Positions 1-14,127 of a stretch of DNA of 14,127 nucleotides are shown here, piece after piece. Position numbers and translations under genes: made by a program. How positions within the stretch are numbered: the stretch's first letter is position 1; every line of letters begins with the position of its first letter. The notes under the pieces are model-generated. The model was given only the letters and a program-made list of their open reading frames with translations. It searched no databases and was not told the DNA's origin. The DNA lies in the IMG/VR virus record IMGVR_UViG_3300021399_000006, positions 1-14,127 of that record. One strand, written 5' to 3'. The stretch is from a virus.

Positions 1-138
1 CCCATTCACATCAGGGGCTTTAGGTCTCACTGTATGTAGCCGGATTCACCCTTCCTATCCCCCACTCATACAGGATGGTTGATCGTTTTTATACCGCATC
101 TCCATTCTACGGTCAACTGAGCATTTGGCTCAGTTCAA

Positions 139-220
139 GCCAGCAATAGGATTTGAACCTATATCGTATTAGGCCTTACACTCCTTGGGGGAGCCGCTTT
201 ACCAATTAAGCTATACTGAC
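139..220 (-). tRNA. tRNA-like, class II length (82 nt), irregular anticodon arm; possible pseudogene
   Basis: T-arm ATAGG-TTCAAAT-CCTAT (146-162). Acceptor GTCAGTA/TGCTGGC pairs 7/7 with two G.U. D-arm GCTT/AAGC. The anticodon stem only folds with a 5-nt loop (CCCAA). The long variable region is about 18 nt. Confidence 0.4.
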
Positions 221-231
221 ATTTTTTTAGC

Positions 232-302
232 AGGGCCGGCGGGGTTCGAACCCACAAATGCAGGAATCAAAATCCTGTGTCTTACCGTTTGACTACGGCC
301 CT
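232..302 (-). tRNA. tRNA-Gln (anticodon TTG)
   Basis: Full cloverleaf: acceptor AGGGCCG/CGGCCCT, D-stem GTC/GAC, anticodon stem CAGGA/TCCTG with loop TTTTGAT, T-arm GTGGG-TTCGAAC-CCCGC, discriminator G. Confidence 0.85.
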
Positions 303-322
303 GTATACAAGAGACATTATTA

Positions 323-393
323 GTAGACCACGGGATTCGAACCCGTATATCAAAATTCGCAGTTTTGTATCTTATCCATTAGATTAAATCCAT
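323..393 (-). tRNA. tRNA with anticodon GCG (Arg); weak acceptor stem
   Basis: T-arm ACGGG-TTCGAAT-CCCGT (330-346). Anticodon stem CAAAA/TTTTG with loop CTGCGAA. D-stem ATCT/AGAT. The acceptor ATGGATT/GGTCTAC has an A1xC72 mismatch and three G.U pairs. Confidence 0.5.
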
Positions 394-439
394 TAATTTT
401 TTTTATTGCTGTGTGTCTCTTTATCAACTTTCTAAATAT

Positions 440-468
440 ATTATAATAAAAATTTTTATTTTTTTCAA
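440..468 (-). promoter_or_regulatory. sigma70-type promoter TTGAAA-17-TATAAT
   Basis: -35 at 463-468 and -10 at 440-445 (reverse complement), exact 17-nt spacer; drives leader and tRNAs at 393-139. Confidence 0.65.
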
Positions 469-472
469 ATAA

Positions 473-546
473 GCACAGAGTGGGATTTGAACCCACGAAT
501 AACGGTTTTGCAGACCGTTGCGGTAACCAGGCTGCGCCATCCGTGC
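473..546 (-). tRNA. tRNA-Cys (anticodon GCA)
   Basis: Acceptor GCACGGA/TCTGTGC, U8 and G9 present, anticodon stem ACGGT/ACCGT with loop CTGCAAA, T-arm GTGGG-TTCAAAT-CCCAC (480-496). Confidence 0.85.
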
Positions 547-587
547 AAAAAAGGTATGAAACATATAAATTTCACACCCCTTTTAAA

Positions 588-776
588 TTAATCAGCTGAT
601 TTTGCTTCAATATATTTAGGTTTAATTATAACTCGTTTTCGTAACGCATGAGTTGTCTGGAACATGCGGAAACGTGCTTCCCGCCTTGCTTCTTCTCGTT
701 CTTTTTTATCCTCAATATCATTAACAGGATTAAAAGACTCTAGGGCATTAGTGCCTACTGTTTTCCATTTAGACAT
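588..776 (-). CDS. hypothetical small protein (62 aa, basic/acidic)
   Basis: ORF with SD AAAGGAG about 8 nt upstream of ATG, TAA stop, co-directional with the operon. Confidence 0.6.
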   Translation of the reverse strand: MSKWKTVGTNALESFNPVNDIEDKKEREEARREARFRMFQTTHALRKRVIIKPKYIEAKSAD

Positions 777-788
777 TAATTTACTCCT

Positions 789-1175
789 TTAGTTAAGAAA
801 ACCTTCAAGAATTTTTACAAATTCATTACGGGTGATAGGGGTTGCCGCAGGTCTCTTTTCTTCTTTTGTCTCTTTTGTCTTTTTCTCTGAAGGCTGTTCT
901 AGAATTACTTCTACTAAATCTGCCAACCAAGGGGTTTCCTTCTCATATGTTTTAATATACTCAACAACTTCTTTGTTAAGAGCTTCAATCTTATCCTCAA
1001 GTCTTGCTCTTGCAAAAGCCTTTTCTGCTTCAAACTGTTTACGCTTTTCTGCTTCTTTACGACGTTTCTCTTCCGCTTCTGCCTCTGCCTTTTTTCTTTC
1101 ACTATCAAATTCGGCTTCAATACATTCTTTTTCTGAATCAAAAAACTCATCCAGAATTTCACTATAAAATTTCAT
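789..1175 (-). CDS. hypothetical E/K-rich coiled-coil protein (128 aa)
   Basis: ORF; SD GAGGAAAAAAGA-ATG; TAA stop; charged heptad-like repeats (AEAEAEEKRRKEAEKRK). Confidence 0.65.
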   Translation of the reverse strand: MKFYSEILDEFFDSEKECIEAEFDSERKKAEAEAEEKRRKEAEKRKQFEAEKAFARARLEDKIEALNKEVVEYIKTYEKETPWLADLVEVILEQPSEKKTKETKEEKRPAATPITRNEFVKILEGFLN

Positions 1176-1215
1176 TCTTTTTTCCTCTCTTTTTAAAATA
1201 TTTTATTAACGAAAG

Positions 1216-1288
1216 GTGGCTAACGGGACTTGAACCCGTAACAAGCGGTACCACAAACCGCTGGACTACCAAATTGTCCTATAACCAC
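1216..1288 (-). tRNA. tRNA-His (anticodon GTG)
   Basis: T-arm ACGGG-TTCAAGT-CCCGT (1223-1239). Anticodon stem GCGGT/ACCGC with loop TTGTGGT. D-stem GGAC/GTCC. Acceptor GTGGTTA/TAGCCAC. Discriminator C, as expected for His. Confidence 0.85.
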
Positions 1289-1291
1289 AGC

Positions 1292-1365
1292 TGGAGTGAC
1301 AGGATTTGAACCTGCGATACCGTGATCCCAAATCACGTGCCTTAACCAAACTAGACTACACCCCA
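1292..1365 (-). tRNA. tRNA-Pro (anticodon TGG)
   Basis: T-arm GCAGG-TTCAAAT-CCTGT (1299-1315). Anticodon stem CGTGA/TCACG with loop TTTGGGA. Acceptor TGGGGTG/CACTCCA. Confidence 0.85.
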
Positions 1366-1387
1366 ATATACAAGACACATAAATAAG

Positions 1388-1411
1388 TATTGATCTACCC
1401 ATTGATCTATT
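1388..1411. repeat. tandem direct repeat ATTGATCTAccc / ATTGATCTAttt
   Basis: Two adjacent 9/12-nt identical units between the T-arm element and tRNA-Pro. Confidence 0.4.
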
Positions 1412-1425
1412 TTGTTTTTCCTGGC

Positions 1426-1487
1426 AACAAAAATGGGATTTGAACCCATAACATATACTTTAGAGTATAAATTGCTGTATGTGTCTT
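1426..1487 (-). ncRNA. truncated tRNA-like element (T-arm plus 3' acceptor-like tail plus hairpin; no D-arm or 5' acceptor)
   Basis: T-arm ATGGG-TTCAAAT-CCCAT (1433-1449) preceded by the hairpin TATAC-TCTAAA-GTATA, whose 6-nt loop contains CUA. Upstream box AAGACACATACAGCAAT. No complementary 5' acceptor strand is found. Confidence 0.4.
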
Positions 1488-1499
1488 ATTATTAAATTA

Positions 1500-1733
1500 T
1501 TAACTTAACATAGCAAAATCTATAAATTTTTTTATATCATCTGCATTATAACAAACTAATTCCATTTCAGGAATGTCTGAATCTTCAAACATTTTAGCAA
1601 AAGCAATATATTGAGTAAGACGACTCTTTAGATTTAATCTATCGCCTTCTCCTGTTACTAATTCAACTTTTCCTGTACATTTGTCAACTGTTTCAAAAAA
1701 CTTTTCAATATCACTAATATGATATAACTTCAT
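1500..1733 (-). CDS. hypothetical protein (77 aa)
   Basis: ORF with SD AAAAGGAGAATAA-ATG; TAA stop. Confidence 0.6.
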   Translation of the reverse strand: MKLYHISDIEKFFETVDKCTGKVELVTGEGDRLNLKSRLTQYIAFAKMFEDSDIPEMELVCYNADDIKKFIDFAMLS

Positions 1734-1854
1734 TTATTCTCCTTTTATATAATCTCTATAAGCACAATATTCATCAAATGTTCCTTTGAATCCATTATTA
1801 ACAGCTTTAAGATATTCTTTGTTTAAAACAACTGAAAAATTAGTTTCCTACTAA

Positions 1855-2154
1855 TTAACTTGCATTACCGATTGCTAACTCATATTCTCTTTCCCTTTCT
1901 GCCATTGCGACAAGGCGTTTTACATCTGAATGATACCAATGTTTACCACCTCGTCTACCTTTTTCTGCCCCAAAAGCAGGTCTATGCTTTTTAGTTTTCC
2001 CGCTACAAAGAGGACAAGAGCAATGAACTTTATTCTTACTATATTGATGCAAATTATTATACCATGAGAAATGGTAAACTTGTTCTGAAATATTTCTTTT
2101 TCTAATTGCTTTTGTTACGCTATTGTGTCTTTTTTCTGCCAAAGTTCTACACAT
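1855..2154 (-). CDS. hypothetical basic Cys/His-containing protein (100 aa)
   Basis: ATG at 2154 is preceded by AAAGGAG at optimal spacing. The track ORF 1855..2307 extends upstream only through a TTG codon across the T-arm element, and that frame is closed by TAA at 2344-2346. Confidence 0.65.
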   Translation of the reverse strand: MCRTLAEKRHNSVTKAIRKRNISEQVYHFSWYNNLHQYSKNKVHCSCPLCSGKTKKHRPAFGAEKGRRGGKHWYHSDVKRLVAMAEREREYELAIGNAS

Positions 2155-2200
2155 AATAAACTCCTTTGAAACTTGATTAACGAAACATTTAACAATTAGC

Positions 2201-2224
2201 GGTGCGAGAGGGATTCGAACCCCC
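2201..2224 (-). ncRNA. T-arm plus 3' acceptor strand of a split/giant tRNA-like structure (see finding at 2201-2750)
   Basis: GGGGG-TTCGAAT-CCCTC followed by TCGCACC. There is no local anticodon or D arm. The matching 5' acceptor GGTGCGG lies about 545 nt upstream on the same strand. Confidence 0.45.
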
Positions 2225-2278
2225 AGCCCAATTAAGAGCAACGGTTTTGAAACGGTTTTAGAAGTTTTTAATAACCTC

Positions 2279-2683
2279 CTAAAAAATATAATCTTTAGCA
2301 AAATCAATATTTGCTGTTTGTCCAGATTTTGTTGGTAAAACTCTTAAAGTTTTTTCTACAAAACCATCTTTAGGAGCAGGATATAAATAAAAAATACCAT
2401 CTTTTTCAGTCATAAAAAAATCTATTTCTTTATTTGTATATTTCATTCTTTTGTTTCCTGCTCCTGTTGAATGCTGGCTATATCCATTAAAAACAAATGC
2501 ACTATGCTCTTCATCCTTCCATCGAGATGTTTTAATTTGTATTTTTAATAGTTTATTATCTACATCTAAAATAAAATCATATCTTGCATTATCAAACAGT
2601 GGTTTAGAAACAATAAAACCTGCTTCTATACATTTTAAGAAACATTTTTGCTATGTCATTGCTCCTTGAATTTGTGTATTCAT
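2279..2683 (-). CDS. hypothetical protein (about 134 codons) containing one internal in-frame TAG (2651-2653); possible nuclease-like (D..D.K) core
   Basis: Reading frame ATG(2683) NTQIQGAMT-TAG-QKCFLKCIEAGFIVSKPLFDNARYDFILDVDNKLLKIQIKTSRWKDEEHSAFVFNGYSQHSTGAGNKRMKYTNKEIDFFMTEKDGIFYLYPAPKDGFVEKTLRVLPTKSGQTANIDFAKDYIF. It is open for about 122 codons after the TAG in AT-rich DNA and ends at TAG 2279-2281 (next TAA 2258-2260). No well-spaced SD; the start is uncertain. Confidence 0.45.
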
Positions 2684-2934
2684 ATTATTATTTTTAAAAC
2701 TAATAATTCCGTTTCAAGACCGCACCTCCTCCCCACTAAGGTACCGCACCATATCAAGGCTTAAAAAGTTTCATTTTCTCTTTTTTCAGAGGTCAATTCC
2801 TATTAAGAATAAGAAATAGAAAACTTTCAAATAAAAGAAACTTGTCTATTTTACGACCAAAATTCTCCTAAGAATCATGTTAAATCTTGTAATTTTCAAC
2901 CCATTAAAAATAAAATTGCCGTATAAGCCTTAGC

Positions 2935-3021
2935 GCGGATGAGTGGATTCGAACCACCGGACCCAAATGTAGGATCAATACCTTAGCAGGGTACCGCATT
3001 AAACCTCTCTGCCACATCCGC
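2935..3021 (-). tRNA. tRNA-Ser (anticodon GCT), class II
   Basis: Perfect 7-bp acceptor GCGGATG/CATCCGC. T-arm GGTGG-TTCGAAT-CCACT. Anticodon stem TACC/GGTA with loop CTGCTAA. Long variable arm. Length 87 nt. Confidence 0.85.
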
Positions 3022-3032
3022 AAATAGGTAAC

Positions 3033-3104
3033 CACCCTTCTGGGATTCGAACCCAGGACTGTTGATTTAGAGTCAACTGACTTAGACCGCTTGTCGAAAG
3101 GGCG
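3033..3104 (-). tRNA. suppressor tRNA, anticodon CTA (reads UAG amber)
   Basis: Acceptor CGCCCTT/AAGGGTG (one G.U), U8 present, D-stem GAC/GTC, anticodon stem GTTGA/TCAAC with canonical 7-nt loop C-U-CUA-A-A, T-arm CTGGG-TTCGAAT-CCCAG, discriminator G. D-loop and discriminator are similar to the neighbouring tRNA-Gln. Confidence 0.8.
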
Positions 3105-3203
3105 TCACCAAGACAGATTAAAATTTGCTTAAATTAGATTAACAGTCCAATACAAAAATTAAAATAAATTGCTGTTTCTGTCTTTCTTTCATCTTATAAA
3201 TAT

Positions 3204-3232
3204 ATTATATAATAATTTTTTTAAAAAATCAA
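3204..3232 (-). promoter_or_regulatory. sigma70-type promoter TTGATT-17-TATAAT, followed by the conserved ATGAAAGAAAGACAGAAACAGCAA leader
   Basis: -35 at 3227-3232, -10 at 3204-3209. The first gene downstream is the CTA suppressor tRNA. Confidence 0.65.
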
Positions 3233-3243
3233 AAAATTTTTAA

Positions 3244-3354
3244 ATGCGGGCAAGGATTTGCACCTTACATGCCCTAATAGCCTTTATGCTACCAGACGTA
3301 TCGGATTATACTGGGGCTTACCTTATAAGCGTCTACCTATTCCGCCACCGCATT
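3244..3354 (-). tRNA. tRNA-Leu-like gene of aberrant length (about 111 nt) with an extra insertion between D-arm and anticodon arm; possible pseudogene or intron-like insert
   Basis: 5' region AATGCGG-T-G-GCGGAATAGGTAGACGC nearly matches the 5' region of the bona fide tRNA-Leu(CAA) here. T-arm TAAGG-TGCAAAT-CCTTG with acceptor 3' CCCGCAT. The middle region only folds as TTATA..(13 nt)..TATAA plus GTAGC-ATAAAG-GCTAT (6-nt loop). Confidence 0.4.
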
Positions 3355-3358
3355 TTTA

Positions 3359-3601
3359 TTATATTTTATATTTATATTCACTTATAATTTTACCATTTTC
3401 ATCAATATGCCATGTATGAGCACATTTAAAAGGATAATTTGCCTTATAAAGATTAATCCAAATATTTCCTCTTGGACAAAACCAATTTGCATAATTATAT
3501 CTTGCATTCATAGCATCATCAAAAGAAGTAAAAAGTTCTTTTATGCTCCCAGAATGTTCGTCATCTTCTGTTTCAATAGCATAAATATCAAAATTTAACA
3601 T
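3359..3601 (-). CDS. hypothetical protein (80 aa)
   Basis: ORF; SD AAAGGAG 9 nt upstream; follows tRNA-Val after a 40-nt gap (co-transcribed). Confidence 0.6.
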   Translation of the reverse strand: MLNFDIYAIETEDDEHSGSIKELFTSFDDAMNARYNYANWFCPRGNIWINLYKANYPFKCAHTWHIDENGKIISEYKYKI

Positions 3602-3640
3602 AAAGCAAATCTCCTTTAAAATATATTTTTAAAACGAAAT

Positions 3641-3713
3641 GCATGATATAGGATTTGAACCTATGACCCTTTCGGTGTAAACGAAATGCTCATCCCAGCT
3701 GAGCTAATCATGC
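3641..3713 (-). tRNA. tRNA-Val (anticodon TAC)
   Basis: Perfect acceptor GCATGAT/ATCATGC. D-stem GCTC/GAGC. Anticodon stem TTTCG/CGAAA with loop TTTACAC. T-arm ATAGG-TTCAAAT-CCTAT. Confidence 0.9.
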
Positions 3714-3888
3714 ATATTGGCGGGAATCTCTTTCCCGCCTAATCCGACTTTTGAATTTCACAGGTATCGGGGAGGGACCAGGGATTAAATCCAGCCCACC
3801 TTAATACTTAGTTTTCAAACATTCCTCACGAAAACTAAAAAAATGGAGGGTCTTCCATATCGCACGTGCATATTGATATAGAATAAGT

Positions 3889-3963
3889 GGACCTTATGGG
3901 AATCGAACCCATCTGACTACTAGTGTGCAAAACTAGTGACCACCCCTTGCAGTCCCAAAGCCC
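3889..3963 (-). tRNA. tRNA-Ala (anticodon TGC)
   Basis: Acceptor GGGCTTT/AAGGTCC with the G3.U70 Ala identity pair. Anticodon stem CTAGT/ACTAG with loop TTTGCAC. T-arm ATGGG-TTCGATT-CCCAT. Confidence 0.8.
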
Positions 3964-4172
3964 AGTACTAAGAGGCCTGATTACCCTCTTTATAGCAGTT
4001 TGATCCTGCTTGCCAATGACGTTATAGGTCCGCCGCCCGCACATTTATTTGCTAAAACACGGTTTCCAGGGTATCTTCGTATAGTCACATTACCGCAAAG
4101 AGATATATACCTTTATCATATTATAGACGCGTTTCTATAATATTCTCCCAAAATTTCTATTGTACATAGAAT

Positions 4173-4245
4173 ACTACGAAGTGGATTCGAACCACTGACG
4201 ACTTCCTTATCAGAGAAGCATTCTAACCTACTGAATTATCGTAGT
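4173..4245 (-). tRNA. tRNA-Ile (anticodon GAT)
   Basis: Perfect acceptor ACTACGA/TCGTAGT. Anticodon stem CTTCT/GGAAG with loop CTGATAA. T-arm AGTGG-TTCGAAT-CCACT. Confidence 0.85.
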
Positions 4246-4422
4246 AAATAAGGGTTAAAAAGAAAGGAAGAAACGCGTTTTTCTTTCATTGAATAACCTT
4301 TCTCAATTAACCATCTAATTTTTATGCCTGCCTAGCCTTACACTAGAATATTACATATGTGATAAGTTGTTCTGTTGCATCGCTATTTTGAACTATCCCT
4401 GTCTCCTTATCAAAATTAGACA

Positions 4423-4445
4423 CCTGCGCGGCCGCAGGCTTTTTG
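4423..4445. terminator. GC-rich hairpin (CCTGCG-CGGC-CGCAGG, contains GCGGCCGC) with a T5 run on the plus side and a weaker T-run on the minus side; probable end of the tRNA-Tyr/Phe transcription unit
   Basis: On the plus strand the stem is followed by CTTTTTG. On the minus strand it is preceded by AAAAAG and followed by TGTCTAATTTTG. It lies 16 nt downstream of the tRNA-Tyr 3' end. Confidence 0.45.
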
Positions 4446-4461
4446 CGGCGTCCCGCTTAGT

Positions 4462-4544
4462 CCTGGCGGAGGGAATCGAACCCACTCGGTGCCGAAGCCA
4501 GCAGATTTACAGTCTGCCCCGTCTCCTTAGCGGTCTACCCCAGG
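4462..4544 (-). tRNA. tRNA-Tyr (anticodon GTA), class II
   Basis: Anticodon stem GCAGA/TCTGC with loop CTGTAAA. Variable-arm hairpin present. T-arm GTGGG-TTCGATT-CCCTC (one mismatch). Acceptor CCTGGGG/CGCCAGG (one mismatch). Length 83 nt. Confidence 0.8.
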
Positions 4545-4552
4545 ATAAAAGT

Positions 4553-4625
4553 GCTCAGAACTAGATTTGAACTAGTAACGCGAGGATCTTCAGTCCTCCG
4601 CTCTACCTATTAGAGCTATCTGAGC
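4553..4625 (-). tRNA. tRNA-Phe (anticodon GAA)
   Basis: Perfect acceptor GCTCAGA/TCTGAGC. Anticodon stem GAGGA/TCCTC with loop CTGAAGA. T-arm ACTAG-TTCAAAT-CTAGT. Confidence 0.9.
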
Positions 4626-4703
4626 ATAACAAGACATATAATTTGTAAATAATGACTGTTTACGAGACAGTTGTCTTAACCATTTGACTACATAAGCGAC
4701 AAT

Positions 4704-4766
4704 GCTTGTGACAGGATTCGAACCTGTAAACTTACAAAAGTAAGAAGTTGCTGTATATGTCTTTGT
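4704..4766 (-). ncRNA. truncated tRNA-like element (T-arm plus 3' tail plus tetraloop hairpin), paralogous to the element at 1426-1487
   Basis: T-arm ACAGG-TTCGAAT-CCTGT (4711-4727), hairpin CTTAC-TTTT-GTAAG, upstream box AAGACATATACAGCAAC (15/17 identical to the box at 1471-1487). No 5' acceptor. Confidence 0.4.
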
Positions 4767-4834
4767 TTTTATGGATTCTTTATTTTATTTGATGTTGGTG
4801 CAGTTATTTGCCTAAATCCATATAAGCCAACAAT

Positions 4835-4914
4835 AATTCTGGTGGGATTCGAACCCACATGCCTATGACCGCAGGGTTTGAGCCTACTGCGTATACCAAT
4901 TCCGCCACAGAATC
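4835..4914 (-). tRNA. tRNA-Leu (anticodon CAA), class II
   Basis: 5' GATTCTG-T-G-GCGGAATTGGTATACGC. Anticodon stem GTAGG/CCTGC with loop CTCAAAC. 12-nt variable arm. T-arm GTGGG-TTCGAAT-CCCAC. Acceptor 3' CAGAATT. Confidence 0.85.
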
Positions 4915-4916
4915 GT

Positions 4917-4999
4917 AGTGGCGAAGGGATTCGAACCCTCAATCCTCTAACGGCAACGGATTTTAAGTCCGTCATGAATACCAGTTCCATCACGCCACC
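4917..4999 (-). tRNA. tRNA-Leu (anticodon TAA), class II
   Basis: Anticodon stem ACGGA/TCCGT with loop CTTAAAA. 15-nt variable arm. T-arm GAGGG-TTCGAAT-CCCTT. Acceptor GGTGGCG/CGCCACT. It nearly abuts the preceding tRNA. Confidence 0.85.
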
Positions 5000-5093
5000 A
5001 TATAAATTTAAACGGTTATAAAGATAAAATTTTATTATTTTTCTATTTTAACAGGGAAAAATAATAAAAGCCTGTCTAACAATTTAATAATGA

Positions 5094-5462
5094 TTACTGC
5101 TCACGAGAAGCAATAAACGCATCATATTCATCCTTGAAGCACCAAGCAAATCCATAAGCGTTATGGGTCTTAGTTCTTCCGTTTAAGGCATCGCCTACGC
5201 CTGACTTACCTTCCTGGCCAATTGCGGCAAGGGCTTCCTTCTGGGTTGCAAACTCTGCAATAACTGCATAAGTCTCGGGGTCAAGCTGAAGAACACCTGA
5301 CTTATTCGGACTCTTACGCTTACGAGCAGCTGCCGCCTCATCTTCCTCAATACGAGCAAGCATTGCTCGCAAAGCATCCATAGTCTGCTCACGAATACCT
5401 TCATTTACATCTGTAGCATTTTCAAAGTAGAAAATCAAACCTTCAATCTGTTTCTTATCCAT
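5094..5462 (-). CDS. hypothetical protein (122 aa)
   Basis: ORF with SD AAAAGGAGTAAAT-ATG, driven by a perfect-consensus promoter at 5504-5532; TAA stop. Confidence 0.7.
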   Translation of the reverse strand: MDKKQIEGLIFYFENATDVNEGIREQTMDALRAMLARIEEDEAAAARKRKSPNKSGVLQLDPETYAVIAEFATQKEALAAIGQEGKSGVGDALNGRTKTHNAYGFAWCFKDEYDAFIASREQ

Positions 5463-5503
5463 ATTTACTCCTTTTTACTCTTGTTTTTAATTTCTATAAA
5501 TAT

Positions 5504-5532
5504 ATTATACTAAAAATTTTTTATCTTGTCAA
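5504..5532 (-). promoter_or_regulatory. perfect-consensus sigma70 promoter TTGACA-17-TATAAT
   Basis: -35 at 5527-5532, -10 at 5504-5509; upstream of the SD-ATG at 5462. Confidence 0.75.
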
Positions 5533-6179
5533 CAATTGAATAACTTAATTATATCTATGAATAACACCCCTTCGGGTTGCTGGCAATAACCTTCTCTTAT
5601 ATTCGACCACCAAGGAGACATACCTGAGCGGTTAGGAGCGACCTAAACGCTATATGCCCCATCTGTTCAAGACAGATAAATCTTGTAGAGGACTTTGCAT
5701 ACCTCTAACTTTCAGCTACCTTTCAGAAAATTTACATAATAACTTGTATAAGAAGTTATTCAAATTTTGTTGTCTACGCACTTTTAGCCTACTCGTACCT
5801 TGACCCAATCTTATACACGACTTCCGCCGCTTCATGTGCGCTAACCCCTTATGGAAATTCCAAGGTTTGCAAAGTTTTCCACGCTTCACCTAACTTGGAT
5901 TAGTGCTCTCGTTAAAGAACCCTATATTATGGAGTCGATTGGAACAGTGTCTTTAAGAGCGATTACCCCAGTGCTATTGACTAAACCATTTCTTTAGACC
6001 TGGCGTTTTATACGTCACCGCATAAAAACTTTTTTCCTAAGAAAGTATCCTTCCTTATTCTGGTTATTCGTAAAGCCAATACCTCAGCGTCATGGAATTG
6101 ACGTTTATCACTGAGTTGCTTCATAAATATAACTAAATTATTCAATTGTCAATGTTCTTTTGTTGATAATTCAACATAG

Positions 6180-6249
6180 ATCTCAAGTAGGGGTCGAACC
6201 TACATCTTACCTTTTTACCAGGCGCGCACTACCATTATGCTACTGAGAT
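6180..6249 (-). tRNA. tRNA-like gene with atypical anticodon loop GGUAAAA (possible anticodon TAA, G at position 33)
   Basis: Good acceptor ATCTCAG/TTGAGAT. U8-A9. D-stem GCAT/GTGC. T-arm GTAGG-TTCGACC-CCTAC. The anticodon stem pairs 4/5. Confidence 0.45.
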
Positions 6250-6461
6250 TCCTTATATATGTATATCATCAGAAAGGAAGTGAATATAAAAAGGGATAAA
6301 CCCATTTATAACAATGCAAAGGGGAGTAGCGTGTAGCACTATCATCTAATGTTCTCCCTAGTTTTTGTTTTGGAATTTCGCCAAAAGGACTTATTTGAAA
6401 TATTGGAGAGTGCTTAGTCTCGTAATCCTTCACAGGGCTTTTTCGGTAGCCTGAACCTAAT

Positions 6462-6534
6462 AGCGGAAGTGGGATTTGAACCCACGTGATACGGCGTATG
6501 AGACCGCGCTGGTACCTCTCCAGTCCATTCCGCA
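6462..6534 (-). tRNA. tRNA-Met (anticodon CAT; whether initiator, elongator or Ile-lysidine type is undetermined)
   Basis: T-arm GTGGG-TTCAAAT-CCCAC. Anticodon stem GCGGT/GCCGT (two G.U) with loop CTCATAC. D-stem CTGG/CCAG. The acceptor has a mismatch at pair 1-72. Confidence 0.65.
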
Positions 6535-6635
6535 ATATTAATCAAGACAGTTTAAAATATAGCCTATTTAATCCTAAATTTAAATGCTTGTATTTTTTCT
6601 TTTGTTGCTGTTTCTGTCTTTCATTTTCTATAAAT

Positions 6636-6664
6636 ATTATAACAAAAATTTTTTTAAAAATCAA
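6636..6664 (-). promoter_or_regulatory. promoter TTGATT-17-TGTTATAAT (extended -10)
   Basis: -35 at 6659-6664, -10 at 6636-6641, TGn present; drives leader and tRNA-Met. Confidence 0.7.
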
Positions 6665-6854
6665 ATACGGCATATGCATCTACCGTATTAGTCTATGAGG
6701 TTTACCACTCCGCTTACCATTTTCCGCTCAGGTTAGCTTTAGGAGCCTTGCTGATGTTTTTACACTTTACTAAAACACCCTTTCCGACAGACAAACAGTC
6801 AACCTACTTATATTAATATCATTGCCTAAGGTTATATTAATACTTTTGGTAAAT

Positions 6855-6910
6855 GCTCTATGCAGGAGTCGAACCTACACTCACAAAAGTAAGTTCCATC
6901 ATAATAGAGC
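6855..6910 (-). ncRNA. 56-nt 'armless' tRNA-like minihelix (perfect 7-bp acceptor plus T-arm plus one tetraloop hairpin; no D-arm or anticodon arm)
   Basis: GCTCTAT ... CTTAC-TTTT-GTGAG ... GTAGG-TTCGACT-CCTGC ... ATAGAGC with discriminator A. The hairpin resembles the one in the 4704-4766 element. Confidence 0.45.
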
Positions 6911-6990
6911 AGTCTCCTTTTATCTCTCTTATATTTTAAAAGAGCCAAAAAATAATGCTCTGAAAGAGGAAAGTATGATACGTATCAAGT

Positions 6991-7063
6991 AGCCCCTGGG
7001 GGAATTGAACCCACCATCTTGACCTTGAAAGGGTCATATCCTGTCCTTTTAGAAGAAGGAGCC
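6991..7063 (-). tRNA. tRNA-Glu (anticodon TTC)
   Basis: Anticodon stem TGACC/GGTCA with loop CTTTCAA. T-arm GTGGG-TTCAATT-CCCCC. Acceptor GGCTCCT/AGGGGCT (all paired including G.U). Confidence 0.85.
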
Positions 7064-7087
7064 ATATTTCTTTCATTTTCTATAAAT

Positions 7088-7116
7088 ATTATAATAAAAA
7101 TTTTTTAAAATTGCAA
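7088..7116 (-). promoter_or_regulatory. promoter TTGCAA-17-TATAAT
   Basis: -35 at 7111-7116, -10 at 7088-7093; drives tRNA-Glu(TTC) after a leader of about 20 nt. Confidence 0.65.
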
Positions 7117-7266
7117 ATAAAAATGGGAACTTATATTAACACTGTATTCCCCGATAGGTTTGCGCGCGCCTTATCTTACAGCGGGTTTTCCTAAGTCCAG
7201 TTTTCCTTGTCATTCCCATGCATTTATATACCGAGCGAGAACAGACGCGGTTAAGGAGTCCTTAGT

Positions 7267-7346
7267 AGGGGACACGGGATTCGAACCCGCACGCACAGGG
7301 CACTAGATCCTAAGTCTAGGGTGGCTACCAGTTACACCAATCCCCC
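7267..7346 (-). tRNA. tRNA-Leu (anticodon TAG), class II
   Basis: Acceptor GGGGGAT/GTCCCCT. U8-G9. D-stem GTG/CAC. Anticodon stem CTAGA/TCTAG with loop CTTAGGA. 12-nt variable arm. T-arm GCGGG-TTCGAAT-CCCGT. Confidence 0.85.
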
Positions 7347-7518
7347 ATATAAGATAGATGCTTGCCATAGCTTTAGCCCCGCTCGGGTATCTATCGTACC
7401 CTATCTCATTCACTGGAGATGCAGTAAAAGTTTTACCTTTATAACTTTCAAAGATACTTATTCTTCATCGGGCGATAAGTTCTTACCTGACCCTTTCCCT
7501 TCACACCTCAAAGGATGA

Positions 7519-7585
7519 AAACGGCTATAATTTCAATAGCTTAGATTTACATTGGCAGAAGGTAAATCAACTTCTTTTTTACTCA
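7519..7585. repeat. copy A of a repeat unit (cggctat ... caaNagcttagatttaca ... gaaggtaaaNcaacttc)
   Basis: Shares three blocks with copy B. It contains the hairpins GCTAT-AATTTCA-ATAGC and AGAAG-GTAAATCAA-CTTCT. Confidence 0.5.
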
Positions 7586-7651
7586 AATTTTAAAAATTTG
7601 AGATAGGTTGAACCTACACCTAAAGGACTTTTTCCAGTAACACCCCAAAAA

Positions 7652-7740
7652 GCAAAGCGGCTATCTATCAACAGCTTAGATTTACACATTCAACCGAGTA
7701 GATTTACGTATTAATAGGAAGGTAAACCAACTTCCTAACG
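7652..7740. repeat. copy B of the same repeat unit, with a 31-nt internal insertion that duplicates tagatttac
   Basis: Hairpin GGAAG-GTAAACCAA-CTTCC, where the outer pair covaries (A-T in copy A, G-C in copy B). Confidence 0.5.
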
Positions 7741-7810
7741 ACCTAGTGGGGAATTGAACCCCAGTCTCTCGGGCGACAACCGAGTGTAATTACCTTTATA
7801 CGACAAGGCC
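7740..7810 (-). tRNA. tRNA-Asp (anticodon GTC)
   Basis: Anticodon stem CTCGG/CCGAG with loop TTGTCGC. T-arm TGGGG-TTCAATT-CCCCA. Acceptor GGCCTTG/CTAGGTC (one mismatch). Confidence 0.8.
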
Positions 7811-7997
7811 AAACATTAAATAGCTTAGTCCATTTTTTAGGCTCCCTTCTCACTATAGCCTAAATTCCACAGGTCATGACTCCTGTTACTCTAGGTAGTT
7901 CACTTATAGTCTCACTCTCCCGACTTCCGTGATTTGGCGGACTCTCTTGATGTTTATGTACACTATTAAATCAAGTCACCATTGCTATTTATGTAGC

Positions 7998-8070
7998 GGG
8001 AGCAGTAGGACTTGAACCTACGACATTTTGCTTAACAGGCAAACGCTCTAACCAACTGAGCTATACTCCC
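7998..8070 (-). tRNA. tRNA-Asn (anticodon GTT)
   Basis: Acceptor GGGAGTA/TGCTCCC. Anticodon stem TTTGC/GCAAA with loop CTGTTAA. T-arm GTAGG-TTCAAGT-CCTAC. Confidence 0.9.
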
Positions 8071-8217
8071 AAATATGAGGGTTACTTTGCGTCTTTTATA
8101 CCGTTTCCCACTAAAGCCACATATCATACGCCTCCAGACGGGCTAATAAGAATCGAGTCTGGATATTTGGTTATGCCGGTGGTAGTTTACCCTCAAAATC
8201 CATGATAACGGTTTAAT

Positions 8218-8291
8218 CATCCCTACAGGCTTTGAACCTGTGTTTCAAGATTGAGAATCTTGTGTCCTGAACCGAACTAGACGAAGGGACG
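8218..8291 (-). tRNA. tRNA-Glu (anticodon CTC)
   Basis: Anticodon stem CAAGA/TCTTG with loop TTCTCAA. T-arm ACAGG-TTCAAAG-CCTGT. Acceptor CGTCCCT/AGGGATG. Confidence 0.85.
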
Positions 8292-8300
8292 ACGGATTAA

Positions 8301-8480
8301 TTAATCCTCATATTCTGTACGTACATAATTTTCTGTTACTTCATAATGAAATCCAATCCAACCAAATCTATCTTCCAAAAATCTCACAGCAGAGAAGCCT
8401 TTAACAAATGTTATATGCTTCTGATTTACATCGTCAAGATACTCAACCATGTAGATAACAGCTGTTCTCTCATTTTTCAT
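8301..8480 (-). CDS. possible small protein (59 aa, below the ORF-track cutoff)
   Basis: ATG at 8480; frame MKNERTAVIYMVEYLDDVNQKHITFVKGFSAVRFLEDRFGWIGFHYEVTENYVRTEYED-TAA; immediately downstream of promoter 8547-8575; weak SD. Confidence 0.35.
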   Translation of the reverse strand: MKNERTAVIYMVEYLDDVNQKHITFVKGFSAVRFLEDRFGWIGFHYEVTENYVRTEYED

Positions 8481-8546
8481 AATTTAAAGACCCCCTGAAA
8501 TGATATTTTTTAGTTTGTTTTCGTTTCTTTTTCTTACGATATAAAT

Positions 8547-8575
8547 ATTATAACAAAAAATTTTTAAAAATTCAA
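8547..8575 (-). promoter_or_regulatory. promoter TTGAAT-17-TGTTATAAT (extended -10)
   Basis: -35 at 8570-8575, -10 at 8547-8552; drives the small ORF and tRNA-Glu(CTC). Confidence 0.7.
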
Positions 8576-8711
8576 ATGATATGCAGTGTGCTGTTACGCC
8601 AAAGGGAAGTCAGTCCTTACCAGTTACGGGGTGACTTTCTACTTCTATTTAATAAAATAGTCCCACTCTTTAAAAGATGGATGCTTTTAATCCTACTTTC
8701 TGCATATAAGA

Positions 8712-8783
8712 GCCACCGACAGGAATTGAACCTGCAACCGTTTGATTACAAATCAAATGCACTACCAATTGTGCTACGGGGGC
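8712..8783 (-). tRNA. tRNA-Thr (anticodon TGT)
   Basis: Anticodon stem TTTGA/TCAAA with loop TTTGTAA. T-arm GCAGG-TTCAATT-CCTGT. Acceptor GCCCCCG/CGGTGGC (one mismatch). Confidence 0.8.
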
Positions 8784-8787
8784 ATAT

Positions 8788-8860
8788 GGACCACTAGGGA
8801 TTTGAACCCTAATCTGACAGATTAAGAGTCTGCTATGTTAACCGTTAACACCAGTAATCC
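8788..8860 (-). tRNA. tRNA-Lys (anticodon CTT)
   Basis: Anticodon stem GCAGA/TCTGT with loop CTCTTAA. T-arm TAGGG-TTCAAAT-CCCTA. Acceptor GGATTAC/GTGGTCC (G.U pairs). D-stem GTGT/ACAT. Confidence 0.8.
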
Positions 8861-8971
8861 AGGTTTATACAGCTACATACCTACCATATCAGGACATTAC
8901 TCTGATTTTCTAAGTTTTTCTTAGTATGCTATGATTTTACATTATATGGTGTTATGGACCCTGTATAACAT

Positions 8972-9043
8972 GCGCTCGATGGGACTCGAACCCACGTTAC
9001 CTTGATTAAAAGTCAAGTGCTTAATCCGCTAAGCTACGAGCGC
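8972..9043 (-). tRNA. tRNA-Lys (anticodon TTT)
   Basis: Perfect acceptor GCGCTCG/CGAGCGC. Anticodon stem CTTGA/TCAAG with loop CTTTTAA. T-arm GTGGG-TTCGAGT-CCCAT. Confidence 0.9.
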
Positions 9044-9118
9044 AAAAGATATTTAATTGTTTTTTGCCCGTAGGCTTACGTTTTCGTTTCATTTCTTATC
9101 TCCTCACTTTGTATAAAT

Positions 9119-9147
9119 ATTATAACAAAAATTTTTTAAAATTTCAA
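9119..9147 (-). promoter_or_regulatory. promoter TTGAAA-17-TGTTATAAT (extended -10)
   Basis: -35 at 9142-9147, -10 at 9119-9124. It sits immediately downstream of tRNA-Gly(GCC) and drives tRNA-Lys(TTT). Confidence 0.7.
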
Positions 9148-9152
9148 ATAGA

Positions 9153-9223
9153 GCAGACAGTGGGAATTGAACCCACATTTTTAGCTTGGCAAGCTAACAT
9201 ATTAACCGTTATATTATGCCTGC
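9153..9223 (-). tRNA. tRNA-Gly (anticodon GCC)
   Basis: Anticodon stem TTAGC/GCTAA with loop TTGCCAA. T-arm GTGGG-TTCAATT-CCCAC. Acceptor GCAGGCA/TGTCTGC. Confidence 0.85.
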
Positions 9224-9422
9224 TTGAACTAGGATATATGGCCAACTTACCTAGATATATTTTAGCACCTTACCAGGCCGCACTTATTTTAACTACCATG
9301 TGCAATTGGCTGCGTGTTCACCATACCGCTGGATTGATTTACGATCAACAACGCCTTATCTCTACATTACGAATTGAATAAGGTACAATCGTCTCTATTA
9401 AAACTCAACCCGAGAAGGGTCA

Positions 9423-9493
9423 GCCCCATGTGGGAATCGAACCCACCTATCTAGCTTGGAAGGCTAGCATTTTAGCCGATAAATCAATGGGAC
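9423..9493 (-). tRNA. tRNA-Gly (anticodon TCC)
   Basis: Anticodon stem CTAGC/GCTAG with loop CTTCCAA. T-arm GTGGG-TTCGATT-CCCAC. Acceptor GTCCCAT/ATGGGGC. Confidence 0.85.
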
Positions 9494-9500
9494 AAATATA

Positions 9501-9561
9501 AAAACTATTAAAGGTACGTTTTATTGGTGGTATGCGGCACGCACTTGATTTTAATAGTTTT
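9501..9561 (-). promoter_or_regulatory. leader stem-loop (12-bp inverted repeat AAAACTATTAAA / TTTAATAGTTTT enclosing a GC hairpin) followed by a T-rich tract, between the promoter and the tRNA-Gly genes; possible attenuator or processing site
   Basis: Perfect 12-bp arms at 9501-9512 and 9550-9561, nested inner stem TGCG/CGCA, then TTTTTATATTT before the tRNA 5' end. Confidence 0.4.
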
Positions 9562-9577
9562 TATTTGTTATGATAAT

Positions 9578-9606
9578 ATTATATCAAAAATTTTTGAACA
9601 TTTCAA
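9578..9606 (-). promoter_or_regulatory. promoter TTGAAA-17-TGATATAAT
   Basis: -35 at 9601-9606, -10 at 9578-9583; followed by a structured leader before tRNA-Gly(TCC). Confidence 0.7.
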
Positions 9607-9620
9607 ATTATTTTTGACCT

Positions 9621-9920
9621 TTATTTAGAAAAATAATATTTCCGCCAATATTTATAAAAATCTTTTAATGTAGGATAATCTTCTTGCCAAAGACTTCCAT
9701 TAGGGTCAGGATGAAAATATTCAAATTTAGCATCTTCCCATGTCCATCTACTAATATAATCATGTATATCGTAGGTTTCAAAGACTTTTTTATAAGCATT
9801 TCCATTAGGAAGAATAATTTTACTATGTCTTATTTTTTTATTTGCGTGTCTTTTGTTTCTTTTAGGAGTAGGCGTACGCCCATCTGTATAAACAGGATTC
9901 TTTTTATATGAACGTGACAT
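9621..9920 (-). CDS. hypothetical basic protein (99 aa)
   Basis: ORF; SD AAAGGAGAAAAAT-ATG; TAA stop. Confidence 0.65.
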   Translation of the reverse strand: MSRSYKKNPVYTDGRTPTPKRNKRHANKKIRHSKIILPNGNAYKKVFETYDIHDYISRWTWEDAKFEYFHPDPNGSLWQEDYPTLKDFYKYWRKYYFSK

Positions 9921-9936
9921 ATTTTTCTCCTTTAAT

Positions 9937-10007
9937 TGCGGGGATAGGATTCGAACCTACAATCACCGGGTCAAAAACCGGCCGCTTTACCGTTAGCGTA
10001 CCCCGCG
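9937..10007 (-). tRNA. unusual tRNA with an E. coli tRNA-fMet-like acceptor stem (CGCGGGG ... CCCCGCA-A, C1xA72) and an 8-nt anticodon loop UUUUUGAC (UUG or UUU reading; Gln-like D-loop)
   Basis: T-arm GTAGG-TTCGAAT-CCTAT. D-stem CGCT/AGCG perfect. The anticodon stem GCCGG/CCGGT closes an 8-nt loop. D-loop AACGGTAA and loop TTTTGAx resemble the tRNA-Gln at 232-302. Confidence 0.5.
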
Positions 10008-10143
10008 TACTTATCATACCATTTCACCTGTTTTGTGGCTAGCTATTCCACCCCACCGTGCTCATCACTATTATTTTAATCATTCCCTTGGTAATACTCT
10101 TTGATAAGTATAATACATATTTTGACGTCTTGTATGTATTAGT

Positions 10144-10217
10144 AGGGGACCTGGGACTCGAACCCAGGACACGCACCTTATAAGGATGCTGCTCTCACCT
10201 GACTGAGCTAGTCCCCT
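10144..10217 (-). tRNA. tRNA-Ile (anticodon TAT, reads AUA)
   Basis: Perfect acceptor AGGGGAC/GTCCCCT. D-stem GCTC/GAGC. Anticodon stem GCATC/GGTGC with loop CTTATAA. T-arm CTGGG-TTCGAGT-CCCAG. Confidence 0.8.
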
Positions 10218-10254
10218 AAACGGGATATTTTTTATCCCTTAACTTTATAATAAT

Positions 10255-10283
10255 ATTATAACAAAAAATTTTTAAAAATACAA
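10255..10283 (-). promoter_or_regulatory. promoter TTGTAT-17-TGTTATAAT
   Basis: -35 at 10278-10283 (4/6 match), consensus extended -10 at 10255-10260; drives tRNA-Ile(TAT). Confidence 0.55.
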
Positions 10284-10292
10284 ATTAATTTT

Positions 10293-10580
10293 TTAACAAA
10301 TCATAAATTTTCTATTGCGGGCTTCCCGATTAATCCATAACGTATATTTATGGCAATCATCATAATTCCATTTCCACAAAAGGACATTAGCATCTTTAGA
10401 ATAGTGAAAGTCAAAAGCATGATAATCATTTTTAAGTATCATTATATAATCAGTTAAACTGATATTTAACATACGTGCGGGAAACCACCAATAATTGCTA
10501 CCGTGAGCCAAATCAGAAACGTCCCCTGAATACCAATTTCCATTAGATTCCCACTCAGTATATTTCATAATATGGCTCAT
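10293..10580 (-). CDS. hypothetical Trp/Tyr-rich protein (95 aa)
   Basis: ORF; SD TAAGGAG 7 nt upstream; TAA stop. Confidence 0.65.
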   Translation of the reverse strand: MSHIMKYTEWESNGNWYSGDVSDLAHGSNYWWFPARMLNISLTDYIMILKNDYHAFDFHYSKDANVLLWKWNYDDCHKYTLWINREARNRKFMIC

Positions 10581-10589
10581 AATAACTCC

Positions 10590-10898
10590 TTATAGATTTA
10601 GAGCGGCAATTAAATCTGCAACATTCTGTTTTTCTTCTTCGGTTACTTCTGCAGGGTTAATAGTTTTTTCTGTCGGGGTACCGAAAGCTGATGGAGCGGC
10701 CGCACCAAACGCACTTTTAAGTTCGCCTGAACCCATATTAGATTTAGCCGCAGTCAAAGTAACTTTAATTTCTACAACCCCACTACCTTCACTCATCGGG
10801 ATACGAAGAATCTTACCTTCATCTTCCCAAAAAGCATCGGGATAAACCCGTTTCAATTCCGCAAAGATTAGATTTTTACTTTCTGTGCCTTTTGCCAT
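10590..10898 (-). CDS. hypothetical protein (102 aa), Ala/Gly-rich middle segment
   Basis: ORF; SD AAAGGAGAAATGAA-ATG; promoter at 10927-10955; TAA stop. Confidence 0.65.
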   Translation of the reverse strand: MAKGTESKNLIFAELKRVYPDAFWEDEGKILRIPMSEGSGVVEIKVTLTAAKSNMGSGELKSAFGAAAPSAFGTPTEKTINPAEVTEEEKQNVADLIAALNL

Positions 10899-10926
10899 TT
10901 CATTTCTCCTTTATTTTTATAAATAT

Positions 10927-10955
10927 ATTTTACTAAAATTTTTCAATTTTTTCAA
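10927..10955 (-). promoter_or_regulatory. promoter TTGAAA-17-TAAAAT
   Basis: -35 at 10950-10955, -10 at 10927-10932; upstream of the CDS at 10590-10898. Confidence 0.5.
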
Positions 10956-10980
10956 ATCGCATATTTTTTTGATTTAACGA

Positions 10981-11655
10981 CTAACTTAATTCAATTATAT
11001 TATCACAGATTTTACAAGAAGTAGGTTCTATTAAACATCTTCTATTGCATCTTGAACGATATTCTCCAAATTGGGGAAGAATCGTACTATTAATTTCCTC
11101 TCCATCGTAATTATAAATTATAATTTTTAATTTTCCATCCCATTTATGTTTTATTCCGTAAATTTCATATAAAGCATTATATGCTTTGTTTTCATTTACA
11201 TCCATAAATTCAAAGGTATCTATAAATTGAGCATAGTAAGGAATATCTTCTGGACGAATAAAGAAATTTTTTATAGTATCTATACTATCCCATTTTTTCT
11301 CACAATAATTGCAAAAACATCTTAGGCGGATTCCCTTTTTTTTAGTAAAATCACTTGTAATTTTCATCATAAAAGCTAAATTTCCGCCAATTCTGATGTC
11401 TGTTACATTTAAAGAACAAAATCCAAGCAGATTTTCCCAATCACAGCAAATATATTGATAATAATGAGGAATATTTAATGAATTAAATTTTTCTTCTATT
11501 TCTTTATTATAAATAAAACTACGTACCGATATATTAGGACAGATTTCCGCCAATGCACCTAAAATTGTAAAATCTTTTTCATCTAAAGGTGCTGTTGTAA
11601 TAATATTAATACGATAATCTTTATATTCAGAAATAAAATCATATAATTCTTTCAT
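10981..11655 (-). CDS. hypothetical Cys-rich protein (224 aa); terminates with TAG
   Basis: Long ORF with multiple CxC/CxxC clusters; weak SD; stop codon is TAG (10981-10983). Confidence 0.65.
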   Translation of the reverse strand: MKELYDFISEYKDYRINIITTAPLDEKDFTILGALAEICPNISVRSFIYNKEIEEKFNSLNIPHYYQYICCDWENLLGFCSLNVTDIRIGGNLAFMMKITSDFTKKKGIRLRCFCNYCEKKWDSIDTIKNFFIRPEDIPYYAQFIDTFEFMDVNENKAYNALYEIYGIKHKWDGKLKIIIYNYDGEEINSTILPQFGEYRSRCNRRCLIEPTSCKICDNIIELS

Positions 11656-11755
11656 TTTAGGTTTATACCTAATACTAATTTCTATTTTATCTTTATTGAA
11701 ATATTTAAAATTCCTATAAAATGGTATCTAAAATTTCATCCTAATCCTATCCTTT

Positions 11756-12394
11756 CTATTCTCGGAATCCTGAAAAGTCAATAATAATAGGATGACCATT
11801 TTTATATCCTACATTATCATAAGTTAAATCATCATCCCATTTAAGTTTTTTAATTAAAGTAAGAAATTCTTTAAACTCTTTTGGCCCACAATCTTTTAAT
11901 AAATCTATACACCAATCTGTATTTAAATCGTAATAACAATGATGTTTATGTAAAAAAGAATCCATTTTTATTGTTTTCTCTTTTGTTTTTTTGTAAGAAT
12001 TGTTAAAAGGGGTGCATTTTTCTTGTAAATAAATAGGATAATCGTCTACATAACCAATAAAAATAGTTTCCGCAAAAAATTTTTTAAAACGTGTAGAACA
12101 AATATCTTCATATCGTTCTACTTCTACATAGCAATAATCCCATTCGCATTCGGAACTTGCTCCAGTAAAATTACAAAAATTACCTTCGTAACATCCCTGA
12201 AAAGGAATTTTTATAACATAATCCTTATTTCTTGGTAAAATTGCAAGTTTCGTTGCTCCAAAATCATAATTAAAAATATATCCTTTATCAAAAAGATACG
12301 AAACCAATTCATCTACTCTTGTATCATCAAAAGCAGGATTTAAAAAGTTAAAACCTTTAAACATATTAAGAATTTCATCTTCATTAAATGTCAT
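11756..12394 (-). CDS. hypothetical protein (212 aa); terminates with TAG
   Basis: Long ORF; SD AAAAGGAG 12 nt upstream; promoter 12428-12456; stop codon TAG (11756-11758). Confidence 0.7.
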   Translation of the reverse strand: MTFNEDEILNMFKGFNFLNPAFDDTRVDELVSYLFDKGYIFNYDFGATKLAILPRNKDYVIKIPFQGCYEGNFCNFTGASSECEWDYCYVEVERYEDICSTRFKKFFAETIFIGYVDDYPIYLQEKCTPFNNSYKKTKEKTIKMDSFLHKHHCYYDLNTDWCIDLLKDCGPKEFKEFLTLIKKLKWDDDLTYDNVGYKNGHPIIIDFSGFRE

Positions 12395-12427
12395 ATATTA
12401 ATTATTCTCCTTTTATTTTATATTTTT

Positions 12428-12456
12428 ATTATAACAAAAAAAATAAAAAAAATCAA
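12428..12456 (-). promoter_or_regulatory. promoter TTGATT-17-TGTTATAAT; the -35 overlaps the upstream terminator stem
   Basis: -35 at 12451-12456, -10 at 12428-12433, TGn present; drives the CDS at 11756-12394. Confidence 0.65.
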
Positions 12457-12482
12457 AGAGACCCCGTAAAGGTATCTCTTTG
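12454..12482 (-). terminator. rho-independent terminator after the 286-aa gene
   Basis: Hairpin CAAAGAGA(cc)-CCGTAAA-(gg)TATCTCTTTG followed on the minus strand by ATTTTTTTTATTTTTTTTG. Confidence 0.7.
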
Positions 12483-12493
12483 ATTTTAGAGAA

Positions 12494-13354
12494 TTAAATC
12501 TTAATAGCTTTACAACGATTAAGAACAGTCTGTTTAACACCATTATAAATCTGATGTTTCTTTACAGTGCCAGTAAGAAGAATGGTGTCTCCGTTTTCAA
12601 TATCTTCATCAAGACCCGCGCCAGAGCAAAACCATGTAAGTACGTTATCACCCATTTTGAAAGTATACAGAATAGAAGTTCCATAATAACTTTCAACTGT
12701 GCGGGAACCTACAAGAGTAACATGAAGGTCTCTCAGGCGTTCCTTTTCTTCTCCAATATATTCAGAGTTAGATTTCGGCATACATGCTTCTTTAGCGGCA
12801 TCCGCTACTTCCTTAGCCCCTTCCTTGACAAGAGCCTTCTTAATACGCCATTTCCAATCAAAAACTTCATCAAAAGGAACAGAAGTCATGCCATATTCTG
12901 CGGGGACATCAATAGGATGAGAAGCATACCATCCCAGTTCAGGCTTAAAGCGGCAACCAGCTTCTTTAAGAGTATCTTTAATAGCGTAAGTATCTCCAAG
13001 GATAAGCCAGACAAGAGGATTCTCTATATCATAACCATTTTCCGCAAGGTAAATCCGCTTATTCTCTTCGCTTGCAGACTCCAGACCAAGCATTTCCGCA
13101 GCTTTCTTTTCCGCTTTTCTAGCTTTTGCTTTTTCCTGATTGGCAACGTACTTTTCATACTCTTCGGGAGTATAAGCCTTTACCCACTGACCCAGGCGGC
13201 GGCCGCCATTACAACGGAAGCATGTACCAAACCATCCGTACACACCAGTTCCGCCGCACTTATCACAAACTTCTTCAATATATGCTTTATGAGTATTTTC
13301 ATCTACTTTAACAATAGTTGCGTGTGCGTAAGAAGGGGCTACCATCCAAGTCAT
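12494..13354 (-). CDS. hypothetical protein (286 aa) with N-terminal double CxxCxGxG zinc-ribbon motif
   Basis: Long ORF; SD AAAAGGAGAAAGAAT-ATG; motifs CDKCGGTG and CFRCNGGR; intrinsic terminator immediately downstream. Confidence 0.75.
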   Translation of the reverse strand: MTWMVAPSYAHATIVKVDENTHKAYIEEVCDKCGGTGVYGWFGTCFRCNGGRRLGQWVKAYTPEEYEKYVANQEKAKARKAEKKAAEMLGLESASEENKRIYLAENGYDIENPLVWLILGDTYAIKDTLKEAGCRFKPELGWYASHPIDVPAEYGMTSVPFDEVFDWKWRIKKALVKEGAKEVADAAKEACMPKSNSEYIGEEKERLRDLHVTLVGSRTVESYYGTSILYTFKMGDNVLTWFCSGAGLDEDIENGDTILLTGTVKKHQIYNGVKQTVLNRCKAIKI

Positions 13355-13380
13355 ATTCTTTCTCCTTTTCTTTTGATTAA

Positions 13381-13620
13381 TCAGTGAAATCTACGTTCAA
13401 CTTCTCTTTTAATTTTTGCCTTATCTCTTGCAGAAAGGTCATTCAGATTAAGGTTATGTTTATCAAAAACCATTTCCTGAATATCATTAATATCATAACC
13501 TCTCTGAGCAAGAGAAACGAAATCTTTAATGGAAGCGTTAATACGGGCCTCTTTCGTATTTACCATATTATCCATTCCTTCTGCTTCCATCATATAGAGA
13601 CCATAAGGTGTATTAAACAT
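13381..13620 (-). CDS. hypothetical protein (79 aa)
   Basis: ORF; AAAGGA upstream; TGA stop. Only 26 nt separate its stop from the start of the next gene (operon). Confidence 0.6.
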   Translation of the reverse strand: MFNTPYGLYMMEAEGMDNMVNTKEARINASIKDFVSLAQRGYDINDIQEMVFDKHNLNLNDLSARDKAKIKREVERRFH

Positions 13621-13657
13621 TTTTTTTCATTTCCTTTCTTTCCTTATCTTTATATAT

Positions 13658-13686
13658 ATTATATAAAAAATTTTAAAAAAAATAAA
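13658..13686 (-). promoter_or_regulatory. putative promoter with good -10 (TATAAT) and weak -35 (TTTATT), downstream of a terminator
   Basis: The AT-rich cassette tatatatattatataaaaaattttaaaaaaaataaa resembles the other promoter cassettes and is followed by SD-ATG at 13620. Confidence 0.35.
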
Positions 13687-13706
13687 GGGGATGTATTACA
13701 TCCCCT
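13686..13706 (-). terminator. rho-independent terminator
   Basis: Hairpin AGGGGATGT-ATT-ACATCCCCT followed on the minus strand by TTTATTTTTTTTAAAATTTTTT; directly after the TAA stop of the upstream gene. Confidence 0.75.
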
Positions 13707-13711
13707 AAATA

Positions 13712-14127
13712 TTATTTATAAAAAGTTTTATTTAAATTATTTTTTGAGCAACTGATTACCATTTTATCAGAATAACAATCAATATAACATCTACCATTTT
13801 CATATGCCATCATAACGATAGCACCTTTATTAATAAAGACTTTATATGTTGATATACGGCCTCCGCTTGATTTACCATGATGATAATTAGATAATCCTAC
13901 TTTAGGTTTAGCGGCATTAATTTGTACTATCTTAACTCCATTTCTATCAGAGTGCCACTAAAGTTTAAATACATCACATTTTAAAGCACTACCTTTTTCT
14001 TTTACGAGTACGTCTATTGCTTCATACGATAGGTCTCCCGCAGTAAAAAATTTCCATCCATTTAAATTAAACATTAATGCAACAGACATCATGTTAACAA
14101 AATGGTGGTCATCAAATTGTTTAAGTT
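13712..14127 (-). CDS. 3' part of a gene that starts beyond the window end; about 138 codons open with one internal in-frame TAG (13958-13960)
   Basis: Frame ...LKQFDDHHFVNMMSVALMFNLNGWKFFTAGDLSYEAIDVLVKEKGSALKCDVFKL-TAG-WHSDRNGVKIVQINAAKPKVGLSNYHHGKSSGGRISTYKVFINKGAIVMMAYENGRCYIDCYSDKMVISCSKNNLNKTFYK-TAA. The stop lies just before the terminator hairpin. No TAA or TGA occurs across the whole span. Confidence 0.45.

Follow-up and report, generated by a model that had tools for sequence, protein, structure and literature searches.

Compensation for codon bias is the textbook explanation for the tRNA genes carried by phages, and an array of such genes is, as such, a known kind of feature. In a survey of jumbo phages, tRNAs were found to be associated with RNA-repair genes (PMC7824862), and long tRNA arrays accompanied by GOLLD or ROOL RNAs are also known from bacterial genomes (PMC5737381; PMC8421152). 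As for the genetic code, the amber reassignments of phages found in the literature are to glutamine in every case (10.1101/2021.08.26.457843; PMC10607447; PMC9523058). Specifically, crAss-like, Lak and Phassvirus phages read TAG as glutamine (code 15), whereas the phage considered here would probably read it as glutamate.

The present analysis concerns a stretch of 14,127 nt, hereafter the window, together with related loci (designated by L numbers). Judged from its sequence, the region is in all probability a phage island in which promoter-driven tRNAs and non-coding RNAs supply a full decoding set, a suppressor reading TAG (likely as Glu) and perhaps a means of monitoring or repairing tRNAs. 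New variants are represented in this array by its decoding, its intron and its stem elements.

Origin of the locus

A metagenome contig of 124.8 kb matches the window with 100% identity, and the relatives of the window, with syntenic tRNA arrays, are IMG/VR viral contigs of 80-184 kb; both observations support a phage origin. The region would be an island of tRNAs and non-coding RNAs in a ~125-kb tailed phage of the gut or rumen. The ROOL RNA and extended -10 promoters described below suggest a gut or rumen Firmicute as its probable host. Since bacterial genomes carry long arrays with GOLLD or ROOL, a chromosomal or plasmid array (like the long mycobacterial ones) or a prophage remnant, outside any active phage, was also considered. 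This is hardly credible, however, given the size of the contig and the viral cataloguing of its similar-sized relatives. Moreover, the genes flanking the array match only PHROG families, all of unknown function, the opposite-strand genes of the contig have TAG recoded, and no bacterial housekeeping genes were seen.

Inventory of the tRNA array

ARAGORN in default mode predicts 28 tRNA genes from 138 to 10217, throughout on the minus strand, in agreement with the extent (139-10217) and strand read by the first-pass annotation. At gathering score, Rfam also returns 28 tRNA matches, 26 of them common to ARAGORN; the Rfam-only matches are tRNA-Glu(TTC) at 6990-7063 (42.9 bits), whose L004 ortholog is called Glu(ttc) by ARAGORN, and a segment, 4633-4697, that belongs to a Y-RNA-like element. 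Conversely, tRNA-Ala(TGC) (3887-3963; G3:U70, unusual D arm) and the class II tRNA-Tyr(GTA) (4460-4544; ortholog in L004) are called by ARAGORN and missed by Rfam, the Ala gene scoring below its tRNA threshold. When introns are allowed, ARAGORN also reports a tRNA interrupted by an insert of ~465 nt (2199-2750), which brings the island to ~30 tRNA genes in the window. Rather than rejecting most of the manual calls, the two programs recovered all 27 of the canonical tRNAs claimed, each by at least one predictor.

The minus-strand genes called by both programs begin with tRNA-Gln(TTG) (230-302; 63.7 bits), interrupted in its L004 ortholog by a 463-nt intron, and tRNA-Arg(GCG) (321-394; 51.4 bits), in whose place L004 has TCT, the anticodon being changed and still Arg. 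They continue with Cys(GCA) (472-546), His(GTG) (1215-1288), Pro(TGG) (1290-1365), Ser(GCT) (2933-3021), Val(TAC) (3639-3714), Ile(GAT) (4171-4246), Phe(GAA) (4551-4625), Leu(CAA) (4834-4914), Leu(TAA) (4915-4999), Met(CAT) (6460-6535), Leu(TAG) (7265-7346), Asp(GTC) (7738-7811), Asn(GTT) (7996-8070), Glu(CTC) (8216-8292), Thr(TGT) (8710-8783), Lys(CTT) (8786-8861), Lys(TTT) (8970-9044), Gly(GCC) (9151-9223), Gly(TCC) (9422-9493) and Ile(TAT) (10142-10217). On the identical contig the array continues past the window edge with four further tRNAs, namely Trp, an Ala-like gene, Arg(ACG) and Arg(TCT).

The irregular tRNAs announced from the sequence are present as well, all on the minus strand. 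An 83-nt gene called Trp(CCA) (138-220; ARAGORN, Rfam 45.1 bits) has a long variable arm and lacks U33; the identical contig has, just outside the window, a Trp(CCA) gene of regular form and 73 nt. A 71-nt gene directly upstream of ROOL (6179-6249; ARAGORN and Rfam) also lacks U33, its loop being GGTAAAA, and AATAAAA in the L004 ortholog. The Gln(TTG)-like tRNA at 9936-10007 (ARAGORN; Rfam 50.8 bits) has an 8-nt anticodon loop (TTTTTGAC); in its L004 ortholog the loop is ATTTGAT, of the normal 7 nt. These three genes and the tRNA-Ala at 3887-3963 may be non-functional. Among several tRNA-like fragments, a minihelix with acceptor arm, T arm and hairpin but no D arm (6850-6915; Rfam 26.9 bits) is 97% conserved in L004, and an unclassified structure at 3254-3352 (Leu-type D arm, T loop TGCAAAT), found by sequence reading and folding, receives no call from ARAGORN or Rfam.

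The split gene is a tRNA-Ser(TGA) on the minus strand, with exon 1 at 2714-2750, a 466-nt intron at 2248-2713 and exon 2 at 2199-2247. Its assignment is based on the class II variable arm, G73, the junction geometry and the syntenic position of an uninterrupted Ser(TGA) in L005. The intron is not of group I and encodes, on the same strand (2279-2683), a PD-(D/E)XK homing endonuclease of the I-Ssp6803I family (Pfam PF11645, E 8.9e-25; PDB 2OST, E 6e-12), of which codon 11 is an in-frame TAG.

Promoters, transcription units and small proteins

The array had been described as segmented by many identical strong promoters. Repeated promoters are indeed there, in 12 copies of a ATTTGAAATTTTAAAAAATTTTTGTTATAATATTTATAGAAA-like sequence, all on the minus strand, but they are near-identical rather than identical. 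The family, of ~40 nt, combines a -35 TTGAAA, a 17-nt spacer and an extended -10, TGnTATAAT; about 0.07 matches are expected in shuffles, versus the 12 observed. Nine of the 12 fall inside 139-10285 or at its edge: motif matches, from -35 to -10, are at 440-468, 3204-3232, 5504-5532 (TTGACA-17-TATAAT, 12/12 consensus positions), 6636-6664, 7088-7116, 8547-8575, 9119-9147 (the reference copy), 9578-9606 and, at the start of the array, 10255-10283. Upstream of the array, the copy at 10927-10955 is predicted to drive ORFs 10590-10898 and 10293-10580, that at 12428-12456 ORF 11705-12394, and that at 13658-13686 ORF 13381-13620.

The 12 copies divide the region into short units. About ten copies of a strong sigma-70-type extended -10 promoter would each give one short transcript, carrying one to several tRNAs and often a small early protein gene; six would also bear a leader element whose stem is conserved, and RNase P and 3' processing enzymes of the host would presumably release the tRNAs.

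The interleaved small protein genes are confirmed too, since the array contains eight minus-strand ORFs, 59-128 aa long, that are conserved at the protein level in relatives down to 35-40% identity. They encode 62 aa (588-776; 63% identity in L012), 128 aa (789-1175; conserved, with the exact protein on the 124.8-kb contig), 77 aa (1500-1733; 77% to 34% identity, 4 loci), 99 aa (1855-2154; 98% to 37%, 11 loci), 80 aa (3359-3601; 88% in L004), 122 aa (5094-5462; 94%, 69% and 64%), 59 aa (8301-8480; 92% to 40%) and 99 aa (9621-9920; 83% to 35%, 8 loci). In addition, a minus-strand mini-ORF of 23 codons (9021-9092; MKRKRKPTG...), preceded by a GAGGAG ribosome-binding site, runs into tRNA-Lys(TTT); L004 shares its first ~10 codons, and L002 shares part of them.

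Non-coding RNAs and the Ro60-like protein

A full-length ROOL RNA (5545-6139, minus strand; Rfam RF03087, 276.7 bits) is found also in L004, L024 and L045. Furthermore, a covarying element with an ACAGCAA stem occurs in six minus-strand copies: around tRNA-Arg(GCG) (309-421), in a long form with the stem AAGGCTTA/TAAGCCTT (2756-2931), in two short forms (3110-3184 and 6544-6620), and in two copies with a permuted, YrlA/Y-RNA-like tRNA module, both supported by covariation (1372-1487 and 4631-4763). The former of these matches the full length of the Rfam YrlA model with 29.3 bits (E 0.0068 for the window, 6.8e-5 locally); the latter scores 19.9 bits, and its 5' half is an Rfam tRNA match of 33.1 bits. 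The YrlA matches fall far short of the gathering score (29 versus 69 bits), and they lack the Ro-binding motif described in the literature. The Y-RNA-like elements contain the 'irregular' tRNA-like pieces as modules.

Just outside the window, downstream of the array, lies a gene for a DUF2828 protein. Its predicted structure has Ro60/TROVE proteins as all 13 of its top 13 PDB matches, and the model, of moderate confidence (pLDDT 72.6, TM 0.27-0.36), points with moderate confidence to a Ro60-like fold. An RlaP-like nucleotidyltransferase (a weak match, E 0.007) is likewise encoded just downstream of the array. ROOL, the Y-RNA-like RNAs, the Ro60-like protein and the nucleotidyltransferase suggest that the tRNA pool may also be monitored or repaired during infection.

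Decoding capacity of the tRNA set

With the four tRNAs beyond the edge counted in, every one of the 20 amino acids is served, and there is one U34 tRNA for each four-codon box; CGG alone among sense codons is left unread, and 99.8% of codons are covered. In other words, this is a complete minimal decoding set, rather than a codon-bias patch or a selection for rare codons, and the phage could in principle read its whole genome using its own tRNAs.

Because the set is complete and minimal, the textbook account fits poorly. It would hold that the tRNAs serve codons common in an AT-rich phage and rare in its host, the suppressor being incidental, and the phage genes are in fact AT-rich, with A/T-ending codons strongly preferred. 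Codon-bias compensation on its own is nevertheless improbable, since tRNAs for rare G/C-ending codons are included (Glu CTC, Lys CTT, Leu CAA, Arg GCG), every amino acid is covered and sense TAGs make the suppressor necessary.

A tentative but sizeable possibility is that the full set chiefly sustains translation when the phage, in shutting off its host, degrades host tRNAs, or when anticodon nucleases of the host cleave them; the code change would then be secondary. This is compatible with the island reading favoured here and differs from it in emphasis alone. The complete, non-selective set, the Y-RNA-like RNAs within the array, the RlaP-like and Ro60-like proteins after it and the jumbo-phage link between tRNAs and RNA repair all speak for it; against it, the RlaP match is weak, and the ~30 kb examined showed no gene for an RNA ligase, an anticodon nuclease or host shut-off.

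The amber suppressor and the meaning of TAG

A suppressor tRNA(CTA) (3032-3104, minus strand; ARAGORN, Rfam 56.4 bits), with a C1-G72 pair and a 4-nt variable loop, is kept in L004, L005 and other relatives with compensatory stem changes. Seven late genes on the opposite strand of the contig contain 17 in-frame TAGs (7, 1, 1, 1, 1, 2 and 4), and no in-frame TGA or TAA. The window itself holds seven sense TAGs: one falls within the Pfam domain of the intron endonuclease, and ORF 11705-12394 holds four. Where four TAGs occur in a conserved C-terminal tail, the relative keeps them all. Together with the conserved tRNA, these codons lend strong support to the code change that had been proposed. 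Since TAG is a sense codon in late genes, as it is in a few genes of the window, suppressor tRNA(CUA) made from the island would permit translation of the late genes.

To assign the amino acid, the codons and residues aligned opposite TAG in relatives were compared. In the window's sub-clade, GAA was found 41 times, GAG 7 and CAA 12; the majority residue was E at 27 and Q at 7 of 56 sites, counts that include sites shared among close relatives and hence not independent events. In the sister lineage, the same pipeline gave Q 14, 12, 9, 4 and 4, with zero E-majority sites. In L012, TAG takes the place of the catalytic Glu of an HExxH motif, and at some sites E is retained even in homologs of 32-41% identity.

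Under the classical code 15, the Glu excess would arise from frequent Glu-to-Gln replacement or from the non-independence of sites. Besides agreeing with the published precedents, all to Gln, and with the seven Gln-majority sites, this reading agrees with the endonuclease TAG, the one site with a solved homolog, where I-Ssp6803I has Gln, and with ORF 13712-14092, where TAG aligns with Q. We consider it rather unlikely, however, because a single pipeline separates the two lineages, because the HExxH glutamate replaced by TAG is catalytic, and because GAA is more frequent opposite TAG than CAA and CAG, although GAA-to-TAG takes two changes.

The suppressors differ in the same sense. In the Glu lineage, their positions 1 and 72 form a Watson-Crick pair and the variable loop has 4 nt, whereas suppressors of the other lineages have a mismatched U1, a 5-nt variable loop and an encoded CCA, and the tRNAs closest to the L042 suppressor within its own locus are tRNA-Gln genes. 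The window suppressor is without the U1 mismatch and 5-nt loop of the Gln type. By the tRNA-identity rules of other bacteria, this difference would support a Glu identity. A plausible route is that a Glu-type tRNA would be charged by host GluRS, with no later amidation. Comparative alignment thus makes it most likely that TAG inserts glutamate, not glutamine as in other phages; such a code, if true, would be new for phages.

Gene content and decoding capacity of the island

ARAGORN predicts 28 tRNA genes between positions 138 and 10217 of the window, on the minus strand without exception, and Rfam, at its gathering score, returns 28 tRNA matches in the window, 26 of them common to both tools. 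The two matches found by Rfam alone lie at 6990-7063 (Glu TTC) and 4633-4697, and two ARAGORN genes score under the Rfam tRNA threshold: Tyr at 4460-4544 and Ala at 3887-3963, the latter with an odd D arm and the G3:U70 pair of tRNA-Ala. When introns are allowed, ARAGORN adds one gene, at 2199-2750, interrupted by about 465 nt. The first-pass annotation had listed 27 canonical tRNAs called manually, a reading that rejection of most calls by automated predictors would have refuted; each of the 27 is recovered by at least one of ARAGORN and Rfam. Together, the anticodons cover all 20 amino acids, with one U34 tRNA per four-codon box and, provided that U34 reads the whole box, CGG (0.2% of codons) as the sole unread codon. 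The complement is a complete minimal decoding set, rather than a supplement for a few rare codons. The tRNA-Arg gene at 321-394 (minus strand) has anticodon GCG, versus TCT in its ortholog at 16283-16356 of the syntenic viral locus L004; because these two changes leave both anticodons specific for Arg and retain C35, the gene is argued to be functional. With independent predictors in agreement and a phage genome as its setting, the array belongs to the class of phage tRNA clusters, and expression of its tRNAs is predicted from sequence.

Some genes depart from the canonical form. An irregular, 83-nt tRNA-like gene without U33 occupies 138-220. The tRNA at 9936-10007 (minus strand) has an 8-nt anticodon loop (TTTTTGAC); its L004 ortholog carries a normal Gln(TTG) loop, and the gene may represent a duplicate in decay or a tRNA that reads quadruplets. 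In addition, a tRNA-like structure of about 100 nt at 3254-3352 (minus strand), with a Leu-type D arm, extra arms and the T loop TGCAAAT, is called by no tool and has no counterpart in L004. A tRNA-like minihelix at 6850-6915 (minus strand), composed of a 7-bp acceptor arm, a T arm and a UUUU-loop hairpin and devoid of a D arm, is 97% conserved in L004.

The phage and its relatives

A megablast search of the window against GenBank phages gave no nucleotide match. The window's 128-aa protein was found on ENA contig ERZ12302851 NODE_124 (124,767 bp), which is 100% identical to the window across 11,175 overlapping bases. On this contig the array continues beyond the window with four further genes, namely a regular Trp(CCA), an Ala-like gene, Arg(ACG) and Arg(TCT). 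These are followed, in a stretch between about 1.1 and 3.6 kb beyond the window's low end, by an RlaP-like nucleotidyltransferase (weak Pfam match; 12304-13074 of L006, the locus on this contig) and by a 502-aa DUF2828+DUF7788 protein (L006 13298-14806). A syntenic IMG/VR relative is a 133-kb contig with 75-94% DNA identity, and the DUF2828 gene is present at 48 IMG/VR loci, whose contigs reach 184 kb; most of these loci have a same-strand tRNA array upstream of the gene. These relatives and shared upstream arrays therefore define a clade of large phages with a common island. That the source is a phage is indicated by the identical 124.8-kb contig, the IMG/VR relatives of 80-184 kb, PHROG hits and recoded late genes; family searches named no virion gene. 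A tmRNA gene (tag ANEYQMAA) lies inside the tRNA array of a related 8.4-kb viral contig (L005 2485-2742).

Promoters, small ORFs and ROOL RNA

A repeat search revealed a 12-member family on the minus strand with consensus ATTTGAAATTTTAAAAAATTTTTGTTATAATATTTATAGAAA, that is, TTGAAA and TGnTATAAT separated by a 17-nt spacer. When 14 mismatches were allowed in 42 positions, a scan returned the same 12 sites and, in addition, the palindromic mirror of one site, against an expectation of 0.07 promoter-element matches in shuffled sequence. Four copies lie within three mismatches of a 36-mer, where none is expected. Nine copies are within the array or at its edge and three are upstream of it. They match 9-12 of the 12 consensus positions (TTGACA-like -35, 17-nt spacer, TGnTATAAT), several of them with the TG, so that by sequence they qualify as predicted sigma-70 extended -10 promoters. 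The 17-nt spacer (AAAAATTTTT; TTTTAAAAAATTTTTGT, for example in the copy at 9119-9147) is conserved beyond promoter needs. The hexamers and this spacer share their conservation with about 12 nt that follow the -10 element, which suggests a bound regulator or a DNA-shape requirement.

Eight small ORFs in the array are conserved at the protein level in relatives down to 35-40% identity, and no informative family was found for them in Pfam or PHROGs. Moreover, a 23-codon mini-ORF at 9021-9092 (minus strand; MKRKRKPTGKKQLNIFCARSLAD), with a GAGGAG ribosome-binding site, starts about 27 nt past a promoter -10 element and extends into the tRNA-Lys(TTT) gene. Its opening codons, rich in Lys and Arg, are kept in L004 and partly in L002, another related viral locus, and it might be a leader peptide sensing Lys-tRNA supply.

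The array also contains a full-length ROOL RNA (RF03087) at 5545-6139 (minus strand), which scores 276.7 bits, against a gathering score of 99.1, over model positions 1-574 and is present in relatives as well. The next element after it is a perfect-consensus promoter. In L004 as in the window, a 71-nt tRNA-like gene without U33 (6179-6249, minus strand, in the window) stands about 40 nt upstream of the ROOL RNA; its loop is GGTAAAA in the window versus AATAAAA in L004, and it may be a processing signal for the ROOL 5' end. ROOL and GOLLD RNAs near phage tRNA islands are a published context (PMC5737381; PMC12286853), from which the ROOL of the window shows no essential difference.

Sense TAG codons and the amino acid at TAG

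Seven genes on the opposite strand beside the island contain 7, 1, 1, 1, 1, 2 and 4 in-frame TAGs, and none of the seven contains an in-frame TGA or TAA. In ORF 11705-12394 four TAGs fall in the C-terminal tail, which under TAG = Glu reads EEKGEDEDEILDTILEEF; both this tail and its four TAGs are retained in the relative. ORFs 10930-11655 and 13712-14092 have a single in-frame TAG each, the intron endonuclease ORF at 2279-2683 has one within its Pfam domain, and sense TAG codons occur at 14922-18405 (minus strand) of L006. The tRNA(CTA) at 3032-3104 (minus strand) is kept in relatives, where its anticodon stem has undergone compensatory changes; the label 'Pyl' given to it is ARAGORN's default name and nothing more. 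Given these sense TAGs and the conserved tRNA(CTA), a suppressor is therefore needed. The proposal of the first-pass annotation that the array might support a code change thus holds, on in-frame TAGs without TGA or TAA and an encoded, conserved tRNA(CTA), and, with the tRNA calls, its view of the region as a phage tRNA array tied to such a change was correct.

The meaning of TAG was read from mutual alignments of the translated ORFs of all loci, with TAG as X and the longest frame alone retained at each place, by recording the codon opposite each TAG. In the sub-clade of the window, the opposite codons are GAA (41), GAG (7), CAA (12) and AAA (5), and the majority residue by site is E at 27 sites, Q at 7, and K, N and D at 4 each. 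Specifically, the related locus L018 shows E at 20 TAG sites and Q at 4, several of the E sites being kept in a homolog 41% identical; in L012, a small HExxH protein has TAG where its HEITH motif would have Glu; and the TAG of ORF 10930-11655 stands opposite E in homologs of 37% and 32% identity. The control was a lineage further removed within this phage group: its loci L037, L038, L039, L030 and L050 give Q at 14, 12, 9, 4 and 4 sites, respectively, and none has an E-majority site. Because the control lineage gives Q, the method returns Gln where Gln is meant. In the sub-clade, two features of code 15 are found, sense TAG and an encoded suppressor, but the third, alignment of TAG with Gln, is not.

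The suppressor genes themselves differ. In those of the Glu lineage, bases 1 and 72 form a Watson-Crick pair, the variable loop has 4 nt and the D loop is large, whereas those of loci L042, L051 and L056 have a mismatched U1, a 5-nt variable loop and an encoded CCA; the L042 suppressors most resemble the tRNA-Gln genes of L042 itself. These differences point the same way as the TAG alignments. The lack of residue 47 is characteristic of tRNA-Glu, and GatCAB requires U1-A72; by these rules, a Glu-charged suppressor would stay Glu in a host making Gln-tRNA by amidation. Overall, it is fairly probable, judging from alignments and suppressor features, that TAG means Glu in the window's lineage, with the limits that TAG sites of close relatives are not independent and that a minority of sites is Q.

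Other routes to the meaning of TAG were set aside. Distant homologs alone (identity below 75%, conserved columns) were too sparse and noisy, pooling all loci and all frames mixed lineages and spurious frames, and GAG versus CAG counts in late genes were uninformative, both codons being depleted. Nor was the endonuclease TAG site a decider, with E in 14 clade paralogs versus Q in I-Ssp6803I.

According to published work, phages with a code unlike that of the host show TAG-to-Gln and TGA-to-Trp only (10.1101/2021.08.26.457843). Literature phrase searches for phages with TAG or UAG reassigned to glutamate found nothing. To our knowledge, the only natural case of TAG-to-Glu is that of peritrich ciliates. 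In other respects the window's lineage resembles crAss-like phages, Lak phages and Phassvirus phAss-1, with standard-looking early genes and TAG in late or structural genes (PMC10607447; 10.1101/2021.08.26.457843), a tRNA-Sup(CTA) among many tRNAs and a genome of about 125-136 kb; phAss-1 has 135,976 bp and 36 tRNAs, with Clostridia predicted as host (PMC10607447; 10.1101/2021.08.26.457843). In those phages, however, TAG aligns with Gln and the suppressor is of Gln type, whereas the lineage of the window has mostly Glu opposite TAG and a suppressor with Glu-type features.

Endonuclease introns that pair with the anticodon

The interrupted gene is a split tRNA-Ser(TGA) on the minus strand, with exons at 2714-2750 and 2199-2247 and an intron at 2248-2713. 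ARAGORN labels it Glu(ttc); Ser(TGA) is preferred on account of the long class-II variable arm, G73, the G1-C72 and G2-C71 pairs, and synteny, the gene order Sup(CTA), Ser(GCT), Ser(TGA) being conserved in L005. The intron ORF encodes a PD-(D/E)XK endonuclease of the I-Ssp6803I family (Pfam PF11645, E 8.9e-25; PDB 2OST) and takes up 405 of the 466 nt, leaving about 60 nt non-coding. At least 11 such introns occur in the clade, in Ser, Gln, Arg, Pro, Glu, Thr and Met genes and in that of a TTT-anticodon tRNA; the inserts, found in the window and in L003, L004, L020, L024, L026, L045 and L054, measure 454-829 nt and are almost all ORF.

All 11 introns are inserted between positions 36 and 37, and in all 11 the last three intron nucleotides pair with the anticodon, with one mismatch in three cases. 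The anticodon helix runs on for 8-10 bp in the intron's 5' end. Since two Ser introns differ at their ends (GAAACGG/CCGTTTC versus CTCAATC/GATTGAG), this helix is held by compensatory change. A group I intron would have U ahead of its 5' splice site and a final G; here nine of the 11 introns end in A, and the last base of the 5' exon, anticodon base 36, may be any base.

Two known intron classes were considered. A group I intron is rejected for the Ser(TGA) insert, which lacks a P3-P9 core of about 200 nt and a terminal G. Rfam gives no Intron_gpI match in the window at E<5, nor in six related introns at E<0.1, a search in which a Leu(UAA) intron did match. In cyanobacterial tRNA-fMet, too, the anticodon loop is interrupted by an intron, in that case a group I intron, that encodes a PD-(D/E)XK endonuclease of this family, I-Ssp6803I; the window insert differs in lacking a terminal G, in matching no Rfam group I model and in pairing its last three nucleotides with the anticodon. 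This pairing resembles that of the archaeal and eukaryal bulge-helix-bulge class. Bulge-helix-bulge introns have two 3-nt bulges a 4-bp helix apart and usually sit at position 37/38; such an intron is rejected here, the helix being continuous across the 5' splice site, without bulges, at position 36/37. The group I introns in tRNA-Leu(UAA) of relatives look different, and one of them is the sole Rfam group I match. Apparent introns of this type lie at L018 1878-2784, L020 2211-2627, L045 3768-4079 and L056 9283-9626; they end in ...GAGTAGTAAG before AAAATCC, and one also carries an HNH-type ORF.

We give roughly even odds, on sequence features, to the removal of the endonuclease introns by protein-dependent cutting and ligation; otherwise, in inserts that are nearly all ORF, the endonuclease gene would merely have broken a dispensable tRNA gene. 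Protein-dependent splicing of a ribozyme-free intron also enters the joint reading of the island, in which TAG is reassigned to Glu through the array's Glu-type tRNA(CUA) and endonuclease-only, anticodon-pairing introns imply non-group-I tRNA splicing in a bacterial system; the two taken together stand an equal chance of being right or wrong.

Stem elements and a Ro60-like protein

Six copies of a stem-closed element, all on the minus strand, are found at 309-421, 1372-1487, 2756-2931, 3110-3184, 4631-4763 and 6544-6620, each with a tRNA about 5-15 nt after it. They carry the motif AAG-N(5-8)-ACAGCAA and, 68-169 nt on, the exact complement of its first bases, then G. Of 102 motif instances in non-redundant loci, 40 are followed by a perfect 7-nt complement, with 22 different stem sequences, and the upstream control of the same 102 instances has none. 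The interiors of 1372-1487 and 4631-4763 contain, in order, a hairpin, a T arm, an acceptor-like hairpin and a D arm; the others enclose one real tRNA-Arg, two small AT-rich hairpins and one long interior. Among some 90 clade copies, about 40% enclose a tRNA-like module, and the tip of the acceptor-like hairpin in the permuted copies is usually N-CCA. The full YrlA model (RF02553) aligns to 1369-1487 at 29.3 bits, and the other copy scores 19.9; the gathering score is 69. When 13 homologs are folded together by RNAalifold, the outer stem, both the T and D arms and the acceptor-like hairpin reappear, and 16 of the 20 pairs show compensatory changes. In the light of the full-model alignment and this covariation, a reading of the two copies as circularly permuted tRNA genes of the red-alga type, 3' half first, was replaced by a YrlA-like one.

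About 1 kb past the array end on the identical contig lies the gene for the DUF2828 protein, with a predicted fold like that of Ro60/TROVE, in which a TROVE helical ring is joined to a vWA domain. A model built from a 94%-identical homolog (pLDDT 72.6) was searched against PDB folds with Foldseek, and the top 13 matches were all Ro60/TROVE (about 500 aligned columns, E 2e-6 to 6e-4), with low TM-scores; sequence and profile searches against PDB gave no Ro60 match, fold search alone reaching it. Homologs occur in 705 GenBank phage records, one of them annotated 'Ro-like RNA binding protein'; the context of a Bacillus phage homolog yielded nothing useful. We infer that the stem elements may be Y-RNA-like partners of a divergent Ro protein. 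As in bacterial and phage Ro60 (Rsr) with YrlA (PMC4201824), a gene for a predicted Ro60-fold protein lies by RNAs with a closing stem and T arm, acceptor-like hairpin and D arm. In contrast, the protein is Pfam DUF2828/DUF7788 and not TROVE, the RNAs score 20-31 bits versus 69, and six copies stand within a tRNA array, some enclosing a real tRNA or only a small hairpin. Moreover, the Ro-binding motif GNCGAAN0-1G (PMC4201824) is absent from the window's stem elements, AAG-N(5-8)-ACAGCAA being present instead.

Relation to known phage tRNA regions and implications

In T4 and T5, many tRNA genes are clustered on one strand, with small ORFs and homing endonuclease genes between them and phage promoters. 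The island is like the tRNA regions of T5, T4, KVP40 and huge phages in its one-strand clustered tRNAs with small ORFs and endonuclease genes, and unlike them in its complete minimal set, in the roughly 12 copies of a near-identical promoter that cut it into units, and in the amber suppressor, ROOL RNA and Y-RNA-like elements within the array. The array as such is a known kind of feature, a large phage tRNA cluster being expected biology; what is new is that TAG is probably decoded as Glu, that endonuclease introns pair with the anticodon, and that covarying stem elements lie near a Ro60-like gene.

The six stem elements offer a candidate RNA partner for a protein with homologs in more than 700 GenBank phage records. 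The introns that pair with the anticodon raise the question of whether ribozyme-free tRNA splicing exists in bacteria or their phages. If TAG means Glu, translation under code 15 would put Gln in place of Glu, catalytic residues included, and host GluRS, besides GlnRS and TrpRS, would be exploitable for code change. The island is a clean case of a phage with a full private decoding set and one tRNA rewriting a stop codon.

What the first reader, a model, noticed from the sequence alone, without database searches (positions are those of the whole stretch)
1426..1487. Family of truncated tRNA-like elements (T-arm plus 3' tail plus short hairpin) sharing an upstream box with promoter leaders
Elements at 1426-1487 and 4704-4766 have an excellent T-arm and a 3' acceptor-like strand but no D-arm or 5' acceptor. 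Each carries a small hairpin and a 17-nt box AAGACA(C/T)ATACAGCAA(T/C) that is 15/17 identical between them. The same box (AAGACAGAAACAGCAA / AAGAGACACACAGCAA) sits at +10 to +30 of three promoter leaders (3168-3190, 6604-6620, 407-425). The 56-nt element at 6855-6910 is a perfect acceptor plus tetraloop hairpin plus T-arm minihelix. These look like a deliberate family (processing punctuation, RNase P/Z substrates or tRNA-derived regulatory RNAs), not random decay. The hairpin loop of the 1426 element reads UCUAAA, which contains CUA.
Basis: seen in the sequence. Interest (0 to 1): 0.6.

Follow-up and report, generated by a model that had tools for sequence, protein, structure and literature searches.

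The report
Phage Y-RNA-like tRNA mimics
The "truncated tRNAs" are complete tRNA-shaped decoy RNAs whose two halves are encoded in swapped order and held by a conserved clamp stem, and they belong to a large, apparently undescribed RNA family that sits next to a gene for a Ro60-like protein in gut and rumen Clostridia and their large phages.

Summary
The sequence observation holds. The reading "no D-arm, no 5' acceptor" does not.

- **Anatomy.** Read on the minus strand, E1 (1371-1487) and E2 (4630-4763) continue downstream into a 5' acceptor strand and a D-arm. The order is clamp-5', V hairpin, T-arm, acceptor stem closed by a loop, D-arm, clamp-3'. This is the architecture of YrlA-type bacterial Y RNAs (sub-threshold Rfam hit, full model length).
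- **The box.** It is the 5' strand of a 7-10 bp clamp (AAG-NNNN...NNNN-CTTG) followed by an unpaired ACAGCAA. All five boxes in the window have the 3' partner.
- **Family.** I found 196 distinct clamp RNAs in phage and Clostridia contigs. Their cargo mimics tRNA parts. The helices show strong covariation.
- **Protein partner.** Clamps are linked, in both search directions, to a DUF2828/DUF7788 gene. Its predicted fold matches Ro60 best. In Butyrivibrio the order is WYL regulator, two clamp RNAs, DUF2828, RtcB.
- **This phage.** The contig that is 100% identical to the window encodes DUF2828 2.1 kb past the window edge, on the array strand.
- **Best explanation.** These are Y-RNA analogues that dock a Ro60-like protein, probably for tRNA repair, surveillance or decoy functions. 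Binding and function are inferred.
- **Prior description.** No Rfam family or paper covers them. E3 (6855-6910) is separate and unresolved.

The parts
1371..1487 (-). E1: clamp RNA with a permuted tRNA-like cargo. Minus-strand layout:
- clamp 5' strand 1487-1479
- ACAGCAA 1478-1472
- V hairpin 1469-1454
- T-arm 1449-1433
- acceptor 3' strand 1432-1426
- loop GCCAGGAAA 1425-1417
- acceptor 5' strand 1416-1410
- TA 1409-1408
- D-arm 1407-1392
- clamp 3' strand 1380-1372
- conserved G 1371
   Evidence: RNAfold gives this fold, z = -4.57. Rfam YrlA scores 29.3 bits over model positions 1-114 of 114; the gathering cut-off is 69. My covariance model R1 scores 106.9 bits, but E1 is a seed member. Segment parse.
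4630..4763 (-). E2: clamp RNA with a permuted tRNA-like cargo plus an anticodon-like arm. Minus-strand layout:
- clamp 5' strand 4763-4754
- ACAGCAA 4754-4748
- V hairpin 4744-4731
- T-arm 4727-4711
- acceptor 3' strand 4710-4704
- loop 4703-4698
- acceptor 5' strand 4697-4691
- TA 4690-4689
- D-arm 4688-4673
- anticodon-like arm ACTGT-CTCGTAA-ACAGT 4671-4655
- clamp 3' strand 4640-4631
- G 4630
   Evidence: RNAfold. Model R1 scores 65.2 bits, E = 9e-11, and E2 was not in the seed. Rfam YrlA 19.9 bits. Rfam's 'tRNA' at 4633-4697 (33.1 bits) is the 5' two-thirds of this element. In the closest divergent relative, L029/L044, the 7-nt loop is CATAAAA instead of CTCGTAA.
3109..3184 (-). Clamp A: short clamp RNA at the start of a transcription unit. 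The clamp is AAGACAGA/TCTGTCTT with ACAGCAA. The cargo includes an anticodon-stem-loop-like hairpin, TGGA-CUGUUAA-UCUA, at 3135-3149.
   Evidence: 37.1 bits through the clamp ends. A promoter-like site lies at 3232-3204.
6543..6620 (-). Clamp B: short clamp RNA at the start of a transcription unit. The clamp is AAGACAG/CTGTCTT with ACAGCAA. The cargo is a small hairpin.
   Evidence: 29.6 bits. A promoter-like site lies at 6664-6636.
308..421 (-). Clamp C: the clamp AAGAGACA/TGTCTCTT with ACAGCAA encloses a normal-order tRNA-like unit. ARAGORN and Rfam call that unit tRNA-Arg(GCG) at 321-394, but its acceptor stem is weak.
   Evidence: 34.0 bits. The weak acceptor stem (one mismatch, three G-U pairs) is my reading of the sequence. 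A promoter-like site lies at 468-440.
1290..1365 (-). tRNA-Pro, starting 5 nt after E1. It is an example of the rule that every clamp in the window ends 4-7 nt before a tRNA. The others are tRNA-Phe at 4625, the tRNA with anticodon CTA at 3104, tRNA-Met at 6535 and tRNA-Gln at 302.
   Evidence: The idea that RNase P cleavage of this tRNA defines the clamp RNA's 3' end is inference.
6855..6910 (-). E3: a 56-nt D-arm-less tRNA-like minihelix. It is listed because the finding included it, but it has no clamp and I do not count it in the family.

Best explanation
E1, E2 and the three 'leader boxes' are five members of one family of small non-coding RNAs built like bacterial Y RNAs.

Anatomy (shown):
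- Each RNA begins AAG-NNNN(NN) and ends NNNN-CTTG. The two ends pair into a 7-10 bp clamp.
- An unpaired, nearly invariant ACAGCAA follows the 5' strand.
- The clamp presents a cargo that mimics a tRNA or a part of one. E1 and E2 carry a whole tRNA-shaped body in permuted order with the acceptor stem closed by a loop. Clamp C carries a normal-order tRNA-like unit. Clamp A carries an anticodon-stem-loop mimic.

Mechanism (inferred):
- The clamp plus ACAGCAA is the docking site for the phage's own Ro60-like protein (DUF2828 + DUF7788/vWA). That protein is encoded 2.1 kb past the window edge, at the downstream end of the same tRNA array.
- The tRNA-like cargo then recruits or competes for tRNA-recognising factors such as repair ligase, processing or modification enzymes, or host anticodon nucleases. 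The particle would serve tRNA repair, surveillance or decoy functions during infection.
- The RNAs are probably released from the array transcripts by the promoter-proximal 5' end and by RNase P cutting the tRNA that starts 4-7 nt downstream.
For: Structure:
- RNAfold gives clamp + V + T + closed acceptor + D for E1 and E2.
- Rfam YrlA matches E1 end to end, but below threshold.
- Model R1 finds E2 at E = 9e-11 and 62 relatives at E < 1e-6.
- On 55 distinct sequences, 94.8% of cells are paired and 20 of 22 pairs change on both sides. The covariation score is 0.725, against 0.177 for shuffles and 0.07-0.13 for slid partners.
- The acceptor hairpin has 24 distinct sequences and averages 6.58 of 7 pairs, against 3.25 with swapped partners.

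Clamp:
- Of 269 distinct boxes, 180 have the exact complement plus CTT downstream, against 12.8 with permuted cores. There are 28 different cores. The next base is G in 179 of 180.

Cargo mimicry:
- 41 of 111 short clamps carry a 7-nt YUNNNRN loop hairpin, against 3.1 in shuffled interiors.

Protein link, RNA to protein:
- A DUF2828 gene lies inside 18 of 45 viral loci and 21 of 26 bacterial loci that were chosen only by the RNA pattern.

Protein link, protein to RNA:
- In 63 phage loci chosen only by DUF2828, all 73 clamps are on the gene's strand. Of these, 44 end within 500 nt upstream of its start codon; about 1.5 would be expected if placement were uniform.

Bacterial operon:
- In Butyrivibrio the order is WYL regulator, two clamp RNAs, DUF2828/DUF7788, RtcB. 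This parallels the Salmonella rsr-yrlBA-rtcBA operon (PMC7790460).

Fold:
- The AlphaFold model of the DUF2828 protein (pLDDT 75.8) has Ro60/TROVE structures as its top 11 PDB matches, aligned over the full length, E from 1e-8 to 7e-6.

This genome:
- L152 is 100% identical to window positions 1-11175. It encodes a 502-aa DUF2828+DUF7788 protein 2,123 nt beyond window position 1, on the array strand.
Against: - No binding, expression or processing data exist. The RNA-protein contact is inferred from gene neighbourhood and from analogy with Ro60 and Y RNA.
- The Ro60-binding motif of known bacterial Y RNAs (GNCGAAN0-1G, PMC4201824) is absent.
- The Rfam YrlA score is far below the gathering cut-off (29.3 against 69).
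- DUF2828 has no sequence-level match to TROVE or to any PDB chain. The structural match is moderate (TM 0.4-0.5, from a medium-confidence model).
- In phages both the clamps and DUF2828 sit in tRNA arrays, so part of their co-location could be indirect. The bacterial operons, which have no tRNA array, argue against that.
- RtcB is rarely next to DUF2828 in phages (4 of 80 loci).
- In the window the clamps are 2-9 kb from the DUF2828 gene.
- The covariation alignment was fitted to the model.
Confidence: 0.65

Rival explanations
1. These are genuine circularly permuted tRNA genes. The transcript is opened at the acceptor loop by RNase P and 3' processing. It either works as a two-piece tRNA held together by the clamp or is re-joined, and it then decodes.
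For: - The 3' half precedes the 5' half with all arms present, and positions 8-9 read TA or TG.
- E1 and 6 of 31 relatives encode GCCA directly after the 7-bp acceptor strand.
- E2 and several relatives have a 5-bp stem with a canonical 7-nt CU-NNN-AA loop.
- 'Closed-clamp' relatives with open acceptor ends exist.
- M. smegmatis YrlA is cut by RNase P and receives CCA (PMC4201824).
Against: - E1 and most members have no anticodon arm.
- The E2 loop is CTCGTAA here but CATAAAA, which lacks U33, in the relative L029/L044.
- Many clamps carry only a hairpin or a T-arm.
- The clamp is a continuous helix with no bulge-helix-bulge motif.
- No bacterial pathway for such re-joining is known (my own knowledge).
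- This reading explains neither ACAGCAA nor the link to DUF2828.
Confidence: 0.1
2. The clamp is only a processing or stability signal for tRNA-array transcripts, for example an RNase III-type site or a 5' protective helix. The cargo would be incidental.
For: - Three of the five clamps start about 8-20 nt after promoter-like sites.
- All five end 4-7 nt before a tRNA, as do 37 of 82 clamps in RNA-picked viral loci.
Against: - In bacteria the clamps precede an ORF, not a tRNA.
- A single-stranded heptamer and a 3' G that are nearly invariant across diverse genomes point to sequence-specific recognition.
- The cargo is non-random tRNA mimicry.
- The clamps show tight strand and position linkage to DUF2828.
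Confidence: 0.15
3. The clamps are cis-acting leader elements that regulate expression of the DUF2828 (and RtcB) mRNA. They would not be trans-acting RNAs.
For: - 44 of 73 clamps end within 500 nt upstream of the DUF2828 start codon.
- In bacteria the last clamp ends about 20-30 nt before the start codon.
Against: - In the window five copies lie 2-9 kb from the gene. tRNAs and promoter-like sites separate them from it.
- Several copies with different cargo occur in one genome.
- Salmonella Y RNAs are also encoded within the operon yet are Y RNAs of the Ro60 orthologue Rsr (PMC7790460).
Confidence: 0.06
4. The elements are decayed tRNA fragments, recombination scars, or a miniature inverted-repeat mobile element whose terminal repeats are the box and its complement.
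For: tRNA arrays recombine at conserved T-arm sequences. The box and its complement form an inverted repeat.
Against: - Compensatory changes maintain four helices across 55 distinct sequences.
- Clamp cores differ within a single genome, yet each matches its own partner.
- All clamps near DUF2828 are co-oriented with it.
Confidence: 0.03

Closest known systems
YrlA-type bacterial Y RNAs (Rfam RF02553; Chen et al. 2014, PMC4201824), partners of Ro60/Rsr in the rsr-yrlBA-rtcBA operon
   Same: - The 5' and 3' ends pair into a stem that carries a conserved 5'-strand motif.
- The internal domain has the order V hairpin, T-arm, acceptor stem closed by a loop, D-arm.
- The RNA is encoded beside a ring-protein gene, and in bacteria beside RtcB.
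- A second, non-tRNA-like RNA lies in tandem, like YrlB.
- The family occurs in phages as well as in bacteria.
- Some members carry CCA-like sequence at the acceptor loop.
   Different: - The conserved motif is ACAGCAA, flanked by AAG...CTTG, and not GNCGAAN0-1G.
- The Rfam score is below the cut-off.
- The neighbouring protein is DUF2828/DUF7788, not a Pfam TROVE protein.
- The cargo is far more modular: anticodon-loop mimics, a T-arm alone, normal-order tRNA-like units and closed-clamp permutations.
- The phage copies are scattered through a tRNA array, often at transcription starts.
Deinococcus radiodurans Yrn1 Y RNA
   Same: It has tRNA-like features in the other orientation: a D-like element, an anticodon-like arm and a T-arm sit between the paired ends. 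This resembles clamp C and the 19 'normal-order' clamps.
   Different: There is no sequence similarity, and the protein-binding motif differs. Yrn1 tethers PNPase, whereas no partner is known here.
Circularly permuted tRNA genes (Cyanidioschyzon merolae, some archaea) and permuted two-piece tmRNA genes
   Same: The 3' half (T-arm and acceptor 3' strand, sometimes with CCA) is encoded upstream of the 5' half (acceptor 5' strand and D-arm).
   Different: - There is no bulge-helix-bulge junction.
- Most members have no anticodon arm.
- The setting is bacterial and phage.
- ARAGORN reports no tmRNA.
- The ends form a conserved clamp instead of being joined.
Viral and mRNA tRNA-like structures, and T4 stable RNAs C and D encoded in the T4 tRNA cluster (my own recollection)
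   Same: These are non-decoding tRNA-shaped RNAs made by a virus and, in T4, encoded among tRNA genes.
   Different: They share no clamp motif, and I know of no link to a Ro60-like protein. This comparison rests on memory only.

Membership tests
YrlA / Y RNA-like (RF02553) | Score at or above the Rfam gathering cut-off (69 bits) | tested here: not met
   E1 scores 29.3 bits and E2 19.9 bits. Both alignments span the full model, positions 1-114.
YrlA / Y RNA-like (RF02553) | The 5' and 3' ends pair into a stem that encloses the rest of the RNA | tested here: met
   The clamp is 9 bp in E1 and 10 bp in E2.
YrlA / Y RNA-like (RF02553) | tRNA-like domain in the order V, T-arm, closed acceptor stem-loop, D-arm | tested here: met
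.
YrlA / Y RNA-like (RF02553) | GNCGAAN0-1G motif near the 5' end, the presumed Ro60 contact (PMC4201824) | tested here: not met
   The 5' region reads AAGACACAUACAGCAA and contains no GNCGAA. ACAGCAA is conserved in its place.
YrlA / Y RNA-like (RF02553) | Encoded next to a Ro60 orthologue (TROVE domain) | tested here: inconclusive
   The neighbouring gene is DUF2828+DUF7788, with no Pfam TROVE hit. Its model matches Ro60 structures best. The linkage is strong. In this phage the gene lies 2.1 kb beyond the window.
YrlA / Y RNA-like (RF02553) | Physical binding to the Ro60 protein | not testable with these tools
   This needs immunoprecipitation or in vitro binding.
Canonical tRNA (RF00005) | Cloverleaf in standard 5'-to-3' order with open acceptor ends and a 7-nt anticodon loop | tested here: not met
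   ARAGORN makes no call at E1 or E2. Rfam tRNA at E1 scores 21.4 bits, below the cut-off of 29. The hit at 4633-4697 covers only part of E2 and has no real T-arm.
Circularly permuted tRNA genes | 3' half encoded upstream of the 5' half of the same tRNA | tested here: met
   The acceptor strands pair at 7 of 7 positions in E1 and 6 of 7 in E2 across a short loop.
Circularly permuted tRNA genes | Termini form a bulge-helix-bulge splice motif and restore a normal anticodon arm when joined | tested here: not met
   The termini form a continuous helix. E1 has no anticodon arm. The E2 loop is not conserved in L029/L044.
Permuted (two-piece) tmRNA | tRNA-like domain plus a tag-peptide reading frame | tested here: not met
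   ARAGORN, which reports tmRNA genes, finds none in the window. Rfam finds no tmRNA.

The most novel reading that the evidence does not exclude
DUF2828 proteins and clamp RNAs form a second Ro60/Y-RNA-type ribonucleoprotein system. The DUF2828 family is large: at least 8,000 homologues were scored (the search's candidate cap) and at least 555 viral loci encode one. In this system one universal docking clamp (AAG-stem, ACAGCAA, CTTG) displays interchangeable mimics of tRNA parts. These are the whole L-shape in either circular permutation, the T-arm alone, or an anticodon stem-loop with a particular 'anticodon'. Phages with tRNA arrays would deploy sets of these RNAs as baits, competitive inhibitors or damage sensors against host anticodon nucleases. 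In Clostridia the same particle would work with RtcB in tRNA repair.
Probability: 0.35. Interest if true: 0.85.

Novelty: new variant of a known kind. Interest (0 to 1): 0.72.

Why it matters
- **A new handle on Y RNAs.** Y RNAs and Ro60 are conserved from bacteria to humans, but their bacterial roles remain poorly defined. Known bacterial Y RNAs were found only beside recognisable TROVE genes.
- **An orphan family explained.** The result proposes an RNA partner and a fold for a large family of unknown function (DUF2828/DUF7788).
- **A searchable signature.** The motif AAG-N4...ACAGCAA...N4'-CTTG recovers many RNAs from sequence alone.
- **Natural variation to exploit.** The cargo differs widely between members, which should show what the tRNA-like module is for.
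- **Phage tRNA arrays.** These arrays are currently read as codon-usage or anti-defence devices. Here the array carries a protein-RNA surveillance or decoy layer as well.
- **Annotation.** tRNA finders skip the permuted tRNA-like elements or call them as partial tRNAs, as with the spurious 65-nt 'tRNA' at 4633-4697.

Tried and rejected
- **Cultured or deposited phages.** Megablast of the whole window and blastn of a clamp element against 50,697 phage records found nothing.
- **Self-cleaving ribozyme.** No Rfam ribozyme family hit, even at E <= 1. By eye the box matches no hammerhead, twister, pistol or hatchet core.
- **Antitermination (boxA/nut-like) leader.** This fits the promoter-proximal position. 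It does not explain the 3' partner, the cargo, or the copies that are not at transcription starts.
- **RNase III-type punctuation, MITE, pseudogene.** See the rival explanations.
- **Sequence link from DUF2828 to Ro60.** phmmer against PDB gave nothing, and Pfam gave no TROVE hit even at E <= 10. Only the fold search linked them.
- **Literature.** I could not retrieve Burroughs & Aravind 2016 (NAR), which I recall discussing TROVE-like proteins in RNA-repair operons. A prior proposal that DUF2828 is TROVE-like therefore cannot be excluded. Searches for DUF2828, Y RNA + phage, and tRNA array + tRNA-like found no description of these RNAs.
- **More permuted copies in the window.** Model R1 with filters off finds only E1 and E2. 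The hit at 8735-8846 is the T-arm of tRNA-Lys plus the D-arm of tRNA-Thr, a false positive of the kind Chen et al. warned about.
- **E3-type minihelices elsewhere.** They occur only in near-identical relatives.
- **RtcB in phage loci.** It is mostly absent within 6 kb of DUF2828.
- **Window ORFs.** Ten ORFs gave no significant Pfam assignment.

Full report
**Setting**

The window is a phage tRNA array read on the minus strand. ARAGORN tRNAs, one of them with the amber-reading anticodon CTA. Rfam adds a ROOL RNA at 5545-6139. Sigma-70-like promoter sites head several transcription units. I therefore read every element of the finding on the minus strand.

**Checking the observation**

- The box AAGACA.A.ACAGCAA occurs five times, all on the minus strand. 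Chance expectation is 0.18.
- The T-arms at 1433-1449 and 4711-4727 are real.
- The stated intervals, however, stop halfway through each element.
- After the E1 T-arm come TTTTGTT, G, CCA, then AACAAAA, which is the exact complement of TTTTGTT. Next come TA, a textbook D-arm (GATC-AATGGGTA-GATC), and finally ATGTGTCTT, the complement of the box.
- E2 has the same layout, plus a 5-bp stem with the 7-nt loop CUCGUAA.
- RNAfold returns exactly this fold for both: an outer stem, a small hairpin, the T-arm, an acceptor stem closed by a loop, and the D-arm (z = -4.57 for E1).
- So the D-arm and the 5' acceptor strand exist. They are encoded after the 3' half, not before it.

**What the fold resembles**

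An E-value Rfam scan matched E1 over the full length of RF02553, YrlA or 'Y RNA-like' (29.3 bits against a cut-off of 69). E2 matched more weakly. Chen et al. 2014 (PMC4201824) describe YrlA as follows:
- paired ends carrying a 5' GNCGAAN0-1G motif;
- then a V stem-loop, a T stem-loop, an acceptor-like stem-loop and a D stem-loop;
- encoded beside the Ro60 orthologue in more than 250 bacteria and phages;
- in M. smegmatis, cut by RNase P and extended with CCA.

E1 and E2 share this topology but not the motif.

**The box is half of a clamp**

All five boxes in the window have a downstream partner ending in CTTG.
- Clamps A (3109-3184) and B (6543-6620) are short and promoter-proximal.
- Clamp C (308-421) encloses the unit called tRNA-Arg(GCG). 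By my reading its acceptor stem is weak.
- All five clamps end 4-7 nt before a normal tRNA.

**Family**

- The pattern box + T-loop hit 43 stretches of viral contigs, mostly phages of 50-196 kb. It also hit 26 stretches in Clostridia genomes, including four cultured Butyrivibrio isolates.
- In an unbiased test, 180 of 269 distinct boxes have the exact complement of their 4-nt core plus CTT within 260 nt. With permuted cores the figure is 12.8. There are 28 different cores, and the following base is G in 179 of 180.
- I counted 196 distinct clamp RNAs: 31 permuted tRNA-like, 19 normal-order tRNA-like, 18 with a T-arm only or a T-arm plus a hairpin, and 128 without a T-arm.
- Of 111 short clamps, 41 carry a hairpin with a 7-nt anticodon-like YUNNNRN loop, such as CUUGAAA, CUUUUAA or CUGUUAA. 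Shuffled interiors give 3.1. Clamp A has CUGUUAA.
- Some relatives are the opposite circular permutation. The acceptor is open, and the clamp is closed by a loop and inserted at the anticodon arm.

**Covariation**

I built a covariance model from 20 permuted members.
- It finds E2, which was not in the seed, at 65.2 bits.
- It finds 62 matches at E < 1e-6.
- On 55 distinct sequences, 94.8% of cells pair and 20 of 22 pairs change on both sides. The covariation score is 0.725, against 0.177 for shuffles and 0.07-0.13 for slid partners. All seven acceptor pairs covary.
- Caveat: the alignment was fitted to the model.
- An independent parse gives 24 distinct acceptor stems with 6.58 of 7 pairs, against 3.25 with swapped partners.

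**The protein link**

- In the Clostridia loci, two clamp RNAs lie in tandem about 20-30 nt upstream of an ORF.
- In Butyrivibrio sp. XPD2002 that ORF is DUF2828 + DUF7788. The next gene is RtcB, and a divergent WYL-domain gene lies upstream. This mirrors rsr-yrlBA-rtcBA in Salmonella (PMC7790460).
- Among loci chosen only by the RNA pattern, tblastn finds DUF2828 in 18 of 45 viral and 21 of 26 bacterial loci.
- In the other direction, at least 555 viral loci encode a DUF2828 relative. In 63 of them with full flanks, all 73 clamps are on the gene's strand and 44 end within 500 nt upstream of its start.
- 28 of 36 such loci also have co-oriented tRNAs within 6 kb.
- DUF2828 has no sequence match in PDB. 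An AlphaFold model (pLDDT 75.8) has Ro60/TROVE structures as its top 11 Foldseek hits, aligned over the full length, E from 1e-8 to 7e-6. vWA domains follow.

**This genome**

An ENA contig of 124,767 bp (L152) is 100% identical to window positions 1-11175. It encodes a 502-aa DUF2828+DUF7788 protein 2,123 nt beyond window position 1, on the array strand. Four more tRNAs and a nucleotidyltransferase-like ORF lie in between. A syntenic relative, L044, has the same gene.

**Interpretation**

Shown:
- the fold and its covariation;
- the clamp and its motif;
- the tRNA-mimic cargo;
- the reciprocal gene linkage;
- the Ro60-like fold of the protein.

Inferred:
- the clamp plus ACAGCAA docks the DUF2828 protein;
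- the cargo engages tRNA-recognising enzymes or nucleases;
- RNase P cleavage of the downstream tRNA sets the 3' end.

Hughes et al. suggested that YrlA might competitively inhibit an anticodon nuclease (PMC7790460). The anticodon-loop mimics found here fit that idea but do not prove it.

**Rivals**

- A functional permuted tRNA is unlikely. E1 has no anticodon arm, and the E2 loop is not conserved in L029/L044.
- Pure 'punctuation' does not explain the motif, the cargo or the DUF2828 linkage.

**E3 and prior description**

- E3 (6855-6910) has no clamp. It is 96-98% conserved, but only in near relatives. It remains an unexplained tRNA-like minihelix.
- No Rfam 15 family covers the clamps.
- Literature searches found no description of them.
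- I could not read Burroughs & Aravind 2016.

Noticed in passing
window 5545-6139 (-): A full-length ROOL RNA (RF03087, 276.7 bits) sits inside the tRNA array, directly after a perfect TTGACA-17-TATAAT promoter at 5532-5504.
   Followed up: no
window 3032-3104 (-), 9936-10007 (-): One tRNA has the amber-reading anticodon CTA; ARAGORN labels it 'Pyl', and it is directly preceded by clamp A. Another has a predicted 4-base anticodon (tttg). Both suggest stop-codon recoding or frameshift suppression in this phage. By eye, several minus-strand reading frames appear to be interrupted by TAG.
   Followed up: no
window ~2200-2751 (-): An apparent split class-II tRNA. The 5' half (acceptor, D-arm, start of the anticodon arm) is at about 2751-2705. 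The 3' half (long variable arm, T-arm at 2211-2221, acceptor) is at about 2270-2200. They are separated by about 430 nt that hold a called 141-aa ORF with a PDDEXK_5 (PF11645) hit (L152 8493-8918, equivalent to window 2258-2683). It looks like an endonuclease-bearing insertion in a tRNA gene. The relative L044 shows a similar ORF-bearing interruption in its tRNA-Gln (about 16370-16900).
   Followed up: partly
window 3241-3358 (-): A tRNA-like stretch with a class-II-type D-arm (GGCGGAATAGGTAGACGC) and a variant T-loop (GGTGCAAATCC). ARAGORN and Rfam both miss it. It may be a tRNA with an insert.
   Followed up: no
window 3715-3886, 3964-4170, 4247-4459, 6250-6459, 6665-6854, 7090-7264, 7347-7737, 7812-7995, 8071-8215, 8576-8709, 8862-8969, 9224-9421, 10008-10141 (all -): Blocks of 100-400 nt lie between tRNAs. 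They look richer in G+C than the ORFs, contain no ORF and match no Rfam family. They may be further structured RNAs.
   Followed up: no
L003 119-237 and 330-449; L099 5052-5168, 5384-5506, 5591-5705; L102 5432-5554: 'Closed-clamp' tRNAs. They have normal open acceptor ends, a D-arm and a T-arm. A hairpin NNNNCTTG-loop-AAGNNNN followed by ACAGCAA is inserted at or beside the anticodon arm. This is the opposite circular permutation of E1 and E2. Rfam calls them tRNAs of 115-123 nt.
   Followed up: partly
L152 12304-13074 (+), about 1.1-1.9 kb beyond window position 1: A 256-aa ORF immediately upstream of the DUF2828 gene has weak, sub-threshold hits to nucleotidyltransferase families, including RlaP ('RNA repair pathway DNA polymerase beta family', E = 0.007). 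This would fit an RNA-repair context.
   Followed up: partly
window 4633-4697 (-), 321-394 (-), 8735-8846 (-): Annotation traps. Rfam's 65-nt 'tRNA' at 4633-4697 is part of E2. The 'tRNA-Arg(GCG)' at 321-394 lies inside clamp C and has a weak acceptor stem. Adjacent tRNAs (the T-arm of one plus the D-arm of the next) score as false permuted elements with my model.
   Followed up: yes
window 6179-6249 (-), 6990-7063 (-): The 'tRNA-Leu(TAA)' is only 71 nt, which is short for a class-II tRNA. A second tRNA is called by Rfam (42.9 bits) but not by ARAGORN. Both may be atypical.
   Followed up: no
L061 (MAG 'Bacillota bacterium Bin_C1_11', contig of 68 kb): A contig binned into a bacterial MAG matches window 137-7118 in blocks of 80-94% identity and carries an identical E2. 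It is probably a related phage contig mis-binned as bacterial.
   Followed up: no

What the first reader, a model, noticed from the sequence alone, without database searches (positions are those of the whole stretch)
2201..2750. Roughly 550-nt tRNA-framed structure: complementary acceptor strands, T-arm and a 13/14-bp closing helix enclosing the TAG-containing ORF
The 3' element (T-arm GGGGG-TTCGAAT-CCCTC plus TCGCACC, 2201-2224) has no local 5' half. About 545 nt upstream on the same strand lies GGTGCGG-TA-CCTTAGTGGGGAGG (2727-2750 reverse complement), a tRNA 5'-half look-alike with a 7-nt acceptor strand, U8-A9 and a D-arm-like stem. Its first 7 nt pair 7/7 (one G.U) with TCGCACC. Immediately inside, CGGTCTTGAAACGG (2709-2722) pairs 13/14 with CCGTTTCAAAACCG (2242-2255). 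Together these form a long helix that replaces the anticodon stem. The GC-rich 5' part duplicates ACCGCACC and contains GGGGAGGAGG. The overall topology (tRNA-like domain plus long helix plus enclosed ORF) resembles a tRNA gene carrying a large intron or insert with an intron-encoded ORF, or a tmRNA-like molecule. I cannot tell which it is.
Basis: partly seen in the sequence, partly recalled or inferred. Interest (0 to 1): 0.75.

Follow-up and report, generated by a model that had tools for sequence, protein, structure and literature searches.

The report
Endonuclease gene splitting a phage tRNA
A phage serine-tRNA gene is cut in two, right after its anticodon, by a 466-base mobile insert that is almost entirely a homing-endonuclease gene and has no room for a self-splicing ribozyme, so how or whether the tRNA is repaired is an open and testable question.

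Summary
Window 2200-2750 (minus strand) is a type-II tRNA-Ser(UGA) gene, the only one in a roughly 30-tRNA phage array. It is interrupted between nucleotides 36 and 37 by a 466-nt insert (2248-2713).

About 91% of the insert is a 141-codon ORF for an I-Ssp6803I-family PD-(D/E)XK homing endonuclease (PF11645). The ORF has two in-frame TAG codons, and the array carries a tRNA(CUA).

The same architecture recurs in 29 loci across eight tRNA isoacceptors, with strong covariation.

A cultured phage, Enterococcus EFP01, has the same element in tRNA-Asn. Twenty-nine sister phage records carry the intact gene, which fixes the junction at 36/37 and shows mobility.

It is not a group I or II intron, not a bulge-helix-bulge intron and not tmRNA. 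Only about 40 nt of the insert is non-coding. I found no published description.

Most likely it is a ribozyme-free mobile intervening sequence whose terminal helix directs protein-mediated excision and ligation (about 0.45-0.5). The main rival is an unspliced selfish insertion (about 0.35).

The parts
2714..2750 (-). 5' exon of tRNA-Ser(UGA), nucleotides 1-36: acceptor 5' strand GGTGCGG, U8, D-arm, anticodon-stem 5' strand GCGGU (2723-2719), C32 U33 and anticodon U34 G35 A36 (2716-2714)
   Evidence: Read directly from the sequence. In-silico splicing gives ARAGORN tRNA-Ser(tga). Acceptor pairing is 7/7.
2248..2713 (-). 466-nt intervening sequence inserted between tRNA positions 36 and 37: 30-nt leader, 141-codon ORF, stop codon, 10-nt tail
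   Evidence: The junction position is fixed by L015 (35/36 or 36/37 only), by the Ile loci, and unambiguously by EFP01 against EFDG1. Inserts measure 451-491 nt across the loci measured.
2258..2683 (-). Homing-endonuclease ORF of the PD-(D/E)XK I-Ssp6803I family (ATG 2683-2681, TAA 2260-2258). In-frame TAG at codon 11 (2653-2651) and codon 135 (2281-2279).
2200..2247 (-). 3' exon of tRNA-Ser(UGA): A37 A38, anticodon-stem 3' strand ACCGU (2245-2241), long variable arm GCUC-UUAAUU-GGGC, T-arm, acceptor 3' strand UCGCACC (2207-2201) and discriminator G73 (2200)
   Evidence: The plus-strand Rfam hit Plastid-psbI-rps4 (32 bits) covers this region; I read it, from memory, as the antisense of a plastid tRNA-Ser 3' half.
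2709..2723 (-). P1 helix, 5' strand: anticodon stem (27-31), C32, U33-A36 and intron nucleotides i1-i5
   Evidence: Pairs with 2241-2255 in 14 of 15 positions. Covariation in 29 loci: 94% of cells paired, 13 of 14 pairs with double changes, 0 of 500 shuffles as good.
2241..2255 (-). P1 helix, 3' strand: the intron's last 8 nt (CCGUUUCA), A37, A38 and anticodon-stem 3' strand
   Evidence: The intron's last three bases complement the anticodon in 28 of 29 loci. They change with it in eight isoacceptors (Ser UGA, Leu UAA, Ile UAU, Pro UGG, Asp GUC, Thr UGU, Gly UCC, Asn GUU).
2687..2706 (-). P2, 5' strand: the leader upstream of the ATG, which can pair with the end of the ORF (it competes with a local hairpin)
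   Evidence: RNAduplex -6.2 kcal/mol; pair list. In relatives, cognate leader/ORF-end duplexes average -7.4 against -4.8 kcal/mol for non-cognate pairs. P2 is present in most loci but not all.
2258..2275 (-). P2, 3' strand: the last codons of the ORF plus the TAA stop codon
   Evidence: The stop codon lies 9-14 nt before the 3' junction in every locus examined.
3032..3104 (-). Context: suppressor tRNA(CUA), needed to read the two in-frame TAG codons of the endonuclease ORF
   Evidence: ARAGORN and Rfam. In homologues the TAG positions align mostly with E, and with Q in P0054 and I-Ssp6803I.
2933..3021 (-). Context: tRNA-Ser(GCU), the conserved neighbour of the Ser(UGA) slot in these arrays
   Evidence: Most related arrays have Ser(GCU) next to the interrupted Ser(UGA) gene and no intact Ser(UGA) in the fetched flanks.

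Best explanation
**What it is (shown).** The array's tRNA-Ser(UGA) gene carries, exactly between anticodon nucleotide 36 and nucleotide 37, a mobile 466-nt element. The element consists of little more than a homing-endonuclease gene of the I-Ssp6803I PD-(D/E)XK family.

By analogy with I-Ssp6803I, the endonuclease presumably cuts the pseudo-palindromic anticodon stem-loop DNA of intact tRNA genes. Copying the element into the break during repair would explain its presence/absence among sister phages and its spread across unrelated tRNA-Ser genes and seven other isoacceptors.

**How it most likely works at the RNA level (inferred).**
- The element has no ribozyme.
- Its 10-nt tail and its first bases pair with each other and with the anticodon. 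This extends the anticodon stem into one long helix (P1, often continued by P2).
- P1 places the two junctions three base pairs apart on opposite strands.
- I propose that this structure, not any sequence, marks the insert for excision by a protein endonuclease, and that the exon halves are then sealed by an RNA ligase to restore tRNA-Ser(UGA).
- Ribosomes finishing the ORF, whose stop codon is 10 nt from the junction, would melt P1/P2. Translation of the endonuclease and processing would then be mutually exclusive.

The enzymes are unknown.
For: **Identity of the exons and the ORF**
- The spliced product is called tRNA-Ser(tga).
- Acceptor pairing is 7/7, the discriminator is G73, and the variable arm is long.
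- There is no other Ser(UGA) gene in the window or in the flanks of the properly interrupted Ser loci.

**No ribozyme**
- Only 30 + 10 nt of the insert is non-coding.
- Rfam E-value scans of the window and five relatives find no group I, group II or small ribozyme in the inserts.
- Synonymous-site variation is flat along the ORF.
- Junction nucleotides vary: the 5' exon ends in A, U, G or C, and the insert ends in A, G, C or U.

**A conserved RNA structure**
- P1 is 94% paired in 29 loci, with 13 of 14 pairs showing compensatory changes. None of 500 shuffles does as well, and slid controls reach only 29-50%.
- When the host tRNA changes, the tail changes with the anticodon.
- Stop-codon spacing is constant.

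**Mobility and exact junction**
- EFP01 carries the insert, while 29 other Schiekvirus records carry the intact tRNA-Asn with identical exons.
- Intron similarity and exon similarity are uncorrelated (Spearman -0.007).

**Hints that the tRNAs are still needed**
- Up to three tRNAs are interrupted in one array.
- An intact Ser(UGA) gene appears only where the element lacks a 3' exon (L023) or sits in a different tRNA (L028).
- ORF-less nested inserts occur in other tRNAs of the same arrays. These could be tolerated only if exon ligation exists.
Against: - No splicing enzyme is identified, and no protein-dependent tRNA splicing is known in bacteria or their viruses.
- No RNA ligase or endonuclease candidate lies within about 10 kb in four long loci, L003, L035, L037 and L039.
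- The endonuclease has the canonical metal-dependent DNA-nuclease motif. No Tyr/His/Lys triad is conserved across subfamilies.
- The 3-nt stagger of the two junctions does not fit the 2-nt 3' overhang that RNase III is known to leave (from memory).
- The element moves horizontally often. Intact exons may therefore reflect recent invasion rather than selection for function.
- Phage tRNAs are often dispensable, so an unspliced insertion could persist by homing drive alone.
- There is no transcript evidence.
Confidence: 0.5

Rival explanations
1. **Selfish insertion that is never spliced.** The endonuclease gene sits inside its own target because that guarantees co-conversion and immunity. The phage tRNA is dispensable and is simply lost. 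P1/P2 and the tRNA-like frame serve the endonuclease mRNA: protected ends after RNase P and 3' processing, an RNase III-type release site, or translational control.
For: - Horizontal transfer is frequent and presence/absence is recent: 1 of 30 distinct Schiekvirus phages.
- Relatives of the enzyme live free-standing between tRNA genes in Kuttervirus and T5-like phages.
- Two loci have decayed or missing 3' exons (L023, L028).
- No new biochemistry is required.
- A helix that extends the anticodon stem necessarily has the observed register. The register alone therefore does not prove splicing.
Against: - The non-coding tail is kept complementary to the anticodon in eight different tRNA hosts. 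Pairing is most strictly kept at the junction-flanking base pairs.
- Up to three tRNAs per array would be sacrificed.
- No back-up Ser(UGA) gene is seen where the gene is interrupted.
- Every previously known case I recall of an endonuclease gene inside a structural-RNA gene is removed from the RNA (from memory).
Confidence: 0.35
2. **Self-splicing by an unrecognised RNA catalyst.** This would be either a minimal ribozyme built on P1/P2 or a core hidden inside the coding sequence.
For: The terminal helix is conserved, and the known relative I-Ssp6803I lives in a self-splicing group I intron in a tRNA gene (background knowledge).
Against: - About 40 nt is non-coding.
- There is no Rfam hit even at E <= 10 or E <= 1 in relatives.
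- No synonymous-site constraint is visible.
- There is no conserved U at -1 and no terminal G. Junction bases vary freely.
Confidence: 0.05
3. **Excision without ligation**, as with the RNase III-removed intervening sequences of bacterial rRNA. The insert is cut out and the two tRNA halves stay base-paired but nicked.
For: The architecture resembles rRNA intervening sequences as I recall them: an ORF-bearing insert whose ends form a long stem. P1 plus P2 plus the anticodon stem give about 29 bp in the window.
Against: - A nick beside the anticodon is expected to abolish decoding (background knowledge).
- The required 3-nt stagger does not match RNase III.
Confidence: 0.08
4. **A tmRNA-like molecule or a chance resemblance**, in which the two tRNA halves are unrelated.
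For: Topology only: a tRNA-like domain closing an ORF.
Against: - There is no tmRNA call.
- The ORF is a 141-aa enzyme with 471 homologues.
- The architecture recurs with covariation in 29 loci.
- An intact allele exists in sister phages.
Confidence: 0.01

Closest known systems
Group I intron of cyanobacterial tRNA-fMet encoding I-Ssp6803I (Synechocystis PCC 6803)
   Same: - The kind of host site is the same: the anticodon loop of a tRNA gene.
- I-Ssp6803I recognises a 23-bp pseudo-palindromic target as a tetramer (PMC3384342). That target being the tRNA-fMet anticodon stem-loop is from my memory.
   Different: - There is no group I ribozyme here. About 40 nt is non-coding, there are no Rfam hits, and the U(-1)/terminal-G rule is not obeyed.
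- The ends instead form a continuous helix with the anticodon.
- The hosts are phage tRNA arrays, in eight isoacceptors.
Archaeal ORF-bearing introns in tRNA and rRNA genes, spliced at a bulge-helix-bulge motif by EndA and RtcB
   Same: - They are ribozyme-free.
- Junctions are defined by structure, not sequence.
- The insert can be little more than a homing-endonuclease gene closed by a stem.
- The junctions lie on opposite strands of one helix.
   Different: - There are no 3-nt bulges; the helix is continuous apart from C32 x A38.
- The position is 36/37, not the canonical 37/38.
- The endonuclease is PD-(D/E)XK, not LAGLIDADG.
- The host is a bacteriophage: tRNA-Tyr is the long bacterial type, ROOL RNA is present, and one member sits in an Enterococcus phage.
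RNase III-excised intervening sequences of bacterial 23S/16S rRNA, and the uncharacterised endonuclease-bearing rRNA insertions of candidate-phyla-radiation bacteria
   Same: An insert in a structural-RNA gene of a bacterial system, with ends that pair into a long stem. No ribozyme is present and some carry an ORF.
   Different: - Those fragments are not religated, and rRNA tolerates this. A tRNA nicked beside its anticodon should not.
- The junction stagger here is 3 nt.
Free-standing homing endonucleases in phage tRNA regions (T4 SegB, T5 F-Tfl enzymes)
   Same: - They share the ecological niche.
- Distant PF11645 relatives are free-standing between tRNA genes in Kuttervirus and Pectobacterium phage My1.
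   Different: Here the gene lies inside the tRNA gene and carries a structured RNA frame.

Membership tests
Type-II tRNA-Ser(UGA) | 7-bp acceptor stem formed between the two halves | tested here: met
   GGUGCGG/UCGCACC pairs 7/7. Across loci, cognate halves average 6.95 of 7 against 3.73 for mismatched halves.
Type-II tRNA-Ser(UGA) | Long variable arm, G73 discriminator, canonical T-loop, U8/A14/G18G19, and UGA anticodon in a 7-nt loop after removal of the insert | tested here: met
   GCUC-UUAAUU-GGGC arm, G2200, GGGGG-UUCGAAU-CCCUC. ARAGORN calls the in-silico spliced product tRNA-Ser(tga).
Type-II tRNA-Ser(UGA) | Produces a mature, aminoacylatable tRNA | not testable with these tools
   Needs tRNA-seq or a Northern blot.
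Group I intron | Conserved catalytic core (P3-P9) detectable by covariance model | tested here: not met
   No Intron_gpI hit at E <= 10 in 2100-2900, and none at E <= 1 in five related loci. Only 40 nt is non-coding. Synonymous variation is flat across the ORF.
Group I intron | U before the 5' splice site and G as the last intron nucleotide | tested here: not met
   The window has A36 | ... A | A37. Across loci the -1 base is A, U, G or C and the last intron base is A, G, C or U.
Group I intron | Self-splicing in vitro | not testable with these tools
   Requires a transcription and splicing assay.
Group II intron | Domain V/VI structure and an intron-encoded reverse transcriptase | tested here: not met
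   No Rfam hit. The insert is 466 nt and encodes a PD-(D/E)XK nuclease.
Archaeal/eukaryal protein-spliced tRNA intron | Bulge-helix-bulge motif (two 3-nt bulges separated by 4 bp) at the junctions | tested here: not met
   The junctions lie in a continuous helix, 14 of 15 positions paired in the window. The required register (32-35 pairing with intron bases upstream of a bulge) is not complementary. This comes from reading the sequence and from the pair table.
Archaeal/eukaryal protein-spliced tRNA intron | Canonical position 37/38 | tested here: not met
   EFP01 against EFDG1 gives 36/37 unambiguously. L015 excludes 37/38.
Archaeal/eukaryal protein-spliced tRNA intron | Removal by a splicing endonuclease plus an RNA ligase | not testable with these tools
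   No such gene is seen in the window or within about 10 kb in four related loci. Whole genomes were not available.
I-Ssp6803I-type PD-(D/E)XK homing endonuclease (PF11645) | Sequence and fold membership | tested here: met
   [not shown]
I-Ssp6803I-type PD-(D/E)XK homing endonuclease (PF11645) | Catalytic D...QxK motif retained | tested here: met
   D36, Q49 and K51 are invariant in close homologues and conserved in the 13 aligned subfamily sequences. Position 11 is E in the other twelve but TAG in the window, and Q in I-Ssp6803I.
I-Ssp6803I-type PD-(D/E)XK homing endonuclease (PF11645) | Mobility: presence/absence at an otherwise identical site | tested here: met
   EFP01 is interrupted, while 29 other Schiekvirus records carry the intact gene with identical exons. 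Intron and exon similarities are decoupled.
I-Ssp6803I-type PD-(D/E)XK homing endonuclease (PF11645) | Cleaves the intact tRNA gene's DNA | not testable with these tools
   Needs an enzyme assay.
tmRNA | tRNA-Ala-like domain, pseudoknots, resume codon and tag peptide | tested here: not met
   No ARAGORN tmRNA call. Rfam tmRNA matches only 17 nt of the T-arm at 10.5 bits. The ORF is a 141-aa enzyme.
RNase III-excised intervening sequence | Insert ends form a long duplex | tested here: met
   P1 (14 bp) plus P2 (15 bp, imperfect) in the window. P2 is present in most relatives.
RNase III-excised intervening sequence | Cleavage by RNase III with a 2-nt 3' stagger, and no religation | tested here: inconclusive
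   Only 1-, 3- or 5-nt staggers can regenerate a 7-nt anticodon loop in this register (geometry derived). The enzymology is untested.

The most novel reading that the evidence does not exclude
[quoted passage not shown] These are the endonuclease-only class seen in the window and, in the same arrays, nested acceptor-minihelix-NCCA inserts. If so, a bacterial or phage tRNA-splicing pathway (structure-guided endonucleolytic excision plus exon ligation) would exist outside archaea and eukaryotes.
Probability: 0.4. Interest if true: 0.92.

Novelty: new variant of a known kind. Interest (0 to 1): 0.78.

Why it matters
As far as I know, the tRNA introns characterised so far in bacteria and their phages are self-splicing ribozymes, and protein-catalysed tRNA splicing is regarded as an archaeal and eukaryal trait.

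This element keeps the mobile endonuclease but has discarded, or never had, the ribozyme. It nevertheless maintains a precisely co-varying helix across the two junctions in eight different tRNAs and hundreds of metagenomic phages.

Either outcome is informative:
- If it is spliced, bacteria or phages possess an unrecognised tRNA-splicing route.
- If it is not spliced, phages tolerate loss of up to three array tRNAs to selfish genes, and the tRNA frame has been co-opted as an mRNA scaffold.

There are practical consequences too.
- Standard annotation misses these genes. ARAGORN's default mode and the Rfam tRNA model both skipped this one.
- Phage tRNA and suppressor repertoires are therefore under-counted. 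The deposited EFP01 record annotates no tRNA-Asn at this locus.
- The element exists in a cultured Enterococcus phage whose sister phages have the intact gene, so the question can be settled with one infection experiment.

Tried and rejected
**Group I or II intron or a small ribozyme.** Rfam at gathering and E-value thresholds on the window and five relatives found nothing in the inserts. The junction rule fails and there is no synonymous-site constraint.

**Bulge-helix-bulge intron.** The register does not pair and no bulges form. The position is 36/37.

**tmRNA.** No call.

**DNA-level explanations for the inverted ends.** I considered transposon terminal repeats and fill-in of the endonuclease's staggered cut. 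A transposon would not change its terminal three bases with each host anticodon. Fill-in would give a direct duplication, not an inverted one.

**RNase III.** A 2-nt stagger cannot regenerate a 7-nt anticodon loop in this register.

**Exon integrity as proof of function.** This argument is undermined by the lack of intron-exon co-divergence.

**Searches that found nothing**
- BLASTN of 1800-3200 against GenBank phages.
- An exact 5'-exon pattern in IMG/VR.
- Short Logan contigs checked for excised or circular intron forms; the one whose flanks I read (L032) was ordinary genomic DNA, and the rest were not read because the script failed.
- Promoter and terminator scans, at chance level.
- Literature searches for any description of such introns.

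**Unverified memory.** I could not check my recollection that I-Ssp6803I leaves 3-nt 3' overhangs flanking the anticodon, because the papers are not held.
Full report
**Context.** The window is a minus-strand tRNA array.
- ARAGORN finds 28 tRNAs and Rfam adds two more.
- There is a ROOL RNA at 5545-6139 (276.7 bits).
- There is a suppressor tRNA(CUA) at 3032-3104.
- tRNA-Tyr is the 85-nt long-arm bacterial type.

Together with the close relatives found later, this points to a TAG-recoded bacteriophage from a gut or rumen community.

Read as RNA on the minus strand, the locus is:

GGUGCGG-UA-CCUU-AGUGGGGAG-GAGG-U-GCGGU-CUUGA | 466 nt | AA-ACCGU-U-GCUC-UUAAUU-GGGC-U-GGGGG-UUCGAAU-CCCUC-UCGCACC-G

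- This is a complete type-II tRNA with a 7/7 acceptor stem, G73, a long variable arm and, once the insert is removed, the loop CUUGAAA with anticodon UGA.
- G1 is at 2750, A36 at 2714, A37 at 2247 and G73 at 2200.
- ARAGORN calls the in-silico spliced sequence tRNA-Ser(tga).
- In intron mode it independently reports an intron-containing tRNA at c[2199,2750].
- The minimum-free-energy fold of 2195-2755 recovers the acceptor, variable and T arms and the long helix, with z = -5.1.
- The array has Ser(GCU) next door (2933-3021) but no other Ser(UGA). The two Rfam-only tRNAs are Glu(UUC) and a weak Thr-like sequence.

**The insert.** It runs from 2713 to 2248. It has a 30-nt leader, a 141-codon ORF (ATG 2683, TAA 2260-2258) and a 10-nt tail.
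- Codons 11 and 135 are TAG.
- In homologues these positions are mostly Glu, with Gln in one homologue (P0054) and in I-Ssp6803I at the first position. This fits read-through by the array's tRNA(CUA).
- The protein is a full-length member of Pfam PF11645 (87.7 bits).
- Its best solved relative is I-Ssp6803I (2OST, E 1e-12).
- The catalytic D...QxK motif is invariant.
- There are 471 homologues at E <= 1e-3. The 120 best share 71-98% identity and sit on contigs of up to 213 kb.

**Relatives.** I collected loci from IMG/VR, JGI metagenomes, ENA/Logan assemblies, one MAG and GenBank phages. The architecture is stereotyped.
- Inserts are 451-491 nt, with leaders of 14-42 nt and ORFs of 135-148 codons.
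- A stop codon lies 9-14 nt before the 3' junction.
- The close relatives all sit in tRNA-Ser(UGA) genes whose exon sequences are very different from one another.
- More distant subfamilies sit in tRNA-Leu(UAA), Ile(UAU), Pro(UGG), Asp(GUC), Thr(UGU), Gly(UCC) and Asn(GUU).
- Up to three tRNAs are interrupted in one array (L037: Pro, Thr, Ser; L039: Ser, Pro, Gly).

**Where exactly the insert lies.** In the window a run of A residues leaves the junction ambiguous between 35/36 and 38/39.
- L015 restricts it to 35/36 or 36/37. The Ile loci fit only 36/37.
- The decisive case is a cultured phage. Enterococcus phage EFP01 has ...GACUGG-CUGUU | 463 nt | AA-CCAGU...
- Twenty-nine other Schiekvirus records, 93-99% identical in the flanks, have the uninterrupted tRNA-Asn ...CUGUUAA-CCAGU....
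- The junction is therefore immediately 3' of the anticodon. The exons are unchanged, and the element is present or absent among sister phages.

**The helix.**
- Window coordinates are 2723-2709 paired with 2241-2255.
- On 29 loci this P1 helix is 94.1% paired.
- Thirteen of 14 pairs show changes on both sides. None of 500 column shuffles reaches the observed values. Sliding the partner strand drops pairing to 29-50% (21-locus version).
- The three base pairs with the anticodon are kept in 28 of 29 loci and change with the anticodon.
- Exon halves also match only their own partners: the acceptor scores 6.95 of 7 against 3.73 for non-cognate halves.
- In most loci the leader additionally pairs with the last codons and the stop codon (P2). 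Cognate duplexes average -7.4 kcal/mol against -4.8 for non-cognate ones.
- In the window P2 is 2706-2687 paired with 2258-2275. Together with P1 this gives about 29 bp of imperfect duplex.

**What it is not.**
- Not a group I or II intron. Rfam finds nothing in the inserts at permissive thresholds. Only about 40 nt is non-coding. Synonymous-site variation is uniform along the ORF at 0.25-0.45. The bases at the junctions vary freely instead of being U(-1) and a terminal G.
- Not a bulge-helix-bulge intron. The junctions lie in a continuous helix, no bulged register pairs, and the position is 36/37.
- Not tmRNA.
- DNA-level explanations for the inverted ends fail, because the terminal three bases track each host's anticodon.

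**What can be said about mechanism.**

Shown:
- The element is a mobile homing-endonuclease gene inserted at the centre of the pseudo-palindromic anticodon stem-loop. I-Ssp6803I itself recognises a 23-bp pseudo-palindromic target as a tetramer (PMC3384342).
- Intron similarity and exon similarity are uncorrelated. Spearman is -0.007. The window and L003 share 97% of the intron but only 59% of exon-stem positions. Horizontal homing is therefore frequent.

Inferred:
- An RNA-level function keeps the 10-nt tail complementary to the anticodon and the leader.
- In P1 the two junctions face each other three base pairs apart, leaving the anticodon as a 3-nt 3' overhang on the exon side.
- Junction bases are not conserved, so recognition must be structural. 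That is the hallmark of protein-catalysed tRNA splicing.
- A ribosome terminating 10 nt from the junction would open P1/P2. This would couple endonuclease translation inversely to processing.

I favour excision plus ligation (about 0.45-0.5) for these reasons:
- the junction-proximal pairs are the most strictly kept;
- several tRNAs per array are affected;
- no back-up Ser(UGA) gene is present where the gene is interrupted, whereas an intact copy is present in L023, where the element has lost its 3' exon;
- the same arrays contain ORF-less nested inserts in other tRNAs that make sense only if ligation exists.

The main rival (about 0.35) is that the tRNA is simply sacrificed and the tRNA-like frame with P1/P2 serves the endonuclease mRNA.
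- The decoupled phylogenies mean that intact exons may just be young.
- No nuclease or ligase candidate was found within about 10 kb in four long loci.
- The endonuclease itself looks like an ordinary DNA nuclease. Its similarity to tRNA-splicing endonucleases is only at fold level.

**Novelty.** Seven full-text searches found no description of ribozyme-free, endonuclease-only tRNA inserts in phages.
- The EFP01 gene is annotated as a hypothetical protein, and its tRNA-Asn is not annotated.
- I class this as a new variant of a known kind, the mobile endonuclease-bearing tRNA intron.
- It may turn out to be categorically new if protein-dependent splicing is demonstrated.

Noticed in passing
L035 11181-11303 and 16700-16837; L031 1501-1634; L014 1621-1775: Other tRNAs in the related arrays carry short ORF-less inserts (47-80 nt) in the anticodon loop, with perfect cloverleaf exons and CCA ends. 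By my parse each insert is a 7-bp stem followed by a discriminator base and CCA. In two cases it also has a T-arm, and in L014 it is almost a whole tRNA. Each is therefore an acceptor-like minihelix nested in a tRNA, which RNase P and 3'-end processing could cut out. L035 16700-16837 would become an amber-suppressor tRNA(CUA) after removal. I found no description in the literature.
   Followed up: partly
L041 (Enterococcus phage EFP01, KY549443.1, about 105242-105777): A cultured Schiekvirus carries the same kind of endonuclease-only insert in tRNA-Asn(GUU). The deposited record annotates the ORF as hypothetical and misses the tRNA. Twenty-nine sister-phage records have the intact gene. In two of them (Bop, phage 113) an HNH endonuclease gene sits just downstream instead.
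   Followed up: yes
window 5545-6139 (-): A full-length ROOL RNA (Rfam RF03087, 276.7 bits, E 6e-63) is embedded in the tRNA array between two tRNA-Leu genes.
   Followed up: no
window 3032-3104 (-), 2651-2653, 2279-2281: Suppressor tRNA(CUA), which ARAGORN labels 'Pyl'. The two in-frame TAG codons of the endonuclease align mostly with Glu, and with Gln in P0054 and in I-Ssp6803I. The suppressor's D-arm region (UUCGACAAGCGGU) resembles both Gln and Glu tRNAs. Whether TAG is read as Gln or Glu is not settled.
   Followed up: partly
window 9936-10007 (-): ARAGORN reports a tRNA with an 8-nt anticodon loop and a four-base anticodon (uuug). Rfam scores it 50.8 bits. It may be a quadruplet or frameshift-type decoder, or a loop variant of tRNA-Gln.
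   Followed up: no
window 138-220 (-): The tRNA called Trp(CCA) is 83 nt long and has an unusually long extra region for a Trp tRNA. Its Rfam score is low (45 bits).
   Followed up: no
L023 1940-2540: This locus has a 5' exon fragment of tRNA-Ser(UGA), then the endonuclease gene with a short Shine-Dalgarno leader, and no 3' exon or P1 tail. A complete tRNA-Ser(UGA) follows immediately, with the loop CCUGAAA (C at position 33). It may be a cleavage-resistant replacement copy.
   Followed up: partly
L030 1844-1911: A sub-threshold match to the HDV-like ribozyme family from F. prausnitzii (29.8 bits against a gathering score of 44). It lies between a tRNA(CUA) and the interrupted tRNA-Ile.
   Followed up: no
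window 2750-2743 and 2726-2719 (-): GGUGCGGU occurs twice in the 5' exon, once in the acceptor strand and once spanning nucleotides 25-32. The duplication is not seen in the relatives' exon sequences, so I treat it as coincidence.
   Followed up: yes
L031 (MAG 'Bacilli bacterium RGIG5418', JAFVUY010000119.1, 158 kb): This was the only hit among 185,579 species genomes. It is a sheep-colon contig binned as Bacilli, with the same interrupted tRNA-Ser(UGA) and a tRNA(CUA). It is probably a phage contig, and it gives a weak hint of a Firmicutes host.
   Followed up: partly

What the first reader, a model, noticed from the sequence alone, without database searches (positions are those of the whole stretch)
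2279..2683. Long open reading frame interrupted only by an in-frame TAG near its 5' end (stop-codon readthrough or recoding candidate)
From ATG 2683 the frame reads MNTQIQGAMT-TAG-QKCF... and stays free of TAA/TGA for about 122 further codons. In roughly 70% AT sequence the chance of that is under 1%. Under the standard code only a 48-aa C-terminal fragment would be expressed. The same window encodes a CUA suppressor tRNA upstream in the same transcription unit. The reconstructed protein has a possible PD-(D/E)xK-like segment (YDFILDVDNKLLKIQIK).
Basis: seen in the sequence. Interest (0 to 1): 0.85.

Follow-up and report, generated by a model that had tools for sequence, protein, structure and literature searches.

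The report
Recoded homing endonuclease inside split tRNA
The interrupted reading frame is a real phage gene for a DNA-cutting "homing" enzyme in which the stop codon TAG is read as an amino acid, and the gene sits in the anticodon loop of a serine tRNA gene in an insert that has no self-splicing RNA, an arrangement I could not find described.

Summary
The true gene is 2258-2683 (minus strand), 141 codons. It has TWO in-frame TAGs, at codon 11 and codon 135.

The protein is a full-length PD-(D/E)XK homing endonuclease (Pfam PF11645, E 9e-25; I-Ssp6803I/2OST, E 1e-12). Both TAGs are conserved in five independent assemblies that differ mostly by synonymous changes. Relatives of this phage have no TAG stops but many in-frame TAGs, and a tRNA(CUA) lies 350 nt upstream. 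So this is stop-codon recoding of a known kind.

TAG is read as Gln by precedent. However, both endonuclease TAGs fall on columns that are more than 95% Glu. One of these is the predicted catalytic Glu. Glu is therefore not excluded.

The unexpected part is the setting. The gene fills a 466-nt insert lying exactly between nucleotides 36 and 37 of a tRNA-Ser(UGA) gene (2200-2750). Only about 40 nt of the insert are non-coding, there is no ribozyme, and the insert ends pair with the anticodon loop in a covarying helix. The same design recurs in 10 tRNA types in about 30 phage loci, including the cultured Enterococcus phage EFP01. Whether the tRNA is spliced is unknown.

The parts
2258..2683 (-). 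Homing endonuclease gene, 141 codons plus TAA; PD-(D/E)XK, PF11645 / I-Ssp6803I family
   Evidence: Pfam PF11645, E 8.9e-25, covering residues 1-132. 2OST, E 1.3e-12. 471 homologues, the closest 94-98% identical and 141 aa long. Invariant D36, Q49, K51.
2651..2653 (-). In-frame TAG, codon 11
   Evidence: The homologue column is E in 114 of 120. All five 'Q' entries are TAG in the DNA. hhalign places it at the position of Hjc catalytic E9 (weak).
2279..2281 (-).
   Evidence: The homologue column is E in 115 of 120; the three 'Q' entries are the TAG-bearing proteins P0001-3. Relatives have GAG at this codon. The conserved tail EVIKNF follows.
2714..2750 (-). Exon 1 of tRNA-Ser(UGA): acceptor, D arm, anticodon stem 5' strand, loop nucleotides 32-36 (CTTGA)
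   Evidence: Read from the sequence. ARAGORN intron mode finds a split tRNA at 2199-2750. Parse.
2248..2713 (-). 466-nt intervening sequence between tRNA nucleotides 36 and 37. It has 30 nt before the ATG and 10 nt after the stop, and no ribozyme
   Evidence: No Rfam intron or ribozyme match at E up to 10, nor in 14 related loci. The exact 36|37 position comes from empty/occupied allele pairs.
2200..2247 (-). Exon 2 of tRNA-Ser(UGA): nucleotides 37-38 (AA), anticodon stem 3' strand, long variable arm, T arm, acceptor 3' strand, discriminator G
2709..2717 (-). 5' strand of the splice-site helix (TTGAAACGG: tRNA nucleotides 33-36 plus the first 5 intron nucleotides)
   Evidence: It pairs with 2247-2255. 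The helix is predicted in the fold of the mini-precursor. Covariation in 27 loci.
2247..2255 (-). 3' strand of the splice-site helix (CCGTTTCAA: last 8 intron nucleotides plus nucleotide 37)
3032..3104 (-). Suppressor tRNA, anticodon CUA, which decodes TAG
   Evidence: ARAGORN. Rfam tRNA 56.4 bits. Sequence and parse.

Best explanation
Window 2258-2683 (minus strand) is an intact, expressed-type gene for a PD-(D/E)XK homing endonuclease of the I-Ssp6803I family. It belongs to a large phage, probably infecting Bacillota, that uses TAG as a sense codon.

Decoding. The two TAGs (codons 11 and 135) are decoded by the phage's own tRNA(CUA), which lies just upstream in the same tRNA array. The inserted residue is most likely Gln; Glu is not excluded. 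Inferred: because the first TAG is at codon 11, no full-length enzyme can be made until the suppressor tRNA has accumulated, so the TAGs act as a timing or dosage gate.

Location. The gene is the cargo of a 466-nt mobile insert that sits exactly between nucleotides 36 and 37 of the phage's tRNA-Ser(UGA) gene. Inferred by analogy with I-Ssp6803I and from presence/absence alleles: the enzyme cuts the insert-free tRNA gene in its pseudo-palindromic anticodon stem-loop DNA, and the insert is copied in during repair (homing).

RNA level. The insert has no ribozyme. Instead, its last nucleotides pair with the anticodon and the first insert nucleotides. This extends the anticodon stem by about 8-9 bp and puts both junctions inside one continuous helix. 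Inferred and unproven: this helix is the signal for protein enzymes. They either cut and rejoin the precursor, giving a functional tRNA-Ser, or only cut it, releasing the endonuclease mRNA and sacrificing the tRNA.
For: Gene and family:
-.

TAG is a sense codon:
- Both TAGs are kept in 5 assemblies, with synonymous changes outnumbering non-synonymous ones.
- A third in-frame TAG lies in the window ORF 13712-14125, where relative L039 has CAA.
- Recoded relatives are documented.
- The suppressor tRNA is shown.

Split tRNA:
-.

Exact 36|37 insertion, no duplication:
- tRNA-Ala is intact in L002 and split in L003.
- tRNA-Asn is intact in iF6 and 28 other Schiekvirus records but split in Enterococcus phage EFP01; the two flanks add up to 35+36=71 nt.

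Mobility:
- The same intron (95.7% nt identity) sits in tRNA-Ser genes with different stems, and the flanks are otherwise unrelated.

Recurrence:
- 28 loci, anticodons UGA, UGG, UGC, UAA, CAU, UUU, UGU, UAU, UUC, GUU.

Helix:
- 91% of cells are paired against 54% in shuffles (0/500 shuffles reach the observed value).
- 10 of 11 intron-helix pairs show double changes.
- Sliding the register by one column drops pairing to 40-44%.

No ribozyme:
-. The non-coding part of the insert is as short as 13+11 nt (L011).

Gating idea:
- The Borges et al. preprint describes a recoded group I intron endonuclease inside an early gene and interprets it the same way.
Against: - Nothing here shows transcription, TAG suppression, DNA cleavage or RNA processing. 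All steps beyond sequence anatomy are inferred.
- Two window ORFs (11756-12394, 10981-11655) end at TAG under the standard code, so TAG is not purely a sense codon in this stretch.
- The amino acid at TAG is unresolved. Both endonuclease TAGs lie on columns that are 95-96% Glu with no genuine Gln. The third window TAG lies on a column with Q in 14 of 24 homologues and E in none.
- Intact exons do not prove splicing, because the intron has evidently moved recently.
- Four loci (L007, L010, L013, L022) carry degenerate or missing tRNA halves.
- No ORF-less mini-introns were found.
- The endonuclease gene lacks the strong Shine-Dalgarno sequence seen on neighbouring genes.
Confidence: 0.85

Rival explanations
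1. TAG is read as glutamate, not glutamine, in this phage lineage. This would be a TAG=Glu code, unknown in phages, and the endonuclease would keep its catalytic Glu-11.
For: - Codon 11 column: E 114, M 1. All 5 'Q' entries are TAG in the DNA.
- Codon 135 column: E in 115 of 120, D 1. All 3 'Q' entries are TAG.
- TAG at codon 11 arose in at least two endonuclease sub-lineages, yet no CAA/CAG is ever seen there.
- hhalign puts residue 11 on Hjc catalytic E9.
- A Codetta-like sum over 12 TAG sites (endonuclease plus the L040 RecJ-like gene) gives log10 likelihood E -6.6 against Q -18.7.
- In the calibration, the TAG-site columns look like true-E columns rather than true-Q columns.
- The GH114 gene in L039 has 'WPH*YY' against 'WPGEKW' in 6OJ1.
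- The suppressor has C1-G72, whereas the phage tRNA-Gln genes have A1-U72.
Against: - The window's third TAG aligns to CAA in relative L039, on a column with Q 14 and E 0 of 24.
- L042 TAG-107 corresponds to CAA in L040, which is 89% identical.
- In an AT-rich genome new TAGs arise mainly from GAG, AAG and CAG, so E and K columns are expected even if TAG=Gln.
- I-Ssp6803I itself has Gln at the residue aligned to codon 11.
- Sequences within a column are not independent.
- Overall tRNA similarity and variable-loop length are not diagnostic among these phage tRNAs.
- All published phage TAG reassignments found are to Gln.
- Other phages with this endonuclease family place TAG on invariant Gln (L024, L028).
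Confidence: 0.3
2. The insert is not a spliced intron. It simply breaks the tRNA-Ser gene. The end-to-end helix, stacked on the anticodon stem, is a double-strand RNase (RNase III-type) site that releases and stabilises the endonuclease mRNA from the tRNA-array transcript. This would resemble ribosomal RNA intervening sequences, which are cut out without re-ligation.
For: - No ribozyme is present, and no bacterial tRNA-splicing endonuclease is known (general knowledge).
- The intron is a recent arrival: 1 of 30 Schiekviruses carries it, and the same intron sits in unrelated exons. Intact exons therefore need not reflect selection.
- Decayed or missing halves occur in L007, L010, L013 and L022.
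- In L010 the ORF is flanked by a long hairpin outside any complete tRNA.
- No ORF-less derivatives were found.
- Phage tRNA genes are usually dispensable (general knowledge).
Against: - In 28 of 32 loci both halves form a perfect cloverleaf, and the split gene is the only tRNA of that anticodon seen in the locus.
- The endonucleases in split tRNA-Ser genes have diverged to about 51-65% identity while the exons stay intact.
- In every tRNA type the intron 3' end is complementary to that tRNA's own anticodon, in register with the stem. This is what a junction-aligning structure needs.
- The stagger between the two junctions in the helix is 3 nt, not the 2 nt of RNase III (derived from the register).
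Confidence: 0.4
3. The TAGs are true stops. On this view the gene is a decaying pseudogene, or the TAGs are assembly errors, and only short fragments are made.
For: Homing endonuclease genes often decay. Two other window ORFs end in TAG.
Against: - The same two TAGs occur in five independent assemblies, with 8-11 synonymous against 3-8 non-synonymous codon differences and no other lesion.
- Six conserved codons follow the second TAG.
- Relatives use no TAG stops.
- A suppressor tRNA is encoded nearby.
Confidence: 0.03
4. The insert is a group I (or group II) self-splicing intron, like the one that carries I-Ssp6803I.
For: The only characterised family member is encoded in a group I intron in a tRNA anticodon loop (for the family; the intron host is from general knowledge, Bonocora and Shub 2001, cited).
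Against: - Only about 40 nt of the insert lie outside the ORF (24 nt in L011), against roughly 200 nt for a ribozyme core.
- There is no Rfam match at E up to 10 in the window, nor at gathering threshold in 14 related loci.
- The last exon-1 base is A, C, G or T depending on the tRNA, and the last intron base is A, G or C, so there is no conserved U(-1) or terminal G.
- The ORF diverges to 35% identity, which leaves no room for a conserved overlapping RNA core.
Confidence: 0.02

Closest known systems
I-Ssp6803I, the PD-(D/E)XK homing endonuclease of the Synechocystis tRNA-fMet group I intron (PDB 2OST; Pfam PF11645)
   Same: It is the same protein family (E 1e-12 to 1e-14 over about 105 residues). 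Both genes lie inside an insert in a tRNA anticodon loop. Both are expected to target the pseudo-palindromic anticodon stem-loop DNA.
   Different: - There is no group I ribozyme around the ORF.
- The host is a phage tRNA array, not a cyanobacterial chromosome.
- The gene has two in-frame TAG codons.
- The family has Glu at residue 11, where I-Ssp6803I has Gln.
- The insert ends form a simple helix with the anticodon.
Stop-codon-recoded phages (TAG read as Gln, 'code 15'): crAss-like, Lak, Garnet/Jade-type clades and the phAss-1 group
   Same: Conserved genes carry in-frame TAGs. A phage-encoded tRNA(CUA) is present. TAG is absent as a terminator in relatives. The published idea that recoded stops delay production of an intron endonuclease also fits here.
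   Different: Both TAGs in the endonuclease lie on near-invariant Glu columns, so Gln is not secure. No nucleotide-level relative exists in GenBank phages.
Archaeal bulge-helix-bulge introns, including rRNA introns that carry homing endonuclease ORFs
   Same: Both are ribozyme-free inserts whose ends pair so that the two junctions lie in one helix next to the anticodon stem. Both can carry an endonuclease ORF in the loop.
   Different: No 3-nt bulges are predicted; the helix is continuous. The position is 36/37, not 37/38. The hosts are bacteria, which have no known splicing endonuclease.
Intervening sequences of bacterial 23S rRNA, excised by RNase III without re-ligation
   Same: These are bacterial ribozyme-free inserts whose ends form an extended stem on a pre-existing helix, and some carry small ORFs (general knowledge).
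   Different: A tRNA cut in its anticodon loop cannot decode unless it is re-joined. The junction stagger here is 3 nt.
Free-standing homing endonucleases in phage tRNA arrays (for example T4 SegB; PF11645 homologues in Salmonella phage PM10 and Pectobacterium phage My1)
   Same: The genomic niche is the same. PF11645 homologues sit between tRNA genes in cultured phages.
   Different: Here the ORF is inside the tRNA gene rather than beside it.

Membership tests
PD-(D/E)XK homing endonuclease, PF11645 / I-Ssp6803I family | Full-length sequence match above the curated threshold | tested here: met
   87.7 bits against a cut-off of 26.1, covering residues 1-132 of 141. 2OST, E 1.3e-12.
PD-(D/E)XK homing endonuclease, PF11645 / I-Ssp6803I family | Catalytic motif: helix-1 acid, D of 'PD', and (D/E/Q)xK | tested here: inconclusive
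   D36, Q49 and K51 are invariant. The helix-1 position (residue 11) is E in 114/120 homologues but is a TAG here.
PD-(D/E)XK homing endonuclease, PF11645 / I-Ssp6803I family | Site-specific double-strand cleavage of the insert-free allele | not testable with these tools
   Only indirect evidence is available: empty and occupied alleles differ by an exact insertion at 36|37.
TAG-recoded phage (code 15-like) | In-frame TAGs at conserved positions of real genes | tested here: met
   Endonuclease codons 11 and 135. Window ORF 13712-14125.
TAG-recoded phage (code 15-like) | Phage-encoded suppressor tRNA with anticodon CUA | tested here: met
   3032-3104 on the minus strand.
TAG-recoded phage (code 15-like) | TAG not used as a terminator | tested here: inconclusive
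   In the window, 14 ORFs end in TAA 11, TGA 1, TAG 2. Relatives: L039 has 0 TAG of 22 stops, L040 0 of 23, L042 0 of 22.
TAG-recoded phage (code 15-like) | TAG specifies glutamine | tested here: inconclusive
   Two sites lie on Glu columns and one on a Gln column in the window. The statistics from 12 sites in relatives favour Glu, but they are confounded by which codons can mutate to TAG.
Group I intron | Conserved ribozyme core (P3-P9), U at the end of exon 1, G at the end of the intron | tested here: not met
Archaeal/eukaryal protein-spliced tRNA intron (bulge-helix-bulge) | Two 3-nt bulges separated by a 4-bp helix; canonical position 37/38 | tested here: not met
   The helix is continuous from 33:37 outward in 27 loci. 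The position is 36/37.
Archaeal/eukaryal protein-spliced tRNA intron (bulge-helix-bulge) | Removal by an endonuclease plus an RNA ligase | not testable with these tools
   No RNA data are available. The EFP01 annotation is too sparse to look for a ligase.

The most novel reading that the evidence does not exclude
These inserts would be a new class of mobile tRNA intron in bacterial viruses. They are ribozyme-free. They are defined only by an endonuclease ORF and a short helix that pairs the intron 3' end with the anticodon. They would be removed by proteins, either a host/phage nuclease plus an RNA ligase or the PD-(D/E)XK endonuclease itself, because the RNA helix reproduces the geometry of its DNA target, with junctions 3 nt apart on the two strands. 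In addition, the TAG at the catalytic Glu-11 codon would work as a switch: the enzyme is active only if the phage suppressor inserts Glu, which would be a TAG=Glu code new for phages.
Probability: 0.3. Interest if true: 0.9.

Novelty: new variant of a known kind. Interest (0 to 1): 0.62.

Why it matters
The recoding itself adds one more well-documented case of a phage reading TAG as sense. It shows that gene callers using the standard code miss this endonuclease.

The setting is the more interesting part, for four reasons.

1. It shows that phage tRNA arrays contain split tRNA genes that standard tRNA finders and GenBank annotation miss. The tRNA-Asn of the cultured Enterococcus phage EFP01 is an example.

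2. The inserts have no ribozyme, yet they carry a covarying helix across both junctions. If they are spliced, that would be enzyme-dependent tRNA splicing in the bacterial world, which is currently thought to be restricted to archaea and eukaryotes.

3. Because EFP01 is in culture, the question can be tested directly.

4. The placement of TAG on near-invariant Glu codons raises the testable possibility that some phage amber suppressors insert Glu.

Tried and rejected
- Nucleotide searches of GenBank phages with the whole window (megablast) and with its coding part (blastn) found nothing. By protein, the nearest cultured full-length hit is Bacillus phage SP-10.
- Pfam and PHROGs searches on ten other window ORFs gave no function.
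- Brute-force joining of exon pairs followed by ARAGORN was too permissive to define junctions. A first automatic parse was off by one register in several loci, because the helix is continuous. It was replaced by a parse constrained by tRNA geometry plus three manual fixes.
- An apparent 'TAG=Trp' in L009 was my own error: those codons are TGA.
- The suppressor tRNA could not be classified by overall similarity or variable-loop length, because these phage tRNAs are too divergent.
- A search for ORF-less mini-introns at 36/37 found none.
- Literature searches for phage tRNA introns without ribozymes, for PDDEXK_5 and for TAG=Glu in phages found no description. The structural paper on I-Ssp6803I is not in the library.
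- The EFP01 annotation was too sparse to look for an RNA ligase.
- RNase III as the precise splicing nuclease is rejected on geometry: the junctions are offset by 3 nt, not 2.

Full report
**1. The observation**

On the minus strand an ATG at 2683 opens a frame that reads MNTQIQGAMT-TAG-QKCF.... The frame has no TAA or TGA for 141 codons. Six more codons (EVIKNF) follow before TAA at 2260-2258. At the window's composition a given frame stays free of TAA/TGA for 141 codons with probability 2.4e-4, and only 7 of 1421 such runs in the window are that long. The window is a phage-type tRNA array. ARAGORN finds 28 tRNA genes, all on the minus strand, including one with anticodon CUA at 3032-3104 (Rfam tRNA 56.4 bits).

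**2. What the gene is**

With TAG translated, the protein matches Pfam PF11645 (PDDEXK_5) over residues 1-132 (E 8.9e-25; 87.7 bits against a cut-off of 26.1). It also matches the homing endonuclease I-Ssp6803I (PDB 2OST) from residue 2 (E 1.3e-12). The match begins upstream of the TAG, so the gene does not start at the internal Met.

The large protein collection holds 471 relatives. The closest (94-98% identity) are 141 aa long and were translated by their sources with TAG=Q at both positions. More distant relatives have Glu at both positions and keep the tail 'FEEVIK(D/N)(F/Y/L)'. D36, Q49 and K51 are invariant.

**3. TAG is a sense codon here**

- Five independent assemblies (the window, L001, L035, L036, L037) carry TAG at codons 11 and 135. 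They differ elsewhere by 8-11 synonymous and 3-8 non-synonymous codons.
- A third in-frame TAG lies in the partial ORF 13712-14125. There the relative L039 (78% nucleotide identity over window 11802-14122) has CAA.
- L039 has stops TAA 14, TGA 8, TAG 0 and nine in-frame TAGs. L001, L040 and L042, which carry closely related endonucleases, show the same pattern.
- Two window ORFs do end at TAG under the standard code. This is usual in phages whose early genes remain compatible with the host code.
- Strong Shine-Dalgarno sequences, a ROOL RNA and a best cultured protein match to Bacillus phage SP-10 point to a Bacillota host.

**4. Which amino acid?**

Precedent says Gln. In other phages this same endonuclease family has TAG on invariant Gln-49 and Gln-122 (L024, L028). 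In the window's lineage the evidence is mixed.

For Glu:
- The codon-11 column is E in 114 of 120 homologues, and all five 'Q' entries are TAG in the DNA.
- The codon-135 column is E in 115 of 120, and all three 'Q' entries are TAG.
- TAG at codon 11 occurs in at least two endonuclease sub-lineages, but CAA/CAG never does.
- hhalign places residue 11 on the helix-1 catalytic Glu of the resolvase Hjc, with D36, Q49 and K51 on D33, E46 and K48.
- A Codetta-like sum over 12 TAG sites (the endonuclease plus a RecJ-like gene of L040) favours Glu over Gln by 12 log10 units. A calibration against true Q and true E positions agrees.

Against Glu:
- The third window TAG lies on a column with Q 14 and E 0 of 24, and is CAA in L039.
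- L042's TAG-107 is CAA in the 89%-identical L040 gene.
- I-Ssp6803I has Gln at the residue aligned to codon 11.
- In an AT-rich genome TAG arises mostly from GAG, AAG and CAG, which by itself puts TAGs on E and K columns.

I leave it at Gln about 0.6, Glu about 0.3.

**5. The setting: a split tRNA**

Immediately upstream of the ORF lies GGTGCGG TA CCT TAGTGGGGAGG AGG T GCGGT CTTGA. Immediately downstream lies AA ACCGT TGCTCTTAATTGGGCT GGGGG TTCGAAT CCCTC TCGCACC G. Joined, these form a perfect class II tRNA-Ser(UGA). ARAGORN in intron mode finds it at 2199-2750. The insert is 466 nt (2248-2713), of which 426 nt are ORF plus stop.

The same arrangement holds for this endonuclease family in L001 (twice), L002, L003 (twice), L035-L038, L040, L042, and in about 19 of 26 IMG/VR loci. 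The split tRNAs have anticodons UGA, UGG, UGC, UAA, CAU, UUU, UGU, UAU, UUC and GUU.

Two pairs of empty and occupied alleles fix the insertion point uniquely between nucleotides 36 and 37, with no duplication:
- tRNA-Ala in L002 (intact) against L003 (split).
- tRNA-Asn in Enterococcus phage iF6 (intact) against EFP01 (split); the two flanks add up to 35+36=71 nt.

EFP01 is a cultured Schiekvirus. Only its two records among 31 Schiekvirus records carry the insert, and its annotation lists neither the tRNA nor the endonuclease function. Between the window and L001 only the intron and the adjacent exon bases are similar (95.7%), while the anticodon and acceptor stems differ by compensatory changes. 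So the element has moved recently between different phages.

**6. Not a known intron type**

- Only 24-60 nt of each insert lie outside the ORF.
- Rfam finds no intron or ribozyme in the window region at E up to 10, nor in 88.8 kb of related loci.
- The bases at the junctions are not those of group I introns.
- In every locus the last intron nucleotides are complementary to the anticodon and the first intron nucleotides. For the window the pairing is TTGAAACGG/CCGTTTCAA. The result is a continuous helix stacked on the anticodon stem.
- On a gap-free alignment of 27 loci, 91% of cells pair (shuffles 54%, 0/500 reach the observed value). Ten of the 11 intron-helix pairs show changes on both sides. 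Any one-column slide drops pairing to 40-44%. The first eight pairs (33:37 to +4:-7) are almost always formed.
- A mini-precursor folds into the cloverleaf with this extension (z = -5.4).
- There are no bulges, so this is not the archaeal bulge-helix-bulge motif.
- The two junctions are offset by 3 nt in the helix. This is not the 2-nt stagger of RNase III. It is the geometry I recall for I-Ssp6803I on DNA (own knowledge, not checked here), and it follows from the symmetry of the anticodon stem-loop.

**7. How it most likely works**

Shown:
- The gene is intact, and TAG is a sense codon.
- A suppressor tRNA is encoded nearby.
- The insertion is exact at 36|37, and the element is mobile.
- The junction helix covaries.

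Inferred:
- The enzyme cuts insert-free tRNA genes and the insert is copied in (homing).
- The TAG at codon 11 blocks synthesis until the suppressor tRNA is present (compare).
- The helix directs protein-mediated RNA processing.

I cannot decide whether that processing rejoins the exons (functional tRNA, about 0.5) or only releases the mRNA and sacrifices the tRNA (about 0.4). Intact exons may simply reflect recent invasion. Four loci have decayed halves, and no ORF-less derivatives were found. The stop codon lies 10-14 nt from the 3' helix strand in most loci, so a terminating ribosome would melt the helix. This hints at competition between translation and processing.

**8. Novelty**

Recoding of an intron endonuclease in a phage is published in outline, and PF11645 genes have been counted in jumbo phages as stand-alone genes. 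In the library available I found no description of ribozyme-free, endonuclease-bearing inserts in phage tRNA anticodon loops, nor of TAG=Glu in phages.

I rate the finding as a new variant of known kinds, with a substantial chance that the RNA-level mechanism is new.

Noticed in passing
window 5545-6139 (-); also L020 2328-2920 and L032 2430-3016 (Enterococcus phage EFP01): A full-length ROOL RNA (276.7 bits, gathering score 99.1) sits inside the tRNA array. The same RNA lies next to the arrays of two other phages that carry the split-tRNA endonuclease.
   Followed up: partly
window 9936-10007 (-): A tRNA gene with an 8-nt anticodon loop. ARAGORN reports a four-base anticodon 'tttg', while Rfam tRNA scores it 50.8 bits. 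It could be a Gln(UUG) variant or a frameshift-type tRNA.
   Followed up: no
window 6990-7063 (-) and 4633-4697 (-): Two Rfam tRNA matches (42.9 and 33.1 bits) that ARAGORN does not call. They may be degenerate or unusual tRNA genes.
   Followed up: no
window 11705-11758 and 11656-11745 (-): ORFs 11756-12394 and 10981-11655 end at TAG. Read-through would add about 17 codons to the first. An upstream ATG (MKF-TAG-IPFYRNF...) preceded by AGGA could extend the second by 28 codons through a TAG. Neither was tested against homologues.
   Followed up: partly
window 13712-14125 (-): This ORF, which carries the third in-frame TAG, is the C-terminal part of a larger metallo-beta-lactamase-fold/CW_7 protein in relatives (P0244, 581 aa, 81% identical over residues 456-581). 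In L039 it is called as two genes.
   Followed up: partly
L032 1432-1967 = KY549443.1 about 105242-105777: The cultured Enterococcus phage EFP01 has an unannotated tRNA-Asn(GUU) split by a 463-nt insert that encodes EFP01_109 ('hypothetical protein'). 29 other Schiekvirus records have the intact tRNA-Asn.
   Followed up: yes
L009 2995-3414 (IMGVR_UViG_3300045988_179965); L011 2968-3411: The same endonuclease family carries in-frame TGA codons in other phages. In L009 both lie on Trp/aromatic columns, so that phage reads TGA as Trp. Different phages thus 'recode' the same selfish gene with different stop codons.
   Followed up: partly
L015 5772-5860; L028 2752-2844: These are suppressor tRNAs (anticodon CUA) with a long variable arm (class II shape). 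Yet L028's endonuclease has TAG on invariant Gln columns, so tRNA shape and inferred amino acid do not match.
   Followed up: no
L014 5471-5543, L022 563-636 (anticodon TTA); L012 6000-6071 (anticodon TCA): Ochre- and opal-type suppressor tRNA genes occur in other phage arrays that carry this endonuclease family.
   Followed up: no
L035 2336-2462; L031 2273-2389: These are tRNA-like genes with normal acceptor, D and T arms. The anticodon/variable region is replaced by about 70 nt containing hairpins. Rfam tRNA scores them about 49.6 bits over 117-127 nt. The design is similar in two unrelated phages.
   Followed up: partly
L010 2620-3200; L007 2950-3520: These look like variants of the element. 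In L010 the ORF is flanked by a 17-bp inverted repeat (AAGGTaAGGTCTTTAATT / AATTAAAGACCaAACCTT) outside any complete tRNA, next to an intact tRNA-Ser(UGA). In L007 a lone 5' half of tRNA-Ser precedes the ORF, and a complete class II tRNA with loop CCTGAAA (C at position 33) follows it; this tRNA may be a cleavage-resistant copy.
   Followed up: no
L011 260-616: A tmRNA gene (96.1 bits) lies within a phage tRNA array.
   Followed up: no
L002 12107-12189: A skipping-rope RNA (48.5 bits) lies in the tRNA-rich region of a 124-kb phage contig.
   Followed up: no

Follow-up and report, generated by a model that had tools for sequence, protein, structure and literature searches.

In a large rumen phage, the amber codon UAG is read as glutamate, we propose, by a suppressor tRNA that derives from tRNA-Glu and is most likely charged with Glu by the host GluRS. 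We put the probability of this reading, which draws on comparative sequence analysis, at roughly 0.8. The window examined is a stretch of 14,127 nt (positions 1 to 14,127 of IMG/VR virus record IMGVR_UViG_3300021399_000006). An earlier note on this DNA had recognized a CUA tRNA within it and had suggested that TAG is read as Gln, as in genetic code 15. The existence of the tRNA and of sense TAG codons was upheld by our analysis, but the Gln identity was not, and the residues found at TAG columns, together with the architecture of the tRNA, point to Glu.

The suppressor tRNA gene and its array

The suppressor-type gene is a 73-nt tRNA gene on the minus strand (3032..3104) with anticodon CUA, which was recovered by ARAGORN and Rfam and examined by structure parsing, alignment and covariation. 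The canonical cloverleaf and 7-nt anticodon loop CUCUAAA described in the earlier note are borne out by both programs, and of the coordinates given there (3033-3104) the end stands while the start is one base off. Against the full RF00005 model the gene scored 56.4 bits (gathering threshold 29; E 3.8e-10) with zero non-canonical pairs flagged in the match, and the anticodon returned was CUA rather than a sense triplet from some other fold. CUA occupies the centre of the loop, preceded by U33 and followed by a purine (position 37). The acceptor end of the tRNA carries C1-G72, G2·U71 and a discriminator G, and CCA is not encoded; the D-arm was parsed as a 3-bp stem with a 9-nt loop (AGCGGUCUA), and the variable loop has 4 nt (AGUC). 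The label 'Pyl' attached by ARAGORN was dropped, as it is a consequence only of the place of the CUA anticodon in the codon table.

An exact-sequence search of IMG/VR for the suppressor tRNA gave zero matches, and homologs were recovered with relaxed structural patterns. The resulting set comprises five distinct CUA tRNAs (the window, L016, L014/15/17, L066/68 and L067), and the phage contigs that carry them include unrelated as well as related ones. Over these five, 99 of 100 stem cells are paired, compensatory double changes occur at 13 of 20 pairs, and the CUCUAAA loop is unchanged in every member. This combination of near-complete pairing, compensatory change and an invariant loop indicates a real tRNA gene in which selection has maintained both the fold and the CUA anticodon.

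The suppressor is embedded in an array of ~10 kb that holds about 30 tRNA genes and a ROOL RNA. Within the window, ARAGORN found 28 tRNA genes, all on the minus strand, and an Rfam scan gave 28 tRNA matches together with a full-length ROOL RNA at 5545-6139 (276.7 bits). Members of the array include tRNA-Glu(CUC) (8216..8292, minus strand; ARAGORN) and tRNA-Glu(UUC) (6990..7063, minus strand), the latter detected by Rfam only, at 42.9 bits, with a homolog called as Glu(ttc) in a relative, L007. In three related IMG/VR contigs (L014, L015 and L017), Glu(UUC) and Glu(CUC) genes stand side by side and the suppressor follows them 129 nt downstream.

A promoter-like sequence, TTGATT-17-TATAAT, is located about 100 nt upstream of the suppressor (3204..3232, minus strand). 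The proposal that a promoter stands here with the suppressor as its proximal gene is supported, since the site is present and is one of ten minus-strand copies of a repeated motif. A generic scan for sigma-70 hexamers yielded 9 sites against 8.0 +/- 2.9 by chance, which is no excess, but the reading that the promoter is no better than chance was overturned by the strand-specific extended motif. Sites of the form TTGANN-N16-18-TANAAT number ten on the minus strand and zero on the plus strand, the extended consensus TTGAWWTTTTAAAAAATTTTTGTTATAATATTTATA is common to nine of the ten, and this consensus at up to three mismatches gave 4 matches against 0.00 expected; a further copy of the motif at 7116 has TTGC in its first hexamer. 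The repetition of the motif implies that the array is divided into several transcription units. The unit starting at 3232 opens with the suppressor, which is followed by tRNA-Ser(GCU) (2933..3021, minus strand; ARAGORN and Rfam), 10 nt downstream, and then by an interrupted tRNA-Ser(UGA). The order of suppressor and tRNA-Ser(GCU) is kept in the relatives L067 and L068. A tRNA-Leu-like element of 115 nt was also observed at 3232-3346.

TAG as a sense codon and the residue at TAG columns

Proteins of the window also turn up in ENA rumen contigs 125-133 kb long (ERZ28612969 scaffold_144 from sheep rumen, 132,990 bp; ERZ12302851 NODE_124). One contig, L001, shows 2 differences from the window in 11,634 bases, and another, L002, matches it exactly and has an upstream flank identical to that of L001. 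Because of this near-identity the flanks were joined to the window to give a stretch of 32.6 kb, about a quarter of a genome of ~133 kb. The genome is that of a large phage, as judged by its PHROG-only proteins, by its tRNA array and by L007, a relative of 133 kb in IMG/VR; compared by megablast over its full length, the window matched none of the GenBank phages. A bacterial host is indicated by sigma-70-type promoters and by ribosome sites of sequence AGGAG; it may belong to the Firmicutes, a hint given by GH114-SPOR homologs whose names come from MAGs of Lachnospiraceae and Eubacteriales.

The coding capacity of the 32.6-kb stretch in ORFs of 100 aa or longer grows from 15.2 to 22.3 kb once TAG is read through. 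In-frame TAGs number 50 and fall in 15 of 39 genes, the other 24 being TAG-free, and all 39 genes then end at TAA (32) or TGA (7). Pfam domains continue across in-frame TAGs, and TAG positions are conserved between genomes. These patterns are those of a sense codon, and the earlier description of an amber-suppressor-type tRNA in a TAG-recoded phage thus appears sound. The TAG-rich genes are two that encode cell-envelope enzymes (GH114 and CW_7-MBL), an opposite-strand block of small genes and a homing endonuclease. In the GH114 gene the eight TAGs make up 57% of Glu-class codons. The CW_7 plus metallo-beta-lactamase (MBL) gene has 580 codons and 9 sense TAGs overall; its 3' part lies in the window (13712..14127, minus strand) and contains one of these TAGs, at 13958-13960.

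A 269-codon gene (10930..11739, minus strand), called as 269 aa in L001, has TAGs at 11728-11730, 10981-10983 and 10933-10935 and ends at TAA 10930-10932; homologs in L007 and L008 run past the TAG at 10981-10983, with K and E opposite it. In a 212/229-codon gene (11705..12394, minus strand), TAG 11756-11758 either terminates the gene or opens a series of four sense TAGs within an acidic tail whose end would be TAA 11705-11707. The tail and its TAGs are kept in L007, and the homolog in L008 stops exactly at 11756-11758; this early gene may have a genuine TAG stop.

The endonuclease gene lies downstream of the suppressor, where an ORF with an in-frame TAG had been reported at 2279-2683. With TAG read, the ORF occupies 2258..2683 on the minus strand (141 codons, stop TAA 2258-2260) and has sense TAGs at 2651-2653 (codon 11) and 2279-2281 (codon 135). 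A Pfam match to PF11645 (PDDEXK_5; 8.9e-25, 87.7 bits against a cut-off of 26.1) covers residues 1-132 and runs across the TAG at codon 11, and the closest solved structure is 2OST (I-Ssp6803I; 6.5e-12). The ORF is carried by a 466-nt insert (2246-2711), which leaves only 28 + 12 nt outside it, in a tRNA-Ser(UGA) gene (2200..2750, minus strand) that is split after the anticodon loop. The two exons (2750-2712 and 2245-2200), when joined, form a canonical 85-nt tRNA-Ser(UGA), and L068 has an intact Ser(UGA) at the equivalent relative position. ARAGORN in intron mode also calls an interrupted tRNA at this locus; its assignment as tRNA-Glu(ttc) with a 464-nt intron (2199-2750) was ruled out by the identity of the joined exons. 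The Rfam model of group I introns had zero matches to the insert even at E up to 10, and other Rfam families were not found in it. By its Pfam match the ORF is a genuine PDDEXK_5 gene, and by its place inside an interrupted tRNA gene it belongs with homing endonucleases of the PDDEXK_5 / I-Ssp6803I type.

The amino acid favoured at TAG positions was examined in the GH114 gene using 45 IMG/VR homologs that are TAG-free at the DNA level, 37 of them unique and used. Glu is found at TAG columns 1 to 4 in 34/36, 30/36, 28/36 and 28/37 homologs, and at columns 5 to 7 in 15/37, 37/37 and 28/36, with K (11/37) at column 8. These Glu residues are encoded by GAA or GAG. In L007, whose protein is 49% identical, GAA or GAG stands opposite six of the eight GH114 TAGs, and in close relatives TAG and GAA/GAG interchange at the same columns. 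Among distant homologs of the MBL gene, the nine TAG columns are led by E in four cases and by D in two, with a single column each for R, P and Q; the Q-leading column is Q/H-majority, and opposite it L007 has a real Gln codon, not TAG. Pooling of the GH114 and MBL columns gave frequencies of E 0.50, D 0.14, K 0.07 and Q 0.05. As internal controls, GAA/GAG codons of the genome gave E 0.36, and CAA/CAG codons gave Q 0.37 and E 0.11. Column log-likelihoods for the two genes were +28.6 for E, -16.5 for D and -18.6 for Q. In the endonuclease, the codon-11 column has E in 104/108 aligned homologs and the codon-135 column has E 43 and D 18; the residue of 2OST at this codon-11 TAG column is Gln, which indicates that this single site tolerates Q. 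Over the GH114, MBL and PDDEXK_5 columns together, 13/19 are E-majority (background 3.6%, binomial P about 4e-15) and 1/19 is Q-majority.

Close database homologs (at least 68% identity) show Q at TAG columns. Comparison of one of these, P0007 (from L069), with its DNA revealed that, of its nine Q residues, six are encoded by TAG and owe their Q to table-15 translation, and the apparent support for Gln from close homologs was discarded on that ground. The evidence says that TAG in the GH114, MBL and endonuclease genes would encode Glu and not Gln.

A second and unrelated phage gave a similar, if less clean, picture. L016 is a 174-kb IMG/VR phage that is clearly TAG-recoded and has no detected proteins in common with the window phage; its suppressor is homologous to that of the window, with an identical D-arm. 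In a 906-aa protein of L016 with 12 TAG columns and 110 distant homologs, frequencies were E 0.27, D 0.23, S 0.16 and Q about 0.04. Two columns are near-invariant for E, two are near-invariant for D, and several have S, T or N. By this alignment, TAG columns of L016 appear to be acidic rather than Gln.

Architecture of the suppressor tRNA and alternative readings

The suppressors were compared, by ARAGORN parses and an alignment, with the Glu and Gln tRNAs that occur in this set of phage loci. All phage Gln(UUG) tRNAs examined have A1-U72 and a D-loop 2 nt shorter than that of the suppressors, and the four that were aligned have a 5-nt variable loop; the tRNA-Gln(UUG) of the window (230..302, minus strand) has each of these features. 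By comparison, the long D-loop is present in 5/5 suppressors and a 4-nt variable loop in 4/5, and their first pair is strong or G·U, being A-U in 0/5. G2·U71 is found in 4/5 suppressors and likewise in several Glu tRNAs. The window's tRNA-Glu(CUC) has C1-G72, G2·U71, U8-C9 and a 4-nt variable loop in common with the suppressor. A search of GTDB genomes with the suppressor D-arm led to a tRNA-Glu(UUC) in L065 that equals the suppressor at positions 8-26, including an A-U pair at 11-24, and in the variable loop AGUC. The suppressor thus resembles these two Glu tRNAs in G2·U71, U8-C9, the 3-bp D-stem with 9-nt loop, the 4-nt variable loop without nucleotide 47 and A37; it differs in having CUA instead of UUC or CUC and a first pair C-G, also found in the window's tRNA-Glu(CUC), instead of G-C. 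Overall similarity to the other tRNAs of the window was uninformative (the best was Lys-UUU, with 50 identities), and structure was used instead.

The absence of nucleotide 47 and an augmented D-helix are major determinants of tRNA-Glu, and a described GluRS charges only tRNAs with both (PMC9976931). Bacterial GatCAB recognizes U1-A72, and tRNA-Glu is rejected through G1-C72 and an extra D-loop base (PMC2811023). The window suppressor has the 4-nt variable loop, without nucleotide 47, and the augmented D-arm that are expected of a tRNA-Glu, and is without the weak first pair, short D-loop and 5-nt variable loop of a tRNA-Gln. Its architecture is Glu-type. The three features that had been taken as hints of Gln identity do not separate Glu from Gln: the D-loop sequence AAGCGGT is also found in tRNA-Glu genes of related loci, the discriminator is not constant in homologous suppressors, being G, A or C, and the neighbouring tRNA-Gln(UUG) is 2.7 kb away, beyond a copy of the promoter motif at 468. 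This intervening copy suggests that tRNA-Gln(UUG) and the suppressor are probably in separate transcription units. Alignment and identity elements, which had been suggested as a check, place the suppressor with Glu by first pair, D-loop size and variable-loop length.

The anticodon is less simply accommodated. In E. coli the Glu determinants include U34, U35, C36 and A37, of which U34 and C36 are strong, as well as U-A at 11-24, and the first pair of bacterial tRNA-Glu is typically G-C, where the suppressor has C-G. U35 and A37 are present in the suppressor, C34 is found also in the phage's own Glu(CUC), and position 36 is A, which is obligatory for CUA. Charging by GluRS is less certain given A36 and C34, and is not guaranteed.

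Several other readings of these data were weighed. Ambiguous decoding, in which partial amidation or the action of two charging enzymes would place a mixture of Glu and Gln at TAG, we consider unlikely. Synthetic E. coli tRNA-Glu(CUA) suppressors insert some Gln, which counts in its favour, as does the tolerance of Q at a few TAG columns. Glu and Gln tRNAs, moreover, use a common GluRS route in bacteria without GlnRS (PMC2811023, PMC9976931). The suppressor, however, has both antideterminants of GatCAB (the strong 1-72 pair and extra D-loop bases), and the use of TAG for 57% of GH114 Glu codons, invariant columns included, argues for faithful insertion of Glu. Code 15 itself, with a Gln-type suppressor charged by GlnRS or by GluRS plus GatCAB, appears improbable even though it is the sole TAG reassignment reported for phages and CUA differs from CUG, an anticodon of Gln, in one base. 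A Q-majority is seen at one MBL TAG column, I-Ssp6803I has Q at the endonuclease column and a tRNA-Gln adjoins the suppressor in L016. Against these stand the preponderance of E over Q at TAG columns (0.50 against 0.05, when true Gln codons reach Q 0.37), the single Q-majority column in 19, the placement of TAG at GH114 columns that are near- or fully invariant for Glu (34/36, 37/37), the lack in the suppressor of every feature common to phage Gln tRNAs, and the origin of most homolog 'Q' at TAG columns in table-15 translation, as the DNA check of P0007 revealed.

The idea that the tRNA takes no part in general decoding but acts as a decoy, causes rare read-through or is a pseudogene, with TAGs marking genes in decay or under programmed truncation, could draw on the 24/39 genes without TAG and on the one gene that may truly stop at TAG. 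It is difficult to reconcile with the paired stems (99/100), 13 compensatory pairs and invariant loop of five homologs, with the conservation of TAG positions between genomes, with domains that continue across TAGs or with the non-random placement of TAG at Glu columns, and we regard it as very improbable. Least credible of all is a pyrrolysine tRNA, as implied by the ARAGORN label, for which the anticodon is the only argument; the cloverleaf is ordinary, with a long D-loop and 56 bits on the general tRNA model, where a tRNA-Pyl would have an atypical compact fold, the TAG columns are Glu and not Lys-like, and none of the genes called in 33 kb is a pyl gene such as pylS or pylBCD.

Known recoding systems and a possible mechanism

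Decoding of UAG as Glu by a tRNA-Glu-derived suppressor could operate as follows. The phage tRNA would have arisen from a tRNA-Glu by change of the anticodon to CUA, and would be transcribed from the phage promoter. Host GluRS would charge it with Glu despite A36, and GatCAB would presumably ignore it, as it is without the U1-A72 pair and small D-loop needed for conversion of Glu to Gln. The charged tRNA would then read UAG as Glu in competition with RF1. With TAG concentrated in a subset of genes, this subset would depend on the suppressor, and a regulatory role can be envisaged in which TAG-bearing genes are full-length and active only when the suppressor is available. The TAG-rich gene subset matches the regulatory model put forward for recoded phages (Borges et al.). 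The broader proposition, that in this lineage and in the unrelated 174-kb phage UAG alone signifies Glu through a suppressor charged by GluRS and ignored by GatCAB, and that this code is new for viruses and prokaryotes, is one towards which we lean with modest confidence.

The closest parallels are the code 15 suppressors of gut phages (crAss-like, Lak and others). There, as here, a phage CUA tRNA lies in a tRNA cluster, sense TAG is confined to a subset of genes that includes lysis-type and structural-type genes, stops are TAA and TGA, and the habitat is animal gut or rumen. The difference is in the amino acid, as TAG in those phages is Gln by alignment, whereas Glu columns and a Glu-type tRNA are found here. 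Insertion of Gln at TAG has been confirmed by proteomics in two crAss-like phages, and only TAG-to-Gln and TGA-to-Trp were described for phages with a code unlike that of the host (Borges et al.). In the Lak study some alignments of TAG with E were noticed and taken as conservative substitution. The open-access literature that was searched yielded no phage for which TAG had been described as a Glu codon.

Reassignment to Glu is known from eukaryotes, where both UAA and UAG specify Glu in codes 30 (peritrich ciliates) and 31 (Blastocrithidia) (NCBI code tables). These codes resemble the phage system in that a stop codon is turned to Glu through tRNA-Glu-derived suppressors, but they involve UAA plus UAG and are genome-wide, whereas in the phage the reassignment is of UAG only, is patchy, leaves TAA as the main stop (32/39 genes) and is that of a virus whose host uses the standard code. 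Among the amber suppressors of laboratory E. coli are supE, a tRNA-Gln with CUA, and synthetic tRNA-Glu(CUA). As in the phage, a single anticodon change in a tRNA of the Glu/Gln family yields a reader of UAG; these are host mutants or constructs with partial suppression, however, and the phage suppressor is a natural gene coupled to dozens of sense TAGs.

Recoding of stops in phages has so far been treated as TAG-to-Gln or TGA-to-Trp and explained by the ease with which GlnRS and TrpRS are hijacked. If true, our reading would add a new natural variant of the genetic code and another route to recoding, by way of GluRS and escape from GatCAB; for hosts with an indirect pathway to Gln-tRNA this may be the natural route. 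Some public 'code 15' phages would then be mis-assigned, and their proteins would contain systematic Glu-to-Gln errors, conserved Glu residues included. Gene callers using table 15 put Gln at conserved Glu positions, as is seen directly for one database protein; the two residues differ in mass by 0.98 Da. Such mistranslation would affect annotation, structure prediction and enzyme mining for this group of phages. Finally, the natural tRNA-Glu(CUA) would offer a scaffold for genetic-code engineering.

Promoter-like motif and units of the array

The promoter-like motif TTGAWWTTTTAAAAAATTTTTGTTATAATATTTATA, which is strand-specific and strongly conserved, recurs on the minus strand of the window with starts at 12456, 10955, 9606, 9147, 8575, 7116, 6664, 5532, 3232 and 468, and has no copy on the plus strand. 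These copies split the tRNA array and adjoining genes into units. The unit between copies 6664 and 5532 holds, within the tRNA array, a full-length ROOL RNA (5545-6139, minus strand; 276.7 bits), which, because of this placement, apparently shares a transcript with tRNA-Met and a tRNA-like gene. The copy at 3232 marks the exact start of the promoter of the CUA suppressor tRNA and coincides with the end of a 115-nt tRNA-Leu-like element (3232-3346, minus strand). The acceptor, D-arm (GCGGAATAGGTAGACGC) and T-arm of this element resemble those of tRNA-Leu and its middle is unrecognisable; neither the ARAGORN nor the Rfam tRNA scan of the window detected it.

Unusual and interrupted tRNA genes

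Several other minus-strand elements depart from a standard tRNA. The tRNA at 9936-10007 has an 8-nt anticodon loop, for which ARAGORN gives the anticodon 'tttg' (Lys|Gln) and Rfam a score of 50.8 bits. This tRNA may decode four bases at a time, or it may be a Gln-like tRNA that has degenerated. L001, a contig of the same phage group, differs from the window at just two positions, 9941 and 9934, both at this tRNA. A 71-nt 'Leu(taa)' tRNA (6179-6249) is devoid of both the long variable arm and U33, a 65-nt tRNA-like sequence with a defective T-arm (4633-4697) was called by Rfam only, and the 83-nt tRNA-Trp(CCA) (138-220) has a variable region of 16 nt.

A 466-nt insert (2246-2711) interrupts the tRNA-Ser(UGA) gene (2200-2750, minus strand) directly 3' of the anticodon loop, and the exons of this gene, when joined, form a canonical 85-nt tRNA-Ser(UGA). 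Nearly all of the insert is an ORF for a PDDEXK_5 (I-Ssp6803I-like) homing endonuclease, leaving only 28 + 12 nt outside the ORF. No group I intron core was detectable in this insert, and its last base is A rather than G.

TAG codons in protein-coding genes

In public protein collections, genes of this phage group are translated by table 15 (TAG as Gln); examples on L001 and on L010, another locus of the group, are products of 580 aa and 141 aa. For the database protein P0007, encoded on L069 (10001-10756), six of the nine Q residues are TAG codons in the DNA, and four of these six occupy conserved Glu columns. A 212-codon gene of the window possibly has an acidic tail with four TAGs (11705-11758, minus strand), part of which (11705-11739) coincides, in a different frame, with the beginning of the following gene. 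Both readings are conserved in the 133-kb IMG/VR relative L007, and the TAG at 11756-11758 may be either a stop or read through.

Related tRNAs on other contigs

Glu-type sequences resembling the suppressor occur in two further arrays. The site in L065, a 2.4-kb contig binned in an Eubacteriales MAG, lies at 1289-1361 (minus strand), in a tRNA array that includes three Glu tRNAs and one tRNA with anticodon UUA (ochre-suppressor type). L064, a contig of 138.8 kb submitted under the name 'Methanobrevibacter sp. RUG12316', has a phage-like tRNA array in which positions 1608-1720 (plus strand) comprise the 5' half of a Glu-like tRNA, its D-arm identical to that of the window suppressor, followed by a tRNA-like insert scoring 38.3 bits (Rfam tRNA) and devoid of an anticodon arm. 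This contig is probably a mis-binned phage carrying a tRNA nested in a tRNA.

The gene order Val, suppressor, Ser(GCU) is preserved in L067, the closest IMG/VR relative (86% identity in a 286-aa protein). The sequence of its CUA tRNA (13637-13713) diverges widely from that of the window, which suggests that the suppressor was replaced or is evolving fast.

Follow-up and report, generated by a model that had tools for sequence, protein, structure and literature searches.

A recurrent minus-strand cassette in the tRNA-gene region of a rumen phage resembles the strong early promoters of T5 and is probably read by the host primary sigma factor

The window, a stretch of 14,127 nucleotides, covers a tRNA-gene region in an uncultured phage from the sheep rumen, and its tRNAs and supported ORFs are all encoded on the minus strand. 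Twelve minus-strand copies of a cassette of the form aTTTGAAA-17 bp-TATAAT-ATTTAT-A are present in it, with -10 hexamers (ATTATA on the plus strand) starting at 440, 3204, 5504, 6636, 7088, 8547, 9119, 9578, 10255, 10927, 12428, and 13658. Every copy is intergenic and lies on the gene strand, 25-101 nt ahead of either a tRNA or a Shine-Dalgarno (SD) sequence with ATG, and the intervals between copies are irregular (0.45-2.8 kb). The region is rich in ORFans; PHROGs placed the window ORFs in families of unknown function only, Pfam scans of ten of them gave no matches, and the whole window, compared by megablast with 50,697 phage records, had no counterpart among them.

All copies are given here by their minus-strand extent. 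Copy 1 (420..472) has its -35 TTGAAA at 463-468, its -10 TATAAT at 440-445 and a predicted +1 A at 433; its -35 adjoins tRNA-Cys at the 3' end of that gene (472), and the copy precedes tRNA-Arg/Gln/Trp on the same strand, the tRNA beginning 46 nt past the -10. Copy 2 (3184..3236; -35 TTGATT 3227-3232, -10 3204-3209, predicted +1 3197), the one that lies in the interval given by the initial annotation, leads through AAGATGAAAGAAAGACAGAAACAGCAA to a tRNA(CUA) 100 nt past the -10. Starting 13 nt past the 3' end of ROOL, copy 3 (5484..5536) carries -35 TTGACA at 5527-5532, a -10 at 5504-5509 and a predicted +1 at 5497, matches the consensus 12/12, and is followed by the SD AAAGGAG and the ATG of a 122-aa ORF at 5462. 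Copy 4 (6616..6668), with TTGATT at 6659-6664, TGT-TATAAT (hexamer 6636-6641) and a predicted +1 at 6629, precedes tRNA-Met, tRNA-Leu, and ROOL through the leader AGAAAATGAAAGACAGAAACAGCAA. The tRNA-Glu-like gene at 6990-7063 begins 25 nt past the -10 of copy 5 (7068..7120; -35 TTGCAA 7111-7116, -10 7088-7093, predicted +1 7081). Copy 6 (8527..8579; TTGAAT 8570-8575, TGT-TATAAT with hexamer 8547-8552, predicted +1 8540) has the spacer sequence AAAAATTTTTT, an 11/11 match to the distal UP-subsite consensus.

The top score, about 52 bits, belongs to copy 7 (9099..9151; TTGAAA 9142-9147, TGT-TATAAT with hexamer 9119-9124, predicted +1 9112), which adjoins the 3' end of tRNA-Gly (9151) and leads to GAGGAG and ATG of a 23-codon ORF, followed by tRNA-Lys. 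Further along, copy 8 (9558..9610; TTGAAA 9601-9606, TGA-TATAAT with hexamer 9578-9583, predicted +1 9571) stands before a tRNA-Gly that lies 85 nt past the -10, and copy 9 (10235..10287; TTGTAT 10278-10283, TGT-TATAAT with hexamer 10255-10260, predicted +1 10248) before tRNA-Ile(tat), 38 nt past it. Degenerate copy 10 (10907..10959; TTGAAA 10950-10955, TAAAAT 10927-10932, predicted +1 10920) is followed by SD and ATG of a 102-aa ORF at 10898. Copy 11 (12408..12460; TTGATT 12451-12456, TGT-TATAAT with hexamer 12428-12433, predicted +1 12421) precedes the SD and ATG of a 212-aa ORF at 12394, and copy 12, the weakest (13638..13690; TTTATT 13681-13686, TATAAT 13658-13663, predicted +1 13651), those of a 79-aa ORF at 13620.

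The spacer measures 17 bp in all twelve copies, the -10 is exactly TATAAT in eleven (10927 has TAAAAT), and the -35 begins with TTG in 11/12 and with TTGA in nine, the deviants from TTGA being TTGCAA (7088), TTGTAT (10255), and TTTATT (13658). With up to three mismatches, a 30-mer consensus matches five times in the window versus never in 200 shuffles. Leave-one-out scoring with a position weight matrix (PWM) gives the twelve copies 17.7-51.4 bits, whereas the maximum over 100 dinucleotide shuffles is 14.6 bits and 17.7 is never reached; the next minus-strand site, the 13th-best, has 8.9 bits. A generic sigma-70 scan also ranks the twelve cassettes at the top. The repeated cassette of the initial annotation is present at all twelve positions named there, with the support of the PWM and shuffles, and its reading as a minus-strand TTGAMW-17-(TGn)TATAAT promoter is backed by the canonical hexamers and their spacing; sequence and scores likewise bear out the degeneracy ascribed to 10927 and 13658. 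The supposed promoter-less remnant at 4283-4300 was rejected, as that segment has only ATGAAAGAAA in common with the cassette, is preceded there by the SD-like GAGAAAGG, and gives no PWM signal.

Conservation extends past the two hexamers, as had been claimed, and takes in the spacer, the discriminator and the start of the transcribed sequence. Mean pairwise identity among the copies is 0.97 in the -10, 0.69 in the spacer and 0.52 over +8..+20, compared with a random expectation of 0.38. The A/T-tract spacer (T4-A6-T5-G) is uniform among copies, its conservation exceeding that of spacers in the majority of bacterial promoter sets, and in ten of the twelve it matches AAAWWTWTTTT at 10 or more of 11 positions, centred at -17 to -20. 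TG at -15/-14, an extended -10, is found in 6/12 copies. Straight after the -10, ATTTAT-A is conserved, with T at position 6 in eleven copies and A at position 7 in all; judged from the sequence, transcription most likely starts at this invariant A, seven bases past the -10 and with T at -1. ATTTAT would then most likely be an untranscribed discriminator, the +1 lying at the next A. What the initial annotation called a conserved initial transcribed box was thus partly right: ATTTAT-A is indeed conserved, but its ATTTAT is most likely not transcribed, and the further sequence GAAAATGAAAGA is near-verbatim in only three of the twelve copies (3204, 6636, and 7088). In the remaining copies the initial transcribed sequence (ITS) is alike only in its richness in A and G, and in the ORF-leading copies it is the SD sequence. 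A leaderless mini-ORF starting from the ATG in GAAAATGAAAGA was also considered and discarded; the ORFs would have 14-17 codons (46 at 7088, overlapping the tRNA-like gene) and no SD, a 4-nt indel shifts the frame between 3204 and 6636, and a relative has GTG.

Copies 440, 3204, and 6636 have in common a longer leader, GA(A/T)AAAGA..CA.A.ACAGCAA, and this similarity, running about 35 nt past the promoter, is what could be expected if the repeats were non-functional leftovers of segmental duplication; promoter-like iterons or packaging or partition sites in AT-rich DNA belong to the same class of explanation. However, for most copies the similarity ends at the cassette edges, with an identity among window copies of 0.33 in the 10 nt upstream, and the sites are always intergenic, oriented with the genes and irregularly spaced. 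The same consensus is moreover found in distant genomes, and orthologous sites carry the mark of selection on the hexamers described below, so that we regard such an origin as very improbable.

Related rumen and gut phage contigs of 80-190 kb carry the cassette in many copies, mostly before protein genes, and it therefore appears to be the general promoter of the lineage. Among 435 cassettes in relatives, 57% lie ahead of an SD and start codon and 13% ahead of a tRNA. In L177, which extends the same phage, two cassettes stand back to back at the very point where the genes diverge in orientation. Anchored on TTGNNN-17-TATAAT alone, a logo built from 508 sites in related contigs recovers conserved blocks beyond the hexamers across the lineage, namely an A-tract in the middle of the spacer, TnTG, ATATATA, and a stretch rich in purines that reaches about +22. 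Upstream of the -10 it reads T (0.86), T/A, T (0.91), G (0.66), and the purine frequency at position 7 after the -10 is 0.90. The AAAWWTWTTTT match is found in 50% of the lineage spacers versus 11% of shuffled ones. In the upstream UP region of the same logo, A reaches at most 0.45-0.52, with no more than 0.13 bits, 8-11 nt before the -35; so weak an A-richness gives no clear sign of the classical UP element that T5 promoters have at -43, and the window copies are not conserved in that stretch (identity 0.33).

Comparison of twelve orthologous cassette pairs between the window and an 86%-identity relative finds the -10 most alike (identity 0.99), followed by the discriminator (0.95), the -35 (0.94), the spacer (0.88) and the ITS (+1..+10; 0.78), with about 0.6 in the flanks, a profile indicative of purifying selection centred on the hexamers. 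The weak hexamers of the window are consensus in that relative; in relative L119, copy 9 has TTGAAT as its -35 and copy 10 has TATAAT as its -10. Cassette identity is 0.67 within a genome and 0.60-0.68 between genomes, although between-genome similarity is inflated for L001-L118, loci selected by one exact cassette match each; L119-L121, picked by protein homology, agree with them. This near-equality points to a shared functional optimum, not to recent duplication. It also led us to set aside concerted evolution, or a genome-specific "dialect", as a general explanation, L121 and L135 being exceptions.

Several cassettes are joined to hairpins. A terminator-like hairpin at 13686..13706 (minus strand; 9 bp, 5 GC; z = -2.97) has a T-run that doubles as the -35 and spacer in copy 12, and the two together are, by their predicted fold, a composite terminator/promoter. 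Another minus-strand hairpin (12451..12485; 68-nt fold of -17.2 kcal/mol, z = -3.4) overlaps the -35 of copy 11 with its 3' arm and is followed by a T-run, and a terminator-like one of 9 bp (6664..6689, minus strand) ends in the -35 of copy 4. A stem-loop at the -35 is clear in these three copies of the twelve (13658, 12428, and 6636), and a tRNA 3' end adjoins three more; across the lineage, a strong hairpin (-12 kcal/mol or lower) accompanies about 20% of cassettes versus 1-4% in controls. This arrangement recalls the PeSL elements of T4-like phages, repeated strong sigma-70-type early promoters fused to stem-loop terminators (PMC2839356, PMC4122927), which likewise lie densely in plastic, ORFan-rich regions beside SD and ATG, with indels between close relatives at the cassettes. 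The cassette differs in that no more than roughly one in four window copies has the stem-loop, which lacks polyG/polyC stems, and in being spread beyond one plastic region. A PeSL-like role as recombination linkers for shuffling tRNA, ORFan and ncRNA modules would be compatible with promoter function, and several indels relative to L119 begin or end exactly at a cassette edge or bear their own cassette, in keeping with the hairpins, the adjoining tRNA ends and the abundance of ORFans. Yet, of 17 synteny junctions, six fall at a cassette versus 4.5 expected under the intergenic null (P = 0.28 by permutation within intergenic DNA; a naive whole-window binomial gives P = 4e-4), the inspected indels include no clean cassette-to-cassette deletion, and the cassettes lack genome-specific homogenisation. 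Given the intergenic permutation result, we do not claim PeSL-like recombination and rate it as rather unlikely.

The plus strand was considered as well. There, the T4-late-type TATAAATA is present in seven copies and ATTTGA stands in the -35 region, which could suggest a T4-late or a Bacteroidota-type (TTTG / TAnnTTTG) promoter. Both were rejected, and we give them next to no credence: the tRNAs and supported ORFs are all on the minus strand, TATAAATA is gone in relatives with an ATATATA discriminator, TAnnTTTG is absent, and the leaders have strong SD sequences, which Bacteroidota lack. Among bacterial assemblies, complete cassettes were found only in Bacillota genomes and MAGs and in phage-like contigs. 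The contigs with multiple copies are phage-like and were binned into MAGs of Bacilli, Erysipelotrichaceae, and Clostridia; a match in an Oscillibacter isolate is probably a mobile element, because a resolvase adjoins it. SD-rich leaders, a CW_7 match and a best match in Herelleviridae are compatible with a Gram-positive host, and together these clues suggest that the host belongs to Bacillota. Membership of the phage in Herelleviridae would depend on a single window ORF whose best cultured match, phage SP-10 of that family, has 33% identity.

We consider it likely that the cassette is the standard strong promoter of this lineage, used by the host primary-sigma holoenzyme (sigma-A of Bacillota) with no need of a phage factor. 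Under this model, the -35 TTGAAA/TTGACA would bind sigma region 4 and the -10 TATAAT region 2, 17 bp apart, and TG at -15/-14 (in half of the window copies) would supply an extended -10 contact. The A-tract/T-tract spacer TTTTAAAAAATTTTTG may bend or anchor the DNA on the polymerase in the manner of the "spacer UP element" of T5 N25, the AT-only discriminator ATTTAT should melt easily, and the first ~20 transcribed bases, rich in A and G and poor in T and C, could allow fast promoter escape. Twelve promoters in 14 kb would cut the tRNA/ROOL/small-ORF region into short, individually driven units, presumably expressed early, several of which may be insulated where a terminator hairpin or the 3' end of a tRNA lies at or over the -35.

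The initial annotation had proposed a phage-specific signal or factor site rather than just sigma-70 recognition. Such a phage-encoded factor, be it a sigma appropriator, an activator, a repressor or an anti-terminator loader, would read the spacer, discriminator or ITS and impose phage-specific timing atop the host sigma. The strong conservation outside the hexamers would fit, since the consensus is kept even among phages that share no more than 36-49% protein identity, and so would the spacer core AAAAATTTTT, which is self-reverse-complementary. The proposal nevertheless finds no support, as the extra features are known determinants of strength in primary-sigma promoters: each conserved block can be explained without such a factor and has a precedent in T5 promoters, the conserved positions are low-information A/T tracts with no defined dyad operator, and no candidate factor was identified. 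Moreover, promoters appropriated by MotA/AsiA-type proteins lack the intact, correctly spaced -35 that the cassette has, and the search for hallmarks of alternative or appropriated sigma factors (T4 late TATAAATA, the T4 middle MotA box, and SPO1 gp28 or gp33-34) returned canonical -35 and -10 elements instead. A dedicated phage factor is thus quite improbable, even if an extra protein reading the uniform spacer is conceivable. In a broader form, the uniform spacer, AT discriminator and AGAAAAT-type start could be a phage-protein signal or a maintained homology linker for tRNA/ROOL/ORFan shuffling; if so, the cassette would exceed a strong host promoter, though we think this unlikely.

The preferred reading, a strong promoter for the host holoenzyme, draws on a kind already known from phages such as T5, with its early promoters, and brings no new mechanism to light. 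T5 early promoters are transcribed by host RNA polymerase unaided, and in N25 an A/T-tract acts as a "spacer UP element" while the ITS alters output 10- to 25-fold, a purine-rich ITS being beneficial (PMC12464699). We found that the N25 spacer AAAATTTTT is a 91% match to the UP-subsite consensus, centred at -19, and that the 13-mer TATAATATTTATA is identical in T5 early promoters P32, P35, and P37; in the T5 annotation (AY587007), where T5P32-37 are annotated, the block from the -10 into the ITS is marked "repeat b/c". As in T5 (N25, P25/26/28, H207 class), near-consensus primary-sigma promoters are dotted through early and tRNA regions, with T-rich sequence and TG before the -10 and a purine-rich ITS, conserved enough for repeat annotation in T5, where it controls promoter escape. 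The differences are that T5 infects enterobacteria and uses sigma-70, whereas the host of the window phage is inferred to be a member of Bacillota; that the T5 -35 is TTGCTT rather than TTGAAA/TTGACA; that the A/T block near -43 to -49 is clear in T5 and faint in the cassette; and that the mid-spacer A-tract is far more uniform in the cassette. As the two phages share no sequence homology, the resemblance is convergent. The cassette is an independently evolved replicate of the N25-type design (UP-like spacer, extended -10, AT discriminator, purine-rich ITS), supporting such features as general solutions to maximal promoter output in Bacillota and E. coli alike. The PWM and predicted +1 provide a promoter model for annotating transcription units in a large group of uncultured rumen and gut phages, including the unit that likely expresses ROOL RNA along with tRNAs, and the cassettes might be put to use as strong, portable promoters in low-GC Gram-positive hosts.

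Parallels also exist among Herelleviridae (CKA15, kayviruses, the SPO1 host-takeover module), which infect Bacillota, have large genomes (130-170 kb) and carry tRNA clusters with many ncRNAs close by. In Listeria phage CKA15, ONT-cappable-seq defined early promoters with TTGACTT and ATGxTATACT (an extended -10) that are conserved past the hexamers and also drive highly expressed non-coding loci beside tRNAs, and the early promoters of SPO1 make up a recognisable family around TTGACT. The cassette differs from these in having TATAAT rather than TATACT, together with the A6T5 spacer, and scanning the terminal redundancy of SPO1 with a strict pattern gave few matches, the SPO1 promoters being a family of their own. 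Extended -10 promoters of Gram-positive bacteria reportedly carry a TRTG "-16 region", to which the T-n-T-G directly before TATAAT in the cassette is similar; the window mostly has TTTG instead of TRTG, and the distant relative L121 has TATG, which fits TRTG.

The repeated minus-strand promoter cassette proposed in the initial annotation was recovered by a repeat finder as a 12-member direct-repeat family at exactly the positions proposed, with -10 hexamers starting at plus-strand positions 440, 3204, 5504, 6636, 7088, 8547, 9119, 9578, 10255, 10927, 12428 and 13658. Aligned on the -10, the cassette reads aTTTGAAA, 17 bp, TATAAT and ATTTATA on the minus strand. Allowing at most three mismatches, the 30-mer consensus has five matches in the window and none in 200 shuffles. 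With a leave-one-out position weight matrix the 12 copies score 17.7-51.4 bits, the maximum on 100 dinucleotide shuffles being 14.6 bits, and the set is sharply bounded, since the best minus-strand site outside it reaches only 8.9 bits. Compared in pairs, the copies are on average most alike in the -10 (identity 0.97), followed by the seven bases past it (0.74), the -35 (0.73), the spacer (0.69) and +8 to +20 (0.52); the 10 nt upstream of the -35 reach only 0.33, and 0.38 is expected at random. This profile places the cassette between about 3 nt upstream of the -35 and about 10-20 nt past the -10. The promoter-less remnant suggested at 4283-4300 shares only ATGAAAGAAA with the copies and is not a cassette.

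The 22-base core matches at least 118 stretches in IMG/VR, mostly on contigs of 80-190 kb from rumen and gut metagenomes, and three loci found independently through protein homology (86%, 49% and 36% identity) each carry 8-14 co-oriented cassettes. All 12 window copies have orthologues in the 86% relative, and identity between the pairs is highest in the -10 (0.99), discriminator (0.95) and -35 (0.94), lower in the spacer (0.88) and at +1 to +10 (0.78), and about 0.6 in the flanks; the two defective hexamers of the window, TAAAAT and TTGTAT, are consensus in this relative. The comparison of orthologues indicates that the predicted promoter itself is under purifying selection. A lineage logo of 508 sites, anchored only on TTGNNN-17-TATAAT and leaving out the sites that match the search pattern, shows T-rich sequence after the -35, AAAA in mid-spacer, TnTG ahead of the -10 and ATATATA(T/G)AA behind it, with A/G enriched and C/T depleted to about +22. 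The conservation beyond the hexamers is genuine and lineage-wide. Similarity within one genome is barely above that between genomes, and the uniformity therefore reflects a shared optimum and not recent copying.

Judged from sequence, the cassettes are a real family of putative strong phage promoters of the primary-sigma type, which would drive short, insulated transcription units. Because the hexamers and their spacing match the primary sigma factor, recognition by host sigma-A holoenzyme would be the simplest reading. TG occurs at -15/-14 in 6/12 window copies (G at 0.66 across the lineage) and, together with the preceding T's, corresponds to an extended -10 or the Gram-positive -16 region. 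Against AAAWWTWTTTT, the consensus of the distal UP subsite, 10 of the 12 spacers agree in at least 10/11 positions, with the match centred between -17 and -20; 50% of spacers in the lineage do so, compared to 11% of shuffled ones. The N25 promoter of T5 (the sequence used for comparison is 100% identical to T5) has a spacer with a 91% match centred at -19, an element that alpha-CTD uses during escape and that is proposed to bend the spacer and to give better anchoring on sigma region 3 (PMC12464699). A purine-rich initial transcribed sequence has been experimentally established to favour promoter escape: "anti" versions do worse by about 10-fold, and output changes by as much as 25-fold when this sequence is varied (PMC12464699). 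The cassette, whose initial transcribed region is rich in purines, agrees with this rule. T5 shares yet more with the cassette: TATAATATTTATA in T5P32, P35 and P37 is the same 13-mer as in copies 6636, 7088, 8547 and 9119, and the block from the -10 into the initial transcribed sequence of these T5 early promoters was annotated by its depositors as "repeat b" and "repeat c", so the repeated block noticed in the window has a direct, long-known counterpart. No sign was found of the phage-specific factor that had been envisaged, and the extra conservation is explained by known determinants of promoter strength, mirrored in T5. In the Listeria phage CKA15 (Herelleviridae), start-site mapping revealed SigA-like early promoters (TTGACTT, ATGxTATACT) with conservation extending past the hexamers, some of them driving abundant non-coding loci beside tRNAs (PMC12282133). 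The cassette amounts to an independent replicate of the T5-type promoter architecture, of practical value for annotating these phages and for designing strong Gram-positive promoters.

The suggested conserved initial transcribed box holds in part. The seven bases after the -10 are conserved and AT-only, with A at position 7 in 12/12 copies and T at position 6 in 11/12, and GAAAATGAAAGA is found verbatim only at 3204, 6636 and 7088. Transcription usually starts about 7 nt after the -10, with a pyrimidine at -1 and a purine at +1; by this rule, ATTTAT would be an untranscribed discriminator and the next A the predicted +1. Copies 440, 3204 and 6636 have in common a longer, T-poor leader ending in CAGCAA, and in the remaining copies the purine-rich stretch is merely the Shine-Dalgarno (SD) sequence of the downstream ORF. 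The ATG within the box was rejected as a start codon: the ORFs span 14-17 codons and have no SD, the 46 codons opened at 7088 overlap a tRNA-like gene, the frames differ between 3204 and 6636, and the relative has GTG there.

Every cassette is followed by a tRNA (25-101 nt past the -10) or by an SD and ATG (29-42 nt past it). At copies 13658, 12428 and 6636 (3/12), a terminator-like hairpin overlaps the -35 with its 3' arm or T-run, and copies 440, 3204 and 9119 start within a few bases of the 3' end of a preceding tRNA or tRNA-like gene. From these targets and adjoining hairpins or tRNA ends, the region divides into about 12 short units with one predicted promoter each. In related loci, an SD and start codon follow 57% of 435 cassettes, and a tRNA follows 13%. 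L177 is a near-identical scaffold extending the same phage; in the 10 kb lying there upstream of the window, cassettes are sparser, with a back-to-back pair where gene orientation diverges. The cassette is the predicted general promoter of the lineage and not a tRNA-specific element.

In T4-like phages, modules are shuffled through promoter-early stem-loops, which are repeated strong early promoters with fused stem-loops (PMC2839356, PMC4122927). Between the window and the 86% relative, synteny is broken at 17 junctions, six of which touch a cassette. Several of the indels consist of a complete small ORF or a non-coding insert that sits precisely at the edge of a cassette or brings one with it. 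The association looks significant against the whole window (P = 4e-4), but not when junctions are placed in intergenic DNA (4.5 expected versus 6, P = 0.28), and no indel inspected runs from one cassette to another; a recombination role is therefore possible but unsupported. Beside cassettes, the relative also has non-coding inserts that the window lacks and that are richer in GC (relative positions 14733-14990 and about 19060-19207); one comes with a cassette of its own, at 19016. Both are candidates for further small structured RNAs.

Bacterial assemblies contain 53 stretches with the core. Where it is multi-copy and co-oriented, the contigs look phage-like and are binned with MAGs of Bacilli, Erysipelotrichaceae and Clostridia; other Bacillota also have complete single cassettes, one inspected case adjoining a resolvase. 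Matches outside Bacillota have no -35 and look like chance. That the host is Gram-positive (Bacillota) is suggested by strong SD sequences and by a neighbouring gene that contains CW_7. A 580-aa protein encoded at L177 7901-9643, which lies upstream of the window's high-coordinate end by about 0.4-2 kb, matches Lactamase_B/anti-Pycsar Apyc1 and, weakly, CW_7, and its neighbours are GH114, SprT-like, isochorismatase and metallophosphatase genes. The protein may act as an anti-defence nuclease; a Gram-positive host would fit its cell-wall-binding domain. No close match to the window exists among 50,697 deposited phage genomes. One ORF of the window, of 286 aa, has an identical counterpart on a sheep-rumen scaffold of 132,990 bp; the best cultured relative of this ORF is a hypothetical protein of Bacillus phage SP-10 (Herelleviridae; 33% identity). 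The small ORFs (about 12) have no Pfam match and match only PHROG families of unknown function.

All recognisable genes of the window lie on the minus strand. A full-length ROOL RNA (RF03087), a non-coding RNA, occupies 5545-6139 (Rfam, 276.7 bits, gathering score 99.1), directly past tRNA-Leu(taa) at 6179-6249 and ending 13 nt from the -35 of cassette 5504. As cassette 6636 is the nearest upstream promoter, ROOL is probably co-transcribed with the tRNA-Met and tRNA-Leu that precede it in that unit. ARAGORN called 28 tRNAs, and Rfam added three tRNA-like matches. Missed by ARAGORN are tRNA-like sequences at 6990-7063 (Rfam, 42.9 bits; the orthologue in the relative is called tRNA-Glu(ttc)), 4633-4697, 6854-6910 and about 3243-3352, the last type-II (Leu-like) in appearance with an insertion and a 3' end abutting cassette 3204. 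The tRNA at 3032-3104, with anticodon CUA (labelled "Pyl" by ARAGORN; Rfam tRNA, 56.4 bits), is of the amber-suppressor type; such a tRNA can be a sign that some genes of a gut or rumen phage are recoded at TAG. Another, at 9936-10007 (Rfam tRNA, 50.8 bits), seems to have an anticodon loop of 8 nt ("tttg" as its anticodon in ARAGORN); its counterpart in the relative is not called by ARAGORN, and it may be quadruplet-decoding or degenerate. Immediately upstream of tRNA-Pro, a weak YrlA match (Y RNA-like, RF02553) at 1369-1487 (29.3 bits, well under the gathering score of 69; E = 0.007) includes a T-loop-like motif (1433-1452); it may reflect chance or a tRNA-like ncRNA. Finally, GC falls to about 25% at 11000-12500, across ORFs of 212 and 224 aa, versus 31-41% elsewhere, and since the near-identical L177 has different ORFs there (229 and 269 aa), this region is a variable module.

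What the first reader, a model, noticed from the sequence alone, without database searches (positions are those of the whole stretch)
7519..7740. Two copies of a repeat unit carrying a hairpin with a compensatory base-pair change
Copies at 7519-7585 and 7652-7740 share cggctat, caa(t/c)agcttagatttaca and gaaggtaaa(t/c)caacttc. The terminal hairpin is AGAAG-GTAAATCAA-CTTCT in copy A and GGAAG-GTAAACCAA-CTTCC in copy B. The closing pair covaries (A-T to G-C), which points to selection on RNA structure. Copy B has a 31-nt insert that itself repeats tagatttac. They lie between tRNA-Leu(TAG) and tRNA-Asp, next to a perfect 17-nt palindrome CAAATTTTAAAAATTTG (7584-7600).
Basis: seen in the sequence. 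Interest (0 to 1): 0.5.

Follow-up and report, generated by a model that had tools for sequence, protein, structure and literature searches.

The report
Structured RNA in phage tRNA array
The two repeats are the front end of an uncatalogued folded RNA of about 230 bases, plus a shortened second copy, that sits between transfer-RNA genes in a group of large rumen/gut phages and is far better conserved than the neighbouring proteins; its function is still unknown.

Summary
The anatomy is different, though. All tRNAs run on the minus strand, and so does this RNA. Copy A is the 5' domain of a 232-nt element (7347-7578, minus) that ends 6 nt before tRNA-Leu(UAG). I found the same element in 18 distinct phage sequences. 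A covariance model finds one full copy per locus. Of 60 proposed base pairs, 41 show compensatory changes and 94.7% of cells pair, against 36-48% and 6-12 pairs in slid controls. S1 covaries at all five pairs. S2 covaries in one relative. Copy B (about 7606-7737) is a diverged duplicate of the 5' half, followed by a 10-bp AT hairpin. One close relative shares it and another lacks it. Rfam 15 and GenBank phages have no match. The best reading is a non-coding RNA co-transcribed with tRNAs and released by tRNA-processing enzymes. That step is inferred, and the function is unknown.

The parts
7347..7578 (-). Full-length structured RNA element of 232 nt.
   Evidence: Covariance model R1 scores it 225.8 bits, E=5.7e-58, and finds homologues in 18 distinct loci. 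41 of 60 pairs have compensatory changes. Variable positions show no 3-base periodicity, p=0.89.
7557..7575 (-). On the RNA strand it reads AGAAG (7575-7571) pairing with CUUCU (7561-7557).
   Evidence: All 5 pairs covary across homologues (helix 1, helix 1).
7544..7568 (-). Stem S2 of copy A. GAUUUAC (7568-7562, inside the S1 loop) pairs with GUAAAUC (7550-7544). Together with S1 it forms an H-type pseudoknot: L1 = UU, no nucleotide between S2 5' and S1 3', L3 = GCCAAU.
   Evidence: 100% of cells pair in 18 sequences. L369 has GGUUUAU/AUAAACC, which is two compensatory pairs. Copy B and L114 each have one G-U intermediate.
7524..7541 (-). Hairpin P2 of copy A (GCUAU ... AUAGC).
   Evidence: The fourth pair varies as G-C, G-U and A-U. 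The G-U pairs are allowed only on the minus strand.
7353..7401 (-). 3' domain. Hairpin P9 (GGGUA 7401-7397 with UACCC 7389-7385) has a loop, GAUAGA (7395-7390), that pairs with the 3' tail UCUAUC (7358-7353). This is the 3' pseudoknot.
   Evidence: 5 of 6 pseudoknot pairs and 3 of 5 P9 pairs show compensatory changes. The pseudoknot was not part of the model the alignment was fitted to.
7606..7737 (-). Copy B, a truncated and diverged duplicate of the 5' half of the element. It has S1 UAGGAAG/CUUCCUA (7737-7731 with 7721-7715) and S2 GGUUUAC (7728-7722) with GUAAAUC (7707-7701, and a second copy at 7685-7679). It also has P2 (7676-7672 with 7663-7659), P4 CUUUUU/AAAAAG (7652-7647 with 7633-7628) and a P5-like UAGGU/ACCUA hairpin (7603-7618).
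   Evidence: Local alignment to copy A scores 61, against 21.7 +/- 3.6. An nhmmer profile hit gives E=2.1e-10. S1 and P4 keep pairing through compensatory changes, read directly from the sequence. The same copy exists in L364 at 95% identity and is absent in L021.
7582..7602 (-). AT-only hairpin of 10 bp (CUCAAAUUUU U AAAAUUUGAG) between copy B and the full element.
   Evidence: I3. Folding gives -6.1 kcal/mol, z=-5.9. L364 has CUCAAACUU/AAGUUUGAG, a U-A to C-G double change that keeps the stem. No T-run follows it and the terminator scan does not call it.
7738..7811 (-). tRNA-Asp(GUC), directly 5' of copy B on the RNA strand. S1 of copy B starts at the first nucleotide after the ARAGORN-called tRNA end (7738).
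7265..7346 (-). tRNA-Leu(UAG), directly 3' of the element.
   Evidence: A tRNA-Leu(tag) immediately follows the element in 16 of the 18 distinct loci, lies 107 nt downstream in L369, and was not found in L371.
8547..8575 (-). Nearest upstream sigma-70-like promoter on the RNA strand. The next promoter (7088-7117) lies downstream of tRNA-Leu. The inferred transcription unit is tRNA-Glu, tRNA-Asn, tRNA-Asp, copy B, element, tRNA-Leu.
   Evidence: (family D1). This is a consensus match only and transcription has not been shown.

Best explanation
Shown: the two 'repeat units' belong to a non-coding, heavily base-paired RNA encoded on the minus strand, the same strand as the tRNAs. The full element (7347-7578) folds into about 11 helices. 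Three of them are pseudoknots: the S1/S2 H-type knot at the 5' end, a P5/P6 knot, and a knot between the P9 loop and the 3' tail. The conserved tagatttac motif is the other strand of S2. Copy B is a second, truncated 5' domain that keeps S1, S2, P2 and P4 through compensatory or wobble changes and is closed by an AT hairpin.

Inferred: the element is transcribed in one unit with tRNA-Glu, tRNA-Asn, tRNA-Asp and tRNA-Leu from the promoter near 8575. It is then cut out by the host tRNA-processing enzymes. RNase P would cut at the 5' end of tRNA-Leu, 6-8 nt after the last pseudoknot strand. RNase Z or an equivalent 3' activity would cut at the end of the upstream tRNA, 0-4 nt before S1. The released RNA of about 230 nt would be compact and stable, with the 5' pseudoknot capping the newly made 5' end. 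It would act as a free structured RNA during infection, like the other RNAs of unknown role that phages keep in their tRNA clusters. Its molecular target is not known.
For: Family: homologues occur in 18 distinct phage sequences, with one full copy each.

Structure on the model-fitted alignment A3: 94.7% of cells pair and 41 of 60 pairs have changes on both sides. Slid controls give 36-48% and 6-12 pairs. None of 500 shuffles reaches the observed value.

Structure on the plain MAFFT alignment A2: 93.2% paired and 24 of 59 pairs, against 4-7 in slid controls. The three pseudoknot stems were not in the model, so their support is independent.

5' module on MAFFT alignment A4, which includes both B copies: S1 covaries at 5 of 5 pairs and S2 is 100% paired.

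Strand: 94.7% paired on the minus strand against 87.3% on the plus strand.

Non-coding: no codon periodicity (p=0.89), and 1-nt indels separate near-identical relatives.

Selection: the element is about 72% identical between clades, while neighbouring proteins are 28-38% identical.

Position: S1 begins 0-4 nt after a tRNA end in most loci. The last pseudoknot strand ends 6-8 nt before tRNA-Leu(UAG).

Transcription signals: promoters lie only outside the unit and no terminator is called inside it.

Precedent: T4 keeps two 'small, stable RNAs' (rnaC, rnaD) directly after tRNA-Arg in its tRNA cluster. A ROOL RNA lies in this same array.
Against: There are no expression or end-mapping data, so transcription, processing and stability are all inferred.

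Thermodynamic folding of the whole spacer on the minus strand is no better than shuffles (z=-0.57). The individual stems are weak, at -3 to -7 kcal/mol. The case for structure therefore rests on covariation.

The sequences fall into only about 7-8 lineages. The effective sequence number of the model is 1.79. The shuffle control does not correct for relatedness.

S2 covariation comes from one sequence, L369. The central junction is ambiguous between long-range P3 and a local GCUA/UGGC hairpin.

The tRNA punctuation has exceptions. L363 and L369 have no tRNA directly upstream. L369 has 107 nt between the element and tRNA-Leu. L371 has no tRNA-Leu(tag) called downstream.

The near-invariance of S2, L3 and several loops suggests a specific partner or chemistry that this explanation does not name.
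Confidence: 0.6

Rival explanations
1. The 5' pseudoknot module is a small self-cleaving ribozyme, or a dedicated nuclease guide, that cuts just upstream of itself and so makes the 3' end of the preceding tRNA. HDV-like theta ribozymes do this in gut phages.
For: The module starts 0-4 nt after a tRNA end in the window (twice), L021, L364 (twice), L365, L311, L371 and the L071/L106 clade. S2 and L3 are almost invariant while other helices vary freely, as expected for a catalytic core. Theta ribozymes sit within 5 nt of phage tRNAs, often tRNA-Leu, tRNA-Met or suppressor tRNAs (PMC10879173). This array carries an amber suppressor tRNA.
Against: The strand order is S1-5', S2-5', S1-3', S2-3', then a hairpin. 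That is a simple H-type knot, not the nested double pseudoknot of HDV-like ribozymes. Only 9 nt lie between the S1 strands, too few for P2 plus P3 (sequence). No ribozyme family of Rfam 15 matches even at E<=10. L363 and L369 have the module without an upstream tRNA. Cleavage cannot be tested here.
Confidence: 0.07
2. The element is a cis-acting leader of tRNA-Leu(UAG). It would be a sensor or folding device, riboswitch-like or T-box-like, that controls read-through into the tRNA or RNase P maturation of it.
For: It lies directly 5' of a tRNA-Leu(tag) in 16 of 18 loci, and within 107 nt in a 17th. The linkage survives replacement of the tRNA by a different type: 82 nt in the window and L365, 76 nt elsewhere. 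Relatives L367/L368, L370, L372, L376 and L377 lack both the element and tRNA-Leu(tag). A conserved CUAAG at the S2/P2 junction is complementary to anticodon-loop bases CUUAG. There is an invariant UGGC, and there are competing pairings: UAUCUUU against the P7 loop, and P3 against the local hairpin.
Against: There is no terminator or other expression platform before the tRNA. The Rfam T-box model and all riboswitch models give no hit at E<=10. The third base of CUA varies (A, C, U) while the anticodon does not. UGGC would pair with a GCCA 3' end, but this tRNA has discriminator A. L378 has a tRNA-Leu(tag) with no element and L371 has the element with no tRNA-Leu(tag). Like-for-like tRNA replacement is also seen for tRNA-Asn and tRNA-Asp, so conserved gene order explains it.
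Confidence: 0.12
3. Copy B is a non-functional by-product of an unequal recombination that duplicated a tRNA-plus-leader segment. It is too young to have decayed, and only the full element is functional.
For: Copy B is present only in the window and its closest relative L364, and absent from L021, which is 89-90% identical in the element. It lacks the whole 3' half. The window copy carries a further 22-nt internal duplication. L371 shows what a decayed extra module looks like: AT-rich, 10 bits.
Against: Copy B differs substantially from copy A, yet S1 and P4 keep pairing through double changes, and S2 and P2 through G-U. Between the window and L364 it is 95% identical (109/115), more than the full element at 89% (206/232). 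The AT hairpin that closes it has a compensatory U-A to C-G change.
Confidence: 0.35
4. The repeats act at the DNA level, as protein-binding or recombination sites or as scars of a mobile element, or they are decayed tRNA pseudogenes. On this view the pair swap is a coincidence.
For: tRNA genes in this array are exchanged like cassettes between conserved spacers. A T-arm-like motif lies in copy B at 7603-7618 (D13). Part of the copy B insert resembles tRNA-Asp (D1). An inverted repeat is adjacent.
Against: Compensatory changes occur at 41 of 60 pairs, with strand-specific G-U pairs. That pattern fits RNA and not DNA sites. The tRNA model gives no hit in 7347-7737 at E<=10. There is one copy per genome and no dispersed family. 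No transposase or integrase is nearby.
Confidence: 0.03

Closest known systems
ROOL and GOLLD RNAs (large ornate RNAs of phages and prophages, often next to tRNA islands; Rfam RF03087, RF01998)
   Same: They are encoded in phage tRNA arrays, multi-pseudoknotted, non-coding and of unknown function. A ROOL copy lies 1.2 kb away in this same array. PMC12286853 describes both as 'often near tRNA islands'.
   Different: There is no sequence or structure match to either model. This RNA is much smaller, at 232 nt against about 580 and over 800. It is tightly abutted by tRNAs on both sides. Nothing is known about whether it multimerises.
Phage T4 species 1 and species 2 RNAs (rnaC, rnaD)
   Same: They are small stable RNAs of unknown function encoded inside a phage tRNA cluster, directly after a tRNA (1 nt after tRNA-Arg) and on the tRNA strand. 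By established knowledge of T4 they are matured with the tRNAs.
   Different: There is no homology. Model R1 finds nothing in the T4 cluster, with a best score of 3.9 bits. The T4 RNAs are 119-139 nt and lie at the end of the cluster, not between two tRNAs.
Theta ribozymes (minimal HDV-like ribozymes next to gut-phage tRNAs; PMC10879173)
   Same: A structured, pseudoknotted RNA begins within a few nucleotides of the 3' end of a phage tRNA, in phages that carry suppressor tRNAs.
   Different: The topology is a simple H-type knot and not the nested double pseudoknot. No Rfam HDV-like hit was found. Theta ribozymes are about 50-60 nt stand-alone units, whereas here the knot is the first domain of a 232-nt RNA. 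Catalysis is untested.
T-box leader RNAs (RF00230)
   Same: They are 200-300-nt structured leaders with a pseudoknot and a UGGN motif, and they are functionally tied to one tRNA species.
   Different: T-boxes precede aminoacyl-tRNA synthetase or amino-acid genes and end in a terminator/antiterminator or a Shine-Dalgarno switch. Here the downstream gene is a tRNA, there is no terminator and there is no model match.
Functional tRNA-spacer RNAs such as E. coli 3'ETS-leuZ (from my own knowledge, not checked here)
   Same: An RNA released from a polycistronic tRNA transcript by tRNA processing has a function of its own.
   Different: 3'ETS-leuZ is a short, weakly structured sponge for small RNAs. 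This element is long, pseudoknotted and conserved mainly in its structure.

Membership tests
H-type RNA pseudoknot (5' module) | Two stems in crossing order: S1-5', S2-5', S1-3', S2-3'. | tested here: met
   AGAAG-UU-GAUUUAC-CUUCU-GCCAAU-GUAAAUC in copy A, with the same order in copy B and all homologues.
H-type RNA pseudoknot (5' module) | Both stems are supported by compensatory changes. | tested here: met
   S1 covaries at 5 of 5 pairs. S2 is 100% paired, with 2 pairs changed on both sides (L369 only) and 2 G-U intermediates. The support for S2 is thin.
H-type RNA pseudoknot (5' module) | Loop lengths are sterically compatible: L1 of 1-3 nt across a 6-7-bp S2, and L3 of at least 3 nt across a 3-7-bp S1. 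| tested here: met
   L1 is 2-3 nt, there are 0 nt between S2-5' and S1-3', and L3 is 6-9 nt. The criterion comes from general knowledge of pseudoknot geometry.
RNA released from a tRNA transcript by tRNA processing | The RNA is flanked by tRNA genes on the same strand within a few nucleotides, inside one transcription unit. | tested here: met
   The gap to the upstream tRNA is 0-4 nt and to tRNA-Leu 6-8 nt in most loci. Promoters lie only outside the unit. The exceptions are L363, L369 and L371.
RNA released from a tRNA transcript by tRNA processing | A discrete RNA has ends made by RNase P and RNase Z (or equivalent). | not testable with these tools
   This needs RNA-seq, northern blots or end mapping.
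tRNA or tRNA pseudogene (RF00005) | Cloverleaf match to the tRNA covariance model. | tested here: not met
   There is no tRNA hit inside 7347-7737 at E<=10, and ARAGORN calls none there.
HDV-like / theta ribozyme | Nested double pseudoknot (P1, P1.1, P2, P3, P4) with the cleavage site at the first nucleotide of P1. | tested here: not met
   The strand order does not fit. Only 9 nt separate the S1 strands. There is no HDV-family hit at E<=10.
HDV-like / theta ribozyme | Self-cleavage activity. | not testable with these tools
   This needs an in vitro cleavage assay.
T-box riboswitch (RF00230) | Lies upstream of an aminoacyl-tRNA synthetase or amino-acid gene and has a terminator/antiterminator or Shine-Dalgarno switch. 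| tested here: not met
   The downstream gene is a tRNA. No terminator-like site is found in 6900-8700.
T-box riboswitch (RF00230) | Match to the family model (Stem I specifier loop and T-box sequence). | tested here: not met
   No hit at E<=10.
DUF2815 RNA (RF03084) | Score at or above the gathering threshold, and location in the 5' UTR of a DUF2815 gene with a start codon at the 3' end. | tested here: not met
   The score is 23.1 bits against a gathering score of 41.2, at 7422-7488. The model's AUG aligns to CUG and no ORF follows.
ROOL RNA (RF03087) | Match to the family model. | tested here: not met
   ROOL matches 5545-6139 only and nothing in 7330-7760.
Intrinsic terminator (for the hairpins) | A G+C-rich stem followed by a T-run on the transcribed strand. 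| tested here: not met
   No terminator-like sites were found. On the minus strand both S1 of copy A and the AT hairpin are followed by A-runs.
Protein-coding gene | A conserved reading frame and 3-base periodicity of substitutions. | tested here: not met
   Variable columns per phase are 50/70, 49/67 and 51/68 (p=0.89). Frame-shifting 1-nt indels separate close relatives. The longest open frame changes phase and strand between relatives.

The most novel reading that the evidence does not exclude
The nearly invariant 5' pseudoknot (S1/S2 with L3 GCCAAU), placed right after tRNA 3' ends, could be a new class of self-cleaving or nuclease-recruiting RNA that lets these phages mature CCA-less tRNAs independently of host 3' processing. 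The 232-nt RNA behind it could be a new small 'ornate' RNA that assembles or binds a translation component, for example through its Shine-Dalgarno-like P7 loop AAAGGUGAAA. Copy B would then be a working minimal version.
Probability: 0.08. Interest if true: 0.85.

Novelty: new member of a known kind. Interest (0 to 1): 0.55.

Why it matters
Phage tRNA arrays are usually annotated as tRNAs plus 'spacers'. Here a spacer turns out to be a compact RNA with three pseudoknots. It is kept at about 72% identity across phages whose neighbouring proteins have drifted to about 30% identity. That adds a mid-sized member to the short list of unexplained structured RNAs that large phages carry next to their tRNAs (ROOL, GOLLD, T4 species 1 and 2). 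The element is short enough for chemical probing, cleavage assays and cryo-EM. Its strict placement between tRNAs offers a concrete way to ask how phages use tRNA-processing enzymes to make other RNAs. It also shows that tRNA genes in these arrays are exchanged while the spacers stay fixed, which bears on how phage tRNA repertoires evolve.

Tried and rejected
GenBank phages: BLAST of the spacer (distant mode) and of the whole window (near mode) found no match.

Rfam 15: at gathering threshold only tRNAs and ROOL matched. At E<=10 on the spacer the only hit of note was a sub-threshold DUF2815 match, rejected on score and context.

Thermodynamic folding of the 391-nt spacer was uninformative. 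The plus strand gave z=-2.59 and the minus strand z=-0.57, which is the opposite of what covariation shows.

Pattern scans: the 17-mer scan of viral contigs gave 24 chance hits and one true relative. The pattern GATTTACC..CCAATGTA looked strikingly enriched at a 4-nt gap, but that proved to be a conserved protein motif in unrelated phages. The genome-contig scan gave no true relative, so no host or prophage link was found.

RNAalifold proposed extending S2 with AGUU/AGCU and a UAUCUUUG/UAAAG helix. Both are invariant and conflict with covarying helices S1, P2 and P7, so I did not adopt them.

A generic H-type pseudoknot descriptor search of the window returned background numbers, 10 hits against 2-10 in shuffles. 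Only the two known copies are real.

Other rejected ideas: coding potential and homology to T4 rnaC/rnaD. Whether the element is in the IMG/VR catalogue of 10,006 candidate viral RNAs (PMC10690425) could not be checked, because no supplementary files are held.

The idea that CUAAG is a T-box-like specifier for the UAG anticodon was considered. I set it aside because the third base varies without any change in the tRNA, and the flanking bases are paired.

Full report
**Setting.** The window is a phage-type tRNA array. ARAGORN finds 28 tRNAs, all on the minus strand. Rfam adds three more tRNAs and a ROOL RNA at 5545-6139. A sigma-70-like promoter motif recurs 12 times on the minus strand (family D1). 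The ORFs match only phage protein families of unknown function. The finding lies in the 391-nt spacer 7347-7737. Read on the transcribed strand, this spacer sits between tRNA-Asp (7738-7811) and tRNA-Leu(UAG) (7265-7346).

**Checking the observation.** The 17-mer GAAGGTAAAYCAACTTC, allowing 3 mismatches, occurs only at these two places, against 0.14 expected. A local alignment of the copy B region against copy A scores 61, against 21.7 +/- 3.6 for shuffles. The 'palindrome' is a 10+1+10 inverted repeat at 7582-7602 (I3).

**Finding relatives.** GenBank phages hold nothing similar. Pattern scans of IMG/VR and JGI metagenomes, followed by local BLAST, brought in true relatives: L021, L098, L074, L071, L106/L107/L111, L114, L311, L363, L134, L145, L187, L188 and L192. 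To reach intermediate lineages I searched with the neighbouring 224-aa protein and fetched the contigs that encode its homologues. That added L364, L365/L366, L369 and L371, which carry the element. It also added L367/L368, L370, L372, L376, L377 and L378, which do not. The sample names point to rumen and gut metagenomes, and the contigs are 130-180 kb.

**What the relatives show.**
- L021 is 90% identical across the spacer but has only one unit. The window carries a 160-nt insertion made of copy B plus the inverted repeat.
A block of about 232 nt (window 7347-7578) recurs in every relative.
- In 16 of 18 distinct loci this block ends 6-8 nt before a tRNA-Leu(tag). In most loci it starts 0-4 nt after the end of a tRNA-Asn or tRNA-Asp.
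- A covariance model built from 15 sequences finds exactly one full copy per locus, at 137-271 bits, and nothing else.

**Structure.** A scan of all column pairs recovered a set of helices with compensatory changes, which I curated into 11 helices.
- On the plain MAFFT alignment, 93.2% of cells pair and 24 of 59 pairs change on both sides. Slid controls give 4-7 pairs.
- With 18 sequences aligned to the model, 94.7% pair and 41 of 60 pairs have compensatory changes. Slid controls give 36-48% and 6-12 pairs, and none of 500 shuffles reaches the observed value.
- Three helices are pseudoknots that were not in the model, so the alignment was not fitted to them. They are S2, P5 (CAGGU with the loop of P6), and a 6-bp knot between the loop of hairpin P9 and the 3' tail, in which 5 of 6 pairs covary.
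- P7 is supported by paired insertions: GAAAGAUU/AAUCUUUC in L074 and GAAAGGUU/AACCUUUC in L134.

**Strand and coding.** The RNA strand is the tRNA strand. G-U pairs make up 9.6% of cells, and on the plus strand pairing falls to 87.3%. The region is not coding. Variable columns are spread evenly over the three phases (p=0.89), and 1-nt indels separate near-identical relatives.

On the RNA strand the 5' end reads AGAAG-UU-GAUUUAC-CUUCU-GCCAAU-GUAAAUC-UAA-[GCUAU...AUAGC].
- Its loop contains GAUUUAC, which pairs with the downstream GUAAAUC. S1 and S2 together form a classic H-type pseudoknot with sterically reasonable loops.
- S1 covaries at all five pairs across the family. S2 is paired in all 18 sequences.
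- S2 is nearly invariant. L369 has GGUUUAU/AUAAACC, which is two compensatory changes. Copy B (GGUUUAC) and L114 (GUAGAUC) each show a G-U intermediate.

**Copy B.** It begins right after tRNA-Asp. It repeats S1 (extended to 7 bp), S2, P2, P4 and a P5-like hairpin, and then ends in the AT hairpin.
- Relative to copy A, P4 changes from AUCCUU/AAGGGU to CUUUUU/AAAAAG. S2 and P2 each gain a G-U that is allowed only on the minus strand.
- The same copy is present in L364. There it lacks the 22-nt internal duplication, and its AT hairpin carries a U-A to C-G double change.
- Between the window and L364, copy B is 95% identical, against 89% for the full element. It is therefore not decaying faster than the full element.
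- It is absent from L021. Among all 374 loci held, a profile search finds a second copy only in the window and L364. L371 has a degenerate AT-rich extra module after tRNA-Asn.
- Whether copy B is functional or a young duplicate remains open.

**Strength of selection.** Between clades the element is about 72% identical. The flanking proteins are only 28-38% identical. Several single-stranded stretches are almost invariant: L3 GCCAAU, GUAUCUUUGAAAG, the P7 loop AAAGGUGAAA, GAGCRGGGCUAAA and UGGCA.

**Mechanism.** The following are shown: a conserved, pseudoknotted, non-coding RNA on the tRNA strand, tightly bracketed by tRNAs, inside a unit with promoters only at its outer edges and no terminator. 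The following are inferred: co-transcription with the tRNAs, excision by RNase P at its 3' side and by RNase Z or equivalent at its 5' side, and a 5' pseudoknot that caps the new 5' end. The precedents are T4, whose record annotates two 'small, stable RNAs' directly after tRNA-Arg, and ROOL/GOLLD near phage tRNA islands. There is no homology to any of these. The target or activity of the RNA is unknown.

**Rivals.**
- A theta-like self-cleaving role is attractive because of the position (PMC10879173). The topology is not HDV-like, no ribozyme model matches, and two loci lack an upstream tRNA.
- A cis-regulatory role for tRNA-Leu(UAG) fits the linkage, including the joint absence of both in several relatives. 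There is no expression platform, however. L378 has the tRNA without the element, and L371 has the element without the tRNA. Conserved gene order with like-for-like tRNA replacement explains the linkage equally well.
- DNA-level or pseudogene explanations are contradicted by strand-specific covariation.

**Limits.** The sequences fall into only about 7-8 lineages. The shuffle control ignores phylogeny. S2 covariation rests on one sequence. The central junction, P3 against a GCUA/UGGC hairpin, is unresolved. Single-sequence thermodynamics do not single out the fold. No expression data exist here. The element may already be an unnamed entry in the IMG/VR catalogue of candidate viral RNAs (PMC10690425), which I could not check.

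**Verdict.** The finding is real. It led to an apparently undescribed RNA family, absent from Rfam 15, of a known general kind: structured RNAs embedded in phage tRNA clusters. I rate interest as moderate. The structure is well supported, and the function is unknown but directly testable.

Noticed in passing
window 7265-8070; L364 12490-13300; L021 10450-11290: tRNA genes are exchanged like cassettes while the spacers between them stay 89-92% identical. tRNA-Asn is identical in the window and L364 (75/75) but 54/75 against L021. tRNA-Asp is identical in the window and L021, but L364 has a different 74-nt sequence there. tRNA-Leu(tag) is an 82-nt type in the window and L365 and a 76-nt type without a long variable arm in L021, L364 and most others.
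   Followed up: partly
L364 12757-12830: The sequence replacing tRNA-Asp in L364 can be drawn as a tRNA-Asp(GUC). It has a 7-bp acceptor stem, an anticodon arm CGUCC-CUGUCAC-GGACG, and aberrant D and T loops. ARAGORN does not call it. I read this by eye only.
   Followed up: no
window 7812-7995 and 7119-7264: The neighbouring spacers are also conserved and non-coding. 7812-7995 is 86-89% identical to L021 and L364 and 72% to L074. 7119-7264 is about 91% identical to L021 and L364. They may hold further structured RNAs. Rfam has no match.
   Followed up: no
window 5545-6139 (-): A full-length ROOL RNA (276.7 bits) lies inside the same tRNA array.
   Followed up: no
window 3032-3104 (-) and 9936-10007 (-): There is an amber-suppressor-type tRNA (anticodon CUA, labelled Pyl by ARAGORN) and a tRNA with a four-base anticodon call 'tttg'. 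Relatives also carry the CUA tRNA. This suggests stop-codon recoding in these phages.
   Followed up: no
window 1433-1452, 2208-2227, 4711-4726, 6864-6879: T-arm-like GGNTTCGAANCC motifs occur where neither ARAGORN nor Rfam calls a tRNA (families D3, D8, D13). They may be unusual or split tRNAs.
   Followed up: no
L371 13741-13910: Two halves of a tRNA-like gene (GCGCTAG... and ...CTGGCGCA, with anticodon stem CACGA/TCGTG) are separated by an insert of about 100 nt. Rfam places a weak tRNA hit inside it at 13773-13871 (29.6 bits). It lies about 160 nt downstream of the element, where other phages have tRNA-Leu(UAG).
   Followed up: partly
L369 18264-18527; L371 12405-12669: Phage-encoded tmRNA genes lie inside the tRNA arrays of two relatives.
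   Followed up: no
window 8301-8480 (-): A small ORF of 59 aa inside the tRNA array is conserved: 92% identical in L021 and 39% in L098, L134 and L074. It has no family match.
   Followed up: no
window 7422-7488 (-): The P6-P7 part of the element weakly resembles the DUF2815 RNA motif (23.1 bits, E=0.046). The resemblance includes the C.CCC.A.UGAAG loop and the purine-rich Shine-Dalgarno-like stretch. It is below threshold and in a different context, but it could hint at a shared sub-motif.
   Followed up: partly

What the first reader, a model, noticed from the sequence alone, without database searches (positions are those of the whole stretch)
9937..10007. tRNA with an E. coli initiator-like acceptor stem (CGCGGGG / CCCCGCA-A, C1xA72) but an 8-nt anticodon loop UUUUUGAC
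The acceptor stem is identical to bacterial tRNA-fMet including the diagnostic unpaired 1-72 position. The D- and anticodon-loop sequences resemble tRNA-Gln(UUG). The anticodon loop has one extra nucleotide (8 nt), the architecture of natural +1 frameshift-suppressor tRNAs. It could be a quadruplet (or shifty) decoder, a Gln isoacceptor with unusual processing, or a degenerate gene.
Basis: seen in the sequence. Interest (0 to 1): 0.55.

Follow-up and report, generated by a model that had tools for sequence, protein, structure and literature searches.

The report
Phage tRNA-Gln-like RNA, 8-base loop
A rumen phage carries a real, well-folded glutamine-tRNA look-alike whose anticodon loop has one extra base, but related phages change, shrink or delete that loop freely, so it is probably a tRNA-shaped RNA that no longer has to decode, not a dedicated four-base-codon reader.

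Summary
A 72-nt tRNA lies at 9936-10007 on the minus strand (Rfam tRNA 50.8 bits; ARAGORN "tRNA-?(Lys|Gln)(tttg)"). Its acceptor stem, CGCGGGG/CCCCGCA-A, matches E. coli tRNAfMet, including C1xA72. Its anticodon loop is 8 nt, UUUUUGAC, on a 5-bp stem. The same sequence occurs in at least three independent assemblies, so it is not a sequencing error.

By descent it is a tRNA-Gln(UUG) derivative, not an initiator. Its best match among known phages is a tRNA-Gln(UUG), and ARAGORN calls some orthologues tRNA-Gln.

I recovered ten alleles of this slot from sister phages. All four stems are kept through compensatory changes (97% of cells paired). The loop is not kept:
- 8 nt in two alleles (UUUUUGAC, UUUCUGAC);
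- 7 nt NUUUGAU in four;
- GACUGUC, with a swapped 33/37 pair, in one;
- a triloop or rebuilt hairpins in three.
The gene is absent or replaced in other relatives. Neighbouring true tRNAs in the same loci show the opposite pattern: invariant loops and divergent stems.

Most likely it is a tRNA-shaped RNA made from its own promoter ahead of a small ORF and released from decoding. The loop matches the laboratory CAAA frameshift suppressor sufG in architecture, so a quadruplet reader remains possible but unlikely (about 0.1).

The parts
9936..10007 (-). tRNA-Gln-derived tRNA-like gene, 72 nt: CGCGGGG UA CGCU AACGGUAA AGCG GCCGG UUUUUGAC CCGGU GAUU GUAGG UUCGAAU CCUAU CCCCGCA A. No CCA is encoded.
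   Evidence: ARAGORN; Rfam tRNA 50.8 bits; cloverleaf is the minimum-energy fold; identical in L016, L017 and L018.
9970..9977 (-). 8-nt anticodon loop UUUUUGAC. It contains UUG preceded by UUU and followed by A, C.
   Evidence: Orthologues carry UUUCUGAC (L097), GUUUGAU or AUUUGAU, GACUGUC, or collapsed or rebuilt arms.
9965..9982 (-). Whole anticodon arm: 5-bp stem GCCGG/CCGGU, with an outer G.U pair directly abutting the D stem (no residue 26), enclosing the 8-nt loop.
   Evidence: All five stem pairs are kept in 9 alleles, two of them with changes on both sides.
10001..10007 (-). Acceptor stem 5' strand CGCGGGG. C1 is unpaired against A72 (9937). The 3' strand CCCCGCA is at 9937-9943 and the discriminator A at 9936.
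   Evidence: Read from the sequence. Identical to the E. coli tRNAfMet acceptor stem. Pairs 4-69 and 5-68 covary among alleles.
10013..10041 (-). Promoter-like site TAGCCA-17-TATGAT with an upstream TG (extended -10). The -10 hexamer ends 5 nt before tRNA position 1. The block GGTATGATAAGTA is identical in every allele found.
   Evidence: Promoter scan; motif search across loci; alignments.
9927..9932 (-). Ribosome-binding site AAGGAG of the downstream ORF. It starts 4 nt after the tRNA discriminator base, and the junction is conserved in all relatives.
9621..9920 (-). ORF99: a conserved 99-aa protein with a basic N-terminus and unknown function, apparently co-transcribed with the tRNA-like RNA.
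   Evidence: ORF list; 73 homologues; no Pfam or PHROG match; AlphaFold pLDDT 68 with no PDB fold match.
10142..10217 (-). tRNA-Ile(UAU), the upstream neighbour. In relatives that lack the tRNA-like gene, this tRNA is joined directly to the ORF99 ribosome-binding site.
   Evidence: L006; L003.
230..302 (-). Canonical tRNA-Gln(UUG) of the same array, with the 7-nt loop UUUUGAU and A1-U72. It makes the target redundant for CAA decoding in this phage.
   Evidence: ARAGORN and Rfam 63.7 bits.

Best explanation
**What it is.** It is a paralogue of tRNA-Gln(UUG) in a large rumen phage's tRNA array. It has kept the tRNA shape but is no longer held to decoding.

**How it is probably made (inferred).** It appears to be transcribed from its own extended -10 promoter, which ends 5 nt upstream. 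It would form the 5' part of the transcript that also carries ORF99. Because it still has an intact acceptor stem, T arm and D arm, RNase P and RNase Z would be expected to cut it out like any tRNA. That cut would leave the ORF99 message starting 4 nt before its ribosome-binding site.

**What the 8-nt loop is.** It is a lineage-specific allele with one extra U 5' of the UUG, shared with one diverged sister allele. Other alleles of the same slot carry ordinary 7-nt UUG loops, closed hairpins or nothing.

**What it would do if charged (not shown).** By analogy with sufG it could read CAA and occasionally shift +1 at CAA-A. The comparative data say the phage does not depend on this.

**Status of each step.**
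- Shown: the sequence, the fold, the Gln ancestry, stem covariation with loop hypervariability, and dispensability.
- Inferred: transcription from that promoter, RNase P/Z processing, and lack of aminoacylation or decoding.
For: **1. Gln ancestry.** The best match in the phage collection is a tRNA-Gln(UUG). Orthologues L011-13 are called tRNA-Gln(ttg). The anticodon arm resembles E. coli tRNA-Gln1, CCGGU-UUUUGAU-ACCGG.

**2. Stems are under selection.** In 9 distinct alleles, 97.2% of stem cells pair. Five pairs change on both sides: 4-69 GC/AU, 5-68 GC/GU/AU, 10-25 CG/UA, and two anticodon-stem pairs. None of 500 shuffles reaches the observed pairing or covariation score, and slid registers give only 36-47% pairing.

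**3. The loop is not under selection.** The ten alleles carry UUUUUGAC, UUUCUGAC, GUUUGAU, AUUUGAU (three alleles), GACUGUC, an AUU triloop, CCGGAUU in a new stem, and AGGUAA on a 6-bp stem. In L019, positions 33 and 37 are swapped from U/A to A/U and 32/38 is G-C. The predicted fold is a 7-bp helix with a triloop. That is a change expected of a hairpin, not of an anticodon loop.

**4. Control.** In the same loci, tRNA-Ile(UAU), Gly(UCC), Gly(GCC), Lys(UUU) and Lys(CUU) keep the same anticodon and 7-nt loop length, with at most one flanking-base change, while their anticodon stems are entirely different. This is the reverse pattern.

**5. Dispensable.**
- The gene is absent in L006, L003/4 and L009/10, where tRNA-Ile abuts the ribosome-binding site.
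- It is replaced in L008/L014 and L094.
- It has a T-stem deletion in L001 (32.5 bits).
- The window has a canonical tRNA-Gln(UUG) at 230-302.

**6. Conserved flanks.** The promoter block GGTATGATAAGTA and the junction between the tRNA 3' end and the ribosome-binding site are the same in all alleles.
Against: - The 8-nt loop persists in two alleles (window and L097) whose surrounding DNA is 91.6% identical. Their only loop difference, UUG versus CUG, keeps a glutamine anticodon. This hints at residual decoding selection in that clade.
- Seven of ten alleles still have UUG or CUG in the middle of the loop.
- This clade has canonical D and T loops and the highest tRNA scores in the family (49-51 bits).
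- No expression, processing or charging data exist.
- Conservation of the anticodon stem is not required for RNase P or RNase Z recognition, so a pure processing role does not fully explain it.
- ORF99 homologues in more distant phages often have no tRNA upstream. The tRNA-ORF99 coupling is therefore not obligatory.
Confidence: 0.5

Rival explanations
1. It is a working +1 frameshift or quadruplet-decoding tRNA of the sufG type. Charged with Gln (or Glu converted to Gln), its extended anticodon UUUG reads CAA-A. The phage uses this for programmed recoding or to disturb host translation.
For: The loop UU-UUUG-AC has the anticodon pattern reported for sufG, a tRNA-Gln reading CAAA (PMC9094753 citing O'Connor 2002). 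That paper reports that GlnRS still charges a quadruplet tRNA-Gln and that single insertions often suffice. The 8-nt loop is shared by window and L097, with U before the anticodon and A after it intact. It is identical in at least three samples. The phage already carries a CUA suppressor tRNA and looks TAG-recoded, so it does manipulate decoding.
Against: The loop is not conserved in sister phages, and the gene is often absent. The two 8-nt alleles differ at the wobble base, so they would read different quadruplets (CAAA versus CAGA). C1xA72 in this allele is, from textbook knowledge of initiator tRNA, unfavourable for EF-Tu. C10 and the missing residue 26 are atypical. No +1-split gene was seen in the sequence held. 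The apparent overlapping ORFs in L016 are TAG read-through calls, not frameshifts. CAA-A is not notable in window ORFs (1 of 9 CAA codons), but the numbers are too small to weigh.
Confidence: 0.12
2. It is a working triplet-reading tRNA-Gln whose anticodon-loop flanks, and even loop size, diversify under pressure from a host anticodon nuclease that targets tRNA-Gln. This would follow the pattern proposed for other phage tRNAs.
For: A published model holds that phage tRNAs escape host tRNA nucleases through anticodon-loop changes (PMC10264068). Here the variation is concentrated in the loop while the body is conserved. A Gln anticodon (UUG or CUG) is retained in 7 of 10 alleles.
Against: Several alleles cannot decode: A33/U37 in L019, the triloop in L007, and loops without U33 in L005 and L020. 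The gene is repeatedly lost. Other tRNAs in the same arrays show no such loop variation. No nuclease is known for these hosts.
Confidence: 0.15
3. It is simply a decaying tRNA-Gln pseudogene with no function. The intact stems reflect recent origin and shared ancestry.
For: It is redundant with the canonical tRNA-Gln(UUG) at 230-302. There are indels in the anticodon arm, a T-stem deletion in L001, and complete loss in several relatives. Only about ten alleles are available and they are related, so covariation counts are inflated by shared descent (a caveat stated in the output).
Against: Every stem substitution seen among the alleles preserves pairing, including four or five double changes. 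Even the rebuilt anticodon arms of L005 and L020 form perfect new helices. The tRNA score of 50.8 bits is in the range of working tRNAs of the array. The promoter block is perfectly conserved.
Confidence: 0.2
4. It is an initiator-type tRNA, formylatable through C1xA72, G2-C71, C3-G70 and A73, that starts translation at a non-AUG codon such as CAA.
For: The acceptor stem and discriminator are identical to E. coli tRNAfMet. From the literature as I recall it, tRNAfMet with a CUA anticodon is charged with Gln and can initiate.
Against: There is no CAU anticodon. The D stem has G11-C24, not A11-U24. Only two G-C pairs adjoin the loop. Position 1 varies (C, A, U), and U1-A72 occurs in three alleles. 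The rest of the molecule is Gln-like.
Confidence: 0.02

Closest known systems
sufG, the laboratory frameshift-suppressor derivative of tRNA-Gln1(UUG) that reads CAAA (O'Connor 2002, as cited in PMC9094753)
   Same: It has a tRNA-Gln(UUG) background. One extra nucleotide gives an 8-nt loop containing UUUG, and U precedes and A follows the anticodon.
   Different: sufG arose under selection in the laboratory from a canonical tRNA with proven suppression. This one is wild and unproven. It has C38, C10, no residue 26 and a C1xA72 end, and its sister alleles do not keep the loop. I could not read the original sufG paper, so the exact insertion site in sufG is not verified.
Canonical bacterial or phage tRNA-Gln(UUG), e.g. 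Erwinia phage UCB24 tRNA-Gln and E. coli tRNA-Gln1
   Same: The anticodon stem has a CCGG core. The loop has a U-run, UUG and A37. The T arm is GUAGGUUCGAAUCCUA and the D loop is AAnGGUAA. The 1-72 pair is weak.
   Different: The loop is 8 nt. The D-stem register is remodelled (C10-G, no residue 26) and the variable loop is 4 nt. The discriminator is A73 rather than G73, and C3-G70 replaces G3-C70.
Bacterial initiator tRNAfMet
   Same: Acceptor stem CGCGGGG/CCCCGCA, the C1xA72 mismatch and A73 are identical.
   Different: The anticodon, the 11-24 pair, the three-G-C anticodon stem, and the D and T arm sequences all differ. The identity of the acceptor stem is limited to this one allele.
tRNA-like stable RNAs inside phage tRNA clusters (phage T4 species 1 and 2 RNAs; from my own knowledge, not checked here), and tRNA pseudogenes in phage arrays
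   Same: It is encoded within a phage tRNA array, is tRNA-shaped and presumably processed by the tRNA maturation enzymes, and has no evident decoding role.
   Different: Here the descent from tRNA-Gln is traceable. The family shows a specific pattern of conserved cloverleaf with a free anticodon loop, and it sits between a dedicated promoter and a small ORF.

Membership tests
tRNA (Rfam RF00005 cloverleaf) | Score above the family's gathering threshold, with four-arm cloverleaf and canonical T loop and D loop | tested here: met
   50.8 bits against a threshold of 29. The minimum-energy fold is the cloverleaf. The T loop is UUCGAAU and the D loop has GG.
Canonical decoding tRNA-Gln | 7-nt anticodon loop with U33, a UUG or CUG anticodon and purine 37 | tested here: not met
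   The loop is 8 nt, UUUUUGAC. UUG, a preceding U and a following A are present, but the loop size is wrong.
Canonical decoding tRNA-Gln | Anticodon loop conserved among orthologues, as in true decoders | tested here: not met
   Ten alleles carry eight different loop forms. Control tRNAs in the same loci keep their loops.
Canonical decoding tRNA-Gln | Gln-type body: weak 1-72 pair, Gln-like D, anticodon and T arms | tested here: met
   1-72 is CxA, AxA or U-A in all alleles and never G-C. The best phage match is a tRNA-Gln(UUG).
Canonical decoding tRNA-Gln | Aminoacylation with Gln, directly or via Glu and amidotransferase | not testable with these tools
   This needs charging assays. The host is probably Bacillota, judging from homologues in MAGs.
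Bacterial initiator tRNA | C1xA72 mismatch with G2-C71, C3-G70 and A73 | tested here: met
Bacterial initiator tRNA | CAU anticodon | tested here: not met
   The loop UUUUUGAC contains no CAU.
Bacterial initiator tRNA | Three consecutive G-C pairs (29-41, 30-40, 31-39) and A11-U24 | tested here: not met
   The stem is GCCGG/CCGGU, with only two G-C pairs next to the loop. The D stem has G11-C24.
+1 frameshift-suppressor (quadruplet) tRNAs | 8-nt anticodon loop made by one extra base next to the anticodon of an otherwise normal tRNA | tested here: met
   It has one more nucleotide than the class-1 sister alleles L011, L001 and L019.
+1 frameshift-suppressor (quadruplet) tRNAs | Demonstrated +1 reading, or genes that require it | not testable with these tools
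   Only about 14 kb of the roughly 125-kb genome is held. No +1-split gene was seen there.
tRNA pseudogene | Disrupted stems and a sub-threshold score | tested here: not met
   All stems are intact in this allele. 97% of cells pair across the alleles, with covariation. The score is 50.8 bits.
Non-decoding tRNA-like RNA or processing element | Cloverleaf conserved while the anticodon loop is free to vary | tested here: met
Non-decoding tRNA-like RNA or processing element | Cleavage by RNase P or RNase Z, with a transcript shared with the downstream ORF | not testable with these tools
   There is only a promoter-like site and a conserved junction between the tRNA 3' end and the ribosome-binding site.

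The most novel reading that the evidence does not exclude
The 8-nt-loop clade (this window plus L097) could be a naturally maintained, phage-encoded sufG-like tRNA-Gln. It would shift ribosomes +1 at CAA-A or CAG-A in a phage that already reassigns TAG. That would be a wild quadruplet or frameshift-promoting tRNA used in infection. A related possibility is that the whole family is a tRNA-shaped RNA whose anticodon hairpin diversifies in an arms race with host tRNA-targeting defences.
Probability: 0.1. Interest if true: 0.8.

Novelty: new variant of a known kind. Interest (0 to 1): 0.35.

Why it matters
tRNAs with expanded anticodon loops are known mainly as laboratory suppressors and engineering tools, and wild examples with a role are very rare. 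This allele reproduces the anticodon pattern reported for sufG (UUUG on a tRNA-Gln) and occurs in several rumen metagenomes, so it is a concrete candidate to test.

The comparative result is the more solid finding. It shows a tRNA-Gln paralogue turning into a tRNA-shaped RNA whose stems are selected and whose anticodon loop is not. This warns against reading every four-base-anticodon call in phage arrays as recoding. It also gives a small, traceable example of a phage tRNA gene leaving translation while staying a structured RNA.

Tried and rejected
- **Exact-pattern scans of IMG/VR.** The scan for the anticodon arm found nothing. The scan for the 5' half found only the one relative already known.
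- **blastn of the tRNA against E. coli genomes.** No hit at E <= 0.01. The query is too short for that database size.
- **ORF99 function.** No Pfam or PHROG family. The AlphaFold model is of low confidence (pLDDT 68). Foldseek against PDB found nothing. I drew no functional link to the tRNA.
- **Frameshift sites.** Overlapping ORF pairs in L016, L005 and L006 looked like 0/+1 pairs. They turned out to be gene calls reading through TAG, so I rejected them as frameshift evidence.
- **In-frame CAA-A counts in window ORFs.** 1 of 9. Too few to say anything.
- **The original sufG paper (PMC113831).** It is not held, so the sufG comparison rests on a secondary citation.
- **Rfam's alternative alignment** (7-nt loop UUUUUGA with position 31 deleted). 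I considered it and set it aside. ARAGORN, the minimum-energy fold, and the invariant G.U outer pair in all alleles (which neither supports nor contradicts it) all fit the 5-bp stem with an 8-nt loop.
- **Initiator identity.** Rejected on three failed defining features.

Full report
**Setting.** The window is a phage tRNA array. ARAGORN finds 28 tRNA genes, all on the minus strand, and Rfam adds two more plus a ROOL RNA at 5545-6139. Related contigs are 120-133 kb and come from rumen or gut metagenomes. Homologues of the neighbouring protein occur in Bacillota MAGs, including Ruminococcus, Lachnospiraceae and Clostridia.

**The observation.** The tRNA runs 10007->9936 on the minus strand:

CGCGGGG UA CGCU AACGGUAA AGCG GCCGG UUUUUGAC CCGGU GAUU GUAGG UUCGAAU CCUAU CCCCGCA A.

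- ARAGORN reports tRNA-?(Lys|Gln) with the four-base anticodon tttg, a 5-bp stem and an 8-nt loop.
- The minimum-energy and centroid folds are exactly that cloverleaf.
- Rfam's tRNA model gives 50.8 bits. It aligns the arm as CCGG-, UUUUUGA, CCCGG, deleting position 31, with low posterior probability there.
- The ambiguity arises because the outer G.U pair of the anticodon stem abuts the D stem with no residue 26, and the variable loop has 4 nt. The extra loop base is thus offset elsewhere in the molecule.
- The acceptor stem and discriminator equal those of E. coli tRNAfMet. I verified that sequence against 5,426 E. coli genomes.
- The same 72 nt, with 150 nt of identical flank, occur on contigs from three separate samples: L016, L017 and L018. 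Six contigs carry the adjacent protein. L016 has different genes upstream.
- The 8-nt loop is therefore real and circulating, not an assembly error.

**Ancestry.**
- The only hit in the phage collection is a canonical tRNA-Gln(UUG) of Erwinia phage UCB24. It has the arm ACCGG-UUUUGAU-CCGGU and the same T arm.
- E. coli tRNA-Gln1 has CCGGU-UUUUGAU-ACCGG.
- Orthologues L011-13 are called tRNA-Gln(ttg) by ARAGORN.
- The initiator resemblance is confined to the acceptor stem of this one allele. The anticodon, the 11-24 pair (G-C here) and the three-G-C rule all fail.
- Among alleles, position 1 is C, A or U opposite A72. U1-A72, the tRNA-Gln form, occurs in L097, L095 and L005.
- I read C1xA72 as a U-to-C change in a Gln-type weak terminal pair.

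**Orthologues.** I traced the slot through the downstream 99-aa ORF (73 homologues) and through a promoter-to-RBS DNA pattern. Between tRNA-Ile(UAU) and the ORF99 ribosome-binding site, sister phages carry the following:

| Locus | Anticodon loop or arm | Other features |
|---|---|---|
| window, L016-18 | UUUUUGAC, 8 nt | C1xA72 |
| L097 | UUUCUGAC, 8 nt | U1-A72; surrounding DNA 91.6% identical to the window |
| L011-13 | GUUUGAU | called tRNA-Gln(ttg) |
| L001 | AUUUGAU | one-base T-stem deletion; 32.5 bits |
| L095, L096 | AUUUGAU | different D loop and T loop |
| L019 | GACUGUC | AxA at 1-72 |
| L007 | arm collapsed to GCCAAUUUGGGU | |
| L005 | rebuilt hairpin GCUGA-CCGGAUU-UCAGU | U1-A72 |
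| L020 | rebuilt hairpin GCUGCC-AGGUAA-GGCAGU | |
| L006 | gene absent | tRNA-Ile joins the RBS directly |
| L003/4, L009/10 | gene absent | tRNA-Ile joins the RBS directly |
| L008, L014 | replaced by a 165-nt tRNA-like RNA | |
| L094 | replaced by tRNA-Arg(CCG) | |

**Selection pattern.**
- On nine distinct alleles, the cloverleaf pairs in 97.2% of cells. Five pairs change on both sides. None of 500 shuffles reaches the observed pairing or covariation, and slid registers fall to 36-47%.
- Even the rebuilt arms form perfect helices.
- In L019, U33/A37 has become A33/U37 with G32-C38, which gives a predicted 7-bp helix with a triloop. That is a hairpin-type compensation and is not compatible with a working anticodon loop.
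- The control runs the other way. Across the same loci, tRNA-Ile(UAU), Gly(UCC), Gly(GCC), Lys(UUU) and Lys(CUU) keep the same anticodon and 7-nt loop length. Their flanking loop bases change at most once. Their anticodon stems are replaced wholesale, with full complementarity.
- So in this slot the shape is selected and the anticodon loop is not.
- The window also has a normal tRNA-Gln(UUG) at 230-302.

**Flanks.**
- A promoter-like site, TAGCCA-17-TATGAT with an upstream TG, ends 5 nt before position 1.
- Its core GGTATGATAAGTA is identical in every allele.
- The junction is also conserved: discriminator, then TTAAAGGAG, then 7 nt, then ATG.
- No CCA is encoded.
- From established knowledge of tRNA maturation, RNase P and RNase Z would be expected to excise such an RNA and leave the ORF99 message. 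This step is inferred, not shown.
- ORF99 has no recognisable family or fold.

**Mechanism and rivals.**
- My best reading (0.5) is a tRNA-Gln paralogue released from decoding but kept as a tRNA-shaped, promoter-proximal RNA. The 8-nt loop is a tolerated lineage-specific insertion.
- Against this, the 8-nt loop is shared by two diverged alleles. Their single loop difference, UUG versus CUG, keeps a Gln anticodon. This clade also has the best tRNA scores in the family.
- A sufG-like +1 or CAAA reader therefore stays open at about 0.12.
- A nuclease-evading triplet decoder (PMC10264068) is at about 0.15.
- A functionless pseudogene is at about 0.2.
- An initiator is at about 0.02.

**Comparison and novelty.**
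- The anticodon pattern is that of sufG. Membership of that class cannot be claimed without functional data.
- It is not a member of the initiator family.
- It fails the defining loop features of a canonical tRNA-Gln.
- It fits best as a new variant among non-canonical or tRNA-like genes of phage arrays.
- Interest is moderate. The allele is a ready test case for natural quadruplet decoding, but the comparative evidence points to an ordinary explanation.

Noticed in passing
L039, L041, L044, L045, L048 (about 1388-1461 in each; IMG/VR contigs from sample 3300045988 and others): A different tRNA with an 8-nt loop, AUCGCACU (ARAGORN 'cgca', Ala|Cys), lies about 40 nt upstream of distant ORF99 homologues. 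The loop is identical in five contigs, while the anticodon and acceptor stems differ in a compensated way. It scores 49 bits against the Rfam tRNA model. It looks like a better-conserved expanded-loop tRNA than the target.
   Followed up: partly
window 3032-3104 (-); L016, L005, L006 gene calls: The array carries an amber-suppressor tRNA (anticodon CUA, loop CUCUAAA). Public gene calls on sister contigs read through several TAG codons. The phage is therefore probably treated as TAG-recoded, possibly TAG=Gln. Gln codons are also rare in the window's ORFs (27 of 1,779).
   Followed up: partly
L003 ~940-1500, L004, L009 ~1990-2500, L010: tRNA-Ile(UAU) is split in its anticodon loop, after CUUAU, by a ~0.5-kb insertion that is almost entirely a PDDEXK_5 (endonuclease-like) ORF. 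The 3' half of the tRNA resumes just before the ORF99 ribosome-binding site. There is too little non-coding sequence for a standard group I intron.
   Followed up: partly
L008 731-895 and L014 332-500: In these relatives the same slot holds a 165-169-nt RNA. It has a tRNA acceptor stem, D arm and T arm, and a ~95-nt structured insert where the anticodon arm should be. Six pairs covary between the two copies. It scores 33-35 bits against Rfam tRNA.
   Followed up: partly
window 5545-6139 (-) and 6179-6249 (-): A ROOL RNA (276.7 bits) lies 40 nt downstream of a 71-nt tRNA-like gene that ARAGORN calls Leu(taa). That gene has the loop GGUAAAA (no U33) and no long variable arm. The same pairing of tRNA-like gene and ROOL occurs in L001 and L019.
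   Followed up: no
window 138-220 (-), 4633-4697 (-), 6990-7063 (-): Other odd members of the array: a tRNA-Trp(CCA) of 83 nt with a 16-nt variable region and a 4-bp anticodon stem, and two tRNAs seen only by Rfam (33 and 43 bits) that ARAGORN does not call.
   Followed up: no
window ~2200-2237 (-): A remnant of a tRNA 3' half (GGGGGTTCGAATCCCTCTCGCACCG) sits just upstream of the ribosome-binding site of the ORF that starts at 2154. This is another 'tRNA end, then RBS, then small ORF' arrangement.
   Followed up: no
window 9621-9920 (-) and 100+ loci (L021-L127): ORF99 belongs to a widespread family of ~100-aa proteins with the invariant start MSRSYK and a basic N-terminus. They occur in phages and MAG contigs of Bacillota. 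A tRNA gene often, but not always, ends 13-40 nt upstream. No known domain or fold was found.
   Followed up: partly
L001 6646-6719: The tRNA-Gly(GCC) of this relative has the loop UCGCCAA (C33 instead of U33), whereas all other copies have UUGCCAA.
   Followed up: no
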